Origin: an uncultured Actinomycetota bacterium
Lineage (GTDB): Bacteria; Actinomycetota; Actinomycetes; Actinomycetales; Dermatophilaceae
DNA: 64,000 bases
Assembly (NCBI GenBank): GCA_963752365.1
Contig: CAVVXY010000004.1
Location: forward strand, 3,903-67,902
Direction of reading: 5' to 3'
Made by a program: the position numbers and the translations under genes. Of the stretch, positions 1 through 64,000 are shown one piece after another (position 1 is the first letter of the stretch; each line of letters opens with the position of its first letter). Below the pieces are notes generated by a model, which saw only the letters and a program-made list of their open reading frames with translations, did not search any database and had not been told where the DNA came from.

Positions 1-624
1 TCCGGCGACACGCTTCTCGTCAGCCCGCGCGCCCGCATTCAGCAGCGTCGGGCCCATGCCCTGATCCACCACGAGGTGGGGACCCACCTGGTGACCCAGG
101 TCAACGGTTCGGCTCAACCCGTCAAGGTGCTCGGCACCGGGCTCGCCGGGTACGACGAGACGCAGGAGGGCCTGGCCGTCCTCGCCGAGGTCGCGTGTGG
201 CGGGCTCACCGCCTTCCGGCTGCGACAGCTCGCGGGCCGCGTGCTCACGGTGCACCGGCTCGTCGAGGGCGCGACCTTCCGCGAGGCGCAGGAGGCGCTG
301 GTGGACCAGGGGTTCCCGGAGAGCAGCGCCTTCACGACCACGATGCGGGTCTACCGCGCCGGGGGCCTGACGAAGGACGCGATCTACCTGCGCGGACTCG
401 TCGACCTCCTCGCCCACGTCCGCGACGGCGGGGACGTCGAGCTGCTGTTCCTCGGGAAGTTCTCGCTGCGGGACCTGCCTCTGGTCGCCGGCCTGGCGGC
501 GGACGGCATTCTCCGTCCCGCCCGGCTCCGCCCACGACACCTCGCGGACCATTCCTCCCGCGAGCGCCTCGAACGCGCCGCGAACGGCCCCGCCCTGCAC
601 GCCATCCTGGAAGGACACCCATGA
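1..624 (+). CDS. DUF1704 / QEGLA-motif protein (MATCAP-like putative carboxypeptidase), C-terminal fragment; 5' end outside window
   Basis: Frame is open from base 1. ORF 76..624 carries the family signature ETQEGLAVLAE. Third positions are G/C-rich. Stop overlaps the next start (ATGA 621-624). Confidence 0.7.
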   Translation, partial: SGDTLLVSPRARIQQRRAHALIHHEVGTHLVTQVNGSAQPVKVLGTGLAGYDETQEGLAVLAEVACGGLTAFRLRQLAGRVLTVHRLVEGATFREAQEALVDQGFPESSAFTTTMRVYRAGGLTKDAIYLRGLVDLLAHVRDGGDVELLFLGKFSLRDLPLVAGLAADGILRPARLRPRHLADHSSRERLERAANGPALHAILEGHP

Positions 625-1661
625 AGATCGGATTCGTCGTCAACGACGTCGCCACCGAGAAGGCGCAGTACACGACCAACCGCCTCGCCCTCGCCGCCAA
701 GGAGCAGGGCCACGAGGCGTGGCTCATGGGCGTCGGGGACTTCAGCTACAAGCCGGACGGGTCGCTCGCCACGACGGCGGTCACGGCCTCCGGCAAGAGG
801 TACCGCTCGCTGGACCGTCACCTGGCGGATTTGCAGAAGCCCGACATCGAGCAGCTCATCGACCTCGAGGAGTTCGACGTCGTCATGCTGCGCAACGACC
901 CGGCCGAGGATGCGGAGAGTGCGCCGTGGGCCAACAACGCAGGCGTCGCCTTCGGTCAGCTCATCGCCTCGATGGGCGTCCTCGTCGTCAACGACCCGAC
1001 CAGCCTGGCGAACGCTCTCTCCAAGGCGTACTTCCAGCACTTCCCCGAGGTCGTGCGGCCTCGGACCCTCATCTCCCGGGACGTGGAGCTGATCAAGGCC
1101 TTCGTCGACGACCTCGGTGGCCGGGCGGTCCTCAAGCCCCTGCAGGGCTCCGGCGGGAGCGGGGTGTTCCTCATCAACAGCGCCGAGTCGCCCAACCTCA
1201 GCCAGATCGTCGAGGCGATCTCACGGGACGGCTATGTGGTCGCCCAGGAGTACCTGCCCCAGGCCGAGGAGGGTGACGTCCGGCTCTTCGTCATGAACGG
1301 CCGACCGCTCGAGGTCGACGGCAAGTACGCGGCGTTCCGGCGAATGCCGAGCAGCACCGACATGCGGTCCAACATGTCCGTCGGCGGCAAGGCGGCGAAG
1401 GCCAGGGTGACCGAGGAGATGCTGCACATGGTCGATGTCGTCCGGCCCAAGCTCGTCGCCGACGGCATGTTCCTCTGCGGGCTCGACATCGTCGGCGACA
1501 AGCTCATGGAGATCAACGTCTTCAGCCCCGGGGGCCTGGGCAGCTGCCAGGCCCTCCAGCAGGTCGACTACGCCCCGGTGATCATCGAGGAGCTCGAGCG
1601 CAAGGTGCGCATCCGCAAGCACAACCCGGGGCTGGACAACAGGAGCCTGGCCACGAGCTGA
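621..1661 (+). CDS. ATP-grasp ligase, glutathione-synthetase/RimK-like
   Basis: Internal ATG 621 of ORF 195..1661 (MKIGFVVNDV...). ATP-grasp-like LKPLQGSGGSGVF and MEINVFSPGG. The upstream part of the ORF is Arg/Pro-rich out-of-frame noise. Confidence 0.8.
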   Translation: MKIGFVVNDVATEKAQYTTNRLALAAKEQGHEAWLMGVGDFSYKPDGSLATTAVTASGKRYRSLDRHLADLQKPDIEQLIDLEEFDVVMLRNDPAEDAESAPWANNAGVAFGQLIASMGVLVVNDPTSLANALSKAYFQHFPEVVRPRTLISRDVELIKAFVDDLGGRAVLKPLQGSGGSGVFLINSAESPNLSQIVEAISRDGYVVAQEYLPQAEEGDVRLFVMNGRPLEVDGKYAAFRRMPSSTDMRSNMSVGGKAAKARVTEEMLHMVDVVRPKLVADGMFLCGLDIVGDKLMEINVFSPGGLGSCQALQQVDYAPVIIEELERKVRIRKHNPGLDNRSLATS

Positions 1662-1672
1662 CGTCGGGACGG

Positions 1673-2785
1673 TCAGACGTGGACGACCCACTCGGCGTAG
1701 AACAGCCCGAGCCCGGCGGCCACGCAGATCCCGGCGATGATCCAGAACCGGATGACGATCGTGATCTCGGCCCAGCCGAGGAGCTCGAAGTGGTGGTGGA
1801 GCGGCGCCATCCGGAAGACGCGCTTCCCCCGGAGCCTGAAGCTCAGGATCTGGATGATGACCGACGCCGTGATGATGACGAAGAGGCCGCCGAGGACGAC
1901 GAGCAGCAGCTCGGTCCGGGTGAGGACCGCGAAGCCGGCCAGGCCCGCGCCCAACGACAGCGAGCCGGTGTCGCCCATGATGATCCGCGCCGGCGAGGCG
2001 TTCCACCAGAGGAAGCCGAAGCAGGCGCCGGCCACCGAGCAGGCGACCGCGGCGAGGTCGAGGGCGTTGCTCACGTCGTAGCAGGTGGCGGTCGCGACGA
2101 GGTCGCAGCTCTGGTTGTGCTGCCAGACGCTGATGAGCGTGTAGGCCCCGAAGACCATGGTCGACGCACCCGCGGCGAGGCCGTCGAGGCCGTCGGTGAT
2201 GTTGACGCCGTTCGAGGCGCCGGTGATGAGGAAGTTCGCCCAGACGATGAAGAGGAGGACGCCGCCGACCGACCCGGCCATGCCGAGGTCGAGGCCCGTG
2301 TCGCGGACGAAGGAGACCGCGGTCGAGGCCGGCGTGCGCCCCCGGTCGTCCTCGAGGAGCAGCGCGCCGAGCGCGAAGAGGACGGTGACGAATGCCTGAC
2401 CGGCGAGCTTCTGCTTCGACGTCAGTCCCAGGCTCCGCTCCTTGGAGACCTTCGTGTAGTCGTCGAGGAAGCCGACGAGCCCGAGCCCGAGCATGAGGAA
2501 GAGCACGAGGGCCGCGCTCAGCGAGAAGGAGCCGGGTTCACGCTTGAGCAGCCCCGCGGCATTCAGCCCCATGAAGACGAGGTGGGAGCCGACGTAGCCG
2601 AGCACGGCCGCGGCGAGGATGACGACGCCGCCCATCGTCGGCTTGCCGCGCTTGTAGTGGTGGTGGGTCAGGTCGTCGTGGATGAACTGCCCGTAGCTGC
2701 GCCGGACGAGGAACCGCGCGAAGAGCGGCGTCGCGAGGAGGGCGACGAACATCGAGATGCCCCCGGCCAGCAGGATGTTGACCAT
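1673..2785 (-). CDS. mraY: phospho-N-acetylmuramoyl-pentapeptide transferase
   Basis: ORF 1673..2854, with the start moved to ATG 2785, which is preceded by GGAGGAG. MraY motifs HHYKRGKPTMGG, NGVNITDGLDGLAAG, MGDTGSLSLG, RMAPLHHHFELLGW. Confidence 0.9.
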   Translation of the reverse strand: MVNILLAGGISMFVALLATPLFARFLVRRSYGQFIHDDLTHHHYKRGKPTMGGVVILAAAVLGYVGSHLVFMGLNAAGLLKREPGSFSLSAALVLFLMLGLGLVGFLDDYTKVSKERSLGLTSKQKLAGQAFVTVLFALGALLLEDDRGRTPASTAVSFVRDTGLDLGMAGSVGGVLLFIVWANFLITGASNGVNITDGLDGLAAGASTMVFGAYTLISVWQHNQSCDLVATATCYDVSNALDLAAVACSVAGACFGFLWWNASPARIIMGDTGSLSLGAGLAGFAVLTRTELLLVVLGGLFVIITASVIIQILSFRLRGKRVFRMAPLHHHFELLGWAEITIVIRFWIIAGICVAAGLGLFYAEWVVHV

Positions 2786-2937
2786 CGGCGCTCCTCCTCG
2801 CTCGGCCCGCGCCGCAGGCATTCCGCGACCCCCCATCCTCCGCGCCGGGGACACGCACCCCGCGGGACCCGCCCCGGCGTGTCCCTCTCGTGATGAATGC
2901 AGCGCGGCGCGCAGCCGGTCAGCGTCGCATTCCTCGG

Positions 2938-4125
2938 TCAGGACAGGGCCTCGCGGAGGAGGGCACCCATCGCGCGAACGCCTGCGACGAGGCGGTCGTC
3001 GGGGACGCCGGAGAAGCTCATCCGGGCGTGGTGTCGCTCAGGCCGGTCGGCGAAGAAGGGCGCCCCCGGGACGACGATGACGCCCGAGCGCGGGATGAGC
3101 ACGTCCCTCTGGAATGCCGCGACGTCGAGCCCCTCGGGGAACGTCGCCCACGTGAAGAGCCCGCCCCGCGCGCGGGTCCACGTGATCCCCTCGGGGAAGC
3201 ATTCGGCCATCGTCGCGAGCATGAGGTCGCGCTTGCGGCGGTAGGTCGGGAGCATCCCGGCGATGTGCGCGTCGACGTCGAAGCCGGCGAGGTAACCGGC
3301 GGCGGCCCGCATGTTGAGGGTGCCGTTCTGGGTGTCGGCGGCGAGCTTGAGCAGAGCGAGCTTGTCGTGGACCTCGGGCTGCGCGACCGCCCAGCCGAGC
3401 CGGAGCCCGGGGGCGAGGATCTTGGAGAAGCTCCCGAGATGGACGACCCGGCCGTGCGGGTCGAGGCTGTGGATCGTCGGCACCCGCTCCCCCTCGTAGC
3501 GGAGCTCGCGGTAGGGCGTGTCCTCGAGGACGACGACGTCGTACTCCTCGGCGAGCTCGACGAGCCGGCGGCGACGCTCGAGGCTCATCGTCCGGCCGGT
3601 CGGGTTCTGGAAGTCAGGGACCGTGTAGACGATCTTGACCCGGTCGGTCGTCCGCAGGATCTCCTCGAGGGCGTCGGTGTCCATGCCGTCCTCGTCCATC
3701 GGCACCGACCTGTAGTCCGGCTCGCACGGGTTGAAGGCGATGATCGCGCCGAGGAAGGTCGGCCGCTCGGTGACGATGACGTCGCCCGGGTCGACGAACA
3801 GCTTGGCCGTGAGGTCGAGGCCCTGCTGGCCGCCCTGGATGATGAGGACGTCGTCGGCGGTGCACGGCATCCCGTCGGCGCCGAGCCGCGCAGCGACGAG
3901 GGCGCGCAGCTCCGGCAGCCCCTCCGAGGCCGTGTACTGGAGCGCGGAGGCATTGTCCGGGGAGAGCAGGTCGTCGTAGATCTTGTGCAGCTCGTCGATG
4001 GGGAACAGACCCGGGTCGGGGTAGCCACCGGCGAAGGAGGTGATCGAGGGGTCGCCGGCGAGCGCGAGGAACTCGCGGATGGCCGAGGGCTGGATCCGGT
4101 CGGCCCGTCGGGCGAATGCCGTCAC
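2938..4125 (-). CDS. PLP-dependent aminotransferase, class I/II (AspC / 2-aminoadipate aminotransferase-like)
   Basis: ORF 2938..4125, GTG start. Motifs PDFQNPTG and the PLP-lysine context GSFSKILAPGLRLGW. Length 395 aa. Confidence 0.85.
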   Translation of the reverse strand: MTAFARRADRIQPSAIREFLALAGDPSITSFAGGYPDPGLFPIDELHKIYDDLLSPDNASALQYTASEGLPELRALVAARLGADGMPCTADDVLIIQGGQQGLDLTAKLFVDPGDVIVTERPTFLGAIIAFNPCEPDYRSVPMDEDGMDTDALEEILRTTDRVKIVYTVPDFQNPTGRTMSLERRRRLVELAEEYDVVVLEDTPYRELRYEGERVPTIHSLDPHGRVVHLGSFSKILAPGLRLGWAVAQPEVHDKLALLKLAADTQNGTLNMRAAAGYLAGFDVDAHIAGMLPTYRRKRDLMLATMAECFPEGITWTRARGGLFTWATFPEGLDVAAFQRDVLIPRSGVIVVPGAPFFADRPERHHARMSFSGVPDDRLVAGVRAMGALLREALS

Positions 4126-4133
4126 GCCGGCCC

Positions 4134-4790
4134 TCAGCCGAAGGCCAGGCCGCCGGGGCGGCCCTCGCGCAGGGCGGTGAGGTGCTCGTCGTAGTTCAGG
4201 ACGTCGAAGAGGGACGTGCCCTGGAGCATCCGGGCCTGAAGCCCCTTCTCGCGCGCCTCGATCGTCTCGGCTCCCTCGAGGGCGGCGAGGAGCTCCTCCT
4301 CGGTGCCGACGACGAGCCCGTCGTCGTCGCCGACGACGACCTCTCCCGGCGCGACCCGGACGCCGTCGAGCGACAGCGCGACGCCGGTCTCGGGGAGCGC
4401 GGTCGCGCCATAGGCGTCGGGCGCGAACCCGGTCGACCAGACCGGCATCGACAGCCGGGCGAGGGCGCGGGTGTCCCGGGTCCGGCCGAGGATGACGAGC
4501 CCGGCGAGCCCACGCCGCTGCGCCTCGGTGCCGAAGAGCTCACCGGCGACCGCCCGGTCGTCCCCGCCGGCGTCGACGACGAGGACGTCGCCCGGGCCGG
4601 ACTCGCGCAGGGCGTGGATGACCGACATGAGGTCGCGGTTCGCGCGGGCGGTGACGACGCGGCCCACGAGGTGGCCGCCCGGGACGACGGGACGGAGGGG
4701 GTGCGGCAGGACCCGGAGCGTGCGCCCGGCGTCGACCAGGCTCGTCGTCGAGAGTCGCGCGAGGCGGGAGAGGATGTCTCCGGTCGTCAT
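4134..4790 (-). CDS. RraA-family protein (HMG/CHA aldolase or oxaloacetate decarboxylase-like)
   Basis: ORF 4134..4790. RraA-like core GDVLVVDAGGDDRAVAGELFGTEAQRRGLAGLVILG. Start overlaps the upstream stop (ATGA 4787-4790). Confidence 0.8.
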   Translation of the reverse strand: MTTGDILSRLARLSTTSLVDAGRTLRVLPHPLRPVVPGGHLVGRVVTARANRDLMSVIHALRESGPGDVLVVDAGGDDRAVAGELFGTEAQRRGLAGLVILGRTRDTRALARLSMPVWSTGFAPDAYGATALPETGVALSLDGVRVAPGEVVVGDDDGLVVGTEEELLAALEGAETIEAREKGLQARMLQGTSLFDVLNYDEHLTALREGRPGGLAFG

Positions 4791-4975
4791 GGCCGCTTCT
4801 TCCGGCCTCCGACGGCGACGACGATCCCGAGCAGGGCGACGAACGGACCGATCACGGCCCAGAGCCGCACCCCGCTCATCGCGCTGCCACCGACGACGCC
4901 GAGCCCTTGGAGGGTCCAGAGCACACCGACGGCGACGAGCACGCCGGCGAGGACGAGGGTGAGGGTCCTGTTCAT
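4787..4975 (-). CDS. small two-TM membrane protein, unknown function
   Basis: Internal ATG 4975 of ORF 4787..5026 (MNRTLTLVLAGVLVAVGVLW...). TAGGCT lies 7 nt upstream (leaderless pattern). Two hydrophobic helices and a basic tail. Confidence 0.55.
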   Translation of the reverse strand: MNRTLTLVLAGVLVAVGVLWTLQGLGVVGGSAMSGVRLWAVIGPFVALLGIVVAVGGRKKRP

Positions 4976-4982
4976 GGGCCCC

Positions 4983-4988
4983 AGCCTA
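4983..4988 (-). promoter_or_regulatory. -10 box TAGGCT, leaderless promoter of the small-TM/RraA/aminotransferase operon
   Basis: TANNNT hexamer 7 nt upstream of ATG 4975, with no Shine-Dalgarno in between. Confidence 0.45.
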
Positions 4989-5169
4989 GGGTCCTCAACT
5001 GGACCGCGCGGCAAGCGTTTACGCATTCTCCGAAGTGGGCGCGGGGGTGACCCCGAATGTGGCCTATCCCTCCTCTGATCTGGTCGGACGCCCTCCGGGG
5101 CGGTGGTGGAATGGAGGCGCCGGTCAGAGCAGACGGGTCAACAGGCGAATGCGGAATGGAGTTCCGACA

Positions 5170-7008
5170 ATGGTCGATGTGGACAAGGTGCTGGACGAGG
5201 CTGGGTTGCACAACGCGGCCGTGCGGGACTACGTGCGGCACTGGGCCGAGCACCTGACCCCCGACCGCGTCGAGGTCGTGAGCGCGTCGGACGACGCCCG
5301 CCTCGTGCAGGAGGCGCTCGCCGCTGGGGAGATCCTGCCCGCCGGCGACGGCCTCTACTACTCGCGCTCCTACTCCAAGGACACGGCCCGCTCCGAGGAG
5401 CGGACCATCGTCGCGACGAGCCGCGAGGAGGACCGCGGGGTCTACAACAACTGGCGCCACACGGACGAGATCCGGCCGGTCGTCGAGGGCCACATGAGGG
5501 GCGCGATGGCCGGGAAGACGATGTACGTCATCCCCTACCTCATGGCCCCGCCCGGCTCCCCGCTCGTCAGGTACGCGGCCGGCGTCGAGATCACCGACAA
5601 CCGGACCGTCTGCCTCCACATGATCCGGATGGCCCGCGTCGGGATCGACCTCATCGACGGCCTCGCCGAGCCGGACCACTTCGTCCGCGCCGTCCACGTG
5701 ACCGGCGACCTGCCGAACCTCGGCCAGGGCACCCCCGACGACAAGCGCTACTTCGTCACCGTCGCCGACGAGCGGACGATCCTCCACTTCGGCAGCAGCT
5801 ACGGCGGCAACGCCCTGCTCGGCAAGATCGCGCACGGCCTGCGGCAGGCGGCCTACGACGGCTGGCGGAGCGGAGAGTTCCTCTCCGAGCAGTTCATGCT
5901 CCTCGGCATTCTCGACAAGGAGACGGGCAAGACCTGGCACGTCTGCGGCGGCTTCCCGAGTGCATCCGGCAAGACGAACCTCGCGATGACCCTCGCGCCC
6001 GACGCCCTCGGCGACCGCTACCACGTGTCCTTCTACGGCGACGACATCGCCTGGCTGTGGGTCGACCCGGACAGCGGCGACCTGCTCGCGCTCAACCCGG
6101 AGAACGGCGTCTTCGGCGTCGCCAAGGACACCAACGAGAAGACGAACCCGACCGCGCTCCGGTCGATCGGGGCCGGCTCCACCGCACTGTTCACGAATGT
6201 CGCCTACAACGAGGGCAGCCACGAGGTCTGGTGGGAGGGCCGGACGCCCGAGCGTCCGAGCGACCTCACCGGGTGGATCGACTGGAAGGGCGAGCGGATC
6301 GCCGACCGCAACCCCGACGAGTCCGGAGACCCGTGGGCGCACCCGAACAGCCGCTTCACGACGAGCCTGGCCAACGTGCCCAACGTCGCCGCCGACTACG
6401 ACGACCCCCAGGGCGTCAAGATCGACGCGATCATCTTCGGCGGCCGCACACGCGACCGCGAGCCGCTCGTCCGGGCGATCACCGACCTCCCCGAGGGCGT
6501 CTACGACGGCCTGACGCTGGGCGCGGAGGCGACCTTCGCCGCCGAGGGCGTCGAGGGCAAGCTCCGCTACGACCCGATGTCGATGCGGCCGTTCATGTCC
6601 TACGGCGAGGGCGCCTACGCCCAGCACTGGCTCGACATCGTGGGCGCGGCCAGGGAGCAGCCGATCTTCGCCCACGTCAACTGGTTCCAGCGCGACGCCG
6701 AGGACGGCCACTTCCTCTGGCCGGGCTATCGCGAGAACCTCCGCGCCCTCCTCTGGCTCTGCCGGTACAGGGACGGCGAGGTGAAGGGCCAGGAGACCGC
6801 CGTCGGTGTCATCCCGACGCAGGAGGAGCTCGACCTCGCCGGGCTCGACCTCCCGCAGGCCGACCTCGACCGCGTCCTGACGATCGACCTCCCGCGCTGG
6901 CGTGAGGAGATGGGCTTCCGCGAGGAGCACCTGGCGCAGTTCCGCGACCTGCCCGAGGAGATCTGGGAGGCCCACCGCCGGGTGGCCAAGGCGCTCGACG
7001 AGAGCTGA
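5170..7008 (+). CDS. pckG: phosphoenolpyruvate carboxykinase (GTP)
   Basis: Internal ATG 5170 of ORF 5035..7008, with GGAG 9 nt upstream. GTP-PEPCK motifs GGFPSASGKTNLAM and FGGRTRDREPLV. Length 613 aa. Confidence 0.95.
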   Translation: MVDVDKVLDEAGLHNAAVRDYVRHWAEHLTPDRVEVVSASDDARLVQEALAAGEILPAGDGLYYSRSYSKDTARSEERTIVATSREEDRGVYNNWRHTDEIRPVVEGHMRGAMAGKTMYVIPYLMAPPGSPLVRYAAGVEITDNRTVCLHMIRMARVGIDLIDGLAEPDHFVRAVHVTGDLPNLGQGTPDDKRYFVTVADERTILHFGSSYGGNALLGKIAHGLRQAAYDGWRSGEFLSEQFMLLGILDKETGKTWHVCGGFPSASGKTNLAMTLAPDALGDRYHVSFYGDDIAWLWVDPDSGDLLALNPENGVFGVAKDTNEKTNPTALRSIGAGSTALFTNVAYNEGSHEVWWEGRTPERPSDLTGWIDWKGERIADRNPDESGDPWAHPNSRFTTSLANVPNVAADYDDPQGVKIDAIIFGGRTRDREPLVRAITDLPEGVYDGLTLGAEATFAAEGVEGKLRYDPMSMRPFMSYGEGAYAQHWLDIVGAAREQPIFAHVNWFQRDAEDGHFLWPGYRENLRALLWLCRYRDGEVKGQETAVGVIPTQEELDLAGLDLPQADLDRVLTIDLPRWREEMGFREEHLAQFRDLPEEIWEAHRRVAKALDES

Positions 7009-7019
7009 GTCTCGGGTTG

Positions 7020-7077
7020 GAGTTATCGGGTCACCCGATAACTCTGCGGAATACAGGGAAGACTTCCCTGTATTCCG
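7020..7077 (+). terminator. two adjacent perfect palindromes downstream of pckG
   Basis: GAGTTATCGGGT-C-ACCCGATAACTC (7020-7044) and CGGAATACAGGGAAG-A-CTTCCCTGTATTCCG (7047-7077), 12 nt after the pckG stop. The stretch is AT-richer than its surroundings. Confidence 0.6.
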
Positions 7078-7121
7078 TCGGCTTGTCTGTAGCCGCGCCG
7101 TCCCAGAGGACGGTCGCCGGA

Positions 7122-7127
7122 TAGGTT
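7122..7127 (+). promoter_or_regulatory. -10 box TAGGTT, leaderless promoter
   Basis: TAGGTT lies 7 nt upstream of GTG 7135. Confidence 0.45.
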
Positions 7128-7134
7128 CACCGAT

Positions 7135-8277
7135 GTGAATGCATCCGGCTCGGGGCCGCTCGCCGGCGTGCGGGTCGTCGAGATGGCCGGGATCGGCCCG
7201 GCGCCGTTCGCGGCGATGATCCTCGCCGAGCTCGGGGCCGACGTCGTTCGGGTCGAACGGCCCGGGGGCGTCTCGCCGATGGCCGCCGCCGACGGGCTCC
7301 AGCGCTCACGGCCCAATGTGGCGCTCGACCTCAAGCACCCGGACGGGGCGGCGGTCGTCCGGCGCCTCGCGGCGGGCGCGGACGTCCTCGTCGAGGGGAT
7401 GCGGCCGGGCGCGATGGAGCGCCTGGGCCTCGGCCCCGACGAGCTCCTCGGGCTCAACCCGCGGCTCGTCTACGGGCGGATGACCGGCTGGGGGCAGGAC
7501 GGGCCGTGGGCGCAGGCGGCCGGACACGACATCACGTACGCCGCGATCACCGGCGCCCTCCACGCGTGCGGCCCCGCGGGCAAGCCGACCCCGCCGCTCA
7601 ACGTCCTCGCCGACTTCGCCGGCGGCTCGCTGCCGCTCGTCATCGGGGTCCTCGCCGCGCTCCAGTCCCGCGAGCGGACGGGGAAGGGGCAGGTCGTCGA
7701 CGCCGCGATGGTCGATGGAGCGGTGTCGCTGCTCTCGATGGTCCACGGCCTCCTCGACGCGGGCCTGTGGCAGGACCGGCGCGGCGTCAACCTCCTCGAC
7801 GGCGGCGTCCCGTTCTACGACACCTACGAGTGCGCGGACGGGCGCTGGGTCGCCGTCGGCGCGCTCGAGCCGCAGTTCTGGGGGGAGCTCAACCGCATTC
7901 TCGGACTGTCCTTCGAGCGGGCGCAGGAGGACCCGGCGGGCTTCGACGCCCAGCGCACTGCGTACGCCGCCGCCTTCCGGACCCGGACGCGCGACGAGTG
8001 GGCGACGGTCTTCGAGGGCTCCGACGCGTGCGTCGCGCCCGTCCTGTCGCTCGAGGAGGCGCCGGCGCACCCCCACCTCGCCGCGCGGAATGCCTTCGCC
8101 GACCTCCCGGGCGGCCGTGCCCCTCGTGTGGCGCCCCGCTTCTCGGCGACGCCGTCCCCGGCCCCGACCCCGGCCCAGCCGGTCGGGTCGGGGACCGTCG
8201 CCGTCCTCCTCGCCGACGGCTTCACCCAGGACGAGGTCGACGCCCTCCTCGCCTCCGGCGCGGCCGTCCAGGCCTGA
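7135..8277 (+). CDS. family III CoA-transferase (CaiB/BaiF), alpha-methylacyl-CoA racemase-like
   Basis: ORF 7135..8277, GTG start. N-terminal GPLAGVRVVEMAGIGPAPFAAMILAELGADVVRVERP is typical of the family. Confidence 0.85.
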   Translation: MNASGSGPLAGVRVVEMAGIGPAPFAAMILAELGADVVRVERPGGVSPMAAADGLQRSRPNVALDLKHPDGAAVVRRLAAGADVLVEGMRPGAMERLGLGPDELLGLNPRLVYGRMTGWGQDGPWAQAAGHDITYAAITGALHACGPAGKPTPPLNVLADFAGGSLPLVIGVLAALQSRERTGKGQVVDAAMVDGAVSLLSMVHGLLDAGLWQDRRGVNLLDGGVPFYDTYECADGRWVAVGALEPQFWGELNRILGLSFERAQEDPAGFDAQRTAYAAAFRTRTRDEWATVFEGSDACVAPVLSLEEAPAHPHLAARNAFADLPGGRAPRVAPRFSATPSPAPTPAQPVGSGTVAVLLADGFTQDEVDALLASGAAVQA

Positions 8278-8285
8278 GGCTCCCG

Positions 8286-8594
8286 ATGCCGTCCCGACGC
8301 CGACCCAGCAAGCACGCACGCGACCACATCCCCTTGGACGCCGCCCGCTTCCGGGACGCGGGGACGCGGGAGGACACCTACCGCGGGGCCCGGTGGACGG
8401 TGCGGTCGGTGACCGGGGCGTCGGCGACCCGCGCCTACCTCTGCCCGGGCTGCCAGCAGGACATCGCCCGGGGCACGGCCCATGTGGTCGCCTGGCCGGC
8501 CGACGGCGTCGGCGGGCTCGAGGACCGGCGGCATTGGCACACCGGCTGCTGGCAGCGGCGCGACGCCCGCCCGCCCGGCAGCGCCTACCGCTGA
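8286..8594 (+). CDS. small Cys/His zinc-ribbon-like protein, unknown function
   Basis: Internal ATG 8286 of ORF 7506..8594, 8 nt after the previous stop. YLCPGCQQ...HWHTGCW metal-binding pattern. Confidence 0.55.
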   Translation: MPSRRRPSKHARDHIPLDAARFRDAGTREDTYRGARWTVRSVTGASATRAYLCPGCQQDIARGTAHVVAWPADGVGGLEDRRHWHTGCWQRRDARPPGSAYR

Positions 8595-8680
8595 GTGACT
8601 GGCCCTTTCGAGCCATTCCCCGCGTGGTCCCCCCCGCGTAGCGTCGGCCTCTGGGAGGTCCCCTGCCGAAAGGTCCACCC

Positions 8681-9322
8681 ATGAGACTGCTCCACGTCGT
8701 CGCCACCCCCCGCGGCGACAGGTCCCACACGCTCCCGATCGCCAAGGCCTACCTCGACGCCGTCCTCGAGGCGGAGCCGTCGACCGAGATCGACGAGATC
8801 GACCTCTTCGCCCTCGACCTGCCCGCCATCGCCGGGACCAACATCCGGGCCAAGTACATGCTCATGGGCGGCCAGCCGCTCGACGACGACGCCGCCGCTT
8901 CGTGGGCCGACATCGAGCGGTTGAACCGGCGCTTCCTCGAGGCCGACAGCTACCTGCTCTCGGTGCCGATGTGGAACTTCACCGTCCCCTACGTCCTCAA
9001 GTACTACATCGACTGCATCATCCAGCCCGGCTACGCCTTCCGCGTCGAGCCGACGGGCATCGTCCCCCTCGTCCTCGGTCGGCGGATGGTCTGCATCACC
9101 TCGCGCGGATCCGACTACGGCCCCGGCTCGCCGTACGAGCCCTTCGACTTCCTCGAGAGCTACCTGCGCGCGATCTTCGGCTTCGTCGGCATCACCGACA
9201 TGGACTTCGTCAACGCCCAGCCGATGGACTATGGCCCCGACCTCCGAACCGCAGCCGCGGCAGCGGCGGCGACGTCGGCCCGTGCGCTCGGTCTCGCGTC
9301 GCGACTGGAGGTCGCCTCCTGA
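8681..9322 (+). CDS. azoR: FMN-dependent NADH-azoreductase / NAD(P)H quinone oxidoreductase
   Basis: ORF 8681..9322. Flavodoxin-like-fold azoreductase pattern LLSVPMWNFTVPYVLKYYID and ITSRGSDYG. Confidence 0.8.
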   Translation: MRLLHVVATPRGDRSHTLPIAKAYLDAVLEAEPSTEIDEIDLFALDLPAIAGTNIRAKYMLMGGQPLDDDAAASWADIERLNRRFLEADSYLLSVPMWNFTVPYVLKYYIDCIIQPGYAFRVEPTGIVPLVLGRRMVCITSRGSDYGPGSPYEPFDFLESYLRAIFGFVGITDMDFVNAQPMDYGPDLRTAAAAAAATSARALGLASRLEVAS

Positions 9323-9442
9323 CGTCGGCGGGGAGACGCGACGCACCTTCCTACCGCCGGTAACCTTGCGGTACAGTCGGTACCTGACACAGCGAGTACC
9401 GGGTACATCGGTGCTCGGCGACCGATCCAGGAAGGTCCGGCC

Positions 9443-10780
9443 ATGGCCGCCCACACTCCCTCCCTCGCGACGAAGGGGCAGCGCGCGGGACTGCGCCTCC
9501 TCCAGCGCGCGACGCACCTGCCCGGCATGGACAACCCCGCCGTCCGGCGGGGCGTTGAGCGGGTCCTCTACACGTCGAGCAAGCACGGCTTCCGTCTCGC
9601 CGACGAGGCGAGCCGTCGCGTCTTCGCCGCCCGCAGGGGCAGTGGGGACCCGACGCGCGTCACCCCGACGGCGCCCCGGGGCGTCTTCGACCTGACGCCG
9701 ACCGAGGACCAGCAGATGCTGCGCGACGCCGCGGCCGAGCTCGCCGACGAGGTCATCCGTCCGGCCGCCGCGCAGGCCGACACCGAGCGGGCCGTGCCCG
9801 ACAAGGTCGCCGTCGCCGCCGCCGAGATGGGGCTGACCCTCGTCGGTCTCCCGGGCGAGCTCGGCGGCATCGCCGAGGAGCGCTCCGCCGTCGCGAGCTG
9901 CCTCGTCCTCGAGCAGCTGGCCCGCGGCGACATGGGGATCGCGACCGCCCTCATGGCCCCGGCCGCCGTCGCCGGCGTCATCGCCGCCTACGGCAGCGCC
10001 GCCCAGCAGGCGACCTACCTCCCCGCATTCACCGGGGAGGAGGGTGAGGAGCCGCCGGCCCGCGCCGCCCTCGCCCTCCTCGAGCCGGGCGCGCTCGCCG
10101 ACGTGACCCGTCCCCGCACCCTCGGCACGACCCGCGGTGCCGACCTCGTCCTGCGCGGCACCAAGGCGCTCGTCCCGGGGGCCGCCGATGCCGACCTCCT
10201 CGTCGTCTCGGCCCTCGTCGACGGCGCCCCCCGGCTCGTCCTCGTCGAGTCGAATGCCGCGGGGCTGCGCGTCGAGGACGACCCCGCCATGGGCCTGCGT
10301 GCGGCCCGGACCGGTCGCGTCGTCCTCGACGACGTCACCGTGCCCGTCGCCAACCTCCTCGGGACGACGCAGGACCACCTCGACACCGTGCGCCGCGCCC
10401 GCCTCGCCTGGTCCGCCGCGGCGGTCGGGACCGGCCAGGCCGTCCTCGACCACGTGAGCGGCTACGTGAAGGAGCGCAAGGCATTCGGCGAGCCCATCGC
10501 CCAGCGACAGGCCGTCGCGTTCATGGTCGCCGACATCGCGATCGAGCTCGACGCGATCCGCCTGGTCGTCCTCAAGGCCGCCGCGCGGCTCGACGCCGGC
10601 AAGGACGCGACGCAGGAGATCGCCCACGCCCGCACCCTCGTCGCGCGCCACGGCGCGGTCATCGGGTCCCATGCCGTTCAGCTCCTCGGCGGGCACGGCT
10701 TCGTCAAGGAGTTCGACAACGAGCGCTGGTACCGCGACCTGCGCGGCGCCGGCGTCATCGAAGGAGTGCTGTACGCATGA
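9443..10780 (+). CDS. acyl-CoA dehydrogenase family protein with about 80-aa N-terminal extension
   Basis: ORF 9443..10780, with AGGAAGG before the ATG. ACAD-like C-terminus QLLGGHGFVKEFDNERWYRDLR. Stop overlaps the next start (ATGA 10777-10780). Confidence 0.8.
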   Translation: MAAHTPSLATKGQRAGLRLLQRATHLPGMDNPAVRRGVERVLYTSSKHGFRLADEASRRVFAARRGSGDPTRVTPTAPRGVFDLTPTEDQQMLRDAAAELADEVIRPAAAQADTERAVPDKVAVAAAEMGLTLVGLPGELGGIAEERSAVASCLVLEQLARGDMGIATALMAPAAVAGVIAAYGSAAQQATYLPAFTGEEGEEPPARAALALLEPGALADVTRPRTLGTTRGADLVLRGTKALVPGAADADLLVVSALVDGAPRLVLVESNAAGLRVEDDPAMGLRAARTGRVVLDDVTVPVANLLGTTQDHLDTVRRARLAWSAAAVGTGQAVLDHVSGYVKERKAFGEPIAQRQAVAFMVADIAIELDAIRLVVLKAAARLDAGKDATQEIAHARTLVARHGAVIGSHAVQLLGGHGFVKEFDNERWYRDLRGAGVIEGVLYA

Positions 10781-12045
10781 TCAACCTCGACGTCCCCCAC
10801 AAGTTCCGACCCCTCATCGAGTCCGCCCGCGGCTTCGCCGAGGAGGTCATGCGACCGGTGTCGCGGCACTACGACCGGGCCGAGCACGAGTACCCCAAGG
10901 AGCTCGACCTCGTCTCCGCCGTCATCGACGGCATGTCTGACTCGGGCACCGGCCAGGGCGCCGGTGCGGCCGGCTCCACGAAGGTCAAGGAGGCCGACGC
11001 CTCCTCCGGCGAGGGGCGGGTCGCCGGGGTCGGCGGCGGCCGGAAGGGCAAGGGCGGCAACGAGGTTCGCAACGGCGCCAACATGTCCTCCGTCCTGTCG
11101 ATCATGGAGACCTGCCGCGGGGACGTCGGCCTCACCCTGTCGATCCCGCGCCAGGGCCTCGGCAACGCCGCGATCGCCGCCGTCGCCAACGACGAGCAGA
11201 AGGCCCGCTACGGCAACCGCTGGGCGGCGATGGCGATCACCGAGCCGGACACCGGGTCGGACTCGGGCAGCATTCGCACGACGGCCGTCCGGGACGGCGA
11301 TGAGTACGTCCTCGACGGCGAGAAGATCTACGTCACCGCGGGCGAGCGGGCCGAGCTCGTCGTCGTCTGGGCGACCCTCGACCGGTCCCTCGGCAAGCAG
11401 GCGATCAAGTCCTTCGTCGTCGAGCGGAGCAACCCCGGGCTCCGGCTCGTCCGCCTCGAGCACAAGCTCGGAATCCGCGCGTCCGACACCGCGGCGTTCC
11501 ATCTCGAGAAGTGCCGCGTCCCGGCCCGCGACCTGCTGGGCGACCCGGAGATCCGGATCGCCGGCGGGTTCGGCGGGGCCATGGAGACCTTCGACAACAC
11601 CCGGCCGCTCGTCGCCGCGATGGCCGTCGGCCTGACCCGCGCCTGCCTCGACCGGACGACCGAGCTCCTGGCCGCGCAGGGCATCAGCGTCGACTGGGAC
11701 CGCGCGCTCCTCACCCAGTCCGCGGCCGCGGCCCGGCTCGGGGCGCTCGAGGCGGAGTACGAGGCCGCCTACCTCCTCACCCTGCGAGCCGCGTGGATGG
11801 CCGACAACGGGCGCCCGAACTCGATGGAGGCGTCGATGGCCAAGGCCAAGGCGGGTCGCACGTGCGTCGACGTCGCCCTCGCCTGCGTCGAGCTCGCCGG
11901 CGCCGACGGCTACGCCGAGACCGAGCTCCTCGAGAAGTGGGCCCGCGACTCCAAGATCCTCGACATCTTCGAGGGCACCCAGCAGATCCAGCTCCTCGTC
12001 GTCGCGCGGCGCCTCCTCGGGCTCTCCTCGAGCCAGCTCAAGTAG
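10777..12045 (+). CDS. acyl-CoA dehydrogenase
   Basis: ORF 10777..12045. Motifs AMAITEPDTGSDSGS and DIFEGTQQIQ (catalytic-Glu region). Contains a Gly/Ser/Lys-rich insertion near residue 60-110. Confidence 0.85.
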   Translation: MINLDVPHKFRPLIESARGFAEEVMRPVSRHYDRAEHEYPKELDLVSAVIDGMSDSGTGQGAGAAGSTKVKEADASSGEGRVAGVGGGRKGKGGNEVRNGANMSSVLSIMETCRGDVGLTLSIPRQGLGNAAIAAVANDEQKARYGNRWAAMAITEPDTGSDSGSIRTTAVRDGDEYVLDGEKIYVTAGERAELVVVWATLDRSLGKQAIKSFVVERSNPGLRLVRLEHKLGIRASDTAAFHLEKCRVPARDLLGDPEIRIAGGFGGAMETFDNTRPLVAAMAVGLTRACLDRTTELLAAQGISVDWDRALLTQSAAAARLGALEAEYEAAYLLTLRAAWMADNGRPNSMEASMAKAKAGRTCVDVALACVELAGADGYAETELLEKWARDSKILDIFEGTQQIQLLVVARRLLGLSSSQLK

Positions 12046-12082
12046 GCCACTCCCGGGTGGCGAATGCCGCCCGACGCCCGCC

Positions 12083-12088
12083 TATCAT
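12083..12088 (+). promoter_or_regulatory. -10 box TATCAT, leaderless promoter
   Basis: TATCAT lies 6 nt upstream of GTG 12095. Confidence 0.45.
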
Positions 12089-12094
12089 CGGCGC

Positions 12095-13594
12095 GTGGTC
12101 GCGGCATTCACCCCGGGGGAGGCGAAGCAGTGGCACTCGGCCGTCCCCTCGGAGTGGTGGTGGGTGCCGGTGCTCGCCCTCGGAGCTGTCGCCGGTCTCC
12201 TCTCGGTGGGGTCGACGGACCGGACGCCGTTCGTCGTCGGCGTCCTCCTCGCGGCGGGCATGCTCCTCTGCCTGTGGCCGGCGCTCGGGGCCGCCGTCGC
12301 CGTCGGAGCCGCGGTGACGATGCCCCTCGTCGGCGCCCTGCCGCGCGTCCAGGTCGCCGTCGCGGCCTTCGCCGCGTCGTCGCTCCTCCTCCTCGGCCTC
12401 CGGGTCGCCGGTCAGCTACGCCAGCTCCGGATCGCAGAGACGGCCGCCCGGACACAGTCCGTCCCACACCGGCCACGCGTGCTCGGCCCGTGGCGCTGGC
12501 GGCGGGCGCTCGCGGCCATCGCCGGTCTCGTCGCCCTGGGCGTGGGGGTCTGGCTCACCATCGCCGCCACGGCCTCGGCGTCCGTCGCACCGTGGGCGGG
12601 CCTGCTCGTCCCGCCGGCCGCCGCGGTCGCCCTGCTCATGGGACGCCTCGTCACGGCGCCCTACCTGTGGCCGAACCGCTGGGCCGGCGTGGCGCTCGAG
12701 GCGCAGGTCTGGCCCGACGGCGTCGTCGCACTCCGCGCCGCCGGCGACCGCGTCGCGGTCGCGCGCTACCTCGCGAGCCTGCCCGAGAGCGTGTCCGCCT
12801 CCGCCGCTGCCTCTCTCGCGCCTGCGAATGCCCCGACCGCACCCGCCCAGCCCGCGGCGCCGCCGTCTCCCTACCCCCAGCCGTCCGCGTGGCAGACCGT
12901 GCGACGGCTCCCGCCCCAGCCCACGCCCCCGGTGACGACGTCGGCGGCGGCGGCGACCCCGCATTCGCCCCAGCCGGAGCCCGGGCCCCCGTGGCATGCC
13001 GTCGACGCGGTCGGCGACCTCCGCGACGGCGGCTGGGCGGCGGTCGTCCTCGACGGCGTGACCCTGCACCCGATCGCTCCCCTCCAGGGCATCGCCGAGC
13101 TCGGCGACGTCGTGCAACGCGTCGCGCAGGCAGGCGCCCGCACGGGGTTCGACCGGTTCAAGGTGACGACGGGGCTCCTCCTGGGCGGGTTCGTCCTCAT
13201 GATGGCCGGCCTCTTCGGCGCCGCCGGGGAGTGGGAGGTGGCCACCGGCCACGGGACGCACGGACGGATCACGATCACCGAGCGGCACTGCTCGCAGGAC
13301 GGCAGGAGCCGGACCTGCACGTCGTACGGGCGCTTCGTCAGCGACGACGGCGGGAGCCTCCGCGACGACGTGTCCTTCGACCGCGACTCGTCCGTCGGCA
13401 CGACCCAACGCGCCGTGCTCACGAGCCGCGGTGACATCGAGACGCCGACGAGCAGCGACTTCGCGTTCTTCGCCGGGCTGAGCGGTGTCGGCATGACCCT
13501 GCTCCTCGTGTGGGGGCTGCGGGTCGTCGGCCGCCACCGCAAGCCCTGGTCGAGCCGCTGGCAGCCCGGGTCAGGCGGCCGGAAGGCGCCGTAG
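12095..13594 (+). CDS. multi-TM membrane protein, unknown function (paralog of 15579..17453)
   Basis: ORF 12095..13594, chosen over the overlapping frame 12064..13434 on hydrophobic helices and third-position GC. Shares the block VGDLRDGGWAAVVLDGVTLHPIAPLQG with the downstream paralog. Confidence 0.6.
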   Translation: MVAAFTPGEAKQWHSAVPSEWWWVPVLALGAVAGLLSVGSTDRTPFVVGVLLAAGMLLCLWPALGAAVAVGAAVTMPLVGALPRVQVAVAAFAASSLLLLGLRVAGQLRQLRIAETAARTQSVPHRPRVLGPWRWRRALAAIAGLVALGVGVWLTIAATASASVAPWAGLLVPPAAAVALLMGRLVTAPYLWPNRWAGVALEAQVWPDGVVALRAAGDRVAVARYLASLPESVSASAAASLAPANAPTAPAQPAAPPSPYPQPSAWQTVRRLPPQPTPPVTTSAAAATPHSPQPEPGPPWHAVDAVGDLRDGGWAAVVLDGVTLHPIAPLQGIAELGDVVQRVAQAGARTGFDRFKVTTGLLLGGFVLMMAGLFGAAGEWEVATGHGTHGRITITERHCSQDGRSRTCTSYGRFVSDDGGSLRDDVSFDRDSSVGTTQRAVLTSRGDIETPTSSDFAFFAGLSGVGMTLLLVWGLRVVGRHRKPWSSRWQPGSGGRKAP

Positions 13595-14953
13595 CCCGAC
13601 GACCGACCAGACGAGCGCGGCGAGGAGGACGACGGCGACGCCGCCGAGACCGATGCCGGGCACGAGCGGCATCGCGATCCCGATGAAGCCGCCGAGGACC
13701 CACGCGAGCTGGAGCGCCGTCTCCGACCGGGCGAAGGCGCTCGTCCGTCCCCGGTCGGGCACCTCCTCCTGGATGAGCGCGTCGACGGCGAGCTTGGCGT
13801 AGCCCTGGGTCAGCCCCGCGACGAAGGCGAGGACGGCGGCGGTCACCGCGGTCAGGGCGAATGCCGCGATGGCCACGAGGAGGGCGGCGAGCAGCAGCGC
13901 GAGGATCGCGCCCCGCTCGGGCCGGACCGCGCGCGCGTTGCCGAGCGCGATGCCGACGAGGTTGCCCGCGCCCGCCGCGACGGCGACGATGCCGAGGAGC
14001 AGCGTCCCGCGGTCGGACCAGCCCTCGAGCGGGTGCTCGCGCAGGAGGAAGGCGAGGTAGAGGACGAGGAAGCCCGAGAGGAGCCGCAGCCCGGTGTTGG
14101 CGCGCAGGCCGACGACGACGCGCGAGGGGATCTGGCTGCGGAGCGACTCGACGATCGACAGGTGGCTGCCGGTCTCGCCCTCACCGCGCGCGGTGTCGAC
14201 GGAGGCCGGCAGCAGGATCGCGAGGATCGTCCCGACGACGAAGACGACGAAGCCCGCGCGCAGCGACCACTCCGCACCGATCCGCGAGAGCCCGACGGCG
14301 ACGGGCGCGCCGACGGCGGCACCGACGATGCCGGCGAGGCCGATCCGCGAGTTCGCCTTGACGAGGGTCAGCTGCCCGGGGAGGACCCGCGGGACCGCGG
14401 CGGCCTTGGTCACGGCATACGCACGTCCGGCGACGAGGCACCCGAGGGCGGCCGCGAAGACGAGCGGCGACTGCTCGGCGACCGCACCGGCGAGCACCCA
14501 GCAGAGGAATGCGCGCACCGCCATCGTCGCCCCGACCGCCCACCGGCGCCCGTGCGAGAAGCGGTCGAGGAAGGGCCCGATGACCGGGGCGACGACGACG
14601 AAGGGGAGCATCGTCAGGGCGAGGAAGAGGGCGACCTGGCCGCGTGCCTCACCGGTCGGGACCTGGAAGAAGAGGGTGCCCGCGAGGGACACCGCGACGA
14701 AGGTGTCGCCGGCCGCGCCGACGGCGTGCAGCTCGATGAGCCGGAAGAAGCCGCTCTGACCGGCTCCGTCGGCCTGGCTCGCCCGCCGGGCCTGACCGTA
14801 GGTGGCCCGGCCGGCCCTGGCCGTGACCCGGCCGGCGCTCGCCGTCGCCCGCCCGGCCGCGCGGACCCCGCGGGCCGTTGCGCCGGCGGCACGCCGGACC
14901 CGGCGCGGCCGCTCGCTGCGCTCCGGGACCCCGGGCTCGTCCGGCTCGGCCAT
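13571..14953 (-). CDS. MFS transporter
   Basis: Internal ATG 14953 of ORF 13571..15328 (MAEPDEPG...). About 12 hydrophobic segments and PVIGPFLDRFSHGRRW loop motif. The upstream part of the ORF is Ser/Pro/Arg-rich noise. Confidence 0.8.
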   Translation of the reverse strand: MAEPDEPGVPERSERPRRVRRAAGATARGVRAAGRATASAGRVTARAGRATYGQARRASQADGAGQSGFFRLIELHAVGAAGDTFVAVSLAGTLFFQVPTGEARGQVALFLALTMLPFVVVAPVIGPFLDRFSHGRRWAVGATMAVRAFLCWVLAGAVAEQSPLVFAAALGCLVAGRAYAVTKAAAVPRVLPGQLTLVKANSRIGLAGIVGAAVGAPVAVGLSRIGAEWSLRAGFVVFVVGTILAILLPASVDTARGEGETGSHLSIVESLRSQIPSRVVVGLRANTGLRLLSGFLVLYLAFLLREHPLEGWSDRGTLLLGIVAVAAGAGNLVGIALGNARAVRPERGAILALLLAALLVAIAAFALTAVTAAVLAFVAGLTQGYAKLAVDALIQEEVPDRGRTSAFARSETALQLAWVLGGFIGIAMPLVPGIGLGGVAVVLLAALVWSVVGLRRLPAA

Positions 14954-14963
14954 CGGCTGACCC

Positions 14964-15503
14964 CTAGTGGGAGCGCTCACGTCGCGGTCGTGCGGGTGCG
15001 GGCGGGGGGCCGGCAGGACGGTCCGGTGTGTGAGGGACGGTGGGTGCGTCGGGAGTGGCGGTGGGGCCGTTGCGGTCGGCCACGGCCCGGGCGTCCGACG
15101 GCTGCCGCGTGTCGGTCGGAGCGATGCCGTGGACGACCCGTCGGCGCTCGCGGAGGACGAACACGGCGACGACGGCGATCGAGAGGGCGACGACGATCGC
15201 CCCGCAGAGGGCGCCGACGAAGAGCGAGAAGCCGATCTTGATGGCGAGCTCGGCGACGAGGTTGTCGTAGCCGAGGTCGGGCTCGTGCAGGCTCGCCCAC
15301 ATCGCGCCCGCCACGAAGCCGATCGCACCGAGCACGCCGACGAGCGTCATCCCCGCCGAGGTGAGGAGCAGCGCCCGCCCCGAGGGCACGGGGTCGGCAT
15401 CGGCCGGCGCCTCGGCGAAGCCGTCGAGGAAGTCGCCCGTGGGGTCGGGGTCGTCGCGAAGGGCATCCATCGGGTCCGAGCCTGCCACGTCCCACCGACG
15501 CAT
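14964..15503 (-). CDS. small membrane protein, unknown function
   Basis: Last 180 codons of ORF 14964..17153, from ATG 15503 (alternative ATG 15470). Two TM helices (LLLTSAGMTLVGVLGAIGFVAGAMW; IKIGFSLFVGALCGAIVVALSIAVVAVFVL). The remainder of the ORF is antisense to 15579..17453. Confidence 0.5.
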   Translation of the reverse strand: MRRWDVAGSDPMDALRDDPDPTGDFLDGFAEAPADADPVPSGRALLLTSAGMTLVGVLGAIGFVAGAMWASLHEPDLGYDNLVAELAIKIGFSLFVGALCGAIVVALSIAVVAVFVLRERRRVVHGIAPTDTRQPSDARAVADRNGPTATPDAPTVPHTPDRPAGPPPAPARPRRERSH

Positions 15504-15566
15504 CGCAGGCGCACCGCGCGGCCCGTGCGTGGCGCGAGGACTCCGAGGGCGCTCCTCGGTCGCGCG

Positions 15567-15572
15567 TAGCCT
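15567..15572 (+). promoter_or_regulatory. -10 box TAGCCT, leaderless promoter
   Basis: TAGCCT lies 6 nt upstream of GTG 15579. Confidence 0.45.
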
Positions 15573-15578
15573 TCGGGT

Positions 15579-17453
15579 GTGCGCACCGGGCTGACCGCGG
15601 ACGTGGCCGCCCGCTGGCGCGCGGCGGCGCCGCCGCGCTGGCCCCGAGCCGTCGCCGCGGCCGGATGGGTGGCCGCGCTCGTCGTCTCCGTGCTCGCCGA
15701 CACGCGCTCGTGCTCCACGACGGACCCGACGGTGTGCGGACCGGACCTCGGGTTCGCCGTCGCAGCCGTCTTCCTCGTCGGGGCGATCGCGCTCCTGTTC
15801 TACCGCCCGGTGCTCGCCGCGACGTGCGCCGTCGTCTTCGCCGCGGCCGACCTGCGTTTCGACCCCCTGGTGGCGGCGAATGCCGCGTGGCTCGTGTCCG
15901 CATTCCTCACCGTCGGCGCGGCAGCGCTGCGGCATCGCGCGATCCGGACCCAGCGGCGGATCATCGACGAGGTCGCCGACGACGTCCGGCTGGAACCCGT
16001 CCCGCCCGGCCCGCGTCCCCGCGACACCATCGAGCGGGTGTTCGCCATCGGGGTCGTCCTCGCCCTCGCCGGAGTCGTCGGGTGCCTCGGGCTGTGGCGG
16101 ACGGCGGAGGACGAGGAGGCGACCCACCGCGCGCGCAGCGTCGTCGTCGAGGGCACGGTGACGGCGGTGGCGGCCGAGGACGACGGGGACACGAGGTTGA
16201 CGCTGCGCCTCGACCGTCTCGTCGGGGGCATCGGGGAGACCGTTCGCGTCGACAGCCTCGACGACCACGCCGTCGGCGACGTCCTGCCCGTCCGGGTCGA
16301 CCCGACGGACGCGGACTGGACCCATCTCGTGGCCGAACCTCCGGACCAGACCTGGTGGGCCACCCTCGCCGGGCTCGCCCTGCTCGGCGGGCTCGTCTGC
16401 GGGGCGCGGGCCGCAGCCGGGCCTGTGCGCCGGCGCCTGCTCTCCGGGTCGCGCCAACGGGGGCCGCGGGTCCGCTGGTTCGTCGACGACGCGGACCTGC
16501 TCCACCTCGTGACCCTCGACGAGGACCAGGTCGTGGCGGAGTTCCCGGTGGAGGAGACCCTGCGACTCGCGACGGCGCTCGACCGGACGCCCGGTCCGCC
16601 ACGCGACGGCCGGCTCGTCGGCGACGTCCGCGAGGGCGGGTGGGTGGCCGTCCTCACCGATGGCGCCCGCCTCCTGCCGGTCGGTCCACTGCTGTCCGGG
16701 GAGCTCCTCCTCTTCGACGCCGACGACCTCGAACGCGACCCGGAGGACGTCGCGGCGTGGACCGATGAGGTGCCGGCCGGGACCGTCCCGCACCCGTTGC
16801 CCTACACCCCGCCGACGCCCTGGTGGTCCCGCGGTCTCGGCCTCCTCGCCCTCGCCGGCTCGGTCGCGTGGGTCTGGGTGGCCGGCGCCGGCTCCACGAA
16901 CCCCTGGCTCGCCGTCCTGCACGTCGCCGCCCCCGTGGGTCTTGCGTACGCCGGCTGGGAGCGGCTCGTGCACCGGGCGACGGTGACGGACGCGTCCGTC
17001 GAGCTCGTCGGTCCCCTCGTCACCCGGCGGGTCCCCCTCTCCGCGGTCCAGTCGGTCCGGATCTCGGCGGAGGGGTCGGTCGTCCTCCTCGTCGGCGGCG
17101 ACGACGTCGTCGAGCTCCGGCCGCCGGATCCGGACCCGGTGGAGCTCGAGCATCTCGAGAGCGAGATCGAGAGCGAGAGCGAGATCGAGGGTGAGGACGA
17201 CGACCGTGACTGGGAGGGGCTCGAGCGCCTCCGGGCGGACTCGGCCGCCCGCCTCGGGGCCGCCGTCGAGCAGGCCCGCGATGCCGTGCTCCGCTCTCAG
17301 CTCAGCGACCTCCCGACCGGCGCGACCTCGCGACAGCAGGTGCCGGGGCGGCGGGGCGCGGGCGCGGTCTCCGGGCCGTCACGCTGGTTGCCGGCCGTGG
17401 TCCTCACCTGGCTGGTGCTCGGCGTGGTCCTCCTCGCGCGCTGGTCCGGCTGA
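15579..17453 (+). CDS. multi-TM membrane protein, unknown function (paralog of 12095..13594)
   Basis: ORF 15579..17453. N-terminal TM bundle, a soluble block VGDVREGGWVAVLTDGARLLPVGPLLSG matching the paralog, an acidic ESEIESESEIEGEDDD run and a C-terminal TM helix. Confidence 0.6.
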   Translation: MRTGLTADVAARWRAAAPPRWPRAVAAAGWVAALVVSVLADTRSCSTTDPTVCGPDLGFAVAAVFLVGAIALLFYRPVLAATCAVVFAAADLRFDPLVAANAAWLVSAFLTVGAAALRHRAIRTQRRIIDEVADDVRLEPVPPGPRPRDTIERVFAIGVVLALAGVVGCLGLWRTAEDEEATHRARSVVVEGTVTAVAAEDDGDTRLTLRLDRLVGGIGETVRVDSLDDHAVGDVLPVRVDPTDADWTHLVAEPPDQTWWATLAGLALLGGLVCGARAAAGPVRRRLLSGSRQRGPRVRWFVDDADLLHLVTLDEDQVVAEFPVEETLRLATALDRTPGPPRDGRLVGDVREGGWVAVLTDGARLLPVGPLLSGELLLFDADDLERDPEDVAAWTDEVPAGTVPHPLPYTPPTPWWSRGLGLLALAGSVAWVWVAGAGSTNPWLAVLHVAAPVGLAYAGWERLVHRATVTDASVELVGPLVTRRVPLSAVQSVRISAEGSVVLLVGGDDVVELRPPDPDPVELEHLESEIESESEIEGEDDDRDWEGLERLRADSAARLGAAVEQARDAVLRSQLSDLPTGATSRQQVPGRRGAGAVSGPSRWLPAVVLTWLVLGVVLLARWSG

Positions 17454-18603
17454 CCACGGTCCGCGCGCGCACTGGCCCACCTGACGTCGCGAGGCGGAGC
17501 AGGAGGACGATCGCCGCAAGGGGCAGAACGAGGAGCGGAATGCCGTGCCACCACACCCACGGACGGGGCAACGCCTGTGCGATGAGCAGCGGCGGCACGA
17601 GCGCGGCCACGGCGAGGGGCCACGCGGCCTGGGTCCGGGGGGTCCGGACCCCGACGGCGACCGCGGGGACGACCCAGACCCAGTGGTGCGACCAGCTGAC
17701 CGGCGAGGCGAGGAGTCCGCCGAGCCCGATGACCGCCGCGACGGCGAGGTGTGACCCGGTCAACGACCAGACCCGCCGAGCCGCGAGTACCGCGAGGACG
17801 AGCGCCATCGCCTGGAGGGGCAGGGTCAGCCACCCGGGCGGCGTGTCGTCCTGGAGGGCCCGGGCGACGACGCCGGTCAGCGACTGGTTGTCGGCGTAGC
17901 GGCCGCCCCCGGACCGGTTCGGGTCGAGGAGCAGGTGGAGCCAGTAGGTCCTCGCCGCGTCCGGGACGACGAGGGCGCTCACGAGCACGGTCGCGGCGCC
18001 GGCGACCGCGACCCGGGCGCACGCGGACCAGTCGCGGCTCACGACCCAGACCAGGACGAGGACCGCCGGCACGATCTTGATCCCGGCGGCGACCCCCGTG
18101 AGGATGCCACGCCACCGACGCGGTACGACGGTGACGTCGAGGACGACGAGGGCGAGCAGGACGAGGTTGACCTGCCCCTGCTGGACGGTCCGGACGACCG
18201 GCACGCAGGCGAGGGCGAATGCCACGAGCAGCACCCGCTCCCGGGACGTTGCCCCGAGCCGCCGGGCGAGGACCGCGAGGACGGCGGCGAGGGCACCGAG
18301 CGAGAGGAGGACCACGGTGGTCTGCGCCGCAGTGCGGGAGAGGGCCGCGAGGGGGAGGAACGCGAGCGCCGCGAACGGCGGATAGGTGAAGGGGAGCCGG
18401 GTGCCGTCGGTCGCGTAGGGGTCGTGGCCGGCGAGGACATCGCGCCCGGCCCGCCAGTAGACATCGGTGTCCTGGAAGTCCGACGTGCCGCTGAGGGCGC
18501 TGGTCCACTGCCAGAGGGCGACCGCGAGCAACCCGACGACCGCCACGGCTGTCCAGGCGCGATGGAGCGGGCGGGCAGCCCGAGCCGGCTCCGCGACGGT
18601 CAC
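17404..18603 (-). CDS. GT87 / DUF2029 polyprenol-phosphate-mannose-dependent glycosyltransferase-like membrane protein
   Basis: GTG 18603 within ORF 17404..19071, overlapping the crcB stop (GTGA). Multi-TM with LPFTYPPFAALAFLPLA and GQVNLVLLALVVLD motifs typical of the family. Confidence 0.7.
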   Translation of the reverse strand: MTVAEPARAARPLHRAWTAVAVVGLLAVALWQWTSALSGTSDFQDTDVYWRAGRDVLAGHDPYATDGTRLPFTYPPFAALAFLPLAALSRTAAQTTVVLLSLGALAAVLAVLARRLGATSRERVLLVAFALACVPVVRTVQQGQVNLVLLALVVLDVTVVPRRWRGILTGVAAGIKIVPAVLVLVWVVSRDWSACARVAVAGAATVLVSALVVPDAARTYWLHLLLDPNRSGGGRYADNQSLTGVVARALQDDTPPGWLTLPLQAMALVLAVLAARRVWSLTGSHLAVAAVIGLGGLLASPVSWSHHWVWVVPAVAVGVRTPRTQAAWPLAVAALVPPLLIAQALPRPWVWWHGIPLLVLPLAAIVLLLRLATSGGPVRARTVVSRTSARGGPRRAPAR

Positions 18604-18950
18604 GACCCCCACGCCCAGCCGCCCCACGCCGCAAGCAGGCCGAGCACGAGGCTGAGGACGACATTCGCCACCGCCGCGCGGCGCTCCTCGTCGCCCCACG
18701 CCTCCCACACCTCGAGCGCGAAACTCGAGAAGGTCGTCAGCGCGCCGCAGAAGCCGGTCCCGACGAGGGCCAGCCACGACCCGCCGAGGCCCGCCGCGAC
18801 GCTGAGCCCGAGGACGAACGACCCGAGGACGTTGACGAGGAGGGTGCCGGCCGCGGCCGTCGCCGGAGTCCGGCTGCGCAGGTGGTGACCGACGAGGTAT
18901 CGGGCCGGGGCACCGACCGCGGCGCCGAGGACGACGAGCAGCGCGGTCAC
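18600..18950 (-). CDS. crcB: fluoride channel subunit CrcB/FluC
   Basis: GTG 18950 within ORF 18600..19289 (VTALLVVLGAAVGAPARY...GALTTFSSF). GTGA overlaps at both ends. Confidence 0.85.
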   Translation of the reverse strand: MTALLVVLGAAVGAPARYLVGHHLRSRTPATAAAGTLLVNVLGSFVLGLSVAAGLGGSWLALVGTGFCGALTTFSSFALEVWEAWGDEERRAAVANVVLSLVLGLLAAWGGWAWGS

Positions 18951-19357
18951 GCGGTGTCCTGCCGTCCGGCCCAGATCCGTTGTCCCGCAACGTGCCCAAC
19001 GCCGACGCCGATGACGCCGAAGGCGACGGAGGCGGCGACGTAGGCGAGGGCGAGGAGCGGGCGCCCCGCATTCGCCAGCTCGAGGGTGTCGACCGAGAAC
19101 GTGCTGAACGTCGTCCAGCCGCCGAGGACGCCGACCGCGAGGAACGGGCGGAAGAGGACGTGCGGCGCGGCGGCGAAGGCGAGCCGCGCGACGAGGACGC
19201 CCATGAGAACGCAGCCGGACAGGTTGACGAGCAGGGTCGACCACGGCCAGTGGCCGGAGGCGTGGGGCAGCGCGAGGCCGACGGCCCACCGGGCGAGGGA
19301 GCCGACCGCCCCGCCGACGGCGATCGCCCCGAGGTGCTCAGGCCCGGCGGGTCTCAA
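18947..19357 (-). CDS. crcB: fluoride channel subunit CrcB/FluC
   Basis: ORF 18947..19357, TTG start. GGAVGSLARW and GGWTTFSTFS motifs. The start overlaps the last 20 nt of the aminotransferase gene. Confidence 0.85.
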   Translation of the reverse strand: MRPAGPEHLGAIAVGGAVGSLARWAVGLALPHASGHWPWSTLLVNLSGCVLMGVLVARLAFAAAPHVLFRPFLAVGVLGGWTTFSTFSVDTLELANAGRPLLALAYVAASVAFGVIGVGVGHVAGQRIWAGRQDTA

Positions 19358-20555
19358 GGAAGTCCGCGATCCGGCCGATCGCCTCGGTGAGGACCTCGAC
19401 GTCGGGGAGGGTGACGAGGCGGAAGTGGTCCGGCGCGAACCAGTTGAAGCCGGTCCCGTGCGTCACGAGGATCTTCTTGGCGCGGAGCAGGTCGATGACG
19501 AATGCCTCGTCGTCCTCGATCGCGTAGACCTCGGGGTCGAGGCGGGGGAAGCAGTAGAGGGCGCCCATGGGCTCGACGCAGCTGACGCCGGGGATCTTGT
19601 TGAGGAGCTGGGCGGCGAGCTTGGACTGCTCGTAGAAGCGGCCGCCGGGCACGACGAGCTCGGTGATCGACTGGTAGCCGCCGAGCGCGGTCTGGATGGC
19701 GTGCTGGGAGGGGACGTTGGCGCACATCCGCATGTTGGCGAGGAGGGTGAGCCCCTCGAGGAAGTCCTCGGCCATGTGCCGGGGGCCGCTCACCATGACC
19801 CACCCGGCGCGGTAGCCGCAGACGCGGTAGGCCTTGGACAGGCCGGAGAAGGTCAGGCAGAGGACGTCGTCGCCGGCGAACGTCGCCGCGTGGTGGTGGA
19901 CCGCGTCGTCGAAGATGATCTTCTCGTAGATCTCGTCGGCCATGACGACGAGGTCGTGGCGGCGGGCGATGTCGACGAGCGCGCGGACCGTCTGCTCGCT
20001 GTAGACGGCGCCGGTCGGGTTGTTGGGGTTGATGATGACGATCGCGTGGGTGTTGTCGGTGATCTTGGCCTCGATGTCGGCGAGGTCAGGGTTCCAGCCG
20101 TTGTCCTCGTCGCAGCGGTAGTGGACCGGAGTGCCCCCGGACAGGGACACCGCGCCGGTCCACAGCGGGTAGTCGGGGGCCGGGACGAGGATCTCGTTGC
20201 CGTCGTCGACGAAGGCCTGGAGCACCATCGAGATGAGCTCGGACACGCCGTTGCCGATGTAGACGTCCTCGACCGAGGTGTCCCGGAGGCCGCGCGACTG
20301 GTAGTACTGCGCGACGGCGGTCCGGGCGCTGTAGATGCCCTTGCTGTCGGCGTAGCCCTGGGAGTCGGGCAGGGCCTGGACCATGTCGGCGACGATCGCC
20401 TCGGGCGCCTCGAAGCCGAACGGCGCGGTGTTGCCGATGTTGAGCTTGAGGATCTTGTGCCCCTCGGCCTCGAGCCGCTGGGCCTCGACGAGGATCGGGC
20501 CCCTCACGTCATAGCGGACGTGCTGCAGCTTCTTGCTCTGGACGATCGGGCGCAT
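19338..20555 (-). CDS. alaA: PLP-dependent aminotransferase, AlaA (alanine/glutamate-pyruvate) type
   Basis: ORF 19338..20555. KLNIGNTAPFGF, NPNNPTGAVY and FSGLSKAYRVCGYRAGW (PLP-Lys) are characteristic of the family. Confidence 0.9.
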   Translation of the reverse strand: MRPIVQSKKLQHVRYDVRGPILVEAQRLEAEGHKILKLNIGNTAPFGFEAPEAIVADMVQALPDSQGYADSKGIYSARTAVAQYYQSRGLRDTSVEDVYIGNGVSELISMVLQAFVDDGNEILVPAPDYPLWTGAVSLSGGTPVHYRCDEDNGWNPDLADIEAKITDNTHAIVIINPNNPTGAVYSEQTVRALVDIARRHDLVVMADEIYEKIIFDDAVHHHAATFAGDDVLCLTFSGLSKAYRVCGYRAGWVMVSGPRHMAEDFLEGLTLLANMRMCANVPSQHAIQTALGGYQSITELVVPGGRFYEQSKLAAQLLNKIPGVSCVEPMGALYCFPRLDPEVYAIEDDEAFVIDLLRAKKILVTHGTGFNWFAPDHFRLVTLPDVEVLTEAIGRIADFLETRRA

Positions 20556-20601
20556 GCGGCCAGTGTCGCAGCGGCCCCGCGGCGACCGACGATAGGTTCT
20601 C

Positions 20602-20614
20602 GGTGAGTCTCACC
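20602..20614. promoter_or_regulatory. perfect palindrome GGTGAG-T-CTCACC, candidate operator
   Basis: Lies 3 nt downstream of TAGGTT (20593-20598) in the alaA / lipoprotein divergent region. The same half-sites recur at 44917-44931. Confidence 0.4.
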
Positions 20615-20646
20615 ACCCGGATGGGGCGGGCGACGAGAGGGATGCC

Positions 20647-21018
20647 ATGAACCGCAGTGCGCGCCGAGCGGCATTCGCCGTCCTCCTCGGGGTCCCGCTC
20701 CTCGCCGGCTGCTCGATGAGCGCGGGCGACCCGGTGACCGTGGCGAGCAAGACCGTGTCGGTCGGGTCGACGCCGAGGATCAAGGCCGCCGACGTCGAGA
20801 AGGAGGCGGTCGCGAAGTTCGGCGACAAGGTGCCCGAGGGCGCGAAGCTCGCCTGCCCGGACCTCAAGGGGGTCAAGGGCGAGACGGCCCGGTGCACGTG
20901 GACGCTCGCGGACCGGTCGACGCTCGGGATGGCGGTGACGGTCACGTCGTTCACGGCCTCGACGGGCCGCTTCCGGCTGGCCTTCGAGAACGACGCGAAG
21001 GTCACGCCGGCACCCTGA
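20647..21018 (+). CDS. DUF4333-like secreted lipoprotein
   Basis: ORF 20647..21018. Signal peptide with lipobox LLAGC, then a small Cys-pair domain (ACPDLKGVKGETARC). Confidence 0.75.
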   Translation: MNRSARRAAFAVLLGVPLLAGCSMSAGDPVTVASKTVSVGSTPRIKAADVEKEAVAKFGDKVPEGAKLACPDLKGVKGETARCTWTLADRSTLGMAVTVTSFTASTGRFRLAFENDAKVTPAP

Positions 21019-21230
21019 CCGCGACCCCGCGGACGGGCCGTCCAGCGGATCCCGGGGACGCGCGCGACCCGACCGGCGGCGGGCGCCAACTCCTTCCTCA
21101 CCGACCGCGCCGGCCAGTTCACCCAGCCCGGCGGGGTGCCGGCCGTGCACGTCTTCGACGTCTGCGACAGCACGGTGCCGGGCGAGTACCTCATCGCCGG
21201 GACGCCCGCCGACGCGGGGGCGACGGTGTG

Positions 21231-21881
21231 TCAAGGGCCCCCACGGCCGGAACCCCAGGAAGGTCCCGGCACGCCGTCCTGCTCGGTGATCGTCGTGACC
21301 AGGGTCGTGACCGACGGCGTCCTCGGCGTCGAGCCGAAGCCGAAGGTGCAGGGCGGTGCGACCGGGGCCAGGCCGCCCAGGTCCGCACCGTCGAGCGAGC
21401 CCCGCATCGCGGTCACCCGGTGCAGGTCGGTCGCCGCGTAGAACTCGCGTCGACCGGCCCGCGCGGTCCCGCGGGTCCGGACCCCCTGCAGCAGGACCCT
21501 CGCCACCGGGTCGGTGAGCAGCGTGAACGCCGGCTCGGTCGCGAGGCGCCGGGGGACGGCCCGGAGCAGCCGGCCGAGCGGCATTCGGCCGCCGATGGTG
21601 ACCTCGAGGGTCAGGGAGTCGCTCGACACCCACCACCCGCCGGACGTGTCCTCGACGACGAATGCCTCGACCCGCACCTCGTCGAACTCATAGGTGGTGC
21701 AGACGAACTCGGCGACCGCGGCATTCGGCGCGAGGAGGATGCGGTGACCGTCGGCGCGCTCGACCATCGCGTCGGCGAAGGCTCCGAGCGGGCCCTCCGC
21801 CCACCGACCGACGACGACCCGCACCCCGCTCGTCGACCCGATCCCGACGATCCGTCCCGTGAAGCCCTTCGCCCGCCGCAT
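21231..21881 (-). CDS. hypothetical protein
   Basis: Last 217 codons of ORF 21231..23780, from ATG 21881 (MRRAKGFTGRIVGIGSTSG...). The rest of the ORF is antisense to the transporter and decarboxylase genes. No family recognised. Confidence 0.5.
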   Translation of the reverse strand: MRRAKGFTGRIVGIGSTSGVRVVVGRWAEGPLGAFADAMVERADGHRILLAPNAAVAEFVCTTYEFDEVRVEAFVVEDTSGGWWVSSDSLTLEVTIGGRMPLGRLLRAVPRRLATEPAFTLLTDPVARVLLQGVRTRGTARAGRREFYAATDLHRVTAMRGSLDGADLGGLAPVAPPCTFGFGSTPRTPSVTTLVTTITEQDGVPGPSWGSGRGGP

Positions 21882-21905
21882 CCCGCCAGTCAACCAGCGC
21901 GGCGG

Positions 21906-21911
21906 TAGGTT
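21906..21911 (+). promoter_or_regulatory. -10 box TAGGTT, leaderless promoter
   Basis: TAGGTT lies 6 nt upstream of ATG 21918. Confidence 0.45.
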
Positions 21912-21917
21912 GCCGCC

Positions 21918-23270
21918 ATGGCGACGACGCTCGACCCCGCGACGCGCCGCGGCTACGGCCTCGGGTCGGTCGCGACCGGCGCGTTCGGCACCGTCCCCGG
22001 CCTGCTCCTCCTGCCCTACCTGACCGACCGGCTCGGGGTCGCCGCCGCCCTCGCCGGGCTCATCGTGCTCCTCCCCAAGGCGTGGGACGTCATCCTCAAC
22101 CCGATCGCCGGCGGGATCAGCGACCGCTCGACCAACCCGTCGGGTCGCCGCCGGCCGTTCCTCCTCCGGGCCGGCCTCGCCCTCGCCGTCCTCTTCGTCC
22201 TGCTCTTCAACGGGCCGACGTCGCCGACCTTCGTCGCCGCCCTCTGGGTCGTCCTCGCCTTCCTCGCGTGCGCCACGGCCTACGCGTTCTTCCAGGTGCC
22301 CTACGTCGCGATGCCGGCGGAGATGACCGACGACTACGACGAGCGCACCCGGCTCATGACCTGGCGGGTCGCGATCCTCGCCTTCGCGATCCTCCTGTCC
22401 GGCGGCCTCTCGCCGGCGATCCGCGACGGGCTCGGAGCGGAGACCGGCTATCGGGCCGTCGGCCTCTTCGTCGGCATCCTCATCGCCGTCGGCGCGATCG
22501 GCGCGTGGTGGGGGACGCGCAACGCCCCCGAGCGCCGCGAGGTCGCCGGAGCCGCCTCGCTCCGCGAGCAGCTCCGGATCGTCGCCGCCGCCCGTGACTT
22601 CCGGGTCCTCCTCGCCACCTTCGTCATCCAGGCGCTGGCGACGGGCGCGATGCTCGCCGGGGTGGACTACATGGCCCGCGTCGTCATCGGGGACCGCGCG
22701 GCATCGACGATCCTCTTCGTCTGCTTCGTCGGGCCGGCGCTCGTCGTCACCCCGCTCTGGCAGCGGGTCGGGGAGCGGGTCGGCAAGAAGGTCGGCTACC
22801 TCGCGAGCTCCGTGCTCCTCCTCCTCGGCGCGCTCGGCGCCTACCTCCTCCGCGACGCACCCATGGCGCTCATCGCGGTCGCCGTCGCGCTCATCGGCGT
22901 CGGCTACGCGGGCGCGCAGATGTTCCCGATGGCGATGCTCCCGGACTGTGCGGCCGCCGACGCGGCGGCCACCGGGGAGAACAGGATCGGCGTCTACACC
23001 GGTGTCTGGACGGCGGGGGAGACCCTCGGGCTGGCGCTCGGCCCCGGGCTCTACGCCATCATCCTGGCCGTCGGCGGCTACGTCTCCTCGACGAGCGGCG
23101 ACGTCGCCCAGTCCGACCGGGCCGGGCAGGCGATCGCCCTCGGCTTCGGCGTCGTCCCGGCGGTCCTCTTCCTCGTCTCCCTCGGGCCCCTGCTCGCCTA
23201 CCGGCTCACCGACCGCTACGTCGCCGAGGCCGCCGCCGCGGCCGGGCTCCCCGAGGAGGAGGGGGAGTGA
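21918..23270 (+). CDS. MFS transporter, glycoside-pentoside-hexuronide (GPH/MelB-like) type
   Basis: ORF 21918..23270. LPKAWDVILNPIAGGISDRS...GRRRPF motif, 12 TM-like segments. Confidence 0.8.
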   Translation: MATTLDPATRRGYGLGSVATGAFGTVPGLLLLPYLTDRLGVAAALAGLIVLLPKAWDVILNPIAGGISDRSTNPSGRRRPFLLRAGLALAVLFVLLFNGPTSPTFVAALWVVLAFLACATAYAFFQVPYVAMPAEMTDDYDERTRLMTWRVAILAFAILLSGGLSPAIRDGLGAETGYRAVGLFVGILIAVGAIGAWWGTRNAPERREVAGAASLREQLRIVAAARDFRVLLATFVIQALATGAMLAGVDYMARVVIGDRAASTILFVCFVGPALVVTPLWQRVGERVGKKVGYLASSVLLLLGALGAYLLRDAPMALIAVAVALIGVGYAGAQMFPMAMLPDCAAADAAATGENRIGVYTGVWTAGETLGLALGPGLYAIILAVGGYVSSTSGDVAQSDRAGQAIALGFGVVPAVLFLVSLGPLLAYRLTDRYVAEAAAAAGLPEEEGE

Positions 23271-24697
23271 GCGACGCGTGGGCGGGGGACCGCATTCGCA
23301 CCGAGCTCGGGCGAATGCAGGCAGGCGACCTCCCGACGCACGGCGGCCGCACGCTCGCCTACGTCTACGACTCGGGGCTCGCCGAGGCGGACGAGATCGG
23401 GCGCGAGGCGCTCGCGATGTTCGCCGGGTCCAACGGCCTCGACCCGACGGCCTTCCCCAGTCTGCGGCGGATGGAGAACGACCTCGTCGGGTGGGCGGGC
23501 CGGATCCTCGACGCGCCCACGGGATTCGCGGGATCGGTGACGTCCGGGGGGACCGAGTCGATCCTCCTCGCGGTGCTCGCCGCTCGGGACGCGCGTCCCG
23601 ACGTCGCGGAGCCGACGATGGTGGTCCCGTCGACCGCGCACGCGGCGTTCCACAAGGCGGCCCACTACTTCGGCGTGCGGCTCGTCGTCGTGCCGGTCGA
23701 CGAGGCGACGTTCCGCGCGGACGCCGACGGGATGCGCGCGGAGATCGACGACTCGACCGTCCTCGTCGTCGCGTCGGCACCGTCCTACGCGCACGGCGTC
23801 GTCGACCCGGTCGGGCCGATCGCCGCCGCTGCCGCGGACGCCGGAGTGCGCTGCCACGTCGACGCGTGCATCGGCGGCTGGGTCCTGCCCTGGCTCGACC
23901 GGCCGCGGGACTGGACCTTTGCCGTCCCGGGCGTCACCTCGATCTCCGTCGACCTGCACAAGTACGCCTACACGCCCAAGGGCGTGTCGGTGCTGCTCCA
24001 CCGGTCCGCGGCCCTGCGGTCGACGCACCTCTTCGCCTCCGCCGAGTGGCCGGGCTACACGATGCTCAACAGCACGACCCAGTCGACGCGGTCCGGCGGC
24101 CCACTCGCCGCTGCCTGGGCTGTCGTCCACGCGATCGGAGACGACGGCTACGCGCGCCTCGCGGGAGTCGCCCGGGAGGCGACGCTGGCGTTGGCCGAGG
24201 CCGTCGACGGGATCGACGGGCTCCGGGTCCTCGCCGCTCCGGAGGCCACGCTCCTCGCCGTCGCTGCCGACGACGACGGGATCGACGTCTTCTCGCTCGC
24301 CGACGAGATGCTGGCGCGCGGGTGGTTCGTCCAGCCGCAGATGGCGTTCGGCTCCGCGCCCGCGAACCTCCACCTGACGCTCTCCGCCGCGACCGCGCCC
24401 TCGGTGCCGGACTTCGCCTCGGCCCTCGAGGCGTCCGTCGCCGCCGTCCGGGAGGCCGGACCGGTTCAGGTGCCTGCCGAGCTCGCGGCGGCGGCGGGCG
24501 CGATCGACCCCGCGACCCTCGACGAGGCCGCATTCGACGGGCTCCTCCAGGTCGCCGGGCTCGCCGGTGAGGGCGGCGAGCTCGCGCTGCCCGAGCGGCT
24601 GGCGCCGGTCAACGCCCTCCTCGACGTCGCGTCGCCGGCGCTTCGCGAAGCGCTGCTCCTCGCGGTCCTCGACCGGCTGTTACGGCCGACCCCGTGA
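23267..24697 (+). CDS. PLP-dependent group II decarboxylase / sphingosine-1-phosphate-lyase-like enzyme
   Basis: ORF 23267..24697, GTG start overlapping the transporter stop (GTGA), with a GAGGAGGAGGGGGAG run upstream. SVTSGGTESILLAV and SISVDLHKYAYTPKG (PLP-Lys) motifs. Confidence 0.8.
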   Translation: MSDAWAGDRIRTELGRMQAGDLPTHGGRTLAYVYDSGLAEADEIGREALAMFAGSNGLDPTAFPSLRRMENDLVGWAGRILDAPTGFAGSVTSGGTESILLAVLAARDARPDVAEPTMVVPSTAHAAFHKAAHYFGVRLVVVPVDEATFRADADGMRAEIDDSTVLVVASAPSYAHGVVDPVGPIAAAAADAGVRCHVDACIGGWVLPWLDRPRDWTFAVPGVTSISVDLHKYAYTPKGVSVLLHRSAALRSTHLFASAEWPGYTMLNSTTQSTRSGGPLAAAWAVVHAIGDDGYARLAGVAREATLALAEAVDGIDGLRVLAAPEATLLAVAADDDGIDVFSLADEMLARGWFVQPQMAFGSAPANLHLTLSAATAPSVPDFASALEASVAAVREAGPVQVPAELAAAAGAIDPATLDEAAFDGLLQVAGLAGEGGELALPERLAPVNALLDVASPALREALLLAVLDRLLRPTP

Positions 24698-24752
24698 CCC
24701 GGGTCGATGCATTCGGCCTCGGGAACTCGATGGCCGAGGACATCGACCCGGG
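24698..24752. terminator. long bipartite hairpin between convergent genes
   Basis: CCCGGGTCGATG (24698-24709) pairs with CATCGACCCGGG (24741-24752). An inner stem pairs TCGGCC with GGCCGA. Starts 1 nt after the stop at 24697. Confidence 0.6.
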
Positions 24753-24766
24753 CGCCGTCCACACGC

Positions 24767-25876
24767 TCAGGCCGCCGCAGACACCCGGGCCGCCGGGCGC
24801 AGGTGCCGCAGCAGGTGGCGGGCATCGCGGTCGAGGCCCTGGATCGTCGCCGAGGCGAGCGCGAACTGGAAGTCGAGGCCGAGGAAGCTGAGCCCCGGGA
24901 CCTCGGTGACGCCGCGGTCGTGCCGGAGCCGTCCGCCGGCGTCGTGGACCGGCAGGTCGAGGAAACGGTGGTCCGGGCCGGAGCCGGTGCACCACAGCAC
25001 GGTCGCGATGTCCGGGCGAATGCCGTCCGCCGACACCGGCCGCCCGTCCACGACCTCGGTGATCCGGCCGGTCCGGACGACCCCTGAGGCATCGAGGTCG
25101 GCCAGCTTGTTGCGGACGAGGTTGACGCCGTGTCCCTCGGCCGCCGCCCTCGCCTTGCGCCCCATCGGGGTCCGCAGGGTCAGGACGTGGCGGAAGGCGA
25201 ACATGATGAGCGGCGTCACGAACCTGCCGGCCGGTGCGTCGATGTCGATCGGAACCTGGCCCGGGTGACGGCCGGCGAGCCAGGTCGGGTGCCCGGCGGC
25301 GGCCGCCTCGAGCGCGAGGTCGGTCCCGGAGTTCGCGGCGCCGACGACGAGGATGCCGCCCGGGACGAGCTGGGACGCATTCCGGTAGTCGAGCGAGTGC
25401 ACCTGGACGATGGACGGGTCGAGCTCGGCGGCGAGTGCGGGGGTGTGCGGGCGGACGTGGGCGCCGCTCGCGACGACGACGTTGGAGGCGACGATCGTGC
25501 CGGCCGTCGTCTCGACGACGAGGCGGTCGGAGCCGTCCGGAGCCCGTCCGACCCGCTCCACGCCGACGCCGGTGCGGACGGGCAGCTGCTCGTGCGAGAC
25601 GTACGCCTCCAGGTAGTCGGCCATCTCGTCCCGCGTCGGGAAGGTCCGCGTCGGGATCCCCATTCCCGGCAGGCTCGCGTAGCGGGGGAGGCTGAAGAGG
25701 CGGAGCGAGTCGTAGCGCCGCCGCCACGAGTCCCCGACCCGCGCCGAGGCCTCGAGAACCACGAAGTCCCGCCGCGCCCGTCGCAGGTGGTGGCCCATGA
25801 CGAGCCCCGCCTGTCCGCCGCCGATGACGACCGTGTCGACCTGCTCCGCCGGTCCGGTGATGACGCGTGTGCCCAT
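24767..25876 (-). CDS. FAD/NAD(P)-binding oxidoreductase, flavin monooxygenase-like
   Basis: ORF 24767..25876, with AGGAGG 5 nt before the ATG. Two dinucleotide-binding motifs, VVIGGGQAGL and ILVVGAANSG. Confidence 0.75.
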   Translation of the reverse strand: MGTRVITGPAEQVDTVVIGGGQAGLVMGHHLRRARRDFVVLEASARVGDSWRRRYDSLRLFSLPRYASLPGMGIPTRTFPTRDEMADYLEAYVSHEQLPVRTGVGVERVGRAPDGSDRLVVETTAGTIVASNVVVASGAHVRPHTPALAAELDPSIVQVHSLDYRNASQLVPGGILVVGAANSGTDLALEAAAAGHPTWLAGRHPGQVPIDIDAPAGRFVTPLIMFAFRHVLTLRTPMGRKARAAAEGHGVNLVRNKLADLDASGVVRTGRITEVVDGRPVSADGIRPDIATVLWCTGSGPDHRFLDLPVHDAGGRLRHDRGVTEVPGLSFLGLDFQFALASATIQGLDRDARHLLRHLRPAARVSAAA

Positions 25877-25998
25877 GTCCGCCTCCTGTGCGTGGTTGCC
25901 TGCTCACGACGGTAGGGATGCGGTGGGGGCGCTCGCATCGACCGGATCACCCATTCCGCGGCGGGCGCGATGGGTCGAACGACCCATCGGCGGCGGGC

Positions 25999-27582
25999 TC
26001 AGACGAGGGCGTTCTCGAAGGCCCAGGCGGTCGCCGCGGCCCGGCTCGGGACGTCGAGCTTGCCGTAGATGTTGCTCAGGTGTCGCGCCACGGTCTTCTC
26101 CGAGAGGAAGAGCCGCTCGGCGATCGCCCGGTTGGAGGCTCCGGTCGCGAGGAGGCGGAGGACGTCGACCTCGCGCGGCGAGAGCGGGCCGGTCGAGCGG
26201 GGCGGGGCCGTGGCGTCGAGGAGAGCGAGGTCGGCCAGCGCCCCGAGGCGGGTCAGCTCGGCTCGTGCGGCACCCGACTCCATGCTCGCGGCCTCCGCGT
26301 CCCCCAGGGCGGCGCACGCGCGGGCGACGAGGCAGCGGGCTCGCGCGACCTCGTACGGCGCCCCCATCGACTGCCAGCCCGCGACGGCGGCGCGGAGCCG
26401 GGGGAGCGCGGCGGCCGGCTCGCCGTCGGCGAGCAGCAGCGCCCCGGTCCACTGGTCGCGGAGCGCGCGCAGGCACGCGGTGTCCCCGTCCCCGACGAGC
26501 CCGTCGAGCATCGCGTGGGCCGTGCGGGCGAGCTCGAGGTCGCCGGCGGCGAGGCCCACCTCGACCGCGGCGGCCGCGAGCACCGCGCGGGGCCGGCCGA
26601 TGACGTCGTCCTCGCCGAGGGCGCGACGCACGCCGGCGACCGCGACCGCAGCCTTGCCCTGCGCGAGGCGGAGCAGTCCGAGGCCGGGCTGGGGGTCGTG
26701 CCCGAGCTCGCCGGCCCGGGCGAACGCATTCTCCGCGTCCGTGAGGTCGCCGCGCAGCCGGGCGAGCTCGCCGAGGACGTAGTGGGCGCCGCCGAGGGAC
26801 GGCTCGTGGAATGCGGTGAGCCAGCGGCACGCGTCGTCGGCCTCGTTCGCGGCGGCGCCCCAGTCGCCGCGCCAGCGCAGGACCTCGGCACGGTGGACGA
26901 GGCAGGTGCCGCGGTAGGGCAGCATCCCCTCCTGGTCCTCGACCCAACGGCTCAGCGCGGCCGTCCACTCCTGGGCGCGCCGGAGGTCGAGTCGGCCGAT
27001 GCAGATCGACACGACCCCGCAGTAGGCGAGCCCGGCCACCTCCGGGTGCACCCGGCCGGCGACGACGTGGACCATGAGCTCGTCCATCGCCGCGGCCGCC
27101 TCGTCCGGGCGCCCGGACTCGTTGAGGCAGCGGGCCCGGCCGAGCATCCCGAGGGTGAAGCCGTCCACGTCGCCGGCCCGGTCGGCCCGGGCGATGGCGT
27201 CGTCGAAGACGGGCAGCGCCGCGGCCGGATCGCCGCCGAACATGATCCGCACGGCCTCGACCTGGGCGAGGAGGCCGCCGCTCGGGCCGTCGATCGCCTC
27301 GGGCGTCGCGAGCCGCCCGATCCGCTGCAGCCAACCGCGGGCCTGGGCGTGGTCGCCCCGGTTCTGCAGGTGGAAGCCGCACCAGAAGCCGCAGCGGAGG
27401 GCGGCGTCCTGGTCGCCGCGGTCGAGGTAGCCACGGAGGGCCCGCTCGCGGAGCGGCACGACCTCGTCCTCCAGACCGAGCAGCCCGGCCGCGACGGCGA
27501 GGCGCTCGAGGTCCTCGGGCGGGAGGGTCCCGTCCCGGTCGGCGCCGCTCAGCTCGGAATACTCCACACGCCAGTCGGCCAC
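25999..27582 (-). CDS. LuxR-family transcriptional regulator with TPR-like N-terminal region
   Basis: ORF 25999..27582, GTG start. C-terminal [46 protein letters not shown]. Confidence 0.8.
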
Positions 27583-27588
27583 CGGACC

Positions 27589-27594
27589 AGCGTA
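27589..27594 (-). promoter_or_regulatory. -10 box TACGCT, leaderless promoter of the LuxR gene
   Basis: TACGCT on the minus strand, 6 nt upstream of GTG 27582. Confidence 0.4.
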
Positions 27595-27611
27595 CGACTG
27601 CGGCCCCGCAC

Positions 27612-27617
27612 TAGGTT
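27612..27617 (+). promoter_or_regulatory. -10 box TAGGTT, leaderless promoter
   Basis: TAGGTT lies 6 nt upstream of ATG 27624. Confidence 0.45.
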
Positions 27618-27623
27618 GCCGTC

Positions 27624-29009
27624 ATGAGCAGTGCGGCTCTCGACGAGCTCGTGGCCGCGGTCGGCGCCGAGCAGGTCCTCACCCGCGCCGCGTCGATGGA
27701 GGCCTACCGGCACGACTGGACCCACGACGCGAGCGCCGGGATGCCGCTCGCCGTCGTCCGCCCGACGAATGCCGAGCAGGTGCAGGCGACCGTCCGCTGG
27801 GCGGCGGGGCACGGCATTCCCATCGTCCCGCGCGGAGCCGGGTCGGGGCTGTCCGGTGGGTCGCTCGCCGTCGACGGCGCGATCACGCTGAGCCTGGACC
27901 GGATGGCCGCGGTCGAGGTCGACCCGCTGACCCGGACCGCGACCGTCGAGCCCGGGGCGCTCAACGCGGCCGTCAAGCGGGCGGCTGCGGAGCACGGTCT
28001 CTGGTACCCGCCGGACCCGAGCAGCTACGAGATCTGCTCGATCGGGGGCAACGTCGCGACCAACGCCGGCGGGCTCTGCTGCGTCAAGTACGGCGTGACG
28101 ACCGACTACGTCCTCGGGCTCGACGTCGTCCTCGTCGACGGCACCCTCGTGCGCCTCGGCGGACAGCGGCTCAAGGACGTCGCCGGCCTCTCGCTGACCA
28201 AGCTGTTCGTCGGGAGCGAGGGGACGCTCGGCATCGTGACCCGGGCGATCCTCCGGCTCGTCCCCACGCCGGACCGCCCGGCGACCCTCGTCGCGACCTT
28301 CCCCGACGTCGACTCCGCCGCCCGCGCCGTCGTCGCGATCGGCGGGCGGCTCCGGCCCTCGATGCTCGAGCTCATGGACAATGCGTCGGTCAACGCCGTC
28401 GAGGACCACCTCCGGATGGGCCTGGACCGCGAGGCCGGCGCGCTCCTCCTCGCCCAGTCCGATGCGCCCGGTGCCGCCCGGTCGGTCGAGGTCGGCGTCA
28501 TGGACGAGCTCTGCCGCGCCGCCGGTGCGAGCGAATGCGTGTCCACCGACGACCCCGACGAGGGCGAGATGTTCGTCGCGGCCCGGCGGGCCGCATTCCC
28601 CGCGATCGAGAAGCTCGGCAGCCTGCTCCTCGAGGACGTCGGCGTCCCCGTGCCACGGCTGCCCGAGCTGCTCCGCGGCGTGGCCGAGATCGCGGCGCGC
28701 AACGACGTCCGGATCCCCGTCGTCGCCCACGCGGGCGACGGCAACACCCACCCGATCATCGTCACGCCCGCCGGCGACGAGGCGGCCGCTGGGCGGGCGC
28801 GGACGGCGTTCGGCGAGATCATGGCGCTCGCGATCGGGCTCGGCGGGACGATCACCGGCGAGCACGGCGTCGGCCGGCTCAAGCGGGCCGCGCTCCCGGA
28901 CCAGCTCGGGGAGGATGTCATGGCCCTCACGCGTCGGATCAAGGACGCGCTCGACCCGGCCGGTCTGCTCAACCCGGGCGCCGTCCTCGAGCCACCTCGG
29001 ACGGGCTGA
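27624..29009 (+). CDS. FAD-linked oxidase (GlcD / D-lactate dehydrogenase family)
   Basis: ORF 27624..29009. FAD-binding PCMH pattern PIVPRGAGSGLSGG and C-terminal GTITGEHGVGRLKR. Confidence 0.85.
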   Translation: MSSAALDELVAAVGAEQVLTRAASMEAYRHDWTHDASAGMPLAVVRPTNAEQVQATVRWAAGHGIPIVPRGAGSGLSGGSLAVDGAITLSLDRMAAVEVDPLTRTATVEPGALNAAVKRAAAEHGLWYPPDPSSYEICSIGGNVATNAGGLCCVKYGVTTDYVLGLDVVLVDGTLVRLGGQRLKDVAGLSLTKLFVGSEGTLGIVTRAILRLVPTPDRPATLVATFPDVDSAARAVVAIGGRLRPSMLELMDNASVNAVEDHLRMGLDREAGALLLAQSDAPGAARSVEVGVMDELCRAAGASECVSTDDPDEGEMFVAARRAAFPAIEKLGSLLLEDVGVPVPRLPELLRGVAEIAARNDVRIPVVAHAGDGNTHPIIVTPAGDEAAAGRARTAFGEIMALAIGLGGTITGEHGVGRLKRAALPDQLGEDVMALTRRIKDALDPAGLLNPGAVLEPPRTG

Positions 29010-29021
29010 CAGAGTGGGCGA

Positions 29022-29933
29022 ATGCCCACCGTCCCCGTCCCGCCGGCCTTCGCCGCGTCGATCTCGGGCCGGGACCCGGAGCCCTACGTCTCCGGTGACG
29101 ACTGGCTGCGCACACTCCCCGGGCTCGTCGACGGGCACCTCGCCGAGTGGGGCCTTGGCGTCGACGGAGAGCCGTGGTTCGGCGAGTGCGCGCTCGTCGT
29201 CCCGGTCCGCCGAGGACGCGACGCGTTCGCCCTCAAGCTGACCTGGCCGCACGCGGAGGCCGAGCAGGAGCACCTCGCGCTCCGCGCATGGAACGGCCGC
29301 GGGGCTGCGCGGCTCGTCGCCGCCGACCCGGCCGCCTTCACGATGCTCCTGGAGCGGCTCGACGGCGACACGGATCTGACGTCCGTGTCCGTGCTCGAGG
29401 CGTGCGAGGTCATCGGCGGCCTCTTCCGCCGCCTGGACCAGCCGGCCCTCCCCCAGCTGCCGCGGCTCTCAGTCCAGGCCGGGCATTGGGCCGAGCAGCT
29501 CGCGAGCCCACCCGCGGCGCTCCCGCGCCGCCTCGCGACCCAGGCGCGCTCGCTCGTCGCCGACCTCGTCGGGGACGGTGACCGAGATACCCGGCTCGTG
29601 CATTCGGACCTCCACTATGCGAACGTCCTTGCGGGGCAACGGGAGCCGTGGCTGGCGATCGACCCCAAGCCGATGGCGGCCGAGTGGGCGTATGCCGTCG
29701 CGCCGGCCGTCTGGAACCGGGCCGACGAGGCGGCGCGGGCGCACAACCTCCGCCTCCACCTCCGGCTGCGCGCGGACGTCGTCGCCGAGGCGGCCGGGCT
29801 CGATGAGGACCGGGTCCGCGCGTGGACCTTCGTCCGGCTCGTCGTCAACGCCCTCTGGGCCAGCGCGCACCTGCCGGACTCGGCGGAGTTCCACGGCCGG
29901 ATGATCGCGGGTGCGAAGGCATTCGCCGACTGA
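29022..29933 (+). CDS. aminoglycoside phosphotransferase-like kinase, APH(6)/StrA-type
   Basis: ORF 29022..29933, 12 nt after the previous stop. LVHSDLHYANVL catalytic loop and WLAIDPKP motif. Confidence 0.7.
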   Translation: MPTVPVPPAFAASISGRDPEPYVSGDDWLRTLPGLVDGHLAEWGLGVDGEPWFGECALVVPVRRGRDAFALKLTWPHAEAEQEHLALRAWNGRGAARLVAADPAAFTMLLERLDGDTDLTSVSVLEACEVIGGLFRRLDQPALPQLPRLSVQAGHWAEQLASPPAALPRRLATQARSLVADLVGDGDRDTRLVHSDLHYANVLAGQREPWLAIDPKPMAAEWAYAVAPAVWNRADEAARAHNLRLHLRLRADVVAEAAGLDEDRVRAWTFVRLVVNALWASAHLPDSAEFHGRMIAGAKAFAD

Positions 29934-29945
29934 GGCAGCCCGTCC

Positions 29946-29991
29946 TGCGTCCGCGTGAAACGCCCCTATAGCGGCGTTTCACGCGGACGCA
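29946..29991 (+). terminator. 19-bp perfect hairpin after the kinase gene
   Basis: TGCGTCCGCGTGAAACGCC, an 8-nt loop, then GGCGTTTCACGCGGACGCA. Starts 12 nt after the stop at 29933. No clear U-tract. Confidence 0.6.
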
Positions 29992-29999
29992 ACGAGCCC

Positions 30000-30005
30000 T
30001 ATCGT
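30000..30005 (+). promoter_or_regulatory. -10 box TATCGT, leaderless promoter in front of ATG 30012
   Basis: TATCGT lies 6 nt upstream of ATG 30012, which is in frame with the MFS ORF. Confidence 0.45.
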
Positions 30006-30116
30006 GGAGGCATGCACGAGCCTTGAGCCGCCACCGTCCGTGACCTGACGATCCGCGCCTCGATCGTCTCGGGACTGCGGGAGTCCGCACCGATCCTCGG
30101 GATCTACGCGCTCTAC

Positions 30117-31193
30117 ATGCGCGACGACGGACTGTCGCCCGGGCAGTTCGCGACGGCCCTGGTCGTCTGGTCGGTCGCCGGCTTCGTGCTCGAGGTCCCG
30201 TCCGGCGCGCTCGCCGACCGGGTCGACCGTCGCCGGCTGCTCCTGATCTCCGGCCTGCTCTACGTCGGCGTCTTCGTCACCTGGGCGGTCTGGCCCACGA
30301 CGGGCGGCTTCGTCCTCGGCTTCGTCCTCTGGGGCGCCTCGTCGGCGCTCGAGTCCGGGACCTTCGAGGCCTTGCTCCACGACGAGCTGTCCGCTCGGGG
30401 CGCCGGCGACGGCTACGGGCGGGTCCGCTCCCGGAGCCGGGCGGTGGCGACCATCGCCCTCGCCCTGGGCATCGCGGCCGGAGGGCCGCTCCATGCCGCC
30501 GGGGGCTACCGGCTCGTGCTCGCCGTCAGCATCGTGGCCGCGGTCGGGTACACCCTGTCCGTGCTGGTCCTGCCGCGAGCCACCGCCGTCGACGACGTCC
30601 AGGACCCCGGCACCTACCTCGACACCCTCCGGGCCGGCGTGGGGGAGGCGCTCGGGCGACCGGTGCTGCGCCGGATCCTGCTCGCCTACATGGCGGTCAT
30701 CGTGGTCGTCGGCGTCGACGAGTACGTCCCGAACCTGTTGTCCGACAACGGGATCGACACGACGTCTGTCGCCCTCCTCCTCGGCGTCATGGTCGTCGCC
30801 GAAGCCGTCGGGGCCCTGGTCGCCGATCACCTCGCCCATGCGGAGAATGCCGCGACCGCGGCAGCCGTCCCGGTCGCGGGGGCCGCCCTCATCGGTGGCG
30901 GCGCCCTCCTCGGACCGGTCGCGACCGCATTCGGCGTCATCGTCGGCTACGGACTCGTCGCCGCCCAGATGGTCGCCATGGACATCCGGCTCCAGGACTC
31001 GATCGAGGGCCGGTCGCGGGCGACGGTCACCTCGGTCATGGGGCTGGCCAACGAGACCGCGTCGATCACGAGCTTCGCGCTCTTCGGCGCGGCGGCGGCC
31101 GGCGGCGACTGGGGGCAGGGGATCGGCGTCGTCGCGTTGGCCGCGGCGGCACCCATCGGGCTCGCCGGGTGGCGAGCGGCTCGGACCCGCTGA
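30117..31193 (+). CDS. MFS transporter; longest uninterrupted ORF, N-terminus apparently cut off by an in-frame TGA at 30024
   Basis: ORF 30117..31193. LEVPSGALADRVDRRRLL loop motif. Coding-like sequence continues in frame upstream to 30027. See findings. Confidence 0.7.
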   Translation: MRDDGLSPGQFATALVVWSVAGFVLEVPSGALADRVDRRRLLLISGLLYVGVFVTWAVWPTTGGFVLGFVLWGASSALESGTFEALLHDELSARGAGDGYGRVRSRSRAVATIALALGIAAGGPLHAAGGYRLVLAVSIVAAVGYTLSVLVLPRATAVDDVQDPGTYLDTLRAGVGEALGRPVLRRILLAYMAVIVVVGVDEYVPNLLSDNGIDTTSVALLLGVMVVAEAVGALVADHLAHAENAATAAAVPVAGAALIGGGALLGPVATAFGVIVGYGLVAAQMVAMDIRLQDSIEGRSRATVTSVMGLANETASITSFALFGAAAAGGDWGQGIGVVALAAAAPIGLAGWRAARTR

Positions 31194-31245
31194 TCCGTCC
31201 GCCCTGAGCCTTGCCCGACGTGGCGCGGCGCGATGGGATGGGTCC

Positions 31246-32886
31246 ATGTCACCGGAGACCATCGTGCAGCCGTCCCACACCGTCGGCGACACCGAGCCGC
31301 CGCTGCTCGAGGAGACGATCCCGGACAACCTCGACGCGACGATCGCGCGCTTCGGCGACCGCGACGCGCTCGTCGACGTGGCCCAGGGCATTCGGTGGAC
31401 GTACGCGGAGTTCGGCGCGCAGGTCGACCGCGTCGCCCGGGCCTGCGTCGCGGCCGGTCTCGCCCCGGGCGACCGCGCGGGCATCTGGGCGCCGAACCTC
31501 GCCGAGTGGACGGTCGTCCAGTACGCGACCGCCAAGGTCGGCGTCGTCCTCGTCAACATCAACCCCGCCTACCGGACCCACGAGCTCAGGTACGTCCTCG
31601 ACCAGGCCGGCGTCTCCGTCCTCTTCGCCGTCGAGCGGTTCCGGACGAGCGACTATGCGGCAATGGTCGAGGAGGTGCGCGACGAATGCCCGCAGCTGCG
31701 CGACGTCCTCTTCTTCGGCGCGGCCGGGTGGGAGGCATTCCTCGAGCGGGGCGACCGGGAGGCGACCGACGCGCAGGTCCGCGAGGTGCAGGCGGGGCTG
31801 TCACCGGACGACGCGATCAACATCCAGTACACGAGCGGCACGACGGGCTTCCCCAAGGGCGCGACTCTGTCGCACCGCAACATCCTCAACAACGGCTACC
31901 TCGTCGGGGAGATCTGCCACTACACCGAGGCCGACCGGGTCTGCATCCCCGTGCCGTTCTACCACTGCTTCGGGATGGTCATGGGCAACCTCGCGTGCAC
32001 GACGCACGGCGCCTGCATGGTCATCCCGGCGCCGGGCTTCGACCCGGCGCTGACGCTGCAGGCGACGCAGGACGAGCGGGTCACCAGCCTCTACGGCGTC
32101 CCGACGATGTTCATCGCGGAGTGGGCGCTGCCGAACTTCGCGGACTTCGACCTCACCAGCGTGCGGACCGGCATCATGGCCGGATCTCCCTGTCCCGCAA
32201 CGATGATGACCAGGCTCATCGAGGCGGGCATCGACGAGATGACGATCTGCTACGGCATGACGGAGACCTCACCGGTGTCGACGCAGACAAGGACCGACGA
32301 CTCCTTCGAGCGCAAGGTCGGGACGGTCGGTCGCGTCTGCCCGCACCTGGAGATCAAGGTCGTCGACCCGGTGTCCGGTGAGACCATGCCCCGCGGTGAG
32401 GCGGGGGAGTTCTGCACCAAGGGGTACTCGGTCATGCTCGGCTACTGGGAGCAGCCGGACACGTCGGCGGAGGTCCTCGTCGACGGGTGGATGCACACCG
32501 GCGACCTCGCGGTCATGGACGAGACCGGCTACGTCCAGATCACCGGGCGGATCAAGGACATGGTCATCCGCGGCGGCGAGAACGTCTACCCGCGCGAGAT
32601 CGAGGAGTTCCTCTACACGCACCCGGACATCCTCGATGCGCAGGTCATCGGCGTCCCGGACGAGAAGTACGGCGAGGAGCTGTGCGCCTGGATCCGGATG
32701 CGCGACGGCGCGGCGCCGCTCGACGCGGCGGCGGTCAAGGCGTTCGCCACCGGCAGGCTCGCGCACTACAAGATCCCGCGCTACGTCCGGATCGTCGAGG
32801 AGTTCCCGATGACGGTGACCGGCAAGGTCCGCAAGGTCGAGATGCGCGAGGAGACGACCCGGGAGCTCGGGCTCGGCGGCGGCTGA
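31246..32886 (+). CDS. AMP-dependent acyl-CoA synthetase/ligase (FadD-like)
   Basis: Internal ATG 31246 of ORF 30493..32886. Motifs YTSGTTGFPKGA, TGDLAVMDETGYVQITGRIKD and GKVRK. Confidence 0.9.
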   Translation: MSPETIVQPSHTVGDTEPPLLEETIPDNLDATIARFGDRDALVDVAQGIRWTYAEFGAQVDRVARACVAAGLAPGDRAGIWAPNLAEWTVVQYATAKVGVVLVNINPAYRTHELRYVLDQAGVSVLFAVERFRTSDYAAMVEEVRDECPQLRDVLFFGAAGWEAFLERGDREATDAQVREVQAGLSPDDAINIQYTSGTTGFPKGATLSHRNILNNGYLVGEICHYTEADRVCIPVPFYHCFGMVMGNLACTTHGACMVIPAPGFDPALTLQATQDERVTSLYGVPTMFIAEWALPNFADFDLTSVRTGIMAGSPCPATMMTRLIEAGIDEMTICYGMTETSPVSTQTRTDDSFERKVGTVGRVCPHLEIKVVDPVSGETMPRGEAGEFCTKGYSVMLGYWEQPDTSAEVLVDGWMHTGDLAVMDETGYVQITGRIKDMVIRGGENVYPREIEEFLYTHPDILDAQVIGVPDEKYGEELCAWIRMRDGAAPLDAAAVKAFATGRLAHYKIPRYVRIVEEFPMTVTGKVRKVEMREETTRELGLGGG

Positions 32887-32892
32887 GCCGAG

Positions 32893-32909
32893 CGCATTCG
32901 GCGAATGCG
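32893..32909. terminator. 17-bp palindrome CGCATTCG-G-CGAATGCG filling the gap between convergent genes
   Basis: Lies between the stops at 32886 (+) and 32911 (-). Made of an inverted pair of the over-represented GAATGC word. Confidence 0.45.
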
Positions 32910-32910
32910 G

Positions 32911-33372
32911 TCAGCGCGCGGGCTTGTCGCTCACGTAGATCGTGATCTTCCCCTCGACGACGACGGTGCCGTCGGTGCGCACGGCCTTGACCCGGACCGC
33001 GACGTCGCCGGTCTGCTCCCAGTCAGCCGGGTCGGTGTCGGCGACGCAGAGGAGATCCGTCGTCGACTTCGCGAGGTAGGAGACCTGCATTCCGCGGGGG
33101 ATCCAGCGGCGGCCCGGCGGCGTCGTCGCCTCGGCGAGGAGCCCCATGGCCGCCTCGAGCCCGTTGCAGACCGCGATCGCATGGACGGTCCCGATGTGGT
33201 TGTGGACCGCGCGCCGCTTGCGGATCGTCAGCTCCGCGTGGTTCGGCCGGACCTCCCGGACCTGCGGGCGCACCGTGGCGAAGTAGGGCGCCGCCTGGCT
33301 GAAGGCGATCGAGAAGGCGCGCTTGCCGAGCGGGCGGGCGGCGAGTCGCTGGTAGAGCGCGTAGGTGTCCAC
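32911..33372 (-). CDS. hotdog-fold thioesterase-like protein (DUF4442/PaaI-like)
   Basis: ORF 32911..33372, GTG start. HNHIGTVHAIAVCNGLEAAMG core typical of the PaaI/DUF4442 hotdog fold. Confidence 0.7.
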   Translation of the reverse strand: MDTYALYQRLAARPLGKRAFSIAFSQAAPYFATVRPQVREVRPNHAELTIRKRRAVHNHIGTVHAIAVCNGLEAAMGLLAEATTPPGRRWIPRGMQVSYLAKSTTDLLCVADTDPADWEQTGDVAVRVKAVRTDGTVVVEGKITIYVSDKPAR

Positions 33373-33378
33373 GGGCTC

Positions 33379-33395
33379 ATGTTACCCATGGGTAA
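33379..33395 (-). promoter_or_regulatory. -10 box TAACAT (leaderless) overlapped by the perfect palindrome TTACCCATGGGTAA
   Basis: TAACAT (33384..33379, minus strand) lies 6 nt before GTG 33372. A 14-bp perfect palindrome at 33382-33395 overlaps it. Confidence 0.5.
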
Positions 33396-33513
33396 GGCGT
33401 GTGGGGCGGGCCCTCTGGGCGCGGATGCGGGAGGTGATCCGGCCTGCCCGACCGGCCCGCCCCGCTAGGTTTGGGGCAACGCACACCCTCCGAGCTCCCA
33501 GGGAGTCACCCCG

Positions 33514-35190
33514 ATGAAGTGGATCCTGATCGCCCTCGTCCTGCTCGCCCTCGCCTTCATCGTCTACGCGGCGGCCGGCCGGCGCGGCACGAATGCGGGG
33601 CGCGAGGCCGCCTCGGACCTGCGGGGGGACCTCGCACCCCCGAGTCGCACGGCGTCCGAGCCGACGCCGCCGGCCGTCGTCGCCTCGGGTGCGGACACCG
33701 ACGTGGTCGACGATCGCGCGACGATCTTCGACGCCCCGGTCCGCGCGGACGAACCCGTCGCGGCCGATGAGCCCGATGCAGTACCGGCGACCGCCGAACC
33801 GGCGGCCGCGGAGTCGACCGAGCCTGAGGAGGGCGAGATGTTTGGTTGGGGCAAGGACAAGAAGGACGAGGCGCCGGAGCACGACGAGGCGCAGGACGTC
33901 GTCGTCGCGGACGAGGGTCGGCACGACGACTACGTGCCCCGCCGGGGCGCCGGGATCGACGACGCCGAGGGAGCCGCGGATGGCGGCGGGGACGCCGTGG
34001 AGGACGCTGACGGCGCCGTCGACCAGCCGTCGTGGACGACGTCGGCCCACGACCCCGACCACACGGTGCCGGAGGAGCGGACCGACGGCGAGCGGACGAC
34101 CTTCGACGACGACGTGACGACGACCGCCGAGGAGGACCGGACCGCCGAGTCCCACGAGGGCGCCTTCGACGCCGACGGCGGTGACGACGTCGTGACGGAC
34201 GCGCCCGCCGATGAGGCCGACGGCATCGCCGGTGACGAGGGCGAGGGCGCGGCGGACCTTCGCGAGGAGCACGCTGCCGACGACACCGAAACCTCGGCCA
34301 ATGCCGACACCGACGACTCGCCTTCTGACGACTGGGCAGCCACCGACCAGGACGCGACCGCCGCCGACGCGAGTGAGGAGACGGCAGCGTCCGGCGAGGG
34401 CGGTGAGCCGTCGTCGGGCGACGAGGCAGCGAGCGGCGACCCCACGGTCGACTCCGACGACGTCGGGGTCGAGCCGGGGCAGGCGTCCGAGGAGGACGAG
34501 GCTGCCGCGGCGGAGCGTGGGTCCGACGAGGCCTACGAGGCAGGTCAGCAGTCGGCCGGCGGCGAGACCCGGGACGACGACGCCCTCGAGGGGGCCTCGG
34601 ACGGCAGCGTCGGCTCGGGGGCCATGGCCCCCGCGCCGGCGGCTGGGTCCGACGACGGGTCCGCTGACGACACTGCTGCCGACGACGCGCCCGCCGACGA
34701 CGCGCCCGCCGACGACGCGCCCGCCGCCGACGACGCCCCGGGCGAGGACGTCACGACCGACGCGAGCTCCGATGCCGACGCAGGCGCCGACCATGAGGCC
34801 GAAGGTGCAGGCTCCTCCGACGAGGGTCTGTCGACCGAGGAGGCCGACTCCAGCGAGTTCCGTCAGCGGGGCGACTGGGTCGCCGACGAGGACGGTCCGG
34901 AGATCCAGAGCGCCGATGGCACCGCCGACGGGTCGTCCGACGGTGGAGACGGCGCCGGGTGGACGCGCCGGACGAGCGAGCTCGACGAGGTCACCGACGG
35001 CGGCTACGGGGTCGGCTCCGCTGCGACCCTCGAGGACCGCGCCATGCCCCTCGGCCACCCGGTCAAGGCGTGGGAGGACACCAAGACCTTCGTCGACGAG
35101 TCCCACCCGGCCTACGAGGACGCCGAGCCGCACGTCTGGTTCAGCGACAACGACGCCGCCGAGAGCGCGGGCTTCCGCCGCGTCGACTGA
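33514..35190 (+). CDS. N-terminally anchored, extremely acidic low-complexity protein with a short conserved-looking C-terminal module
   Basis: ORF 33514..35190, with GGGAG before the ATG. One TM helix (WILIALVLLALAFIVYAAA), about 460 aa rich in Asp/Glu/Ala/Gly, and a C-terminus of GHPVKAWEDTKTFVDESHPAYEDAEPHVWFSDNDAAESAGFRRVD. Confidence 0.7.
   Translation: MKWILIALVLLALAFIVYAAAGRRGTNAGREAASDLRGDLAPPSRTASEPTPPAVVASGADTDVVDDRATIFDAPVRADEPVAADEPDAVPATAEPAAAESTEPEEGEMFGWGKDKKDEAPEHDEAQDVVVADEGRHDDYVPRRGAGIDDAEGAADGGGDAVEDADGAVDQPSWTTSAHDPDHTVPEERTDGERTTFDDDVTTTAEEDRTAESHEGAFDADGGDDVVTDAPADEADGIAGDEGEGAADLREEHAADDTETSANADTDDSPSDDWAATDQDATAADASEETAASGEGGEPSSGDEAASGDPTVDSDDVGVEPGQASEEDEAAAAERGSDEAYEAGQQSAGGETRDDDALEGASDGSVGSGAMAPAPAAGSDDGSADDTAADDAPADDAPADDAPAADDAPGEDVTTDASSDADAGADHEAEGAGSSDEGLSTEEADSSEFRQRGDWVADEDGPEIQSADGTADGSSDGGDGAGWTRRTSELDEVTDGGYGVGSAATLEDRAMPLGHPVKAWEDTKTFVDESHPAYEDAEPHVWFSDNDAAESAGFRRVD
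34681..34740 (+). repeat. 15-bp tandem repeat GACGACGCGCCCGCC x3 plus a degenerate fourth copy (encodes DDAPA repeats)
   Basis: Three exact copies at 34681-34725, followed by GCCGACGACGCCCCG. Confidence 0.8.
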
Positions 35191-35216
35191 GTCCCGAGGA
35201 CCCTCCACTCCTCGAT

Positions 35217-35274
35217 CGAGAGGTCACAACCCGCCGCCGGCGATCGTCGCGTCGCGGCGGGTTGTGACCTTTCG
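35217..35274 (+). repeat. REP-like palindromic element / terminator hairpin, copy 1
   Basis: CGAGAGGTCACAACCCGCCGC, a 16-nt loop, then GCGGCGGGTTGTGACCTTTCG. Starts 27 nt after the stop at 35190. Homologous to 47814..47860. Confidence 0.65.
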
Positions 35275-35321
35275 TCATGCGGTGGCTGGGGAATGAGCGA
35301 TCGGGATCCGACGTTCCGACG

Positions 35322-35327
35322 TATAGT
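35322..35327 (+). promoter_or_regulatory. -10 box TATAGT upstream of the pirin gene
   Basis: Lies in the most AT-rich patch of the window (CGTATAGTTAAAACGTCAACC). AAGGAG (35341-35346) lies 6 nt before ATG 35353. Confidence 0.45.
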
Positions 35328-35352
35328 TAAAACGTCAACCAAGGAGTGTCGA

Positions 35353-36336
35353 ATGCCCGCCGTCACCGTCCCCGACCTGACCGTCCTGCCGCGCGTCGAC
35401 GCGCTCGAGCCGGGCGCCCGCATTCGCGGCGTCAAGCACCTCTCGACGGCCCCCCGAGGCTTCGAGGGCGAGGGCTTCCCCGTCAAGCGGGCCTTCATGG
35501 GCGCCGACCTCGCCGACATCGACCCGTTCGTCATGATGGACGAGATGGGCGAGGTCGACTACGCGCCGGGCGAGCCCAAGGGCACGAGCTGGCACCCGCA
35601 CCGCGGCTTCGAGACCGTCACCTACATCATCGACGGGATCTTCGACCACCAGGACTCCTACGGCGGCGGCGGCACGATCACCAACGGCGCGACCCAGTGG
35701 ATGACCGCCGGCGGCGGCATCCTGCACATCGAGCGCCCGCCGGAGAGCCTCGTCGTGAGCGGCGGCCTCTTCCACGGCCTCCAGCTGTGGGTCAACCTGC
35801 CGCGCAAGGACAAGGGCGCCCGTCCGCGCTACCAGGACCTCGACGCCGGCATGGTCACCCTCCTGACGAATGCCAACGGCGGCGCCCTCGTCCGCGTCAT
35901 CGCCGGCGACGTCGCGGGCCACGAGGGTCCCGGTGCGACGTACTCGCCCATGACGATGATCCACGCGACCGTCCAGCCGGGTGAGCGGCTCGAGCTGCCG
36001 TGGCGCGCGGACTTCAACGCGCTCGTCTACGTCATGAGCGGGAGCGGCAGCGTCGGCCCCGAGGCCGTCCGCATCGGCGCCTCGCAGCTCGCCGTCCTCG
36101 GCGCGGGTGCCGGGATCCGGGTCGAGGCCGACGGGCAGCAGGGCTCGCTCGCCGCCGACGGCATGGAGGTCGTCATCCTCGGCGGCCTTCCGATCCGTGA
36201 GCCGATCGCGTGGGCCGGTCCCTTCGTCATGAACACCCGGGCCGAGCTCGTCCAGGCCTTCGAGGACTACCAGGCCGGACGGCTCGGGCAGCCCGACGTG
36301 CCACACCTCGGTGGCGGCGGCGGCACCCGCCCCTGA
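35353..36336 (+). CDS. pirin-family protein
   Basis: Internal ATG 35353 of ORF 35293..36336 with an AAGGAG RBS. Pirin motif WHPHRGFETVTYIIDG and the second cupin half. Confidence 0.9.
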   Translation: MPAVTVPDLTVLPRVDALEPGARIRGVKHLSTAPRGFEGEGFPVKRAFMGADLADIDPFVMMDEMGEVDYAPGEPKGTSWHPHRGFETVTYIIDGIFDHQDSYGGGGTITNGATQWMTAGGGILHIERPPESLVVSGGLFHGLQLWVNLPRKDKGARPRYQDLDAGMVTLLTNANGGALVRVIAGDVAGHEGPGATYSPMTMIHATVQPGERLELPWRADFNALVYVMSGSGSVGPEAVRIGASQLAVLGAGAGIRVEADGQQGSLAADGMEVVILGGLPIREPIAWAGPFVMNTRAELVQAFEDYQAGRLGQPDVPHLGGGGGTRP

Positions 36337-36366
36337 GGATCGGTCCGGCCACCCGCGAAGTCGAGA

Positions 36367-36804
36367 CTACCCGGGTGGCGGGGTCAGCTCGTCGACCCGA
36401 TCCCAGTCGGCCCCGCTGAGGGCGATCGCCGCAGCGGGGAAGAGCCCGTTGTCCTCCTTGTCGATGTGCGCGCGGAGTGCCCGCTCGAACGCGTCGAACT
36501 CGGCGTGCGCACCCGACCGCATCCGGACGAGGCCGGCGTCGAGGCCGGTGTGCTCGGCGCACAGGCCCTCGATGTGTTCGGTGAACTCATGGTCCTGGCG
36601 CATCGTCGCGAAGAGGCCGACCTCCTCCGCGTGGGTGTGCGGGTGCAACAGGGACTCCATGGCTGTGACCGCTTCCGCCACGGCTTCGGGGTCTCCTGCG
36701 GCGCACGAGGAACGCAGTCGAGTCAGGGCATTGACGATGTCCTCGTGCTCGGCCATGAACCGTCCGATGACCGTGATCGCCTCGCAGCCGCAGTAGGAGC
36801 ACAC
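36367..36804 (-). CDS. hemerythrin-domain protein with N-terminal CxxCxC
   Basis: GTG 36804 within ORF 36367..37101 (VCSYCGCEAITVIGRFMAEHEDI...). HHE-type His/Glu pattern (EH...HPHTHAEE...EH...H..KED). Begins 1 nt after the upstream stop. Confidence 0.7.
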   Translation of the reverse strand: MCSYCGCEAITVIGRFMAEHEDIVNALTRLRSSCAAGDPEAVAEAVTAMESLLHPHTHAEEVGLFATMRQDHEFTEHIEGLCAEHTGLDAGLVRMRSGAHAEFDAFERALRAHIDKEDNGLFPAAAIALSGADWDRVDELTPPPG

Positions 36805-36805
36805 C

Positions 36806-37141
36806 TCAGGCGCGCAGGCTGACCGTGAGCAGGACGACCGAGTCCTCCTCGGCGTCCAGGGCATGCCGCGAGGGAGGGATCGCGACGACCTGCCCGGCGG
36901 CGACCTGCCACGCCGCGTCCCCGGTGTGCAGGCGGACCCTCCCGGTGAGGCATTGGAGGCTCGCCGCGGGCGGCGCGGCGTGCTCGTCCAGCGACTCACC
37001 CGCGAGGAGCGCGATGGCTGTGGCGCGCTGGAGGCCGCCGGCCACGACGACGTGCGCGGCCCGACCGCGGGCGTCCGAGCGGGCCTGCTTGAGAAGGGCA
37101 TTCGCGATCGCGCCGAGGTCGGCCACGGAGGACTCCGTCAT
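36806..37141 (-). CDS. small cupin-domain protein
   Basis: ATG 37141 within ORF 36806..37810 (MTESSVADLGAIANALL...). 111 aa. Starts 5 nt after the narI stop. Confidence 0.6.
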   Translation of the reverse strand: MTESSVADLGAIANALLKQARSDARGRAAHVVVAGGLQRATAIALLAGESLDEHAAPPAASLQCLTGRVRLHTGDAAWQVAAGQVVAIPPSRHALDAEEDSVVLLTVSLRA

Positions 37142-37146
37142 GACGC

Positions 37147-37902
37147 TCACTTCTTCTTCGACAGCTCGGGACGCGACTCCCAGCCGCGTCGCGGCGCGTG
37201 GGTCCCGGTGCCCCGGCCCGGCCGGACGTCGCGGCTGCGGTAGACGATGTAGGGGCGGGTCAGGTAGCCGACCGGTGCGCTGAAGACGTGGACCAGGCGG
37301 GTGAACGGCCACATCGCGAAGAGCACCATCGCGAGCAGCGCGTGCAGCTGGAAGCCGACCGGCGCGTCGGCCATGAGGGTCGGGTCCGCCCGGAAGGTGA
37401 AGACGGACCGCCACCACGGCGAGACGCCGTCGCGGTAGTCGTACTCGCCGCCGAACTGGAGGAGCGAGCCGGCGATCGTGTTCCACACGCCGAGGACGAT
37501 GACGAGCCCGAGGACGAGGTACATGACCTTGTCGTTGACCGTCGTCGCCGAGAAGACGGGCCCGGTCGTCCGTCGCCGGTAGACGAGGATCGCGAGCCCG
37601 GCCAGGGCCGCGACCCCCGCGGGGATGCCGCCGGCCAGCGCGATCACGTGGTAGGCGTGCTCGCTCAGCCCCAGGGCATTCGTCCACAGCTTGGGGATGA
37701 CCAGGCCGATGACGTGACCCGCGACGACGCCGAGCATCCCGAAGTGGAACAGCGGCGAGCCGATCCGCAGCAGCCGGTCCTCGTAGAGCTGGCTGCTCCG
37801 TGTCGTCCACCCGAACTTGTCGTAGCGGTAGCGCCAGTAGTGGCCGACGACGAAGATCGCGAGGCTGAGGTAGGGGACGATGAGCCAGAGGAAGGTGCTC
37901 AC
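37147..37902 (-). CDS. narI: respiratory nitrate reductase gamma subunit
   Basis: GTG 37902 within ORF 37147..38958, overlapping the narJ stop (GTGA). Five TM helices with heme-ligand His pattern; WRYRYDKFGWTTRSSQ motif. Confidence 0.9.
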   Translation of the reverse strand: MSTFLWLIVPYLSLAIFVVGHYWRYRYDKFGWTTRSSQLYEDRLLRIGSPLFHFGMLGVVAGHVIGLVIPKLWTNALGLSEHAYHVIALAGGIPAGVAALAGLAILVYRRRTTGPVFSATTVNDKVMYLVLGLVIVLGVWNTIAGSLLQFGGEYDYRDGVSPWWRSVFTFRADPTLMADAPVGFQLHALLAMVLFAMWPFTRLVHVFSAPVGYLTRPYIVYRSRDVRPGRGTGTHAPRRGWESRPELSKKK

Positions 37903-38618
37903 TGCGGTGCTCCCACGGGGATGGAGGTGCCGAGGTCGATCGGCTCGGGCCGGGGGTTGAGGCGAGGGTCGAGGGCGTAGCCGGGCAGGTCGAGGCCGAC
38001 GGCCTCGCTCGGAGGACCTTCGGCGATCAGCCGGGCGAGGGCCTCCTCGTCGGTGCCGTCGAGCACGGGGAGGGTGGCGCGGAGGGAGTGGATGACGCCC
38101 CGCCACGGGGACTGTCGCTGCTCCAGTGCACGGGCCAGCAGCTCGACACCGACGCGGTGGTCGCACATCAGCCGCCAGGCGACGTCGAGGTCGTGCGCGG
38201 CGCCGAACTCGAGCAGGACGTTCAGGTGGTCCGGTAGCTCGGTGTCGTCGAGCTCGAGGCCCGCGGCCCGATAGGCCTGCTTGAAGCGGATGATCTCGAC
38301 GCCGCGCTTCCGGGTGTCCCCGGCGGTGTAGTACGTCAGGTGGAGCGCGCACCGTCGCGTCACGTCGAAGGTGTCGACATAGGTCGCCTGCAGGGTCCGC
38401 AGGTCCCCGGCCTCGACGTCGTCGAGGAATGCAGTGAGCCCATCCGAGATGGAGGACGGCAGGTCCCCGATCGCCTTGCGCAGCAACGGAGCTCGCGCGA
38501 CCAGCTCCTCTGTCGGATAGTCGAGCAGGAGCGAGCAGACCTGCCAGGCCGTGCGCACGTCGCCGCGCGCGAGGGACGGGACGGATCGACGGTGTCGTCG
38601 CCACTGCATTCGGCTCAC
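37899..38618 (-). CDS. narJ: nitrate reductase molybdenum-cofactor assembly chaperone
   Basis: ORF 37899..38618. ATGA overlap with the narH stop. Position between narH and narI, and YTAGDTRKRG / LPDHLNVLLEF motifs. Confidence 0.85.
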   Translation of the reverse strand: MSRMQWRRHRRSVPSLARGDVRTAWQVCSLLLDYPTEELVARAPLLRKAIGDLPSSISDGLTAFLDDVEAGDLRTLQATYVDTFDVTRRCALHLTYYTAGDTRKRGVEIIRFKQAYRAAGLELDDTELPDHLNVLLEFGAAHDLDVAWRLMCDHRVGVELLARALEQRQSPWRGVIHSLRATLPVLDGTDEEALARLIAEGPPSEAVGLDLPGYALDPRLNPRPEPIDLGTSIPVGAPQ

Positions 38619-40270
38619 CCCCTCCGCTCGCCGGGGAAGATGCCCTCGGGCAGGCCCTTGCCGTCCCAGCTGAGGAGGTTGACCCGGCCGCGGAGCGGGT
38701 TCTCGGCCGACATCTCCGCGAGCGTGTCCGCGGACTGCGCCTCCGTGAGGACGCGCAGGTTCTCGACGGCCACGGGCGTGAGGCCACCGGAGCCCTCGCC
38801 GAACACCGACGACTGCCCGCCGCCGTAGTCGGACACCGCGCAGTCGGTCGCGAGCTCCTCGAGCGCGTGCGCCTGCTCGCCGTGCGCGGTCGGGATGACG
38901 TAGCGGTCCGCGTACTTGGCGATGGCGAGCAGCCGGAACATCTCGTACATGTCCTCACCGGTCATCCCGACCGACGCGGGGATCGACTCGTCCGCCTCGC
39001 GGTCGAGGTTGAGGTCCCTCATGTACGAGCGCATCGCCGCGAGCCTGCGGAGGACCGCGTCGACGGGCGCGACCTCACCGGCCGTGAACAGGTTGGCCAG
39101 GTACTCGACGGGGATCCGCAGCGTGTCGATCGCGGCGAAGAGGTTGCCTTGGTCCTCGGCGTCGTGACCGGTGTCCTTGATGACGTCGACGACGGGGGAG
39201 AGCGGCGGGATGTACCAGACCATCGGCATGGTCCGGTACTCCGGGTGCAGCGGCAGCGCGACCTGGTAGTCCATGATCAGCCGCTTGACCGGCGACCTCC
39301 GGGCCGCCTCGACCCAGTCGCCGGGGATGCCGGCGGCCTCGGCGGCCCGCTGCACCTCCGGGTCGTCCGGGTCGAGGAAGACGCCACGCTGGGCCTCGTA
39401 GAGGTCGTGGTCGTCCTCGACGCTCGCCGCCGCGAGGACCGCGTCCGCGTCGTAGAGCATGAGCCCGATGTAGCGCAGCCGGCCGACGCACGTCTCCGCG
39501 CAGACGGTGGGAATGCCGACCTCGACCCTCGGGTAGCAGAAGGTGCACTTCTCGGCCTTGCCGGTCTTGTGGTTGAAGTAGACCTTCTTGTACGGGCAGC
39601 CGCTGATGCACATCCGCCACCCGCGGCACCGGTCCTGGTCGACGAGGACGATTCCGTCCTCCTCGCGCTTGTAGATCGCGCCGCTCGGGCAGGACGCGGC
39701 GCAGCTCGGGTTGAGGCAGTGCTCGCAGATCCGCGGCAGGTAGAACATGAAGGTCTGCTCGAACTCGAACTTCACCTTGTCCTCGATGCCCTTGAGCATC
39801 GGGTCCTTGGGCCCGTACTCGCGGGAGCCGCCGAGGTCGTCGTCCCAGTTCGCCGACCAGCCGATGTTGATCGGCTTGCCCGAGATGAGCGAATGCGGCC
39901 GCGCGACAGGGAAGTTCGCCTGGCTCGGGGCGTTGAGCAGGGTCTCGTAGTCGTAGGTCCACGGCTCGTAGTAGTCCTGGATGCCGGGCATCTTGGGGTT
40001 GCTGAAGATCGTCGCGAGCTTCTGCAGCCGGCCGCCGGCGCGGAGCGCGAGGCGCCCGTTGGCCTTGCGGACCCAGCCGCCGCGCCACTCCTCCTGGTCC
40101 TCGTAACGGCGGGGGTAGCCCAGGCCCGGGCGGGTCTCCACGTTGTTGAACCACACGTACTCGGTGCCGGTGCGGTTGGTCCACGCCTGCTTGCACGTCA
40201 CCGAGCAGGTGTGGCAGCCGATGCACTTGTCGAGGTTCATCACCATCGCGAGCTGCGCCATGACCTTCAT
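38615..40270 (-). CDS. narH: respiratory nitrate reductase beta (Fe-S) subunit
   Basis: ORF 38615..40270. Ferredoxin-type Cys clusters (CIGCHTCSVTCK, CEHCLNPSCAASCP, CRGWRMCISGCPY). Confidence 0.95.
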   Translation of the reverse strand: MKVMAQLAMVMNLDKCIGCHTCSVTCKQAWTNRTGTEYVWFNNVETRPGLGYPRRYEDQEEWRGGWVRKANGRLALRAGGRLQKLATIFSNPKMPGIQDYYEPWTYDYETLLNAPSQANFPVARPHSLISGKPINIGWSANWDDDLGGSREYGPKDPMLKGIEDKVKFEFEQTFMFYLPRICEHCLNPSCAASCPSGAIYKREEDGIVLVDQDRCRGWRMCISGCPYKKVYFNHKTGKAEKCTFCYPRVEVGIPTVCAETCVGRLRYIGLMLYDADAVLAAASVEDDHDLYEAQRGVFLDPDDPEVQRAAEAAGIPGDWVEAARRSPVKRLIMDYQVALPLHPEYRTMPMVWYIPPLSPVVDVIKDTGHDAEDQGNLFAAIDTLRIPVEYLANLFTAGEVAPVDAVLRRLAAMRSYMRDLNLDREADESIPASVGMTGEDMYEMFRLLAIAKYADRYVIPTAHGEQAHALEELATDCAVSDYGGGQSSVFGEGSGGLTPVAVENLRVLTEAQSADTLAEMSAENPLRGRVNLLSWDGKGLPEGIFPGERRG

Positions 40271-40271
40271 G

Positions 40272-43200
40272 TCAGTAGACCACCTTCTGGTCGGAGCGCC
40301 GACGGATCTTGGTGACCTCGTCCCGGTTGTTGCCCGTCGGTCCGATGTAGTTGAAGAAGTACGCGAGCTGGGCGTAGCCGCCGATCAGGTGGCTCGGCTT
40401 CATGAGCGTCCGGGTCAGCGAGTTGTGGATGCCGCCCCGCTTGCCGTCGCGCTCGGTGAGCGGCACGTCGATGAGGCGGTCCTGGGCGTGGTGCATGTAG
40501 ACCGTGCCCTCCGGCATCCGATGGCTGACGATCGCCCGCGCGGCGACGACCCCGTTGCGGTTGACGGCCTCGACCCAGTCGTTGTCCTTGATGCCGACCT
40601 TGTCCGCGTCGCGGTCCGACATCCAGATCGTCTGGCCGCCGCGGGAGAGGGAGAGCATGAAGAGGTTGTCCTGGTACTCGCTGTGGATCGACCACTTGTT
40701 GTGCGGCGTCAGGTAGCGGACCGTCACGCCGAGCTCGTCCTGCTCGCCGATCGGGGTCTCGCCGAAGAGCGCGGTCATGTCGAGCGGCGGCCGGTAGACC
40801 GGCATCGCCTCGCCCATGCCGACGATCCAGTCGTGGTCGAGGTAGAACTGCTGTCGCCCGGTCAGCGTGTGGAACGGCTTGAGCCGCTCGATGTTGATCG
40901 TGAACGGCGCATACCGCCGGCCGCCCGTCTCCGAGCCGGACCACTCGGGTGAGGTGATGACCGGGACGGGCGCGACCTGGGTGTCGGCGAAGGTGATCTG
41001 CTTGCCCTCGTGCTCGGCCGCCAGGTCGTGCAGCTGGGTGCCGGTGCGCTTCTCGACGTTCTTGAAGCCGTGGGTCGCGAGGTGCCCGTTCGTCGTGCCC
41101 GAGAGGTGGAGGATCGCGTCCGCGAACTGGATGTCGGTCTCGACCAGCGGCTGCCCGTCGCCGACCCCACCACGCCGAATGCCGTTGCGCTGCCTGAGGA
41201 TTCCCATCTCGCGCTCGACGTTGTAGGGCACTCCCTTGGTCAGCATCCCGACGCGCTCCAGGAGCGGGCCGATCGAGGTCATCTTGTCGTAGACCGCCGT
41301 GTAGTCGCGCTCCGCGACCGCGATGACCGGCATCGTCCTGCCCGGCACGGGGTCGCACTCGCCGAGCCGCCAGTCGCGGACGACGCCGTGCACCGTCGCC
41401 ATCGCCTCGGGGGTGTCGTGCCAGAGCGGCTTGGCGACGACGTCCTTGCGGGTGCCGAGGTGGTCGACGGCGAGCTCGGAGAACTTCCTCGCGATCTCCT
41501 TCCAGGCCTCCCAGTCGGTCTTGCTCTGCCACGGCGGTGAGATCGCCGGGTTGAAGGAGTGGACGAACGGGTGCATGTCGGTCGTCGAGAGGTCGTGCTT
41601 CTCGTACCACGTCGCCGCCGGCAGGACGACGTCGGAGAACAGCGTCGAGCTCGTCATCCGGAAGTCGAGGGTGGTGAGCAGGTCGAGCTTGCCCTCGGCG
41701 GCCTGCGCCGGCCACTCGATCGTCGACGGACGCTTGTCGGGCGGAGCCTCGCGCGCGGTCGCCGAGGAGTCGGTCCCGAGCAGGTGGCGGAGGAAGTACT
41801 CGTTGCCCTTGGCGCTGGAGCCGAACAGGTTCGAGCGCCAGAGCGACAGGATCCGGGGGTGGTTCTCCTCGGCCTCGGGGTCCTCGACGGCGAACTTGAG
41901 CGCGCCGGAGGTCAGCTGGTCGACGACGTAGGCGGCCGGCTCCATGCCCGCGGCCGCCGCCTCGTCGGCGAGGGCGAGGCTGCTTCGGTTGAAGGTCGGG
42001 TAGCTCGGCGTCCAGCCCAGCCGGACCGACTGGGCGAGCAGGTCCATGACGCCCTTGCCCGCGAAGACGCCCGTGCCGGAGTCGATCTCGTCGGCGGTGA
42101 AGGTGTCGTAGCGGTACTGGCTCGTGTTGACGTACCAGTACGCGGTCTGGTTCATGTGCCGCGGCGGACGGTGCCAGTCGAGGGCGAATGCCATGTGCTG
42201 GAAACCCATGATCGGCCGGATCTTCTCCTGACCGACGTAGTGCCCCCAGCCGCCGCCGTTGCGACCCTGGCAGCCCGTGATCGAGGTGAGCAGGAGCATC
42301 GCGCGGTAGATCTGGTCGGAGTGGAACCAGTGGTTCGTCCCGGCGCCCATGAGGATCATTCCCCGGCCCTGCGTGTCGATCGCGTTCTGCGCCCACTCGC
42401 GCGCGAGCCGCGTCACCTGGGCCGCCGGCACGGATGTGTGCTGCTCCTGCCAGGCCGGGGTCGCGGGGACGCTCGGGTCGTCGTAGCCGGCCGGCCAGGT
42501 CCCCGGCAGCCCGGCGCGCTCGACGCCGTACTGGGCGAACAGCAGGTCGAGGACCGTCGTCACGAGCCGGTCGCCGATCCGCTTGGCCGGCACGCCGCGG
42601 TCGTCGTGGCGGACGAGGCCGTCCTCCGCGTCGAAGCGGGGCAGGCGCACGACGACGTCCTCGTCGGAGACGCCGAGCAAAGTCAGCAGCGGGTCGATCT
42701 CACCGAGGTCGAGGTTCCACTTCCCCCAGCCCTCGTCGCCGTAGCGGAAGCCGATGGAGCCGTTCGGGACGGCGACCTCCCCGGTGGCGCCGTCGAGGAC
42801 GACCGGCTTCCACATCGCATTCTCCGACGTCGCCTCGGGGATCTCGAGGTCGCCGGCGACGACGTTCTTGCCCGGGCGGTACACACGGGGGGCTCCGCCC
42901 CCCGTGGACCCCCCGACTGCGTCGAGCTCGCTCCGCTCGCCGTCCCGATTCGTCACATTGGAGTCCCCTCCTTCGTCGGGGTCCAATGTGACGAGGAACG
43001 GTAGGTCCGTGTAGCGCTTGTCGTAGTCGACGAAGAAGGGAACCTCCCGCTCGGCGAAGAACTCCTTGAGGATCACGTGCCCCATCGCCATGGCGAGCGC
43101 CCCGTCGGTGCCGGGTGCGCAGCTGACCCACTCGTCGGCGAACTTGACGTTCTCCGCGTAGTCCGGGGCCACCGCGACGACCTTCTGCCCGCGGTAGCGC

Positions 43201-44056
43201 GCCTCGGTCATCCAGTGCGCGTCGGGCGTGCGGGTCAGCGGGACGTTGGAGCCCCACATGATGAGGTAGCCGGCGTCCCACCAGTCGCCCGACTCGGGGA
43301 CGTCGGTCTGGTCGCCGAACATCTGCGGCGAGGCATTCGGCAGGTCGGCGTACCAGTCGTAGAAGGACAGCATGGGCGCGCCGATGAGCTCGTGGAAGCG
43401 CGCGCCGGACGCGTACGACACCGGGGACATCGCCGGGATCGGGGAGAAGCCGGCGATCCGGTCCGGCCCCCAGCGCTTGACCGTGTAGACGTGGGCGGCC
43501 GCGACGAGCTCGACGACCTCGGCCCACGACGCGCGGACGAGCCCGCCCTTGCCGCGCGCCGACTTGTACTGCCGGGCCCGCTCGGGGTCCTGGACGATCG
43601 AGGCCCACGCGACGACCGGGTCGCCGCCGACGGCCTCCTTGGCCTGCCGGAACAGGTCGAGCAGGACGCCGCGGACGTAGGGGTAGCGCACGCGGGTGGG
43701 GGAGTAGGTGTACCAGGAGAATGCCGCGCCGCGCGGGCAGCCGCGGGGCTCGTACTCCGGCTTGTCGGCGCCGGTCGACGGGTAGTCGGTCTGCTGAGAC
43801 TCCCAGGTGATGATCCCGTCCTTGACGTAGACCTTCCACGAGCAGGAGCCGGTGCAGTTGACGCCGTGGGTCGAGCGGACGACCTTGTCGTGGCTCCACC
43901 GGTCGCGGTAGAACGAGTCGCCGCTCCGCCCGCCCTCGACGTGCATCGTCCGCCGGTCCTCCGACACGGTGGCACGGGTGAAGAACCGGCGGGTCCCGAC
44001 GAGCGCGTCCGCGAGCGGGCTGTCGATCCCGGCCGGGACGGGACGGGTCAGGTCAT
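40272..44056 (-). CDS. narG: respiratory nitrate reductase alpha (molybdopterin) subunit; start region anomalous
   Basis: C-terminal about 1260 codons of ORF 40272..46094. Motifs HGVNCTGSCSWKVYVKDG, remnant Tat motif TRRFFT and MHPFVHSF. The SD-preceded ATG 44056 is out of frame after 2 codons. The in-frame alternative is CTG 44051. Confidence 0.9.
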
Positions 44057-44070
44057 GAGGGCTCCTCGGG

Positions 44071-44831
44071 TCAGGCCGGATGCGGGGGCGGGACGGTGAA
44101 GGGGGTCCTGGTGCGCACGTGGGCGAGGCAGCGGTCGCGGCTCGACGAAGGGCTCGAGGCTGACCTCGGTGTCGCTCCTCCCCGAGCTGCGCCATGGTCC
44201 CGGCGATGAGCCCGCGGTGGATGCCGCAGACGACCGCCGGGTTGTCGCGGGCGAGGTCGAGGAAGGGGCAGTCGACGAGCGCGACGGACACCTCGCGGCC
44301 GTCCTCGCTCGTCGACACCTGGGGCGTGTAGCCCCAGCCGCGCAGCACGTCGACCATCCGGCCGAGCTTGCTCAGCCACTGGCCGGGGGAGCGGGCCGGG
44401 CCGGTGTCGACGGGATGGACGTGGCGTCGCGCCCACTCCCGACCGGCGTCCGCCGGAGTGATCGTGCCGGACGCAGCCCGTGCGAAGGTCGAGGTCAGGA
44501 GCTCCGCGAGCGCGCGGTACGCATGGGCGTCGGAGGCGGACGAGGGGCCCATCGTACCCGGCGGCGACGGAGTAGAGCTTGCGTGGCCGGCCGGCGCGGG
44601 CCGCCCGCTCGAAGCGCGACTCGACGGAGCCCGCGGCGACGAGCTGGTCGAGGTGGAAGCGGACCGTCGTGACGTGGAGGTCGTGGGCGGCACGCGAGCT
44701 CGGCCGCCATCATGCCCGGGTGGTCCGGGTCGAGCTGGGCGCTCGTCGCGAGCGTGTCGACGAGGGCTCGGCGCACTGGGGAGTCGAGCAGGTCGACCGG
44801 AGCGCTCGGCGACGGAGCTGCGGTGCGGCAT
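44071..44831 (-). pseudogene. winged-HTH (ArsR-like) transcriptional regulator remnant, readable only across about five +1 frame changes
   Basis: Recognisable pieces lie in three different frames: MPHRSSVAERS / VDLLDSPVRRALVDTL...MMAAELA / AAHDLHVTTVRFHLDQLVAAG...GRPRKLYSV / ...YRALAELL...DCPFLDLARDNPAVVCGIHRGL...QLGEE / DTEVSLEPFVE / RDRCLAHV...PA-stop. Third-position GC follows these switches. GGAGG lies 4 nt before ATG 44831. Confidence 0.55.
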
Positions 44832-44845
44832 TCGACCTCCTCGCC

Positions 44846-44862
44846 GCGGATTTAGCGGATTT
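44846..44862. promoter_or_regulatory. direct repeat GCGGATTT-A-GCGGATTT in the nar divergent control region
   Basis: Two exact 8-mers with 9-bp spacing, 15-31 nt upstream of the regulator ATG 44831. Confidence 0.3.
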
Positions 44863-44916
44863 CCTCCGGTCATCAAACCACACCTCGCTACGATGCGGTA
44901 TGCCTCTTGCATCGCA

Positions 44917-44931
44917 AGGTGAGGCTCACCT
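44917..44931. promoter_or_regulatory. 15-bp perfect palindrome AGGTGAG-G-CTCACCT, candidate operator between the nar regulator/narG and narK
   Basis: Lies downstream of a TACGAT -10-like hexamer (44889-44894) and 93 nt upstream of narK ATG 45024. The half-sites are identical to those at 20602-20614. Confidence 0.4.
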
Positions 44932-45023
44932 GAGTGGCGAGGTGGCCGGAGAGGTGTAATCTCTGGCCCGTGGATAAACCGGAAAGCCTCCATCCAATAC
45001 CGCAAACGGAGTCGAGGAGAGCC

Positions 45024-46352
45024 ATGAGCGCCGCCGCAGAGGGCCCCCGGGACGGTCGCCATCGCGTCCTCGCGATGTCCTTCGTCGCGTTCACCCTGAT
45101 GTTCGCGGTCTGGCTCATGTTCGGCGTCCTCGGGGTCCCGATCCAGAAGGAGCTCGGTCTGACCGACCCGCAGCTCGCCTGGGTCAGTGCGGTCGCCGTC
45201 CTCAACGGCTCGCTGTGGCGTCTCCCCGCCGGCATGCTGACCGAGCGCATCGGCGGCCGGGTCGTCACCATCGCGATGCTCCTGCTGACGGCGATCCCCT
45301 GCTTCTTCCTCACCCGGGTCGGCTCCTACGGCGCGCTCCTCGTCCTCGCCTTCCTCGTCGGCTTCGCCGGCAACCTGTTCAGCGTCGGCATCGCATGGAA
45401 TGCCGCATGGTTCCCCAAGGAGCGCCAGGGCTTCGCCCTCGGACTGTTCGGCGCGGGCAACGTCGGCGCCTCGGTCACCAAGCTCCTCGTCGTGCTCGTC
45501 CCCTCGCTCATCGCCGGCACCGCCGGTCACGTCTACTTCGGGATCTTCGAGGGCGGTTGGCGGATCTTCCCCGCGATCTACACCGTGGCGCTGGTCGTCG
45601 CCGCGCTCCTCGTCCTCCTCGTCGTCCCGAGGAAGGACAAGGTCGGCGGTGCCGGCAAGCCGCTCGGCGAGATGCTGCGGCCGCTCCGGCACGTCCGGGT
45701 CTGGCGGTTCAGCCTCTACTACGCCGCGGTCTTCGGCGCCTACGTCGCGCTGTCCGCCTGGCTCCCGAAGTACTACATCGACAACTTCGGCATCAGCCTC
45801 CGTGAGGCGGCGCTGCTCACCGCGACCTTCATCTTCCCGGCTTCCCTGCTCCGCCCGCTCGGTGGCGCGATCTCCGACCGGTTCGGGGCGCGGCGGGTCA
45901 TGTACTGGACGTTCGGGGCGATGATCGCGACGACCGGCCTCCTCATGATGCCGAACGGCCACCTCGTCGTCGCGCACCCAGACGGCACCCAGTCCGAGCA
46001 CCTCGCCTACTCGATGGGGCTGGCGCCGTTCGTCGTCCTCGTCTTCCTCCTCGGCTGCGCCATGGGGGTCGGCAAGGCCGCCGTCTACAAGCACATCCCC
46101 GAGTACTTCCCCGACAACGTCGGCTCGGTCGGCGGCCTCGTCGGCATGTTCGGCGGCCTCGGCGGCTTCTTCCTACCGCCGCTGTTCGCCTACACCAAGG
46201 TCTGGTCCGGCTTCCCGTCCTCGACCTTCTTCGTCCTCTTCGTCCTGACCGTCGTCTGCGCGGTCTGGATGCACTGGACGGTCGTCCACATGCTCCACAA
46301 GGAGACGCCGGCGCTCGCCCGCCACATCGAGAGCCCGGCGCTCGCCACCTGA
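45024..46352 (+). CDS. narK: nitrate/nitrite transporter (NNP family MFS)
   Basis: Internal ATG 45024 of ORF 44934..46352, with GAGGAG upstream. NNP signature-like GFALGLFGAGNVG and GLVGMFGGLGGFFLPPLF. Confidence 0.9.
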   Translation: MSAAAEGPRDGRHRVLAMSFVAFTLMFAVWLMFGVLGVPIQKELGLTDPQLAWVSAVAVLNGSLWRLPAGMLTERIGGRVVTIAMLLLTAIPCFFLTRVGSYGALLVLAFLVGFAGNLFSVGIAWNAAWFPKERQGFALGLFGAGNVGASVTKLLVVLVPSLIAGTAGHVYFGIFEGGWRIFPAIYTVALVVAALLVLLVVPRKDKVGGAGKPLGEMLRPLRHVRVWRFSLYYAAVFGAYVALSAWLPKYYIDNFGISLREAALLTATFIFPASLLRPLGGAISDRFGARRVMYWTFGAMIATTGLLMMPNGHLVVAHPDGTQSEHLAYSMGLAPFVVLVFLLGCAMGVGKAAVYKHIPEYFPDNVGSVGGLVGMFGGLGGFFLPPLFAYTKVWSGFPSSTFFVLFVLTVVCAVWMHWTVVHMLHKETPALARHIESPALAT

Positions 46353-46405
46353 CCACCCACCGAGTGCCGGCGAACGGCATTCGCCAACCCCTGCAAGGAG
46401 ATTCG

Positions 46406-47797
46406 ATGAGCACGACCGCAGCCCGCAAGGGGGAGTGGCTCGAGGCCTGGGACCCGGAGAACGAGTCCACCTGGGACTCCGGTCTCGCCTGGCGGACGCT
46501 CTGGGTCACGACGTTCTGCCTGACCCTGGCGTTCATCGCGTGGTTCCTCCCGAGCGCCGTGATCCCCAAGCTCAACGCCCTCGGCTACACGTGGACCAAG
46601 AGCGAGCTCTACTGGATGGCGGCGATGCCCGGTCTGGCCGCGGGGCTGTTCCGGCTCGCGTGGATGGTCCTGCCGCCGATCATGGGGACCCGCAAGATGG
46701 TCTCCCTGACCTCCCTCCTGCTCATCGCCTCGACGCTCGGCTGGGGCGTCCGCGTGCAGGAGCCGACGGCGCCCTACTGGGAGCTCATGGTCCTCGCGTT
46801 CCTCGCGGGCGTCGGCGGCGGCGCCTTCTCCGGCTTCATGCCGTCGACCTCCTACTTCTTCCCGAAGCGCAAGCAGGGCACCGCGCTCGGCCTCCAGGCC
46901 GGCCTCGGCAACCTCGGCGTCTCGATCGTCCAGCTCCTCACGCCGTACCTCATCGCGATCGGCGGACTCGCCGTCTTCGGCGGCAGCCAGCTGATGAAGG
47001 TGCCCGGCAAGCCGGACAAGACCGTGTGGTTCCAGAACGCCGCATTCGTGTGGATCCCGCTCATGGTCATCGGTGCCGTGCTCGCGTGGACGATGCTCAA
47101 GTCGGTGCCGGTCAAGGCCAACATCCGCCAGCAGTTCGACATCTTCGGCAACCAGGACACCTGGTGGATGACGATCCTCTACATCATGACCTTCGGCACG
47201 TTCTCGGGGCTGTCTGCCCAGTTCGGCCTGCTCATGCTCAACCTCTACGGCGCGGGCAACGACAAGATCGTCTCCGGCACCGGCGCCGCCGCCAAGGTCC
47301 TCATCGAGGGCTACGCGCTCCCCGACCCGGTCAAGTACGTCTTCCTCGGCCCGCTCATCGGCGCGGTCGCGCGCTTCGCCTTCGCCCCGCTGACCGACCG
47401 GATGGGTGGCGCCAGGTGGTCGCTGGTCTCGGGCGTCGGGCTCATCGGCTCGATCATCTACACGATCGGTGGCCTCACGCCCGACACGTCGAATGCCGAT
47501 GCGCTCACCGGCGGCTTCCACCAGTTCCTCTACGGGATGCTGGCGATCTTCCTGTTCGCGGGGATCGGCAACGCCTCGACCTTCAAGCAGATGCCGATGA
47601 TCTTCGAGCGCCGGCAGGCCGGTGGCGTCATCGGCTGGACAGCGGCGATCGCCGCCTTCGGGCCGTTCCTCTTCGGGGTCGGCATCAACAGCCTCGGCGC
47701 GGTGCCCTTCTACTGGGTCGGTGTCGCCTGGGCGGTCATGTGCGTCGGCATCACGTGGTGGCGCTACGCGCGGCCGGGCGCCCCCAAGCCCAGCTGA
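46406..47797 (+). CDS. narK: nitrate/nitrite transporter, second NarK-type (antiporter-like) paralog
   Basis: Internal ATG 46406 of ORF 46364..47797, with AAGGAG upstream. GTALGLQAGLGNLG and AGIGNASTFKQMP motifs. Confidence 0.9.
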   Translation: MSTTAARKGEWLEAWDPENESTWDSGLAWRTLWVTTFCLTLAFIAWFLPSAVIPKLNALGYTWTKSELYWMAAMPGLAAGLFRLAWMVLPPIMGTRKMVSLTSLLLIASTLGWGVRVQEPTAPYWELMVLAFLAGVGGGAFSGFMPSTSYFFPKRKQGTALGLQAGLGNLGVSIVQLLTPYLIAIGGLAVFGGSQLMKVPGKPDKTVWFQNAAFVWIPLMVIGAVLAWTMLKSVPVKANIRQQFDIFGNQDTWWMTILYIMTFGTFSGLSAQFGLLMLNLYGAGNDKIVSGTGAAAKVLIEGYALPDPVKYVFLGPLIGAVARFAFAPLTDRMGGARWSLVSGVGLIGSIIYTIGGLTPDTSNADALTGGFHQFLYGMLAIFLFAGIGNASTFKQMPMIFERRQAGGVIGWTAAIAAFGPFLFGVGINSLGAVPFYWVGVAWAVMCVGITWWRYARPGAPKPS

Positions 47798-47813
47798 GAC
47801 GCGCCCGACCCGT

Positions 47814-47860
47814 CGAGAGGTCACGACCCGCCGCGCACGCCGGCGGGTCGTGACCTCTCG
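47814..47860 (+). repeat. REP-like palindromic element / terminator hairpin, copy 2
   Basis: CGAGAGGTCACGACCCGCCG, a 7-nt loop, then CGGCGGGTCGTGACCTCTCG (20 bp perfect). Starts 16 nt after the stop at 47797. Confidence 0.65.
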
Positions 47861-47944
47861 ATGCGGACGGCCGCGGGTCGCCGCGCATGGGGCGCGTCAC
47901 AGGGTCCCGGACCGACGTGCGCTAGGTCGGTAGGTTTGGCCGCA

Positions 47945-47983
47945 CGTGCGGGTGCCGAGGAGACCCCTGTCGGCACCCGCACG
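47945..47983 (+). promoter_or_regulatory. 14-bp hairpin in the pntA leader
   Basis: CGTGCGGGTGCCGA, an 11-nt loop (GGAGACCCCTG), then TCGGCACCCGCACG. Lies between TAGGTT (47932-47937) and GTG 48013. Confidence 0.4.
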
Positions 47984-48012
47984 GCCACGCCCCCAGACGG
48001 ACGGAGACGCTC

Positions 48013-49536
48013 GTGCGGATCGGAGTGCCCAGGGAGAGTGGCCCGGGCGAACGCCGGGTCGCCGCGACCCCCAAGACGGTCGCGCAGCTCATCGGGCTCG
48101 GCTACGAGGTGAGCGTCGAGCCGGGCGCGGGAGCGCTGGCCGCCTACCCCGACGCCGCCTACGCGGCCGCCGGTGCCGACGTCGCGGGCGACGTCTGGGA
48201 CGCCGACGTCGTCCTCAAGATCAACGCACCTTCCGAGGCGGAGGTCGGGCGAATGCGTTCCGGCCAGCTCCTCGCCTCGCTCCTGTCTCCCGCCCTGCGC
48301 CCCGAGCTCGTCGAGAGCCTGCGCGCCGCCGGCGTCACCGCGCTCGCGATGGACGCGGTCCCGCGGATCTCCCGCGCCCAGTCCCTCGACGTCCTCTCCT
48401 CGATGGCCAACCTCGGCGGTTACCGGGCGATCGTCGAGGCGGCGCACGAGTTCGGCGGGCTGTTCACCGGTCAGGTGACCGCTGCGGGCAAGGTCCCGCC
48501 CGCCAAGGTCCTCGTCGTCGGAGCCGGGGTCGCCGGGCTCGCCGCCGTCGGGACGGCGCACTCGCTCGGCGCCGTCGTCCGCGCCTTCGACGCAAGGCCC
48601 GAGGTGGCCGAGCAGGTCGAGTCGATGGGGGCGGAGTTCCTCCGGATCGACGTCGAGGACACCGGCCCCTCGGCCGACGGCTACGCGAAGGAGACGGGGG
48701 AGGACTTCGACCGCAAGGCCGCCGAGCTGTACGCCGCCCAGGCCGCGGACGTCGACATCATCGTCACGACCGCCCTCATCCCCGGCCGACCCGCACCACG
48801 GCTCATCACCGAGGAGATGGTCGCCTCGATGCGGCCCGGCTCGGTCGTCGTCGACATGGCCGCGTCCAACGGCGGCAACGTCGCGGGCTCACAGGCCGAC
48901 GAGCTCGTCACGACGGCGGGCGGCGTGAAGATCATCGGCTACACCGACCTGCCCGGCCGGCTGCCGACCCAGGCCTCGCAGCTCTTCGGGACCAACCTCG
49001 TCAACCTCCTCAAGCTCCTGACCCCGGCCAAGGACGGCCGGCCCGTCCTCGACCTCGACGACGTCGTCCTCCGGGGCATGACGGTGACCCGGGAGGGCGA
49101 GACGCTCTGGCCGCCGCCGCCCGTCCAGGTCTCGGCGGCCCCCGTCGCCGCCGTCGCCGTCGAACCGGTCGTCGCCAAGCGTCGCGACCCCCGCCGCAGG
49201 CTCGCGCTCATCGGCGTCGGCGTCCTCGCCTACCTCCTCGTCGCGGCGACCGCGCCGGTGTCGCTGCTGCCGCACTTCACGGTCTTCATGCTTGCCGTCG
49301 TCGTCGGCTACTACGTCATCGGGCACGTGCACCACGCGCTGCACACACCCCTCATGTCCGTGACGAATGCGATCAGCGGGATCATCGTCATCGGCGCCCT
49401 CATCCAGATCGAGCCGCCGACGACGACGATCAAGGTCCTCGCGTTCGTCGCGATCCTCCTCGCGAGCATCAACGTGTTCGGCGGGTTCATGGTGACGCAG
49501 CGAATGCTCGCGATGTTCCGGAGGGCGGAGCGGTGA
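48013..49536 (+). CDS. pntA: NAD(P) transhydrogenase alpha subunit (fused dI + TM part)
   Basis: ORF 48013..49536, GTG start with GGAG upstream. Motifs [21 protein letters not shown] and a C-terminal 4-TM segment. Confidence 0.9.
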
Positions 49537-50927
49537 GCTCGTCCCTGGTCGTCTCGCTGGCGTTCGCGGCCTACACGGTCGCCGCGCTCTTCTTCATCCT
49601 CGCCCTCGCCGGACTGAGCAGGCACGAGTCGGCCAAGCAGGGGAATGCATTCGGCGTCCTCGGGATGGCCGTCGCGGTCGTCGCGACCCTGGGGCTCGTC
49701 GTCGACGCCTACGGAGTCGGGCCGCTCGCCCTCGCGGTGCTCGCCATGGCCATCGGGGCGGCCATCGGGATCTGGCGGGCCAAGGTCGTCGAGATGACCG
49801 GGATGCCCGAGCTCATCGCGATGATGCACTCCTTCGTCGGGCTCGCGGCCGTCCTCGTCGGCTACAACTCCTACCTCGAGACGCGGGCTTTCGGCGGCGG
49901 GGACTCGGTGCACCAGGTCGAGGTCTTCCTCGGGGTCTTCATCGGCGCCGTCACCTTCACCGGGTCCGTCGTCGCCTTCCTCAAGCTGTCGGCGCGGATC
50001 TCCTCGGCCCCGCTCATGCTGCCCATGCGGCACCTGCTCAACCTCGTCGCCCTGGTCGCCTCGGCGGCGCTGCTCGTCTGGTTCGTCGCCGCGCCCTCGG
50101 TGCTGCCGCTCCTGCTCATGACGGTCGTCGCGCTCGCCTTCGGGTGGCACCTCGTCGCGTCGATCGGCGGCGGTGACATGCCGGTCGTCGTCTCGATGCT
50201 CAACAGCTACTCCGGCTGGGCCGCGGCCGCCTCCGGCTTCCTGCTCGGCAACGACCTGCTCATCATCACCGGCGCGCTCGTCGGCTCCTCCGGTGCCTAC
50301 CTGTCGTACATCATGTGCCGCGCGATGAACCGCTCGTTCGCCTCGGTCATCATGGGCGGCTTCGGCTCGGACGGGGCCGTGACGGGCGAGGCCCGGGACT
50401 ACGGCGACCACCAGGAGATCACCGCCGAGGGCGTCGCCACCCTGCTCGACGACGCGAAGTCCGTCGTCATCACCCCCGGCTACGGGATGGCGACCGCCCA
50501 GGCGCAGCACGCCGTCGCGGACCTGACCAAGCGGCTCCGGGACCGGGGCGTCGACGTGCGCTTCGGCATTCACCCGGTCGCCGGCCGGCTCCCCGGCCAC
50601 ATGAACGTCCTGCTCGCCGAGGCCAAGGTGCCCTACGACATCGTCCTGGAGATGGACGAGGTCAACGACGACCTGCCGTCGACCGACGTCGTCCTCGTCA
50701 TCGGCGCCAACGACACCGTCAACCCGGCCGCGACCGACGAGCCGGACTCGCCGATCGCCGGAATGCCGGTGCTCAAGGTGTGGGAGGCGCGCGACGTCAT
50801 CGTCTTCAAGCGCTCGATGGCGACCGGCTACGCGGGCGTCCAGAACCCGCTGTTCTTCAAGGACAACACGCACATGCTCTTCGGGGACGCGAAGCAGCGG
50901 GTCGAGGACATCATCGCGGCGCTGTGA
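49533..50927 (+). CDS. pntB: NAD(P) transhydrogenase beta subunit
   Basis: GTG 49533 within ORF 47946..50927, overlapping the pntA stop (GTGA). [16 protein letters not shown] and [12 protein letters not shown]...[19 protein letters not shown] motifs. Confidence 0.9.
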
Positions 50928-51083
50928 GTGGTCCGCCGCCGTGGTCGCTGCGTATCACGATGGCCTGTCGGGTGGAGCAGGTCGAACGACGGTGAGTCGT
51001 GCCCTGACCGGTCCTACCATCGGTCTCAGGCGCGTCGCGTCGCGGCGTCCTCACAACTTCGCCGGAACGGGTGCGTGAGTGAG

Positions 51084-51521
51084 ATGAAGTTCGACCTGGT
51101 CACGAAGGCGTCGCCCGAGCAGGTGCTCGAGGCCATGACGGACTTCACGGATCGCCGGCTGCAGATCTGGTCGACCCTCGACCCCGGGGTCTACGAGGTC
51201 AGGGAGGTGGGCGACACCTGGGCGGTGGCGCGGGAGGGGTCACCGCACTCGCCGTTCTGGGTCATCCTCCGCTACGACTGGTCCGACCCTCGCGTGATCC
51301 GGTGGACCGAGCTGGAGACCAACCACGGAGACCCCGGCGAGGGGTCCATCCGGGTCGAGCCGCTCGCGGCGGGAGGCAGCCGGCTGCACGTCGAGTGGAC
51401 AACCCATCCCGTCCGTCTCCGGCACAAGGTGGTCATCTCTCTGATCCACAACACGATGAACCGTCCCATCGCGCGGATGTGGCGCAAGGAGCTGGATCGG
51501 TTCGCCCTGGCCCAGACCTGA
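51084..51521 (+). CDS. SRPBCC-superfamily (polyketide cyclase/dehydrase-like) protein
   Basis: Internal ATG 51084 of ORF 50928..51521. 145 aa. N-terminal beta-strand start MKFDLVTKASPEQVLEAMTDF, typical of the fold. Confidence 0.6.
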   Translation: MKFDLVTKASPEQVLEAMTDFTDRRLQIWSTLDPGVYEVREVGDTWAVAREGSPHSPFWVILRYDWSDPRVIRWTELETNHGDPGEGSIRVEPLAAGGSRLHVEWTTHPVRLRHKVVISLIHNTMNRPIARMWRKELDRFALAQT

Positions 51522-51638
51522 CCACTGGCTCTCTTCGAGCGCGTCGATCGGCGCGCCCGAGCGTCGATGCATTCCGGGCCGCCGCCGAGGACGGGCGTCA
51601 AGACGTCCGCGGGGCATTCGTCGGTGGCGACCCAGGAG

Positions 51639-53405
51639 TCATGGGCGAGCGCCCCGCCACGACTCCGACGCCAGCAGTCGCTCGGTCAGTGCGGACGAGC
51701 GCTCGATCGGCGTCGCAACCGCGGCCCGGATCGCCACGCGGCTGCCGATGACCGTCAGCCGCCGCCGTGCACGGGTCGTCGCGGTGTAGAGCAGCTCGCG
51801 GGTCAGCAGCCGCGACCCGAGCGCGGGGACGATGACCGTCACGTCATCGGCTTCGCTGCCCTGCGCCTTGTGGACGGTCATCGCGTGCATCGTCTCGAGG
51901 TCGGCGAGGCGCCACGGGGAGAACGTCCTGATGCCCTGCCCGGTCTGAATGGCAGCGAGCGGGTGCCCGTCGGGGCCGCGGACGACGACGCCGACGTCGC
52001 CGTTGGCCACGTCGAGCCCGTAGTCGTTGCGGGTGATGAGGATCGGCCGGCCGAGGTAGTACGGCTGGTGCGCGATCTCCGGGGCGGTCGCGGCAAGGGC
52101 CTGCTCGACGACGCGGTTCCAGCGGCGAATGCCGTGCGGCCCCGACCGGCGCCCGCAGAGCAGCCGTGTCCGACCGAGGAGCGCGATGGCGCCCTCCACG
52201 TCACCTGCGAGGGCGCGCTCGCGAAGAGCGGCGGCCTGCTCGGTGACGGACGTGAGGTCCTCGAGGGTCGGCTCGTCGGTCTCGACGAAGGAGATCTCCG
52301 GATGGCCGGCGTCGAGGACGGCGAGGACCGCGTCGGGGTCGCCGGCGCGGAAGGCCCGGGCGAGGTCCTGGGCGGCCTCCCCGAAGCGCCGGGTCTCGAT
52401 CAGCTCGACGACGTCACCGCCACCCCGCAGCCCGCGGACGAGGTCGGCGAGGACGGTGCCGGCCTCGACCGAGGCGAGCTGGTCGGGGTCGCCGACGAGG
52501 AGCAGCCGGGTCGAGGGTGCGAGCGCATCGAGGAGGCGGGCCATGAGGCCGAGACCGACCATCGAGGCCTCGTCGACGACGACGACGTCGTGCGGGAGCG
52601 GGTTGCCGGCGTCATGGCGGAAGCGGGTGCTGGACCGCGGGAGCGACCCGAGCAGGCGATGGATCGTCGTGGCCGGGTCGAAGGCGCCCGCCCCGAGCCC
52701 GGCCTCGAGGGTCTCGTTCATCCGGGCGGCGGCCTTGCCGGTCGGCGCCGCGAGCGCGACGCGAGGCGCGCTCCCGTCGTCGAAGCGGAGCGCTCGGAGG
52801 ACCGAGGCGATCGTCCACGTCTTGCCGGTGCCGGGCCCGCCGGTCAGCACGGTCGTCGGCCGGTCGGCGACCGAGCGCACCGCGTCGGACTGACGTGCGT
52901 TGAGGCCGCTCGCGGTGACCGCCTGCTCGAGGACGGCCGGGTCGAGTGCCCGGAGCCGGTCCGGGGAGCGGGCGCCGAGCCAGTCGGCGACGAGCTGCTC
53001 GTCCCGCACGTAGCGGTCGAGCTGGACGAGCCCGAAGTCGGTCCGCAGCACCCCGGCCTCGGTGAGCCGGCTCGCGCGGACGCATTCGAGCCAGGCGCCG
53101 GGCTCCGGGAGGGCCACGAGGTCACCGGGGCCGCCGGGTGCGTCGTCGACCTCCTCCGCGTCGCCGGCGATGGGCCGCGGGGCGAGCCGGGCGACCGCGT
53201 CGAGGTGGAGGGCGCTCGAACCCTCGCGGGCGGCCCGGACCGCGAAGGCGAGCGCGAGCACCGCATCGTCGTCGCTCTCGCCGACGAGGCGGGCGATGCG
53301 TGTCGCGACGAGGCAGTCGGAGCCGTCGAGGTATCCGGCCGCGTTGAGGTCGGCGAGCCGGCCGGTCGCGGCCACGGTGAGACGCGGGTCCCCGGCGCCG
53401 CTCAT
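51639..53405 (-). CDS. recD: exodeoxyribonuclease V alpha subunit
   Basis: ATG 53405 within ORF 51639..53495, overlapping the recB stop (ATGA). Walker A LTGGPGTGKT, VVVDEASMV, and C-terminal MTVHKAQGSE. Confidence 0.9.
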   Translation of the reverse strand: MSGAGDPRLTVAATGRLADLNAAGYLDGSDCLVATRIARLVGESDDDAVLALAFAVRAAREGSSALHLDAVARLAPRPIAGDAEEVDDAPGGPGDLVALPEPGAWLECVRASRLTEAGVLRTDFGLVQLDRYVRDEQLVADWLGARSPDRLRALDPAVLEQAVTASGLNARQSDAVRSVADRPTTVLTGGPGTGKTWTIASVLRALRFDDGSAPRVALAAPTGKAAARMNETLEAGLGAGAFDPATTIHRLLGSLPRSSTRFRHDAGNPLPHDVVVVDEASMVGLGLMARLLDALAPSTRLLLVGDPDQLASVEAGTVLADLVRGLRGGGDVVELIETRRFGEAAQDLARAFRAGDPDAVLAVLDAGHPEISFVETDEPTLEDLTSVTEQAAALRERALAGDVEGAIALLGRTRLLCGRRSGPHGIRRWNRVVEQALAATAPEIAHQPYYLGRPILITRNDYGLDVANGDVGVVVRGPDGHPLAAIQTGQGIRTFSPWRLADLETMHAMTVHKAQGSEADDVTVIVPALGSRLLTRELLYTATTRARRRLTVIGSRVAIRAAVATPIERSSALTERLLASESWRGARP

Positions 53406-56400
53406 CGGGCCACCCCCGCGCCCGGAGCGGTGCCGGTCGGCGCCGCGTCGAGGAGCGCCGAGACCTCCTCGATGAGGGCGACCGGCGGCCGCCACGCGAA
53501 GACCCCGTGCGGCGCCCCGTCGACGGTCGGGGCGTCGGGCCCGGCCATGCCCCGCAGGTAGAGGTAGAGGACGCCGCCGAGGTGCGTCGCCGGGTCGTAG
53601 CCGGGCAGCCGCCAGCGGAGGTAGCGGTGGAGGACGACGGCGTAGAGCAGCGCCTGGAGGGGGTAGGACGTGTGGGTCATCGCCTCGGCGAGCCGTCCGG
53701 GTGCGTAGGCGTCGAGGGTCAGCTCGGTGTCCGGGTCACCGAGCCAGTTGGTCTTGTGGTCGACGACGAAGTAGCGCCCGTCGTGCCGGAAGGTGAGGTC
53801 GACCGACCCGGTCAGGTAGCCACGGAGCACCTGGTCCCCGAGCCCGGGCGCCTCGAGCGTCGCCGCGTAGGGCAGGAGCGGGTCGCCGGCGGGCAGATGG
53901 CGGCGCAGGGCGGCGGCGAGGTCGCGGAGGACGGCGGGGGCGACCGGGGTGTCGCCGTGCGCGAGCGGCAGCTCGAAGTCCATCTCGGCGAGCGAGTCGC
54001 GACTCCCGATGTCGACGAGCCGGACGTCACCCGCGATCGGCCCCAGCGGGGTCCCGCAGACGAGGACGAGCGCGTCGGCGAGGTCGTCGGCGTCGAGGCC
54101 GTCGACCGGCCAGTGCAGGCGCTCCTCGGCGATCCGTGCGGCGAGCTCTGCGCGCAGGTCGTCGGACTGCAGGTCGGCCGTCTCCAGGACGGCGTGGACG
54201 AGAGAGCCGAAGGTCGCGCCGACCGGCAGCCCGGCCATCGGTGAGCGAATGCCGGACCCCACGACCGCGGTCAGGGCCACCTCCTCCTCGTCGTGGCTGC
54301 CGACGGCCGCGATCTCCGGCTCGCTGCCGCGAGCACCTGGCCGGCCCTCGGCGACGGTCCCGACGGCGACCGACTCGGCGGCGGTGAGCGCGCTGTAGGA
54401 CGTCCGTCGCCAGTCGTGGTCGATCCGTCGCGTGAAGGCGCGGGCGCCGAGCGGGTCCGACGGCCCGGGCGGCACCGTCGCCCGCACCGGCGCTCGGTGC
54501 TCGACCACCTCGGCGAGGCTGAACGCGCCGGCGGCGCTCCAGGCATTCAGCATCGCCTCGACGACCGGGGGTGGCGGCTCCCTGCCGGGCCGCTCGAGCG
54601 GCGCGACCGGCCGACCCGCCGTCGGCGGGGCGAGGTAGGCGGTGAGACCCGCGGCGTCCCGCGCCCGGCCGAAGAGGAGTCGGTGAAGCCCGCTCGCCGG
54701 GGTGTTGTAGGTCGGTGCCCAGGTGAGGACGAGCTGGGACTGGGCGCGGGTCATCGCGACGTAGGCGAGGCGCAGGTCCTCGTCCTCGGCCTCGCGCTGG
54801 GCGTCGACCTTGGCGCCTCGGTCCTCCCCGAAGGCGATGACGCGCTCGCTGGTCCGGTGGACGACGACCGGGTCGTCCGAGGGGATCCAGTTGCTGAAGA
54901 GGAACGGCGCGTGGACGACGGGGTACTGGAGGCCCTTGCTGCCGTGGATCGTCGACAAGGTCACGGCGTGCGCGTCGGAGTCGAGGCGGATGACGCGTGT
55001 CCCCGTGCCGATCTCAGCGTCGTCGGCCGACTGGCGCAGCAGCCAGGTGACCAGCGCCGTGAGCGTCGGACGACCGGTCGCGGCCTGCTCCTGGAGGACC
55101 TGGGCGCAGTGCTCGACGTCGGTGAGGTCGCGTTCGCCGCCGACCCGGCCGAGCAGCCGGGCGATGAGCCCGTCGCCCCGGAGGACGTCGACGACGCCGG
55201 GCAGCCCGCCGCGGTGGAATGCCGTGACGAGCTCGCGGACCCGCTCGGCGGCGCGGTCCGTCGCGTGCTCGCCGAGGGAGTCGAGCTCGACGACCGACCA
55301 GCCGATGAGCGGGGTCAGGCAGGCGGCGCGGACGCGGTCGGGCCGGTGCGGCTGCTCCAGCGCGGTCAGCAGGGCGAGCCACCATGTCGCCGCCTCGGTC
55401 CGCAGGACCGACTCGTTGGTCACGAGCACCGAGGGGACGCCGGCCGAGCGGAGAGCGCCGCGGACCGCGTGCAGGTCCTTGGTCGTGCGCGCGAGGACGG
55501 CGACGTCGCGCGCGAGCAGCGGCCGCCCGTCGAACTGCGCCTCGGCGCCGAGGAGCGCCGCGATGTCGGCCGCGGTGTCGGCGGCGACGAGCGGCCGGGC
55601 CTGGTCCATCGGCATCCGGTCGCCCGCGACGTGGCGGAGCCGGACCGGGCTGCCGTCCGGGGCGCCGGCGAGGCGGTGCCCGGTCAGCCGAGCGCTGATC
55701 GGGTGCACCTCGATCCCCGGCGAGAGCTCGGCGCCGCACATGAGGACCTGGAGCGCGTCGACGAGCGGCGCGTCGGAGCGGTGGTTGGCCGGCAGGCTCG
55801 ACCTCGTCGTCGCCTCGCGGGCCGCGGTGAGGTAGGTGTCGACGTCCCCGCCGCGGAAGCCGTAGATCGCCTGCTTGGGGTCGCCGATGAGGACGAGCGC
55901 CCGGCTCGCGTCCTTGAACGCGCGCGAGAACACCTGCCACTGCACCGGGTCGGTGTCCTGGAACTCGTCGACGAGCACGACCGACCAGCGCTGACGCATC
56001 CGAAGTCGGGCCGGCCCGTCCTCGTCGACGAGCGCGTCGGCGAGCTCGGCGAGGAGGTCGTCGTAGCCGAGCAGGGACGCCCCTCGCTTGCGCCGGTCGA
56101 ACTCGCGCTGCACGTCGCGCATGAACTGCTGCCGAGCCGCGACCCGCGCGGACGGCTGGTCGGGGAGGATCGGCGCGCGGGGGTTGTCGAGGGCGAGGCG
56201 GGCGTCCGCACTGCTCCGCGCGTGGTCGGCGCCCGGGCCGGGGCTCGCGCCTGATCCGCTGCCCCGCACCGCCCGCGCGAGGAACAGGTCGTCGACGACG
56301 TCCCGGCGCAGGTCGCTCAGGTCCTCGACGAGCGTCGCGTGCGGATCGGAGTCGCCGGCGACGCCGAGCCCGCGCAGGACGAGGTGGCAGAACTGGTGGA

Positions 56401-56770
56401 TCGTCGCGATCGTCGCCGTGTCGAAGTCGGCCAGGGCCGCCCGCAGCCGCGCGGCCCGGGCGTCGACGTCGGCATCGGTCCCGCGCCGCAGGTGGACGAC
56501 GAGCAGGTCGTCGGTGTCCCGGGCGGGTCGCTCGAGGGCCTGGAGGGTGCGCTCGAGCTGCTCGCGGACGCGCTCGCGCAGCTCCTGCGTCGCGAGCCGC
56601 GAGAACGTGACGACGAGGAGCTGGTCGAGCGGCAGGGCCTCGTCGGCGACGTAGCGCGTGACGAGGGCGGCGAGCGTCCACGTCTTGCCGGTCCCGGCGC
56701 TGGCCTCGACGAGCGTCGTGCCCGTCGGCAGCGGCCCGAGCAGGTCGAATGCAGGCAGCGCGCCGGTCAT
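53402..56770 (-). CDS. recB: exodeoxyribonuclease V beta subunit (helicase-nuclease)
   Basis: ATG 56770 within ORF 53402..57502, overlapping the recC stop (ATGA). UvrD-type motifs EASAGTGKTWT and LVDEFQDTD, and a C-terminal nuclease motif GSVDLTFRHDGRYFVVDHKTN. Confidence 0.9.
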   Translation of the reverse strand: MTGALPAFDLLGPLPTGTTLVEASAGTGKTWTLAALVTRYVADEALPLDQLLVVTFSRLATQELRERVREQLERTLQALERPARDTDDLLVVHLRRGTDADVDARAARLRAALADFDTATIATIHQFCHLVLRGLGVAGDSDPHATLVEDLSDLRRDVVDDLFLARAVRGSGSGASPGPGADHARSSADARLALDNPRAPILPDQPSARVAARQQFMRDVQREFDRRKRGASLLGYDDLLAELADALVDEDGPARLRMRQRWSVVLVDEFQDTDPVQWQVFSRAFKDASRALVLIGDPKQAIYGFRGGDVDTYLTAAREATTRSSLPANHRSDAPLVDALQVLMCGAELSPGIEVHPISARLTGHRLAGAPDGSPVRLRHVAGDRMPMDQARPLVAADTAADIAALLGAEAQFDGRPLLARDVAVLARTTKDLHAVRGALRSAGVPSVLVTNESVLRTEAATWWLALLTALEQPHRPDRVRAACLTPLIGWSVVELDSLGEHATDRAAERVRELVTAFHRGGLPGVVDVLRGDGLIARLLGRVGGERDLTDVEHCAQVLQEQAATGRPTLTALVTWLLRQSADDAEIGTGTRVIRLDSDAHAVTLSTIHGSKGLQYPVVHAPFLFSNWIPSDDPVVVHRTSERVIAFGEDRGAKVDAQREAEDEDLRLAYVAMTRAQSQLVLTWAPTYNTPASGLHRLLFGRARDAAGLTAYLAPPTAGRPVAPLERPGREPPPPVVEAMLNAWSAAGAFSLAEVVEHRAPVRATVPPGPSDPLGARAFTRRIDHDWRRTSYSALTAAESVAVGTVAEGRPGARGSEPEIAAVGSHDEEEVALTAVVGSGIRSPMAGLPVGATFGSLVHAVLETADLQSDDLRAELAARIAEERLHWPVDGLDADDLADALVLVCGTPLGPIAGDVRLVDIGSRDSLAEMDFELPLAHGDTPVAPAVLRDLAAALRRHLPAGDPLLPYAATLEAPGLGDQVLRGYLTGSVDLTFRHDGRYFVVDHKTNWLGDPDTELTLDAYAPGRLAEAMTHTSYPLQALLYAVVLHRYLRWRLPGYDPATHLGGVLYLYLRGMAGPDAPTVDGAPHGVFAWRPPVALIEEVSALLDAAPTGTAPGAGVAR

Positions 56771-59700
56771 CGCCGCTGCCCCTTGGCCTGGAGGATCGGG
56801 TCCCACACCCGGGGGGCGTAGTAGCGGAGCGTCCCCAGATGGTCGAGCCGGTGCAGCGGCGCGTCGGGGCCGAGGAGGGCGACCCACCAGCGGTCGTCCC
56901 GCTCGGGGAAGCGCCCGGACCACTCGTCGTCGGCCCGGCGCAGGGCCCGCTGGACCCGCTGGTCGGGGCTGCCGAACGGCGAGGCGAGCCCGACGGCATA
57001 GGCGTGCGCCGTCTTGGGCGGGATGCCGAGGGGGAACTGCAGTCCCTTGGTCCGCACCCCGACGAGCTCGTCGAGCAGGGTGACGGCAATGTCGACCGGT
57101 GGCGCCACGAGCCGGACCATGCCCTTCTTGCCCGTCAGCTCGGCGGACCACCGCGTCTCCGGCTCGGCGACCCCGAGCGCGAGCAGTCGGACCCAGGCGG
57201 CCACCTCGTGCTTCGGGCCGATCGTCGAGTAGGTCGTCACGGTGATGCGGCTGTCCTCGACGCCCCCGATGACCCCGGTCACCCGGACGCCCGACGGGAG
57301 GTCGAGACGGACGTCGACCGAGCGCGGCGTCCCGCGGCTGGCTCCCTGCGCGATCGCGGCGACCAGGTCGGCGACGTCGCGCCGCAGAGTGCCGGAGAGG
57401 GCGGCCGGGGGGAGCGTGCCGGCGCGCTGCTCGCGGGCGAGGACGGCATCGGCATTCGCACCGTCGAGGACGGCGTGGAGGACCCGGTCGCCGACGCCCC
57501 ACTGCTCGAGGCTGTCGAGGGCGATCGGGATGTGGTCGGCGGGCTCGTCGTCCTCTCTCGGCACGCCGATCCCGAGGCGGGCTCGGGCGAACTCGCGGGC
57601 GGGGTTCTCGACGAACCGCGTCAGCTCCTCGATCGTCACGGCCGACACGGGCACGGCGGGCAGTGCCGCGGCGACGAGCAGGGGCCGGGCCGTCTCGCCG
57701 CTCGCGCGCTGCGCGCGCAGGGCCTCGGCGCCGTCGAGCGCGGCCCGGTCGAAGGAGCCGCCGACGACCGGGGACTGCGGGCCGAAGTTGCGCGCGTCGA
57801 ATGCCTGGAGCGGGTGGATGCGGACGAGCCCGTCGCCGCTCGTGTCCTCGCCGGGCACCCGCCCGGTCCGGCGGGCGGCCGAGATGAGCTCCTGGAGCGG
57901 GACCGCAGGAGGGCGACGGGCGCCGGTGTGCTCGTCGTGCCCGGAGTACAGCGCGACGAAGTGGTCGCTGGCGGACATGAGGGCGTCGAGGAGGAGCTGC
58001 CGGTCCTCGCTGCGCAGGTCGCGCTGGCCGACGACCGGCTCCCGGGCGAGGGCGTCGTCGCCGTCGATGACGGGCGAGCGGGGGAAGGCCCCGTCGTCGA
58101 CGCCGAGGACGGCGACGACCCGGTGCGGGATCGAGCGCATCGGGACCATCGTGCAGACGGTCATCGCGCCGGTGCGGAAGTTGGCCCGGGTCGGCCGGGC
58201 GCCCCAGCGGTGGCCGAGCAGGACGGCGACGTCGTTGATCCGGAGCGGCAGGTCGTCCCCGCCGTCGGCGATGACCGCGAGCTCGGCGTCGAGCTGGGCG
58301 AGCTGCCAGCGGTCCGCGGGCGGCACGTCACCGAGGGCCGTCACCGTCTCGCGCAGCCAGTCGGCCCACGCGCGGGCCGTCAGCGACCCGAGCGCGGGAC
58401 CGGTCGTCGGCCCACCCGGGCGGACCAGCGCGCTCGCCCGCCGAATCCGCTCGAGGAGCTCGAGGAACCGCCCGACGAGCTCGATCGCGCGGCTCCCGAT
58501 GTCGTCGATCGGCGCGAGGTCCGCGGCCGGTGACGCGGAGTCCGCGGCGACGGCGACCCCGAGCGCCAGCCGGTCGAGTCCGGCGGCCCACGTGTTGTCG
58601 CCGACCCCGGCGAGGCCGTAGCCGGCACGGTGCTCCTCGTCCAGGCCCCAGCGCGTCCCGGACTCGGCGACCCAGTGCCCGAGCGTCGCGAGGTCGTCCT
58701 CGTCGAACCCGAAGCGGCGCGCCACCGCCTCGTGCCCGGCGAGCCCGAGCACCTCCGACGCGGTCAGCCGGCCGGCGACGAGTCCGACGAGGAGCTGGGC
58801 GAGCTCGACGAGCGGGTTGGTCGCGGCGAGCCGGCGGTCCGCGAGCTGCACCCGCAGCTCGTGGCCAGGATGACGAGGGATGACGCGGTCGGAGCCGGTC
58901 GCCCCGGTGCCGAAGGCCGCGCGGACGAGCGGCGCGACCTCCTCGACGTCCGGGCAGAGGACGAGGACGTCGCGAGGCTCCAGGGTCGGGTCGTCCTGGA
59001 AGAGCTGGGTCAGGACCTCGCGCAGCACCTCGACCTGACGGGCTCGGCCGTGGCAGGCGTGGACCTGGACCGACAGGTCGCCCTCGGGCAGCGGGTGGGT
59101 CGGGTCGGGGGCGCGGTTGGCCCGGATGTCCGCCTGAAGGCGGGCGAGGCGCGAATGCGGGGCCACCGGCTCGGCGTCCACTCCGCCGCCGCCCTCGACG
59201 ACGTCCGACGACGCGACCGCGCCGGCGCCGAGGAGGCACTCCTCGAGCTCGCGGACGTCGCGCCCGAGGGTCGCGAGGAGCGGGTGACGCGCCGACATCG
59301 CGCTGCGATCGTCCCGCCGGGTCCTCGGGCGGGGCGCCGAGCCCGGACCCCCGGCGGCGAGCGCCTCCCACAACGCGGGCGAGGCGTGCGGGAGCCACAG
59401 GTGCACGTCCCGGTCCGTCCCGAGCGCGACGAGGAGCTCGATCTCGGAGGAGGGCAGGCGGGTGTGGCCGAAGAGGGAGAGCCGGCGGGGGACGTCGAGC
59501 GCGGCGGTCCCGTCCCGCAGGGAGGCGACGACCCGAGCCAGGCGTGCCGACGGCGACTCCTCGACCCCGCTGCGCCGCATGACCTCCGGGAGCAGCCGCC
59601 GCCAGAGCTCCGGCTGCCAGGCGAGGTCGGCGTCGAGTGCCCCACCGCACCCGTCGCCGGACGAGCCGGCCTCCCAGTCGGCGAGCATCGCGGGGCGTTC

Positions 59701-60165
59701 GCGGGCGTACGCGGAGTAGAGCCCGGCGAGACGACGCGCGACGGAGTAGCGGCGGGTCTGCCGCGCCTGGCGCCGCCACTCGAGGTCGCCGATCGCCTCG
59801 ACCGGGCCGCCGCCGAGGTGCCGGGTCAGGGACTCGAAGCCGGGGAGGCCCATGCATTCGTCGATCGTCGCGAGCATCGGCCAGGCGAGCCGCTCGGCGA
59901 CCCAGGGGTCTTCGCGGTCGCGACCGAGGACGAGGCCGACGAGGGAAGCGGGCGAGATGAGCTCGAGCCCCGCGCAGACGCCGTCGTCCGCCGAGCTCGC
60001 GCCGAGGACGTGCGAGAGCCGCTGGGTGAGCCAGCGTTGGACGCCCTGCGCGGGGACGACGACCCACTCGGGGTCGAAGACGTCCCCGGGCTCGTCCCCG
60101 AGCATCGCGGCGAGTCCGTCGGCCAGGGCCTGCGGACGGTCGCTGCGGTGGACGACGACGGGCAT
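56767..60165 (-). CDS. recC: exodeoxyribonuclease V gamma subunit
   Basis: ORF 56767..60165, 1132 aa. The N-terminus (VVVPAQGVQRWLTQRLS) and its position upstream of recB-recD fit RecC. Confidence 0.85.
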   Translation of the reverse strand: MPVVVHRSDRPQALADGLAAMLGDEPGDVFDPEWVVVPAQGVQRWLTQRLSHVLGASSADDGVCAGLELISPASLVGLVLGRDREDPWVAERLAWPMLATIDECMGLPGFESLTRHLGGGPVEAIGDLEWRRQARQTRRYSVARRLAGLYSAYARERPAMLADWEAGSSGDGCGGALDADLAWQPELWRRLLPEVMRRSGVEESPSARLARVVASLRDGTAALDVPRRLSLFGHTRLPSSEIELLVALGTDRDVHLWLPHASPALWEALAAGGPGSAPRPRTRRDDRSAMSARHPLLATLGRDVRELEECLLGAGAVASSDVVEGGGGVDAEPVAPHSRLARLQADIRANRAPDPTHPLPEGDLSVQVHACHGRARQVEVLREVLTQLFQDDPTLEPRDVLVLCPDVEEVAPLVRAAFGTGATGSDRVIPRHPGHELRVQLADRRLAATNPLVELAQLLVGLVAGRLTASEVLGLAGHEAVARRFGFDEDDLATLGHWVAESGTRWGLDEEHRAGYGLAGVGDNTWAAGLDRLALGVAVAADSASPAADLAPIDDIGSRAIELVGRFLELLERIRRASALVRPGGPTTGPALGSLTARAWADWLRETVTALGDVPPADRWQLAQLDAELAVIADGGDDLPLRINDVAVLLGHRWGARPTRANFRTGAMTVCTMVPMRSIPHRVVAVLGVDDGAFPRSPVIDGDDALAREPVVGQRDLRSEDRQLLLDALMSASDHFVALYSGHDEHTGARRPPAVPLQELISAARRTGRVPGEDTSGDGLVRIHPLQAFDARNFGPQSPVVGGSFDRAALDGAEALRAQRASGETARPLLVAAALPAVPVSAVTIEELTRFVENPAREFARARLGIGVPREDDEPADHIPIALDSLEQWGVGDRVLHAVLDGANADAVLAREQRAGTLPPAALSGTLRRDVADLVAAIAQGASRGTPRSVDVRLDLPSGVRVTGVIGGVEDSRITVTTYSTIGPKHEVAAWVRLLALGVAEPETRWSAELTGKKGMVRLVAPPVDIAVTLLDELVGVRTKGLQFPLGIPPKTAHAYAVGLASPFGSPDQRVQRALRRADDEWSGRFPERDDRWWVALLGPDAPLHRLDHLGTLRYYAPRVWDPILQAKGQRR

Positions 60166-60171
60166 TCCCCG

Positions 60172-60177
60172 AATCTA
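60172..60177 (-). promoter_or_regulatory. -10 box TAGATT, leaderless promoter of recCBD
   Basis: TAGATT on the minus strand, 6 nt upstream of ATG 60165. Confidence 0.4.
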
Positions 60178-60220
60178 TGGGGCGCCCCGGACACCGGTCG
60201 CGACGGGAGGGCGGCGCGCC

Positions 60221-61735
60221 TCAGGTCGAGGTGAGGCTCGCGGTGGCTTCCTCGTCGGGGTTGGGGTTGCCGGCGAGCCGCGAGCGCTTGTACCCGTAGA
60301 CGAAGTAGATGACGAAGCCGAGGGCCATCCAGATCGCGAAGCGGATCCACGTCTCGACGGGCAGGGTGACCATGAGGTAGGCGCAGATCGCGGCGGACAG
60401 CCAGGGCAGCCACGGGCTGAACGGCACCCGGAACGGCCGGTGGAAGTCGGGCCGGCGACGGCGCAGGACGGGCACGGCGACCGAGACGAGGAAGAATGCG
60501 GTCAGCGTGCCGATGTTGATCATGTACTCGAGCTTGCCGACGGGGGTCAGCGCGGCGACGAGGGCGACGATGGTGCCGACGACCACGGTGATCTTGAGCG
60601 GCGTGCCGGTCCGGTGGTTGATCCGTCCCCAGGACGCCGGCAGCAGCCAGTCGCGGGACATGGCGAAGACGACGCGCGAGGTGCCGATGAGCAGCGTCAT
60701 GACGACCGTCGTGAGGCCCGCGACCGCACCCGCCGAGATGAGCGTCGCGTAGGCGGGTTTGCCGACGCTCTCGAACACCTTGGCCAGTGACGCCTCCGCG
60801 GAGAGCTGGTCGTAGCTGACCATGCCCGTCATGACGAGCGCGACCGCGCAGTAGAGCACGGTGCAGATGATGAGCGAGCCGATGATGCCCCGGGGCAGGT
60901 CGCGGCCGGGGTTCTTGGCCTCCTCGGCGGTCGTCGCGACGACGTCGAACCCGATGTAGGCGAAGAAGACGAGGGAGGCGCCCGCGAAGATGCCGGCGAC
61001 GCCGAAGGTTGCGGGGCTGAAGCCGAAGGCCCACTCGATGAGCGGCTGCTCCATGACCGGCTTGGACGCCGCCGCCGTCGAGGGCGGGATGAAGGGGGAG
61101 TAGTTGTCGCGGTTGATGAACCCGATGCCGGCGACGATGACGAACAGGACGATGAAGACCTTGAGCGCGACGAGCATCGTGTTGACCCGCATCGACTCCT
61201 TGATCCCGATGGAGACGAGGACCGTGAGCGCGGCGACGAGGAGGAAGGCGGGGAGGTCGAAGACGGAGTCGGAATCCGGCATGCCGACGCCGTAGGCCAC
61301 CTGCTCCGGGATCGTGATGCCGAAGCGCTCGAGCAGGACCCCGAGGTAGGCGCTCCAGCCCTGCGCGACGACGGAGGCGCCGAGCATGAGCTCGAGGAGG
61401 AGGTCCCAGCCGATGATCCAGGCGACGATCTCGCCGAGCGAGGCGTAGGAGAACGTGTAGGCCGACCCGGACACCGGGATCGACGACGCGAACTCCGCGT
61501 AGCAGAGCGCCGCCAGCCCGCAGCAGATGGCGGCGACGATGAAGGACAGGACGATGGCGGGCCCGGCGAGGCTGTGCGCCGCGCGACCGGCGACGGTGAA
61601 GATGCCGGCGCCGATGACGACGCCGACGCCGAAGACCGTGAGGTCGAGCGCGGAGAGCTCCTTCTTGAGCTGGTACTCCGGCTCGTCTCCCTCGCTGATC
61701 GTCTGCTCGATCGACTTGGTGCGCATGATGCTCAT
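60221..61735 (-). CDS. amino acid permease (APC superfamily, cationic amino acid transporter-like)
   Basis: ATG 61735 within ORF 60221..61786, with GAGGAAGGGG upstream. GVGVVIGAGIFTVAG motif, about 13 TM segments. TAGGTT -10 at 61790..61785. Confidence 0.85.
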   Translation of the reverse strand: MSIMRTKSIEQTISEGDEPEYQLKKELSALDLTVFGVGVVIGAGIFTVAGRAAHSLAGPAIVLSFIVAAICCGLAALCYAEFASSIPVSGSAYTFSYASLGEIVAWIIGWDLLLELMLGASVVAQGWSAYLGVLLERFGITIPEQVAYGVGMPDSDSVFDLPAFLLVAALTVLVSIGIKESMRVNTMLVALKVFIVLFVIVAGIGFINRDNYSPFIPPSTAAASKPVMEQPLIEWAFGFSPATFGVAGIFAGASLVFFAYIGFDVVATTAEEAKNPGRDLPRGIIGSLIICTVLYCAVALVMTGMVSYDQLSAEASLAKVFESVGKPAYATLISAGAVAGLTTVVMTLLIGTSRVVFAMSRDWLLPASWGRINHRTGTPLKITVVVGTIVALVAALTPVGKLEYMINIGTLTAFFLVSVAVPVLRRRRPDFHRPFRVPFSPWLPWLSAAICAYLMVTLPVETWIRFAIWMALGFVIYFVYGYKRSRLAGNPNPDEEATASLTST

Positions 61736-61804
61736 GCCCTGCCCCTTCCTCGTCGCGGAGAACTGCGGCATCCCGATGTCCGGCAACCTAGCGGCCCGGG
61801 CCGC

Positions 61805-62728
61805 TCAGCGCTCGGTCCGTCGCGTACTGATGGGTATGGGTCCGGTGTCGGCCGAATGGGAGGTGCGCGGGCGCAGGTCGGCCGAGGTGTAGATCGACTC
61901 GCCGTCGCCCGGAATGCCGATGCGCCGGCCGCGGGCCAACCCGCTCGGGTACGGGTGGGCGCGCCAGTCGCCGGCTGCGGGGACGTCGGTGTCGTCCTCG
62001 TCGAGGAGGCGGTTGCCCCGGGGGTCGCCCTCGCGGACGGGTGAGCGGTGCACGGCGGGCCGGCCGCCCGCATTCTGGCCGGGGGGAGGAGGTGCGGGCG
62101 GGTCCTCGGGCCCACCGTCGTCGCGGGGACCGCCCCAGTCGTCGCCCTCGTCGCCCTCGTCGTCCTCGTCCCCGCGCCGCCGGCGCAGGCCGGGCAGCGG
62201 GAGGCGGCGGCGCCGGTCCTTCCGCGCTCGCGGGCGCGACCCGAAGAGCTCGGCCCAGAGCAGGTCCGTCGCCTCCGGGGAGGGGAGGTAGTCGAGGTCG
62301 TGGAGGGCCTGCTCCTGGCCGGCGCTCTCGATGATGATCTTGGAGTAGCGGAAGACGACGCCGGGGAGGGTGCGGACGAGGGTCACGTCGGTGACCTTGT
62401 TGATCCGCATCGCGGGGTAGCGGCGGGTGATGAGCCCCTCGGTCTTGAAGATCCGCTTGTCCGTCACCCCGATGAAGTTGAACCGTCGCTCGAGCTCGCA
62501 GTACCCGAGCCGGAGCCAGAGGAGGACGACGACGAGCAGGAGCAGGTCGAGGATCCGGCCGGCGGGCACGCGGCCGGCGACCCAGAGCCAGACGACGGTG
62601 ACGCCGAGGGCCTGCGCGGCCGGCCGGATCAGGATGAGCGGGTGCTGGCGGACGAAGACCCGCGGCTCCTCGCCCTCGGCGAGATGGCTGAGCAGCCGCT
62701 CGTCGTCGAGGGGGAGGACCGAGGGCAT
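61805..62728 (-). CDS. membrane protein with bacterial PH (bPH_2/YdbS-like) domain and a charged, Pro-rich disordered tail
   Basis: ATG 62728 within ORF 61805..62779. Two TM helices followed by FIGVTDKRIFKTEGLITRRYPAMRINKVTDVTL.... Confidence 0.6.
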   Translation of the reverse strand: MPSVLPLDDERLLSHLAEGEEPRVFVRQHPLILIRPAAQALGVTVVWLWVAGRVPAGRILDLLLLVVVLLWLRLGYCELERRFNFIGVTDKRIFKTEGLITRRYPAMRINKVTDVTLVRTLPGVVFRYSKIIIESAGQEQALHDLDYLPSPEATDLLWAELFGSRPRARKDRRRRLPLPGLRRRRGDEDDEGDEGDDWGGPRDDGGPEDPPAPPPPGQNAGGRPAVHRSPVREGDPRGNRLLDEDDTDVPAAGDWRAHPYPSGLARGRRIGIPGDGESIYTSADLRPRTSHSADTGPIPISTRRTER

Positions 62729-62732
62729 GGCG

Positions 62733-62900
62733 CTATCGCTTGAGCAGCGAGTCGAAGAACTCGAAGATGTTCTCGACACCGTTCTTGATGATGTCCCAGA
62801 TGCTGCCGATGATGCTCGAGGCCTCGGTGGGGGAGGTGAGGATGGCGTAGAGGAGGAAGATCACGAGCAGCCAGATGACGATCTTCTTCACCGGGGGCAT
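62733..62900 (-). CDS. 55-aa membrane protein (below the size cut-off of the ORF track)
   Basis: My own translation: MPPVKKIVIWLLVIFLLYAILTSPTEASSIIGSIWDIIKNGVENIFEFFDSLLKR. Almost every third position is G/C. AGGAGA lies 10 nt upstream. The stop is 4 nt before the next start. Confidence 0.5.
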   Translation of the reverse strand: MPPVKKIVIWLLVIFLLYAILTSPTEASSIIGSIWDIIKNGVENIFEFFDSLLKR

Positions 62901-63027
62901 GGACACGGGCTCTCCTGGGTCGGGCCGCGCAGGTGCGCGGAGTTCAGTCAGTCAGTGTGCCGGATGTGACGGGTGTGACTCGTGAGGCTCGCCGTGCGGG
63001 ACGAGCGGGCCGCGGAGCCGAATGCGG

Positions 63028-63666
63028 TCAGACGACCCCGTAGAGCCGGTCGCCGGCGTCGCCGAGGCCGGGGACGATGTAGCCGAGCTCGTTGAGCCTC
63101 TCGTCCATCGCGCCGGTCACGAGCGTGACCGGCGGGCTGATGTCCCGGGTCTCGTCCTCGAGGTGCGCGACGCCCTCGGGCGCGGACAGGAGGGTGACGG
63201 CGGTGATGTCGTTGGCACCCCGGTCGGCGAGGTAGCGGATCGCCATGGCGAGCGACCCGCCCGTCGCGAGCATCGGGTCGATGACGTAGACCTGCCGCCC
63301 GGACAGGTCGTCGGGGAGCCGGTTGGCGTAGGTGATCGCCTCGAGGGTCTCCTCGTTGCGCTGCATCCCGAGGAAGCCGACCTCGGCGCTCGGCAGCAGC
63401 CGGACCATGCCCTCGAGCATCCCGAGCCCGGCCCGCAGGATCGGGACGATGAGCGGCTTGGGGTTGGACAGCTTGACGCCCGTCGTCGGCCCCACCGGGG
63501 TCTGGATCGCGAACGGCTCGGTCCGCACCTCGCGGGTCGCCTCGTAGGCGAGCAGCGTCACGAGCTCCTCGGCGAGCCGCCGGAAGGTCGGGCTGTCGGT
63601 CCGCTTGTCCCGCAGGTAGGTCAGCTTGTGGGTGATGAGCGGGTGGTCGGCAACGATGACGCGCAT
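63028..63666 (-). CDS. upp: uracil phosphoribosyltransferase
   Basis: ORF 63028..63666. [13 protein letters not shown], the PRPP-binding motif [13 protein letters not shown], and [12 protein letters not shown]. Confidence 0.95.
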
Positions 63667-63682
63667 GCGCGAAACTTACCGC

Positions 63683-64000
63683 GTGACCCCGCCGACCGGC
63701 CCCGCCGCATTCGCGGACTGGGTGGGCCGCGCGCTCGCGCTCGCCGAGCGGTCGGCCGGGACGCAGGACGTGCCGGTCGGGGCGCTCGTCGTCGCCCCGT
63801 CGGGTGAGGTGATCGGCGAGGGCTGGAACGCCCGGGAGGGCGCCGACCCCGACCCGACCGCGCACGCTGAGGTCGTCGCGCTCCGGGCCGCGGCCCGCGC
63901 GACCGGCTCCTGGCGGCTCGATGGCTGCACCCTCGTCGTCACCCTCGAACCGTGCCCGATGTGCGCCGGCGCCATGATGCTCGCGCGGGTCGACCGGGTC
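63683..64000 (+). CDS. tadA: tRNA-specific adenosine deaminase, N-terminal part; 3' end outside window
   Basis: My own translation from GTG 63683: ...DVPVGALVV...TAHAEVVALR...LEPCPMCAGAM (HAE and PCxxC zinc motifs). The frame is open to the window end. Confidence 0.8.
   Translation, partial: MTPPTGPAAFADWVGRALALAERSAGTQDVPVGALVVAPSGEVIGEGWNAREGADPDPTAHAEVVALRAAARATGSWRLDGCTLVVTLEPCPMCAGAMMLARVDRV

Follow-up and report, generated by a model that had tools for sequence, protein, structure and literature searches.

The question raised by this locus is why a single hexamer, GAATGC or its complement GCATTC, recurs all along it and what could be reading such a word. We addressed it in the window, i.e. 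the whole stretch of 64,000 nucleotides analysed here, and in related loci of about 20 kb.

Abundance of GAATGC and its writing into genes

GAATGC/GCATTC was counted 105 times over positions 1-64000, a density of 1.64 per kb. On the + strand, 52 copies lie between 1342 and 63025 (starts at 1342, 2390, 2895, 3112, 4114, 5147, 7137, 8088, 10252, 12062, 12826, 13859, 14507, 15878, 17538, 18217, 19500, 21660, 23313, 25018, 26809, 27767, 28533, 29020, 30845, 31684, 32903, 33591, 35351, 35868, 38427, 39511, 39891, 41177, 42186, 43719, 45398, 47491, 48251, 49365, 49502, 49643, 50761, 52127, 54247, 55217, 56747, 57799, 59153, 60494, 61912 and 63020). The 53 copies on the - strand, read as GCATTC on the + strand, lie between 35 and 63712 (starts at 35, 506, 2559, 2818, 2927, 3199, 5023, 5906, 7895, 10025, 10481, 11270, 12104, 12961, 15900, 19068, 20671, 21581, 21721, 23292, 24530, 24709, 25377, 26726, 27814, 28593, 29600, 29919, 30927, 31388, 31735, 32894, 33087, 35420, 37098, 37676, 38606, 42817, 43333, 44828, 46377, 47042, 49647, 50566, 51569, 51614, 53082, 54543, 57452, 59854, 60162, 62070 and 63707). 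The first-pass annotation had estimated more than 100 copies, divided about equally between the orientations; both statements were borne out, with a signal stronger than claimed, and each of the eleven starts given for the first 5 kb, from 35 to 4114, was correct.

Independent bases predict 15.8 copies per 64 kb, Markov models of order 1, 2 and 3 predict 13.8, 13.7 and 36, and dinucleotide-preserving shuffles gave 13.56 ± 4.13 (maximum 25, n = 100). Using a 52-gene model of the window, synonymous codons were then shuffled with proteins and codon usage preserved. Coding sequences contain 87 copies against 9.6 ± 2.9 in these shuffles (z = 27), far above the codon-corrected expectation and about nine-fold more than the genes require. 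GAATGC/GCATTC was by far the top hexamer in this test, no other AT-containing hexamer being equally enriched except words that overlap it. The remaining 18 copies fall in intergenic DNA, which makes up 5.6% of the window, an approximately 3-fold enrichment, and every gene longer than 1.4 kb carries at least one copy. As had been noticed, most AAT and ATT trinucleotides (52 of 74 and 53 of 75, i.e. 70%) sit inside the word.

Extended, the consensus reads G-N-C-GAATGC-[C/G]-G, and its flanks are graded. The GAATGC[CG]G form represents 55 of the 105 copies (0.86 per kb), and the decamer GGCGAATGCC, both orientations counted, 13 of them; base composition predicts about 0.3 for GGCGAATGCC and GGCATTCGCC together. 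The nine GGCGAATGCC and three GGCATTCGCC sites listed in the first pass are correct, and one GGCGAATGCC, at 1339, had been overlooked.

In narG, a GGCGAATGCC decamer (42183-42192, +) writes the A-F-A of ...HMAFALDWH as GCA TTC GCC on the coding (-) strand, as claimed for 42183-42191. Two overlapping copies, GAATGCATTC (49643-49652), encode G-N-A-F-G of PntB as GGG AAT GCA TTC GGC, and both are kept at the orthologous position of pntB in the related contig L088. The inverted pair CGCATTCG-G-CGAATGCG (32893-32909) fills the 24-nt gap between the convergent genes of an AMP-binding enzyme (31246-32886, +) and a DUF4442 protein (32911-33372, -). Three copies (2818 -, 2895 +, 2927 -; 2818-2932) occupy the 155-nt spacer upstream of a mraY-type gene (1676-2785, -) that passes the NCBIfam equivalog cut-off for mraY. 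Additionally, the convergent pair GGCGAATGCC ... GGCATTC (12062 +, 12104 -; 12059-12109) spans the junction of an acyl-CoA dehydrogenase gene and the next gene. The sites at 32893, 49643 and upstream of mraY had all been described, and inverted pairs do exist, but they resemble terminators only weakly: of the 17 close pairs, 11 are intragenic, and the 32893 pair, with a loop of only 1 nt, would be a DNA palindrome that could hardly fold into a terminator hairpin as RNA.

Synonymous potential sites are realised as GAATGC in 23-56% of cases in all six frames, compared to 2-8% expected, by the codon shifts GAG to GAA, xGG to xGA, AAC to AAT, GCG to GCA, ATC to ATT and CAC to CAT, which involve word positions 2, 3 and 4. 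The initial G is needed (GAAYGC, 24 T to 6 C; CAAYGC, 2 T to 16 C), flank bases are enriched at realised compared to unrealised sites within frame classes, and, in spacers as in each reading frame, the whole word is preferred to all of its one-step neighbours. Because the word is realised in six frames through three positions and has graded flanks, neither composition nor codon usage nor one hypermutable base can account for it. The earlier view that the word occurs in every frame of both coding strands, and that the signal lies on DNA and not on protein, is thus upheld; the rare codons, the intergenic enrichment and the coincidence of several words with amino-acid differences from orthologues point the same way.

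A neutral by-product would come from a context-dependent mutation hotspot (e.g. deamination of methylated C in GAACGC), from a VSP-type footprint or from a general compositional or codon effect. Consistent with this, GAACGC/GCGTTC is depleted (37 vs 68, z = -5.2), as the sole clearly depleted one-step neighbour common enough to judge, and the commonest word classes are synonymous transitions. However, positions 2, 3 and 4 are all affected, GGATGC and GAGTGC show no depletion, the GAAYGC total is itself in excess (124 vs ~78), and flanks matter. The very-short-patch-repair footprint, or single hot base, suggested in the first pass does not hold, since three positions contribute to the preference for the word and it is the form with T that is enriched. 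Together with the spacing, the codon retention and the word-less loci described below, these data largely refute a neutral origin, which we regard as very unlikely.

Orientation and spacing of the copies

The + series is more even than random placement, with a spacing CV of 0.46 vs 0.97 (0 of 5000 simulations as low) and a largest gap of 2559 vs a random mean of 5468. In the same way, the - series has a CV of 0.73 vs 0.97 (P = 0.013). Per-orientation evenness also holds against a potential-site null (0.51 vs 0.88 and 0.68 vs 1.01), which argues against a neutral by-product, and was replicated in L088, L001, L015 and L003 (mean CV 0.58 vs 0.86, 0 of 4000 simulations as low). Each series amounts to about one copy per 1.2 kb.

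Neighbouring copies are oppositely oriented in 72 of 104 cases in the window (permutation P < 5e-5) and in 154 of 218 over seven loci (P ~1e-9), or 82 of 114 when the window is excluded. Within 300 nt, 6 neighbours share the orientation and 44 are opposite: exclusion over about 300 nt operates between copies of like orientation but not between opposite ones. The seven loci present no strand skew (52:53, 13:16, 9:13, 6:8, 9:9, 11:7 and 10:9).

Such a pattern could arise if an abundant nucleoid-associated or chromosome-organising protein bound the word and selection on chromosome structure preserved its sites; the regular spacing and conservation of the copies and the graded motif are in favour of this. 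The conservation and periodicity of the cyanobacterial repeat HIP1 have been interpreted likewise, as chromosome-protein binding or structure selection (PMC5861425). Nevertheless, a duplex binder gives no obvious reason for excluding same-orientation copies while tolerating opposite ones, and selection per site would be very weak, yet the words are written in rare codons and at amino-acid differences. No candidate protein is known to us, and we consider this explanation distinctly improbable.

Lineage distribution and maintenance

None of 80 related PEPCK loci is enriched in GAATGC, and the word is present in three related contigs, L088, L094 and L095. A sister word of the same architecture, GTATGC(CG), was found in L001/L081-84, L015 and L003, i.e. 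in Phycicoccus elongatus and two MAGs; the extended words are GTATGCCG in P. elongatus and GAATGCSG in the GAATGC lineage. Neither word is enriched in 77 PEPCK loci, L085-L087 and L089-L093, and the other loci scanned lack the word at a G+C content similar to that of the window. GAATGC is a lineage-specific word. The lineage restriction and the sister word, like the per-orientation spacing and the alternation, go beyond the first-pass annotation, and together the four suggest a reader that is directional or strand-specific, a property not expected under simple uptake-sequence models.

The window and L088 come from diverged genomes, and 10 of the 17 word sites that the window has in orthologous genes recur in L088. 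At conserved residues, A/T-ending codons are kept in 20 of 25 cases inside words (80%) and in 28 of 229 outside (12%; Fisher P = 2e-12), a difference that speaks against a neutral by-product. The dipeptides AF and NA exhibit observed/expected ratios of 1.22 and 1.27, compared to 0.93 and 0.69 in relatives without a word. The word is maintained, and on our best reading it is actively created and preserved at the DNA level. As a separate observation, the recC copy at 59854-59859 (-), codons 103-104 GAA TGC, is conserved in the window, L088 and Knoellia sp. (L089), in the last although its locus has no word enrichment.

It is hardly credible that the words are errors introduced at a modified motif during the assembly or base-calling of long-read metagenomes. 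The contigs L088 and L094 do have Flye-style names, and L094 contains frameshift-like split genes, but the phenomenon is also present in the isolate genome of P. elongatus Lp2, the MEGAHIT-style contigs L081-L084 carry words at identical positions, and GAATGC occurs in the Logan contig L095 (judging by their names, L081-L084 and L095 are of short-read origin). An artefact would, moreover, convert one true motif nearly completely, not about 35% of three neighbours with flank dependence.

Candidate readers of the word

Three readings take account of such a reader or of the spread of the word, a Chi-like signal being ranked first, with an uptake or transfer signal and methylase/nickase-linked repair as close rivals.

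The word could act like DUS/USS, or serve an FtsK/TraB-type conjugative DNA pump, such that conspecific DNA would be preferentially imported or exported and recombination would spread the copies (molecular drive). The likeness to uptake sequences proposed in the first pass stands for abundance, strand neutrality, even spacing, dialects, graded flanks and the dipeptide effect, and no other candidate has as many descriptive features in common with the word. With a genome of about 1.8 Mb, H. influenzae has about 0.8 USS per kb, close to the 0.86 per kb of GAATGC[CG]G. Its 1471 USS are, as GAATGC, significantly evenly spaced (PMC2238722) and used equally on both strands, without orientation bias (PMC1939737). 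DUS dialects occur in related lineages (PMC3630211), as GAATGC and GTATGC do, and Findlay & Redfield showed that intragenic uptake sequences shift peptide frequencies (PMC2817400), as is seen here; the intergenic enrichment and the inverted pairs fit as well. However, uptake in H. influenzae is independent of signal orientation (PMC1939737), so an uptake model predicts even spacing of the pooled copies and not two independent orientation-specific series that alternate. The 64-kb window contains no competence or transfer genes, and a 6-bp core gives little specificity. We know of no natural transformation or sequence-specific uptake in Intrasporangiaceae, and hold this reading to be possible but rather unlikely.

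Equally doubtful, in our estimate, is a HIP1-like repair ratchet, in which a lineage-specific enzyme pair derived from an R-M system would recognise the asymmetric word. Through a mark or nick on one strand, the word would direct excision repair; correction close to marked sites would be biased and generate new words, up to the point where each strand carries one within reach of excision (~1 kb). GAATGC is the BsmI-type specificity, in a family that includes natural strand-specific nickases. In the model of Elhai for HIP, saturation is expected once there is about one site per 1000 nt, further sites adding nothing (PMC4390886), and the 1.2 kb per orientation of GAATGC fits it. A mark or nick on one strand would need both orientations, which would explain the alternation and the absent replichore skew. 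The patchy distribution and the one-base switch between GAATGC and GTATGC are typical of mobile R-M specificities, and gains come from the transition neighbour (GCG TTC, 22 vs ~42 expected from Ala codon usage), not from the transversion one (GCC TTC, 47 vs 51). Against this, no methyltransferase or nickase gene is seen in the window, nor any nuclease gene except recBCD; the Nanomotif preprint mentions neither GAATGC, GTATGC nor Tetrasphaera; graded flank preferences are unusual for R-M recognition; and the Elhai model is unproven even for HIP1. To our knowledge, Actinobacteria lack MutS/L/H, and nick-directed repair of this kind is not known in them.

The reading that we tentatively place first is a Chi-like signal addressed to a helicase-nuclease that processes DNA ends, which could be the actinobacterial AdnAB or the RecBCD of the window (recD 51642-53405, recB 53405-56770 and recC 56770-60165, 51642-60165 on the - strand), assigned by Pfam matches and taken as context only. 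Of the machines that the window encodes, RecBCD alone is known from other organisms to recognise a short word in one orientation (Chi). The putative reader would track DNA one way or act on one strand, each orientation thus 'covering' one direction. Linear DNA, from a broken chromosome or incoming and homologous, would be digested from both ends as far as the first word in the correct orientation, and segments flanked by a word in each orientation would survive and recombine preferentially. Favouring such bracketed segments would bias transmission towards new words (molecular drive), with a smaller gain from a second word close by in the same orientation. Were two-ended substrates dominant, replichore skew would not be needed, and changes in the recognition pocket would give co-evolving 'dialects'.

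The recBCD operon is found in the word-bearing L088, L094 and L095 and also in the word-less L089-L093. RecBCD is therefore no predictor of the word: Knoellia (RecC 73% identical) and L090-L093 carry the operon without an enriched word. Among NCBI-sourced sequences, no RecC at 58-100% identity was found besides those of L088, Knoellia and Kribbia, so P. elongatus may lack a close RecC and yet bears its own word. Characterised Chi sites are co-oriented with replication, in contrast to GAATGC and GTATGC, without strand skew in the seven loci. The nine-fold excess in rare codons is also much stronger than that of known Chi and resembles uptake sequences and HIP1. The existence of Chi in Actinobacteria is an open question (PMC5314763).

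Our best reading of these data is that GAATGC serves one Intrasporangiaceae lineage as a 'self' word that acts in cis across the genome, with a direction-dependent reader and with biased transmission or repair preserving it. Actinobacteria would seem to have in it a new equivalent of DNA uptake sequences, Chi sites or the HIP1 repeat.

Abundance and codon context of GAATGC

GAATGC occurs 52 times in the window and its complement GCATTC, i.e. the minus-strand copy of the same word, 53 times, giving 105 copies at a G+C content of 72.6%. For both strands together, base composition predicts 15.8 copies and Markov models of order 1, 2 and 3 predict 13.8, 13.7 and 36, while 100 dinucleotide-preserving shuffles gave 13.56 ± 4.13 copies with a maximum of 25. 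A model of 52 genes, in which about 94% of the sequence is coding and the narG start lies about 190 codons too early, was built for this analysis from codon-usage log-odds, and synonymous codons were permuted among positions of the same amino acid, keeping every protein and the overall codon usage. The coding sequences contain 87 copies compared to 9.6 ± 2.9 in these shuffles (z = 27), and the nearest rival hexamers lay far below GAATGC, except for words overlapping it. An artefact of composition or codon usage is therefore ruled out by the Markov models of orders 0-3 and by both kinds of shuffle. Strong over-representation, shared equally between the strands (52:53), is also a property of DUS/USS.

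The word positions reported by the first-pass annotation were all correct upon recount. Its sites for the decamer GGCGAATGCC were right as well, but one copy at 1339 had been overlooked, the total being 13 with the complement. AAT and ATT trinucleotides are, as it had remarked, concentrated in the word, which holds 52 of the 74 AAT and 53 of the 75 ATT.

The intergenic 5.6% of the window carries 18 copies, about three times its proportional share, and no gene longer than 1.4 kb is without a copy. The gene content is that of an ordinary chromosome, with PEPCK, acyl-CoA dehydrogenases, narGHJI with two MFS transporters, pntAB, recBCD, upp, glutathione synthetase and an mraY equivalog. The mraY-type gene (1676-2785, minus strand) passes the NCBIfam equivalog cut-off (283 bits versus 192) and adjoins a glutathione synthetase and an aminotransferase gene, outside any dcw cell-wall cluster; glutathione synthetase is unusual in an actinobacterium. 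We also observed a tandem crcB fluoride-channel gene pair at 18603-19357 (minus strand) without a fluoride riboswitch, and at 33514-35187 (plus strand) a gene for a 558-aa protein with no Pfam match and a C-terminal 'sunset' domain (NCBIfam NF051437). Rfam scans at the gathering threshold and tRNA scans of the 64-kb window gave no match.

The word is written with codons that are otherwise rare. GCA makes up 4% of alanine codons, yet it is used at 29 of the 99 alanines preceding a Phe TTC codon; AAT makes up 11% of asparagine codons, yet 29 of 55 before alanine, and 17 of the 20 ATT codons lie in the context xGC ATT Cxx. The protein sequences would permit the word synonymously at 251 potential sites, and it is realised at 86 of them, with a realisation of 23-56% in each of the six frame and strand classes versus 2-8% expected. 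The preference thus acts on DNA, and on the whole word: the alternatives that are replaced differ at word position 2 (xGG/ATC), 3 (GAG, CAC) or 4 (AAC, GCG), so that there is no single hot base. The first G is required, the Y of GAAYGC being T in 24 cases and C in 6, and that of CAAYGC T in 2 and C in 16. In a given frame class, realised sites are richer than unrealised potential ones in G at −3, C at −1, C or G at +1, and G at +2, which extends the motif to approximately G-N-C-GAATGC-[C/G]-G; GAATGC[CG]G alone has 55 copies. GAATGC is asymmetric, and the extended form GGC-GAAT-GCC is a partial palindrome only.

Among the one-step neighbours common enough to judge, GAACGC is the only one clearly depleted (37 vs 68). 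A single hypermutable C, turning GAACGC into GAATGC, is a tempting explanation of this depletion, and is ruled out by the equal contributions of positions 2 and 3, by the excess of the GAAYGC sum (124 vs about 78) and by the ordered spacing of the copies. The transition neighbour GCG TTC is drawn down (22 observed vs about 42 expected from alanine codon usage), in contrast to the transversion neighbour GCC TTC (47 vs 51), which suggests a mutation-limited input followed by preferential retention. VSP repair, as carried out by Dcm/Vsr in enterobacteria, also biases, at the DNA level, how often a short word and the words one step from it occur, and its footprint had been proposed for GAATGC. Such a footprint, however, is confined to a single T/G position, where the methylated, C-containing site is favoured. 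The bias towards GAATGC involves positions 2, 3 and 4, the T/A form is the one in excess, GAACGC is depleted, and the copies are evenly spaced, so the proposal does not stand.

The word leaves an imprint on the proteins. Several copies fall where the protein differs from its orthologues, for example at an A-F here that is E-F, D-F, H-L or P-V elsewhere, and the observed/expected ratios of the dipeptides AF and NA are 1.22 and 1.27, compared to 0.93 and 0.69 in 14 word-free high-G+C loci.

Two further biases were observed in the window. GCATGC, a palindrome of the SphI type that differs by one step from GAATGC and from the sister word GTATGC, is about 4-fold under-represented (8 vs 31.5 under the order-2 Markov model; 5 vs 20 in codon shuffles of the coding sequences) and is also scarce in many related loci, word-bearing or word-free. 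CCCCCC/GGGGGG is strongly avoided in coding sequences (14 vs 83 in synonymous shuffles), as are several other words made of C/G runs.

Lineage dialects and conservation of word sites

The analysis drew on 64 kb of source genome sequence and, for the relatives, on loci about 6-23 kb long. At 88% amino-acid identity, the best match of the window PEPCK is that of Phycicoccus (Tetrasphaera) elongatus Lp2, with none above this value, which places the organism in the Intrasporangiaceae. None of the 80 PEPCK-centred loci (80 species) has an excess of GAATGC, whose density in the high-G+C ones is at most 0.3 per kb versus 1.64 per kb in the window. Three of them are instead enriched in GTATGC/GCATAC: that of P. 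elongatus Lp2 (L001), that of a MAG (L015) and that of an Intrasporangiaceae MAG (L003), with 18-19 copies each against about 3 expected, or roughly one per kb. GTATGC, likewise asymmetric, is realised at about 20% of its synonymous potential sites versus 3-6% expected. Its flanked form is GTATGCCG in L001 and L015 and GTATGCG in L003, and GTAYGC is mostly T while CTAYGC is mostly C, the same pattern as for GAATGC. The GTATGC copies of L001 recur in four metagenome contigs (L081-L084) from P. elongatus strains, at 97-98% identity; the polymorphism among these strains and L001 includes too few differences to polarise gains and losses or to locate recombination edges.

A search with the window RecC yielded three loci at 74-75% RecC identity in which GAATGC itself is in excess, namely L088 (29 vs 3.5), L094 (22 vs 2.9) and L095 (14 vs 3.9); the matches also included a protein 100% identical to the window RecC. 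No enriched word was found in recBCD-bearing Knoellia sp. (RecC 73%) or in two further lineages (70% and 66%). In L094, a split amino-acid permease gene and fused or split recC-recB genes (1537-9671) resemble long-read frameshift errors. An assembly or base-calling artefact as the source of the word is barely credible, and one of long-read base calling in particular is unlikely: the phenomenon is also present in an isolate genome, in short-read-style contigs (a type inferred from the contig names) and in a Logan contig, and an artefact would not yield a partial, flank-dependent conversion of three different neighbours.

In a rough neighbour-joining tree of PEPCK, as in all the phylogeny here a single-protein one, the word-bearing lineages are not cleanly monophyletic; we gave this tree no weight because PEPCK has paralogues in the group. 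In P. elongatus strains, two PEPCK (GTP) genes of 607 and 612 aa are adjacent and divergently transcribed (L081:7634-11839, also in L082 and L083), and with paralogues side by side PEPCK is a risky phylogenetic marker here. In one P. elongatus strain contig (L082:10358-14686), where Lp2 diverges sharply, a PIN-domain gene is followed by a large Fic, Cas3_HD and Cas3 C-terminal fusion, which probably represents a defence island.

A density-sorted 7-mer scan of all loci for further dialects was uninformative, as codon words dominate its output. An apparent 'ATTTGC/AAATCA' excess in a related MAG (L085) is due to a local tandem repeat, in which six copies of a unit of about 31 nt containing GGTGATTTGCCCGGGCAGTTGC lie directly downstream of PEPCK (11970-12170). 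A metagenome scan for the double word of the window pntB gave no match.

Within the GAATGC dialect, the word is maintained between diverged genomes. At conserved residues, the window and L088 use the same codon in 74% of cases, and 10 word sites are shared, 7 occur in the window only (17 in total there) and 7 in L088 only. Where a conserved residue has an A/T-ending codon whose third base falls in the word, the other genome has the identical codon 20 times out of 25, compared to 28 of 229 outside words (Fisher P = 2e-12). The sites are thus conserved beyond neutral expectation, as HIP words are. Part of this sharing could be independent re-creation at favourable sites; whether the word is retained or re-created, a persistent force keeps it in place. 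Word positions are not shared across dialects or with distant relatives: the window, L001, L003 and L015 have none in common but one CGN ATG CCG site (CGA ATG CCG / CGT ATG CCG), and shared ancestry of sites across dialects is therefore rejected. An origin of GTATGC in P. elongatus by deamination of GCATGC was also rejected, since in the PEPCK orthologue alignment the traceable gains replace Tyr TAC and none replaces His CAT.

HIP1 and the alternative cyanobacterial palindromes are, like GAATGC, hyper-abundant inside and between genes, conserved beyond neutral expectation, non-randomly spaced and replaced by other words in some lineages. Unlike GAATGC, which is asymmetric, AT-cored in a high-G+C genome and has no known methyltransferase, HIP words are palindromic, hence without orientation, and are tied to known orphan methyltransferases. 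The function of HIP1, obscure for decades, has since been connected with methylation and with transformation (PMC5861425, PMC4390886, bioRxiv 10.64898/2026.06.24.733823).

Orientation-specific spacing and alternation

When all copies in the window are pooled, their spacing is more even than random (CV 0.75 vs 0.99, P = 0.001); no gap exceeds 1937 nt, where random placement gives a mean maximum of 3160. The plus series alone has a CV of 0.46, with 0 of 5000 simulations as low, and a largest gap of 2559 nt versus 5468; the minus series alone has a CV of 0.73 (P = 0.013). The evenness persists when the null instead picks the realised sites by chance among the potential sites in each frame class (CV 0.51 vs 0.88 and 0.68 vs 1.01). 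Each orientation is more regular than their union because two independently even series are superposed. Per-orientation evenness is repeated in L088, L001, L015 and L003 (mean CV 0.58 vs 0.86, 0 of 4000 simulations as low).

The orientation alternates at 72 of the 104 neighbouring pairs in the window (permutation P < 5e-5) and at 22/28, 13/21, 8/13, 15/17, 13/17 and 11/18 pairs in six other loci, i.e. at 154 of 218 for the seven loci pooled (P ~1e-9) and at 82 of 114 without the window (P = 3e-6). Among neighbours within 300 nt in five pooled loci, 6 pairs have the same orientation and 44 the opposite one. A copy in one orientation is no substitute for a copy in the other, and the word covers the DNA in each orientation about every 1.2 kb. 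We take this to mean that the reader of the word is directional or strand-specific, and that there is less benefit or drive for a new copy if one in the same orientation is already present a few hundred bases away or closer. Orientation-specific order is not predicted by a neutral mutational bias, which is very improbable as the cause. We are highly confident that the feature is real, non-neutral and structured by orientation.

In all seven loci, which are unplaced relative to ori and ter, the orientations are approximately 1:1 with no strand skew, unlike KOPS/SRS (FtsK-type) words, whose strong skew flips at ori/dif.

An uptake signal, one of the possibilities first raised for the word, or a transfer signal matches the largest number of descriptive features among the readings considered. 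DUS/USS are also short asymmetric words, found about once per kb, equally on both strands and with significantly even spacing (PMC1939737, PMC2238722); they also occur within genes, in several reading frames, and alter peptide frequencies (PMC2817400), are enriched between genes with occasional inverted pairs, have a core with weaker flanks, and form lineage dialects one or two bases apart (PMC3630211). Their core is 9-12 bp, whereas that of GAATGC is 6 bp (8-10 bp with flanks). Uptake itself is reported to be orientation-independent (PMC1939737), whereas here it is the genomic arrangement that depends on orientation, with separate, alternating even series and exclusion of same-orientation copies within 300 nt. 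The host is a high-G+C actinobacterium without known competence: the 64-kb window contains no competence gene and no Competence domain, a weak DUF4131 match at 15579-17450 being below cut-off. No organism of this lineage is known to be transformable. An uptake or transfer signal appears rather unlikely.

Possible readers of the word

The word has the statistical properties common to DUS/USS, HIP1 and Chi, and lacks a characteristic feature of HIP (the palindrome), of Chi and KOPS (the skew) and of VSP repair (the single T/G position). We infer that a sequence-specific reader moves along the DNA or acts on a single strand, combined with a transmission or repair bias; organism-level selection on each site would be very weak. 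Our confidence in any single mechanism is low.

We rank a Chi-like signal first, as a tentative proposal, because helicase-nucleases read short asymmetric words from one side (PMC4824097, PMC3321194) and because recD, recB and recC (51642-60165) encode a RecBCD-type enzyme in the window. No Chi is known for actinobacterial enzymes (PMC5314763). Like GAATGC, the Chi words of RecBCD/AddAB are short (5-8 nt), asymmetric, species-specific and over-represented, and orientation matters to their readers. If linear homologous DNA were protected from both ends, copies that alternate at even distances would be favoured, with no replichore skew. On the other hand, GAATGC has no replication-related strand skew, it uses rare codons, and its excess is much stronger than is known for any Chi. 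The recBCD operon is also present in word-free relatives, RecBCD does not correlate with the word and was rejected as its predictor, and no close P. elongatus RecC was among the RecC search matches. Beside recBCD, word-free relatives carry defence-type genes (L090:4711-8443 and 21016-23375; L089, Knoellia sp.:18978-23182), including OLD-family ATPase and UvrD-like helicase genes (Gabija-like), an HsdM-type methyltransferase and GmrSD-type nucleases.

A methyltransferase- or nickase-linked repair ratchet is another possibility; the first-pass annotation had mentioned a methylation or nicking target. GAATGC is identical to the asymmetric hexamer recognised by BsmI, and a mark on one strand would require both orientations. 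Host genomes usually avoid restriction-modification targets or are neutral towards them, and do not enrich them 9-fold. Graded flanks (−3, −1, +1 and +2 affect realisation) are unusual for such enzymes and, like the sister word GTATGC, are not explained by a BsmI-type target. No cognate gene and no methyltransferase was found within the 64-kb window. According to Elhai's model, HIP words should saturate at roughly one site per kb (PMC4390886), which matches the spacing of about 1.2 kb per orientation; the literature search returned no paper linking Intrasporangiaceae to methylation motifs, and the Nanomotif preprint is silent on the word. We consider the ratchet rather unlikely, as we do an uptake or transfer signal, and sites for a nucleoid protein, also suggested earlier, improbable.

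More generally, the word may be a strand- or direction-specific 'coverage' mark, needed about every 1.2 kb per orientation and read by machinery not yet tied to any sequence word in Actinobacteria; we regard this as possible rather than probable. The first actinobacterial Chi and a strand-discrimination or nick-entry repair signal are the candidates. Such a mark would include a one-base shift of specificity, from GAATGC to GTATGC, between sister lineages, among them the culturable wastewater organism P. elongatus. To our knowledge, MutS, MutL and MutH are absent from the phylum.

GAATGC belongs with the genome-wide iterated words, a known type of feature, of which our literature search found no description in Actinobacteria; its orientation-specific order may be a new property or define a new class. 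Iterated words kept against codon preference are, as far as we know, found in few clades, namely Neisseriaceae, Pasteurellaceae and cyanobacteria, with Chi words as a milder case, and each has given insight into DNA uptake, recombination or repair. Actinobacteria are now added, with two dialects, one of them in P. elongatus Lp2; as this strain can be grown, methylome, uptake and RecBCD/AdnAB assays are feasible. In practice, binning, the assignment of mobile elements to hosts and the spotting of recently acquired DNA can use the word as a sharp lineage marker. Its orientation-specific spacing is a new quantitative property that narrows the mechanism to readers that are directional or strand-specific. 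The word bears on whether actinobacterial end-processing enzymes have a Chi and on how strands or 'self' DNA are marked in a phylum without MutS/L.
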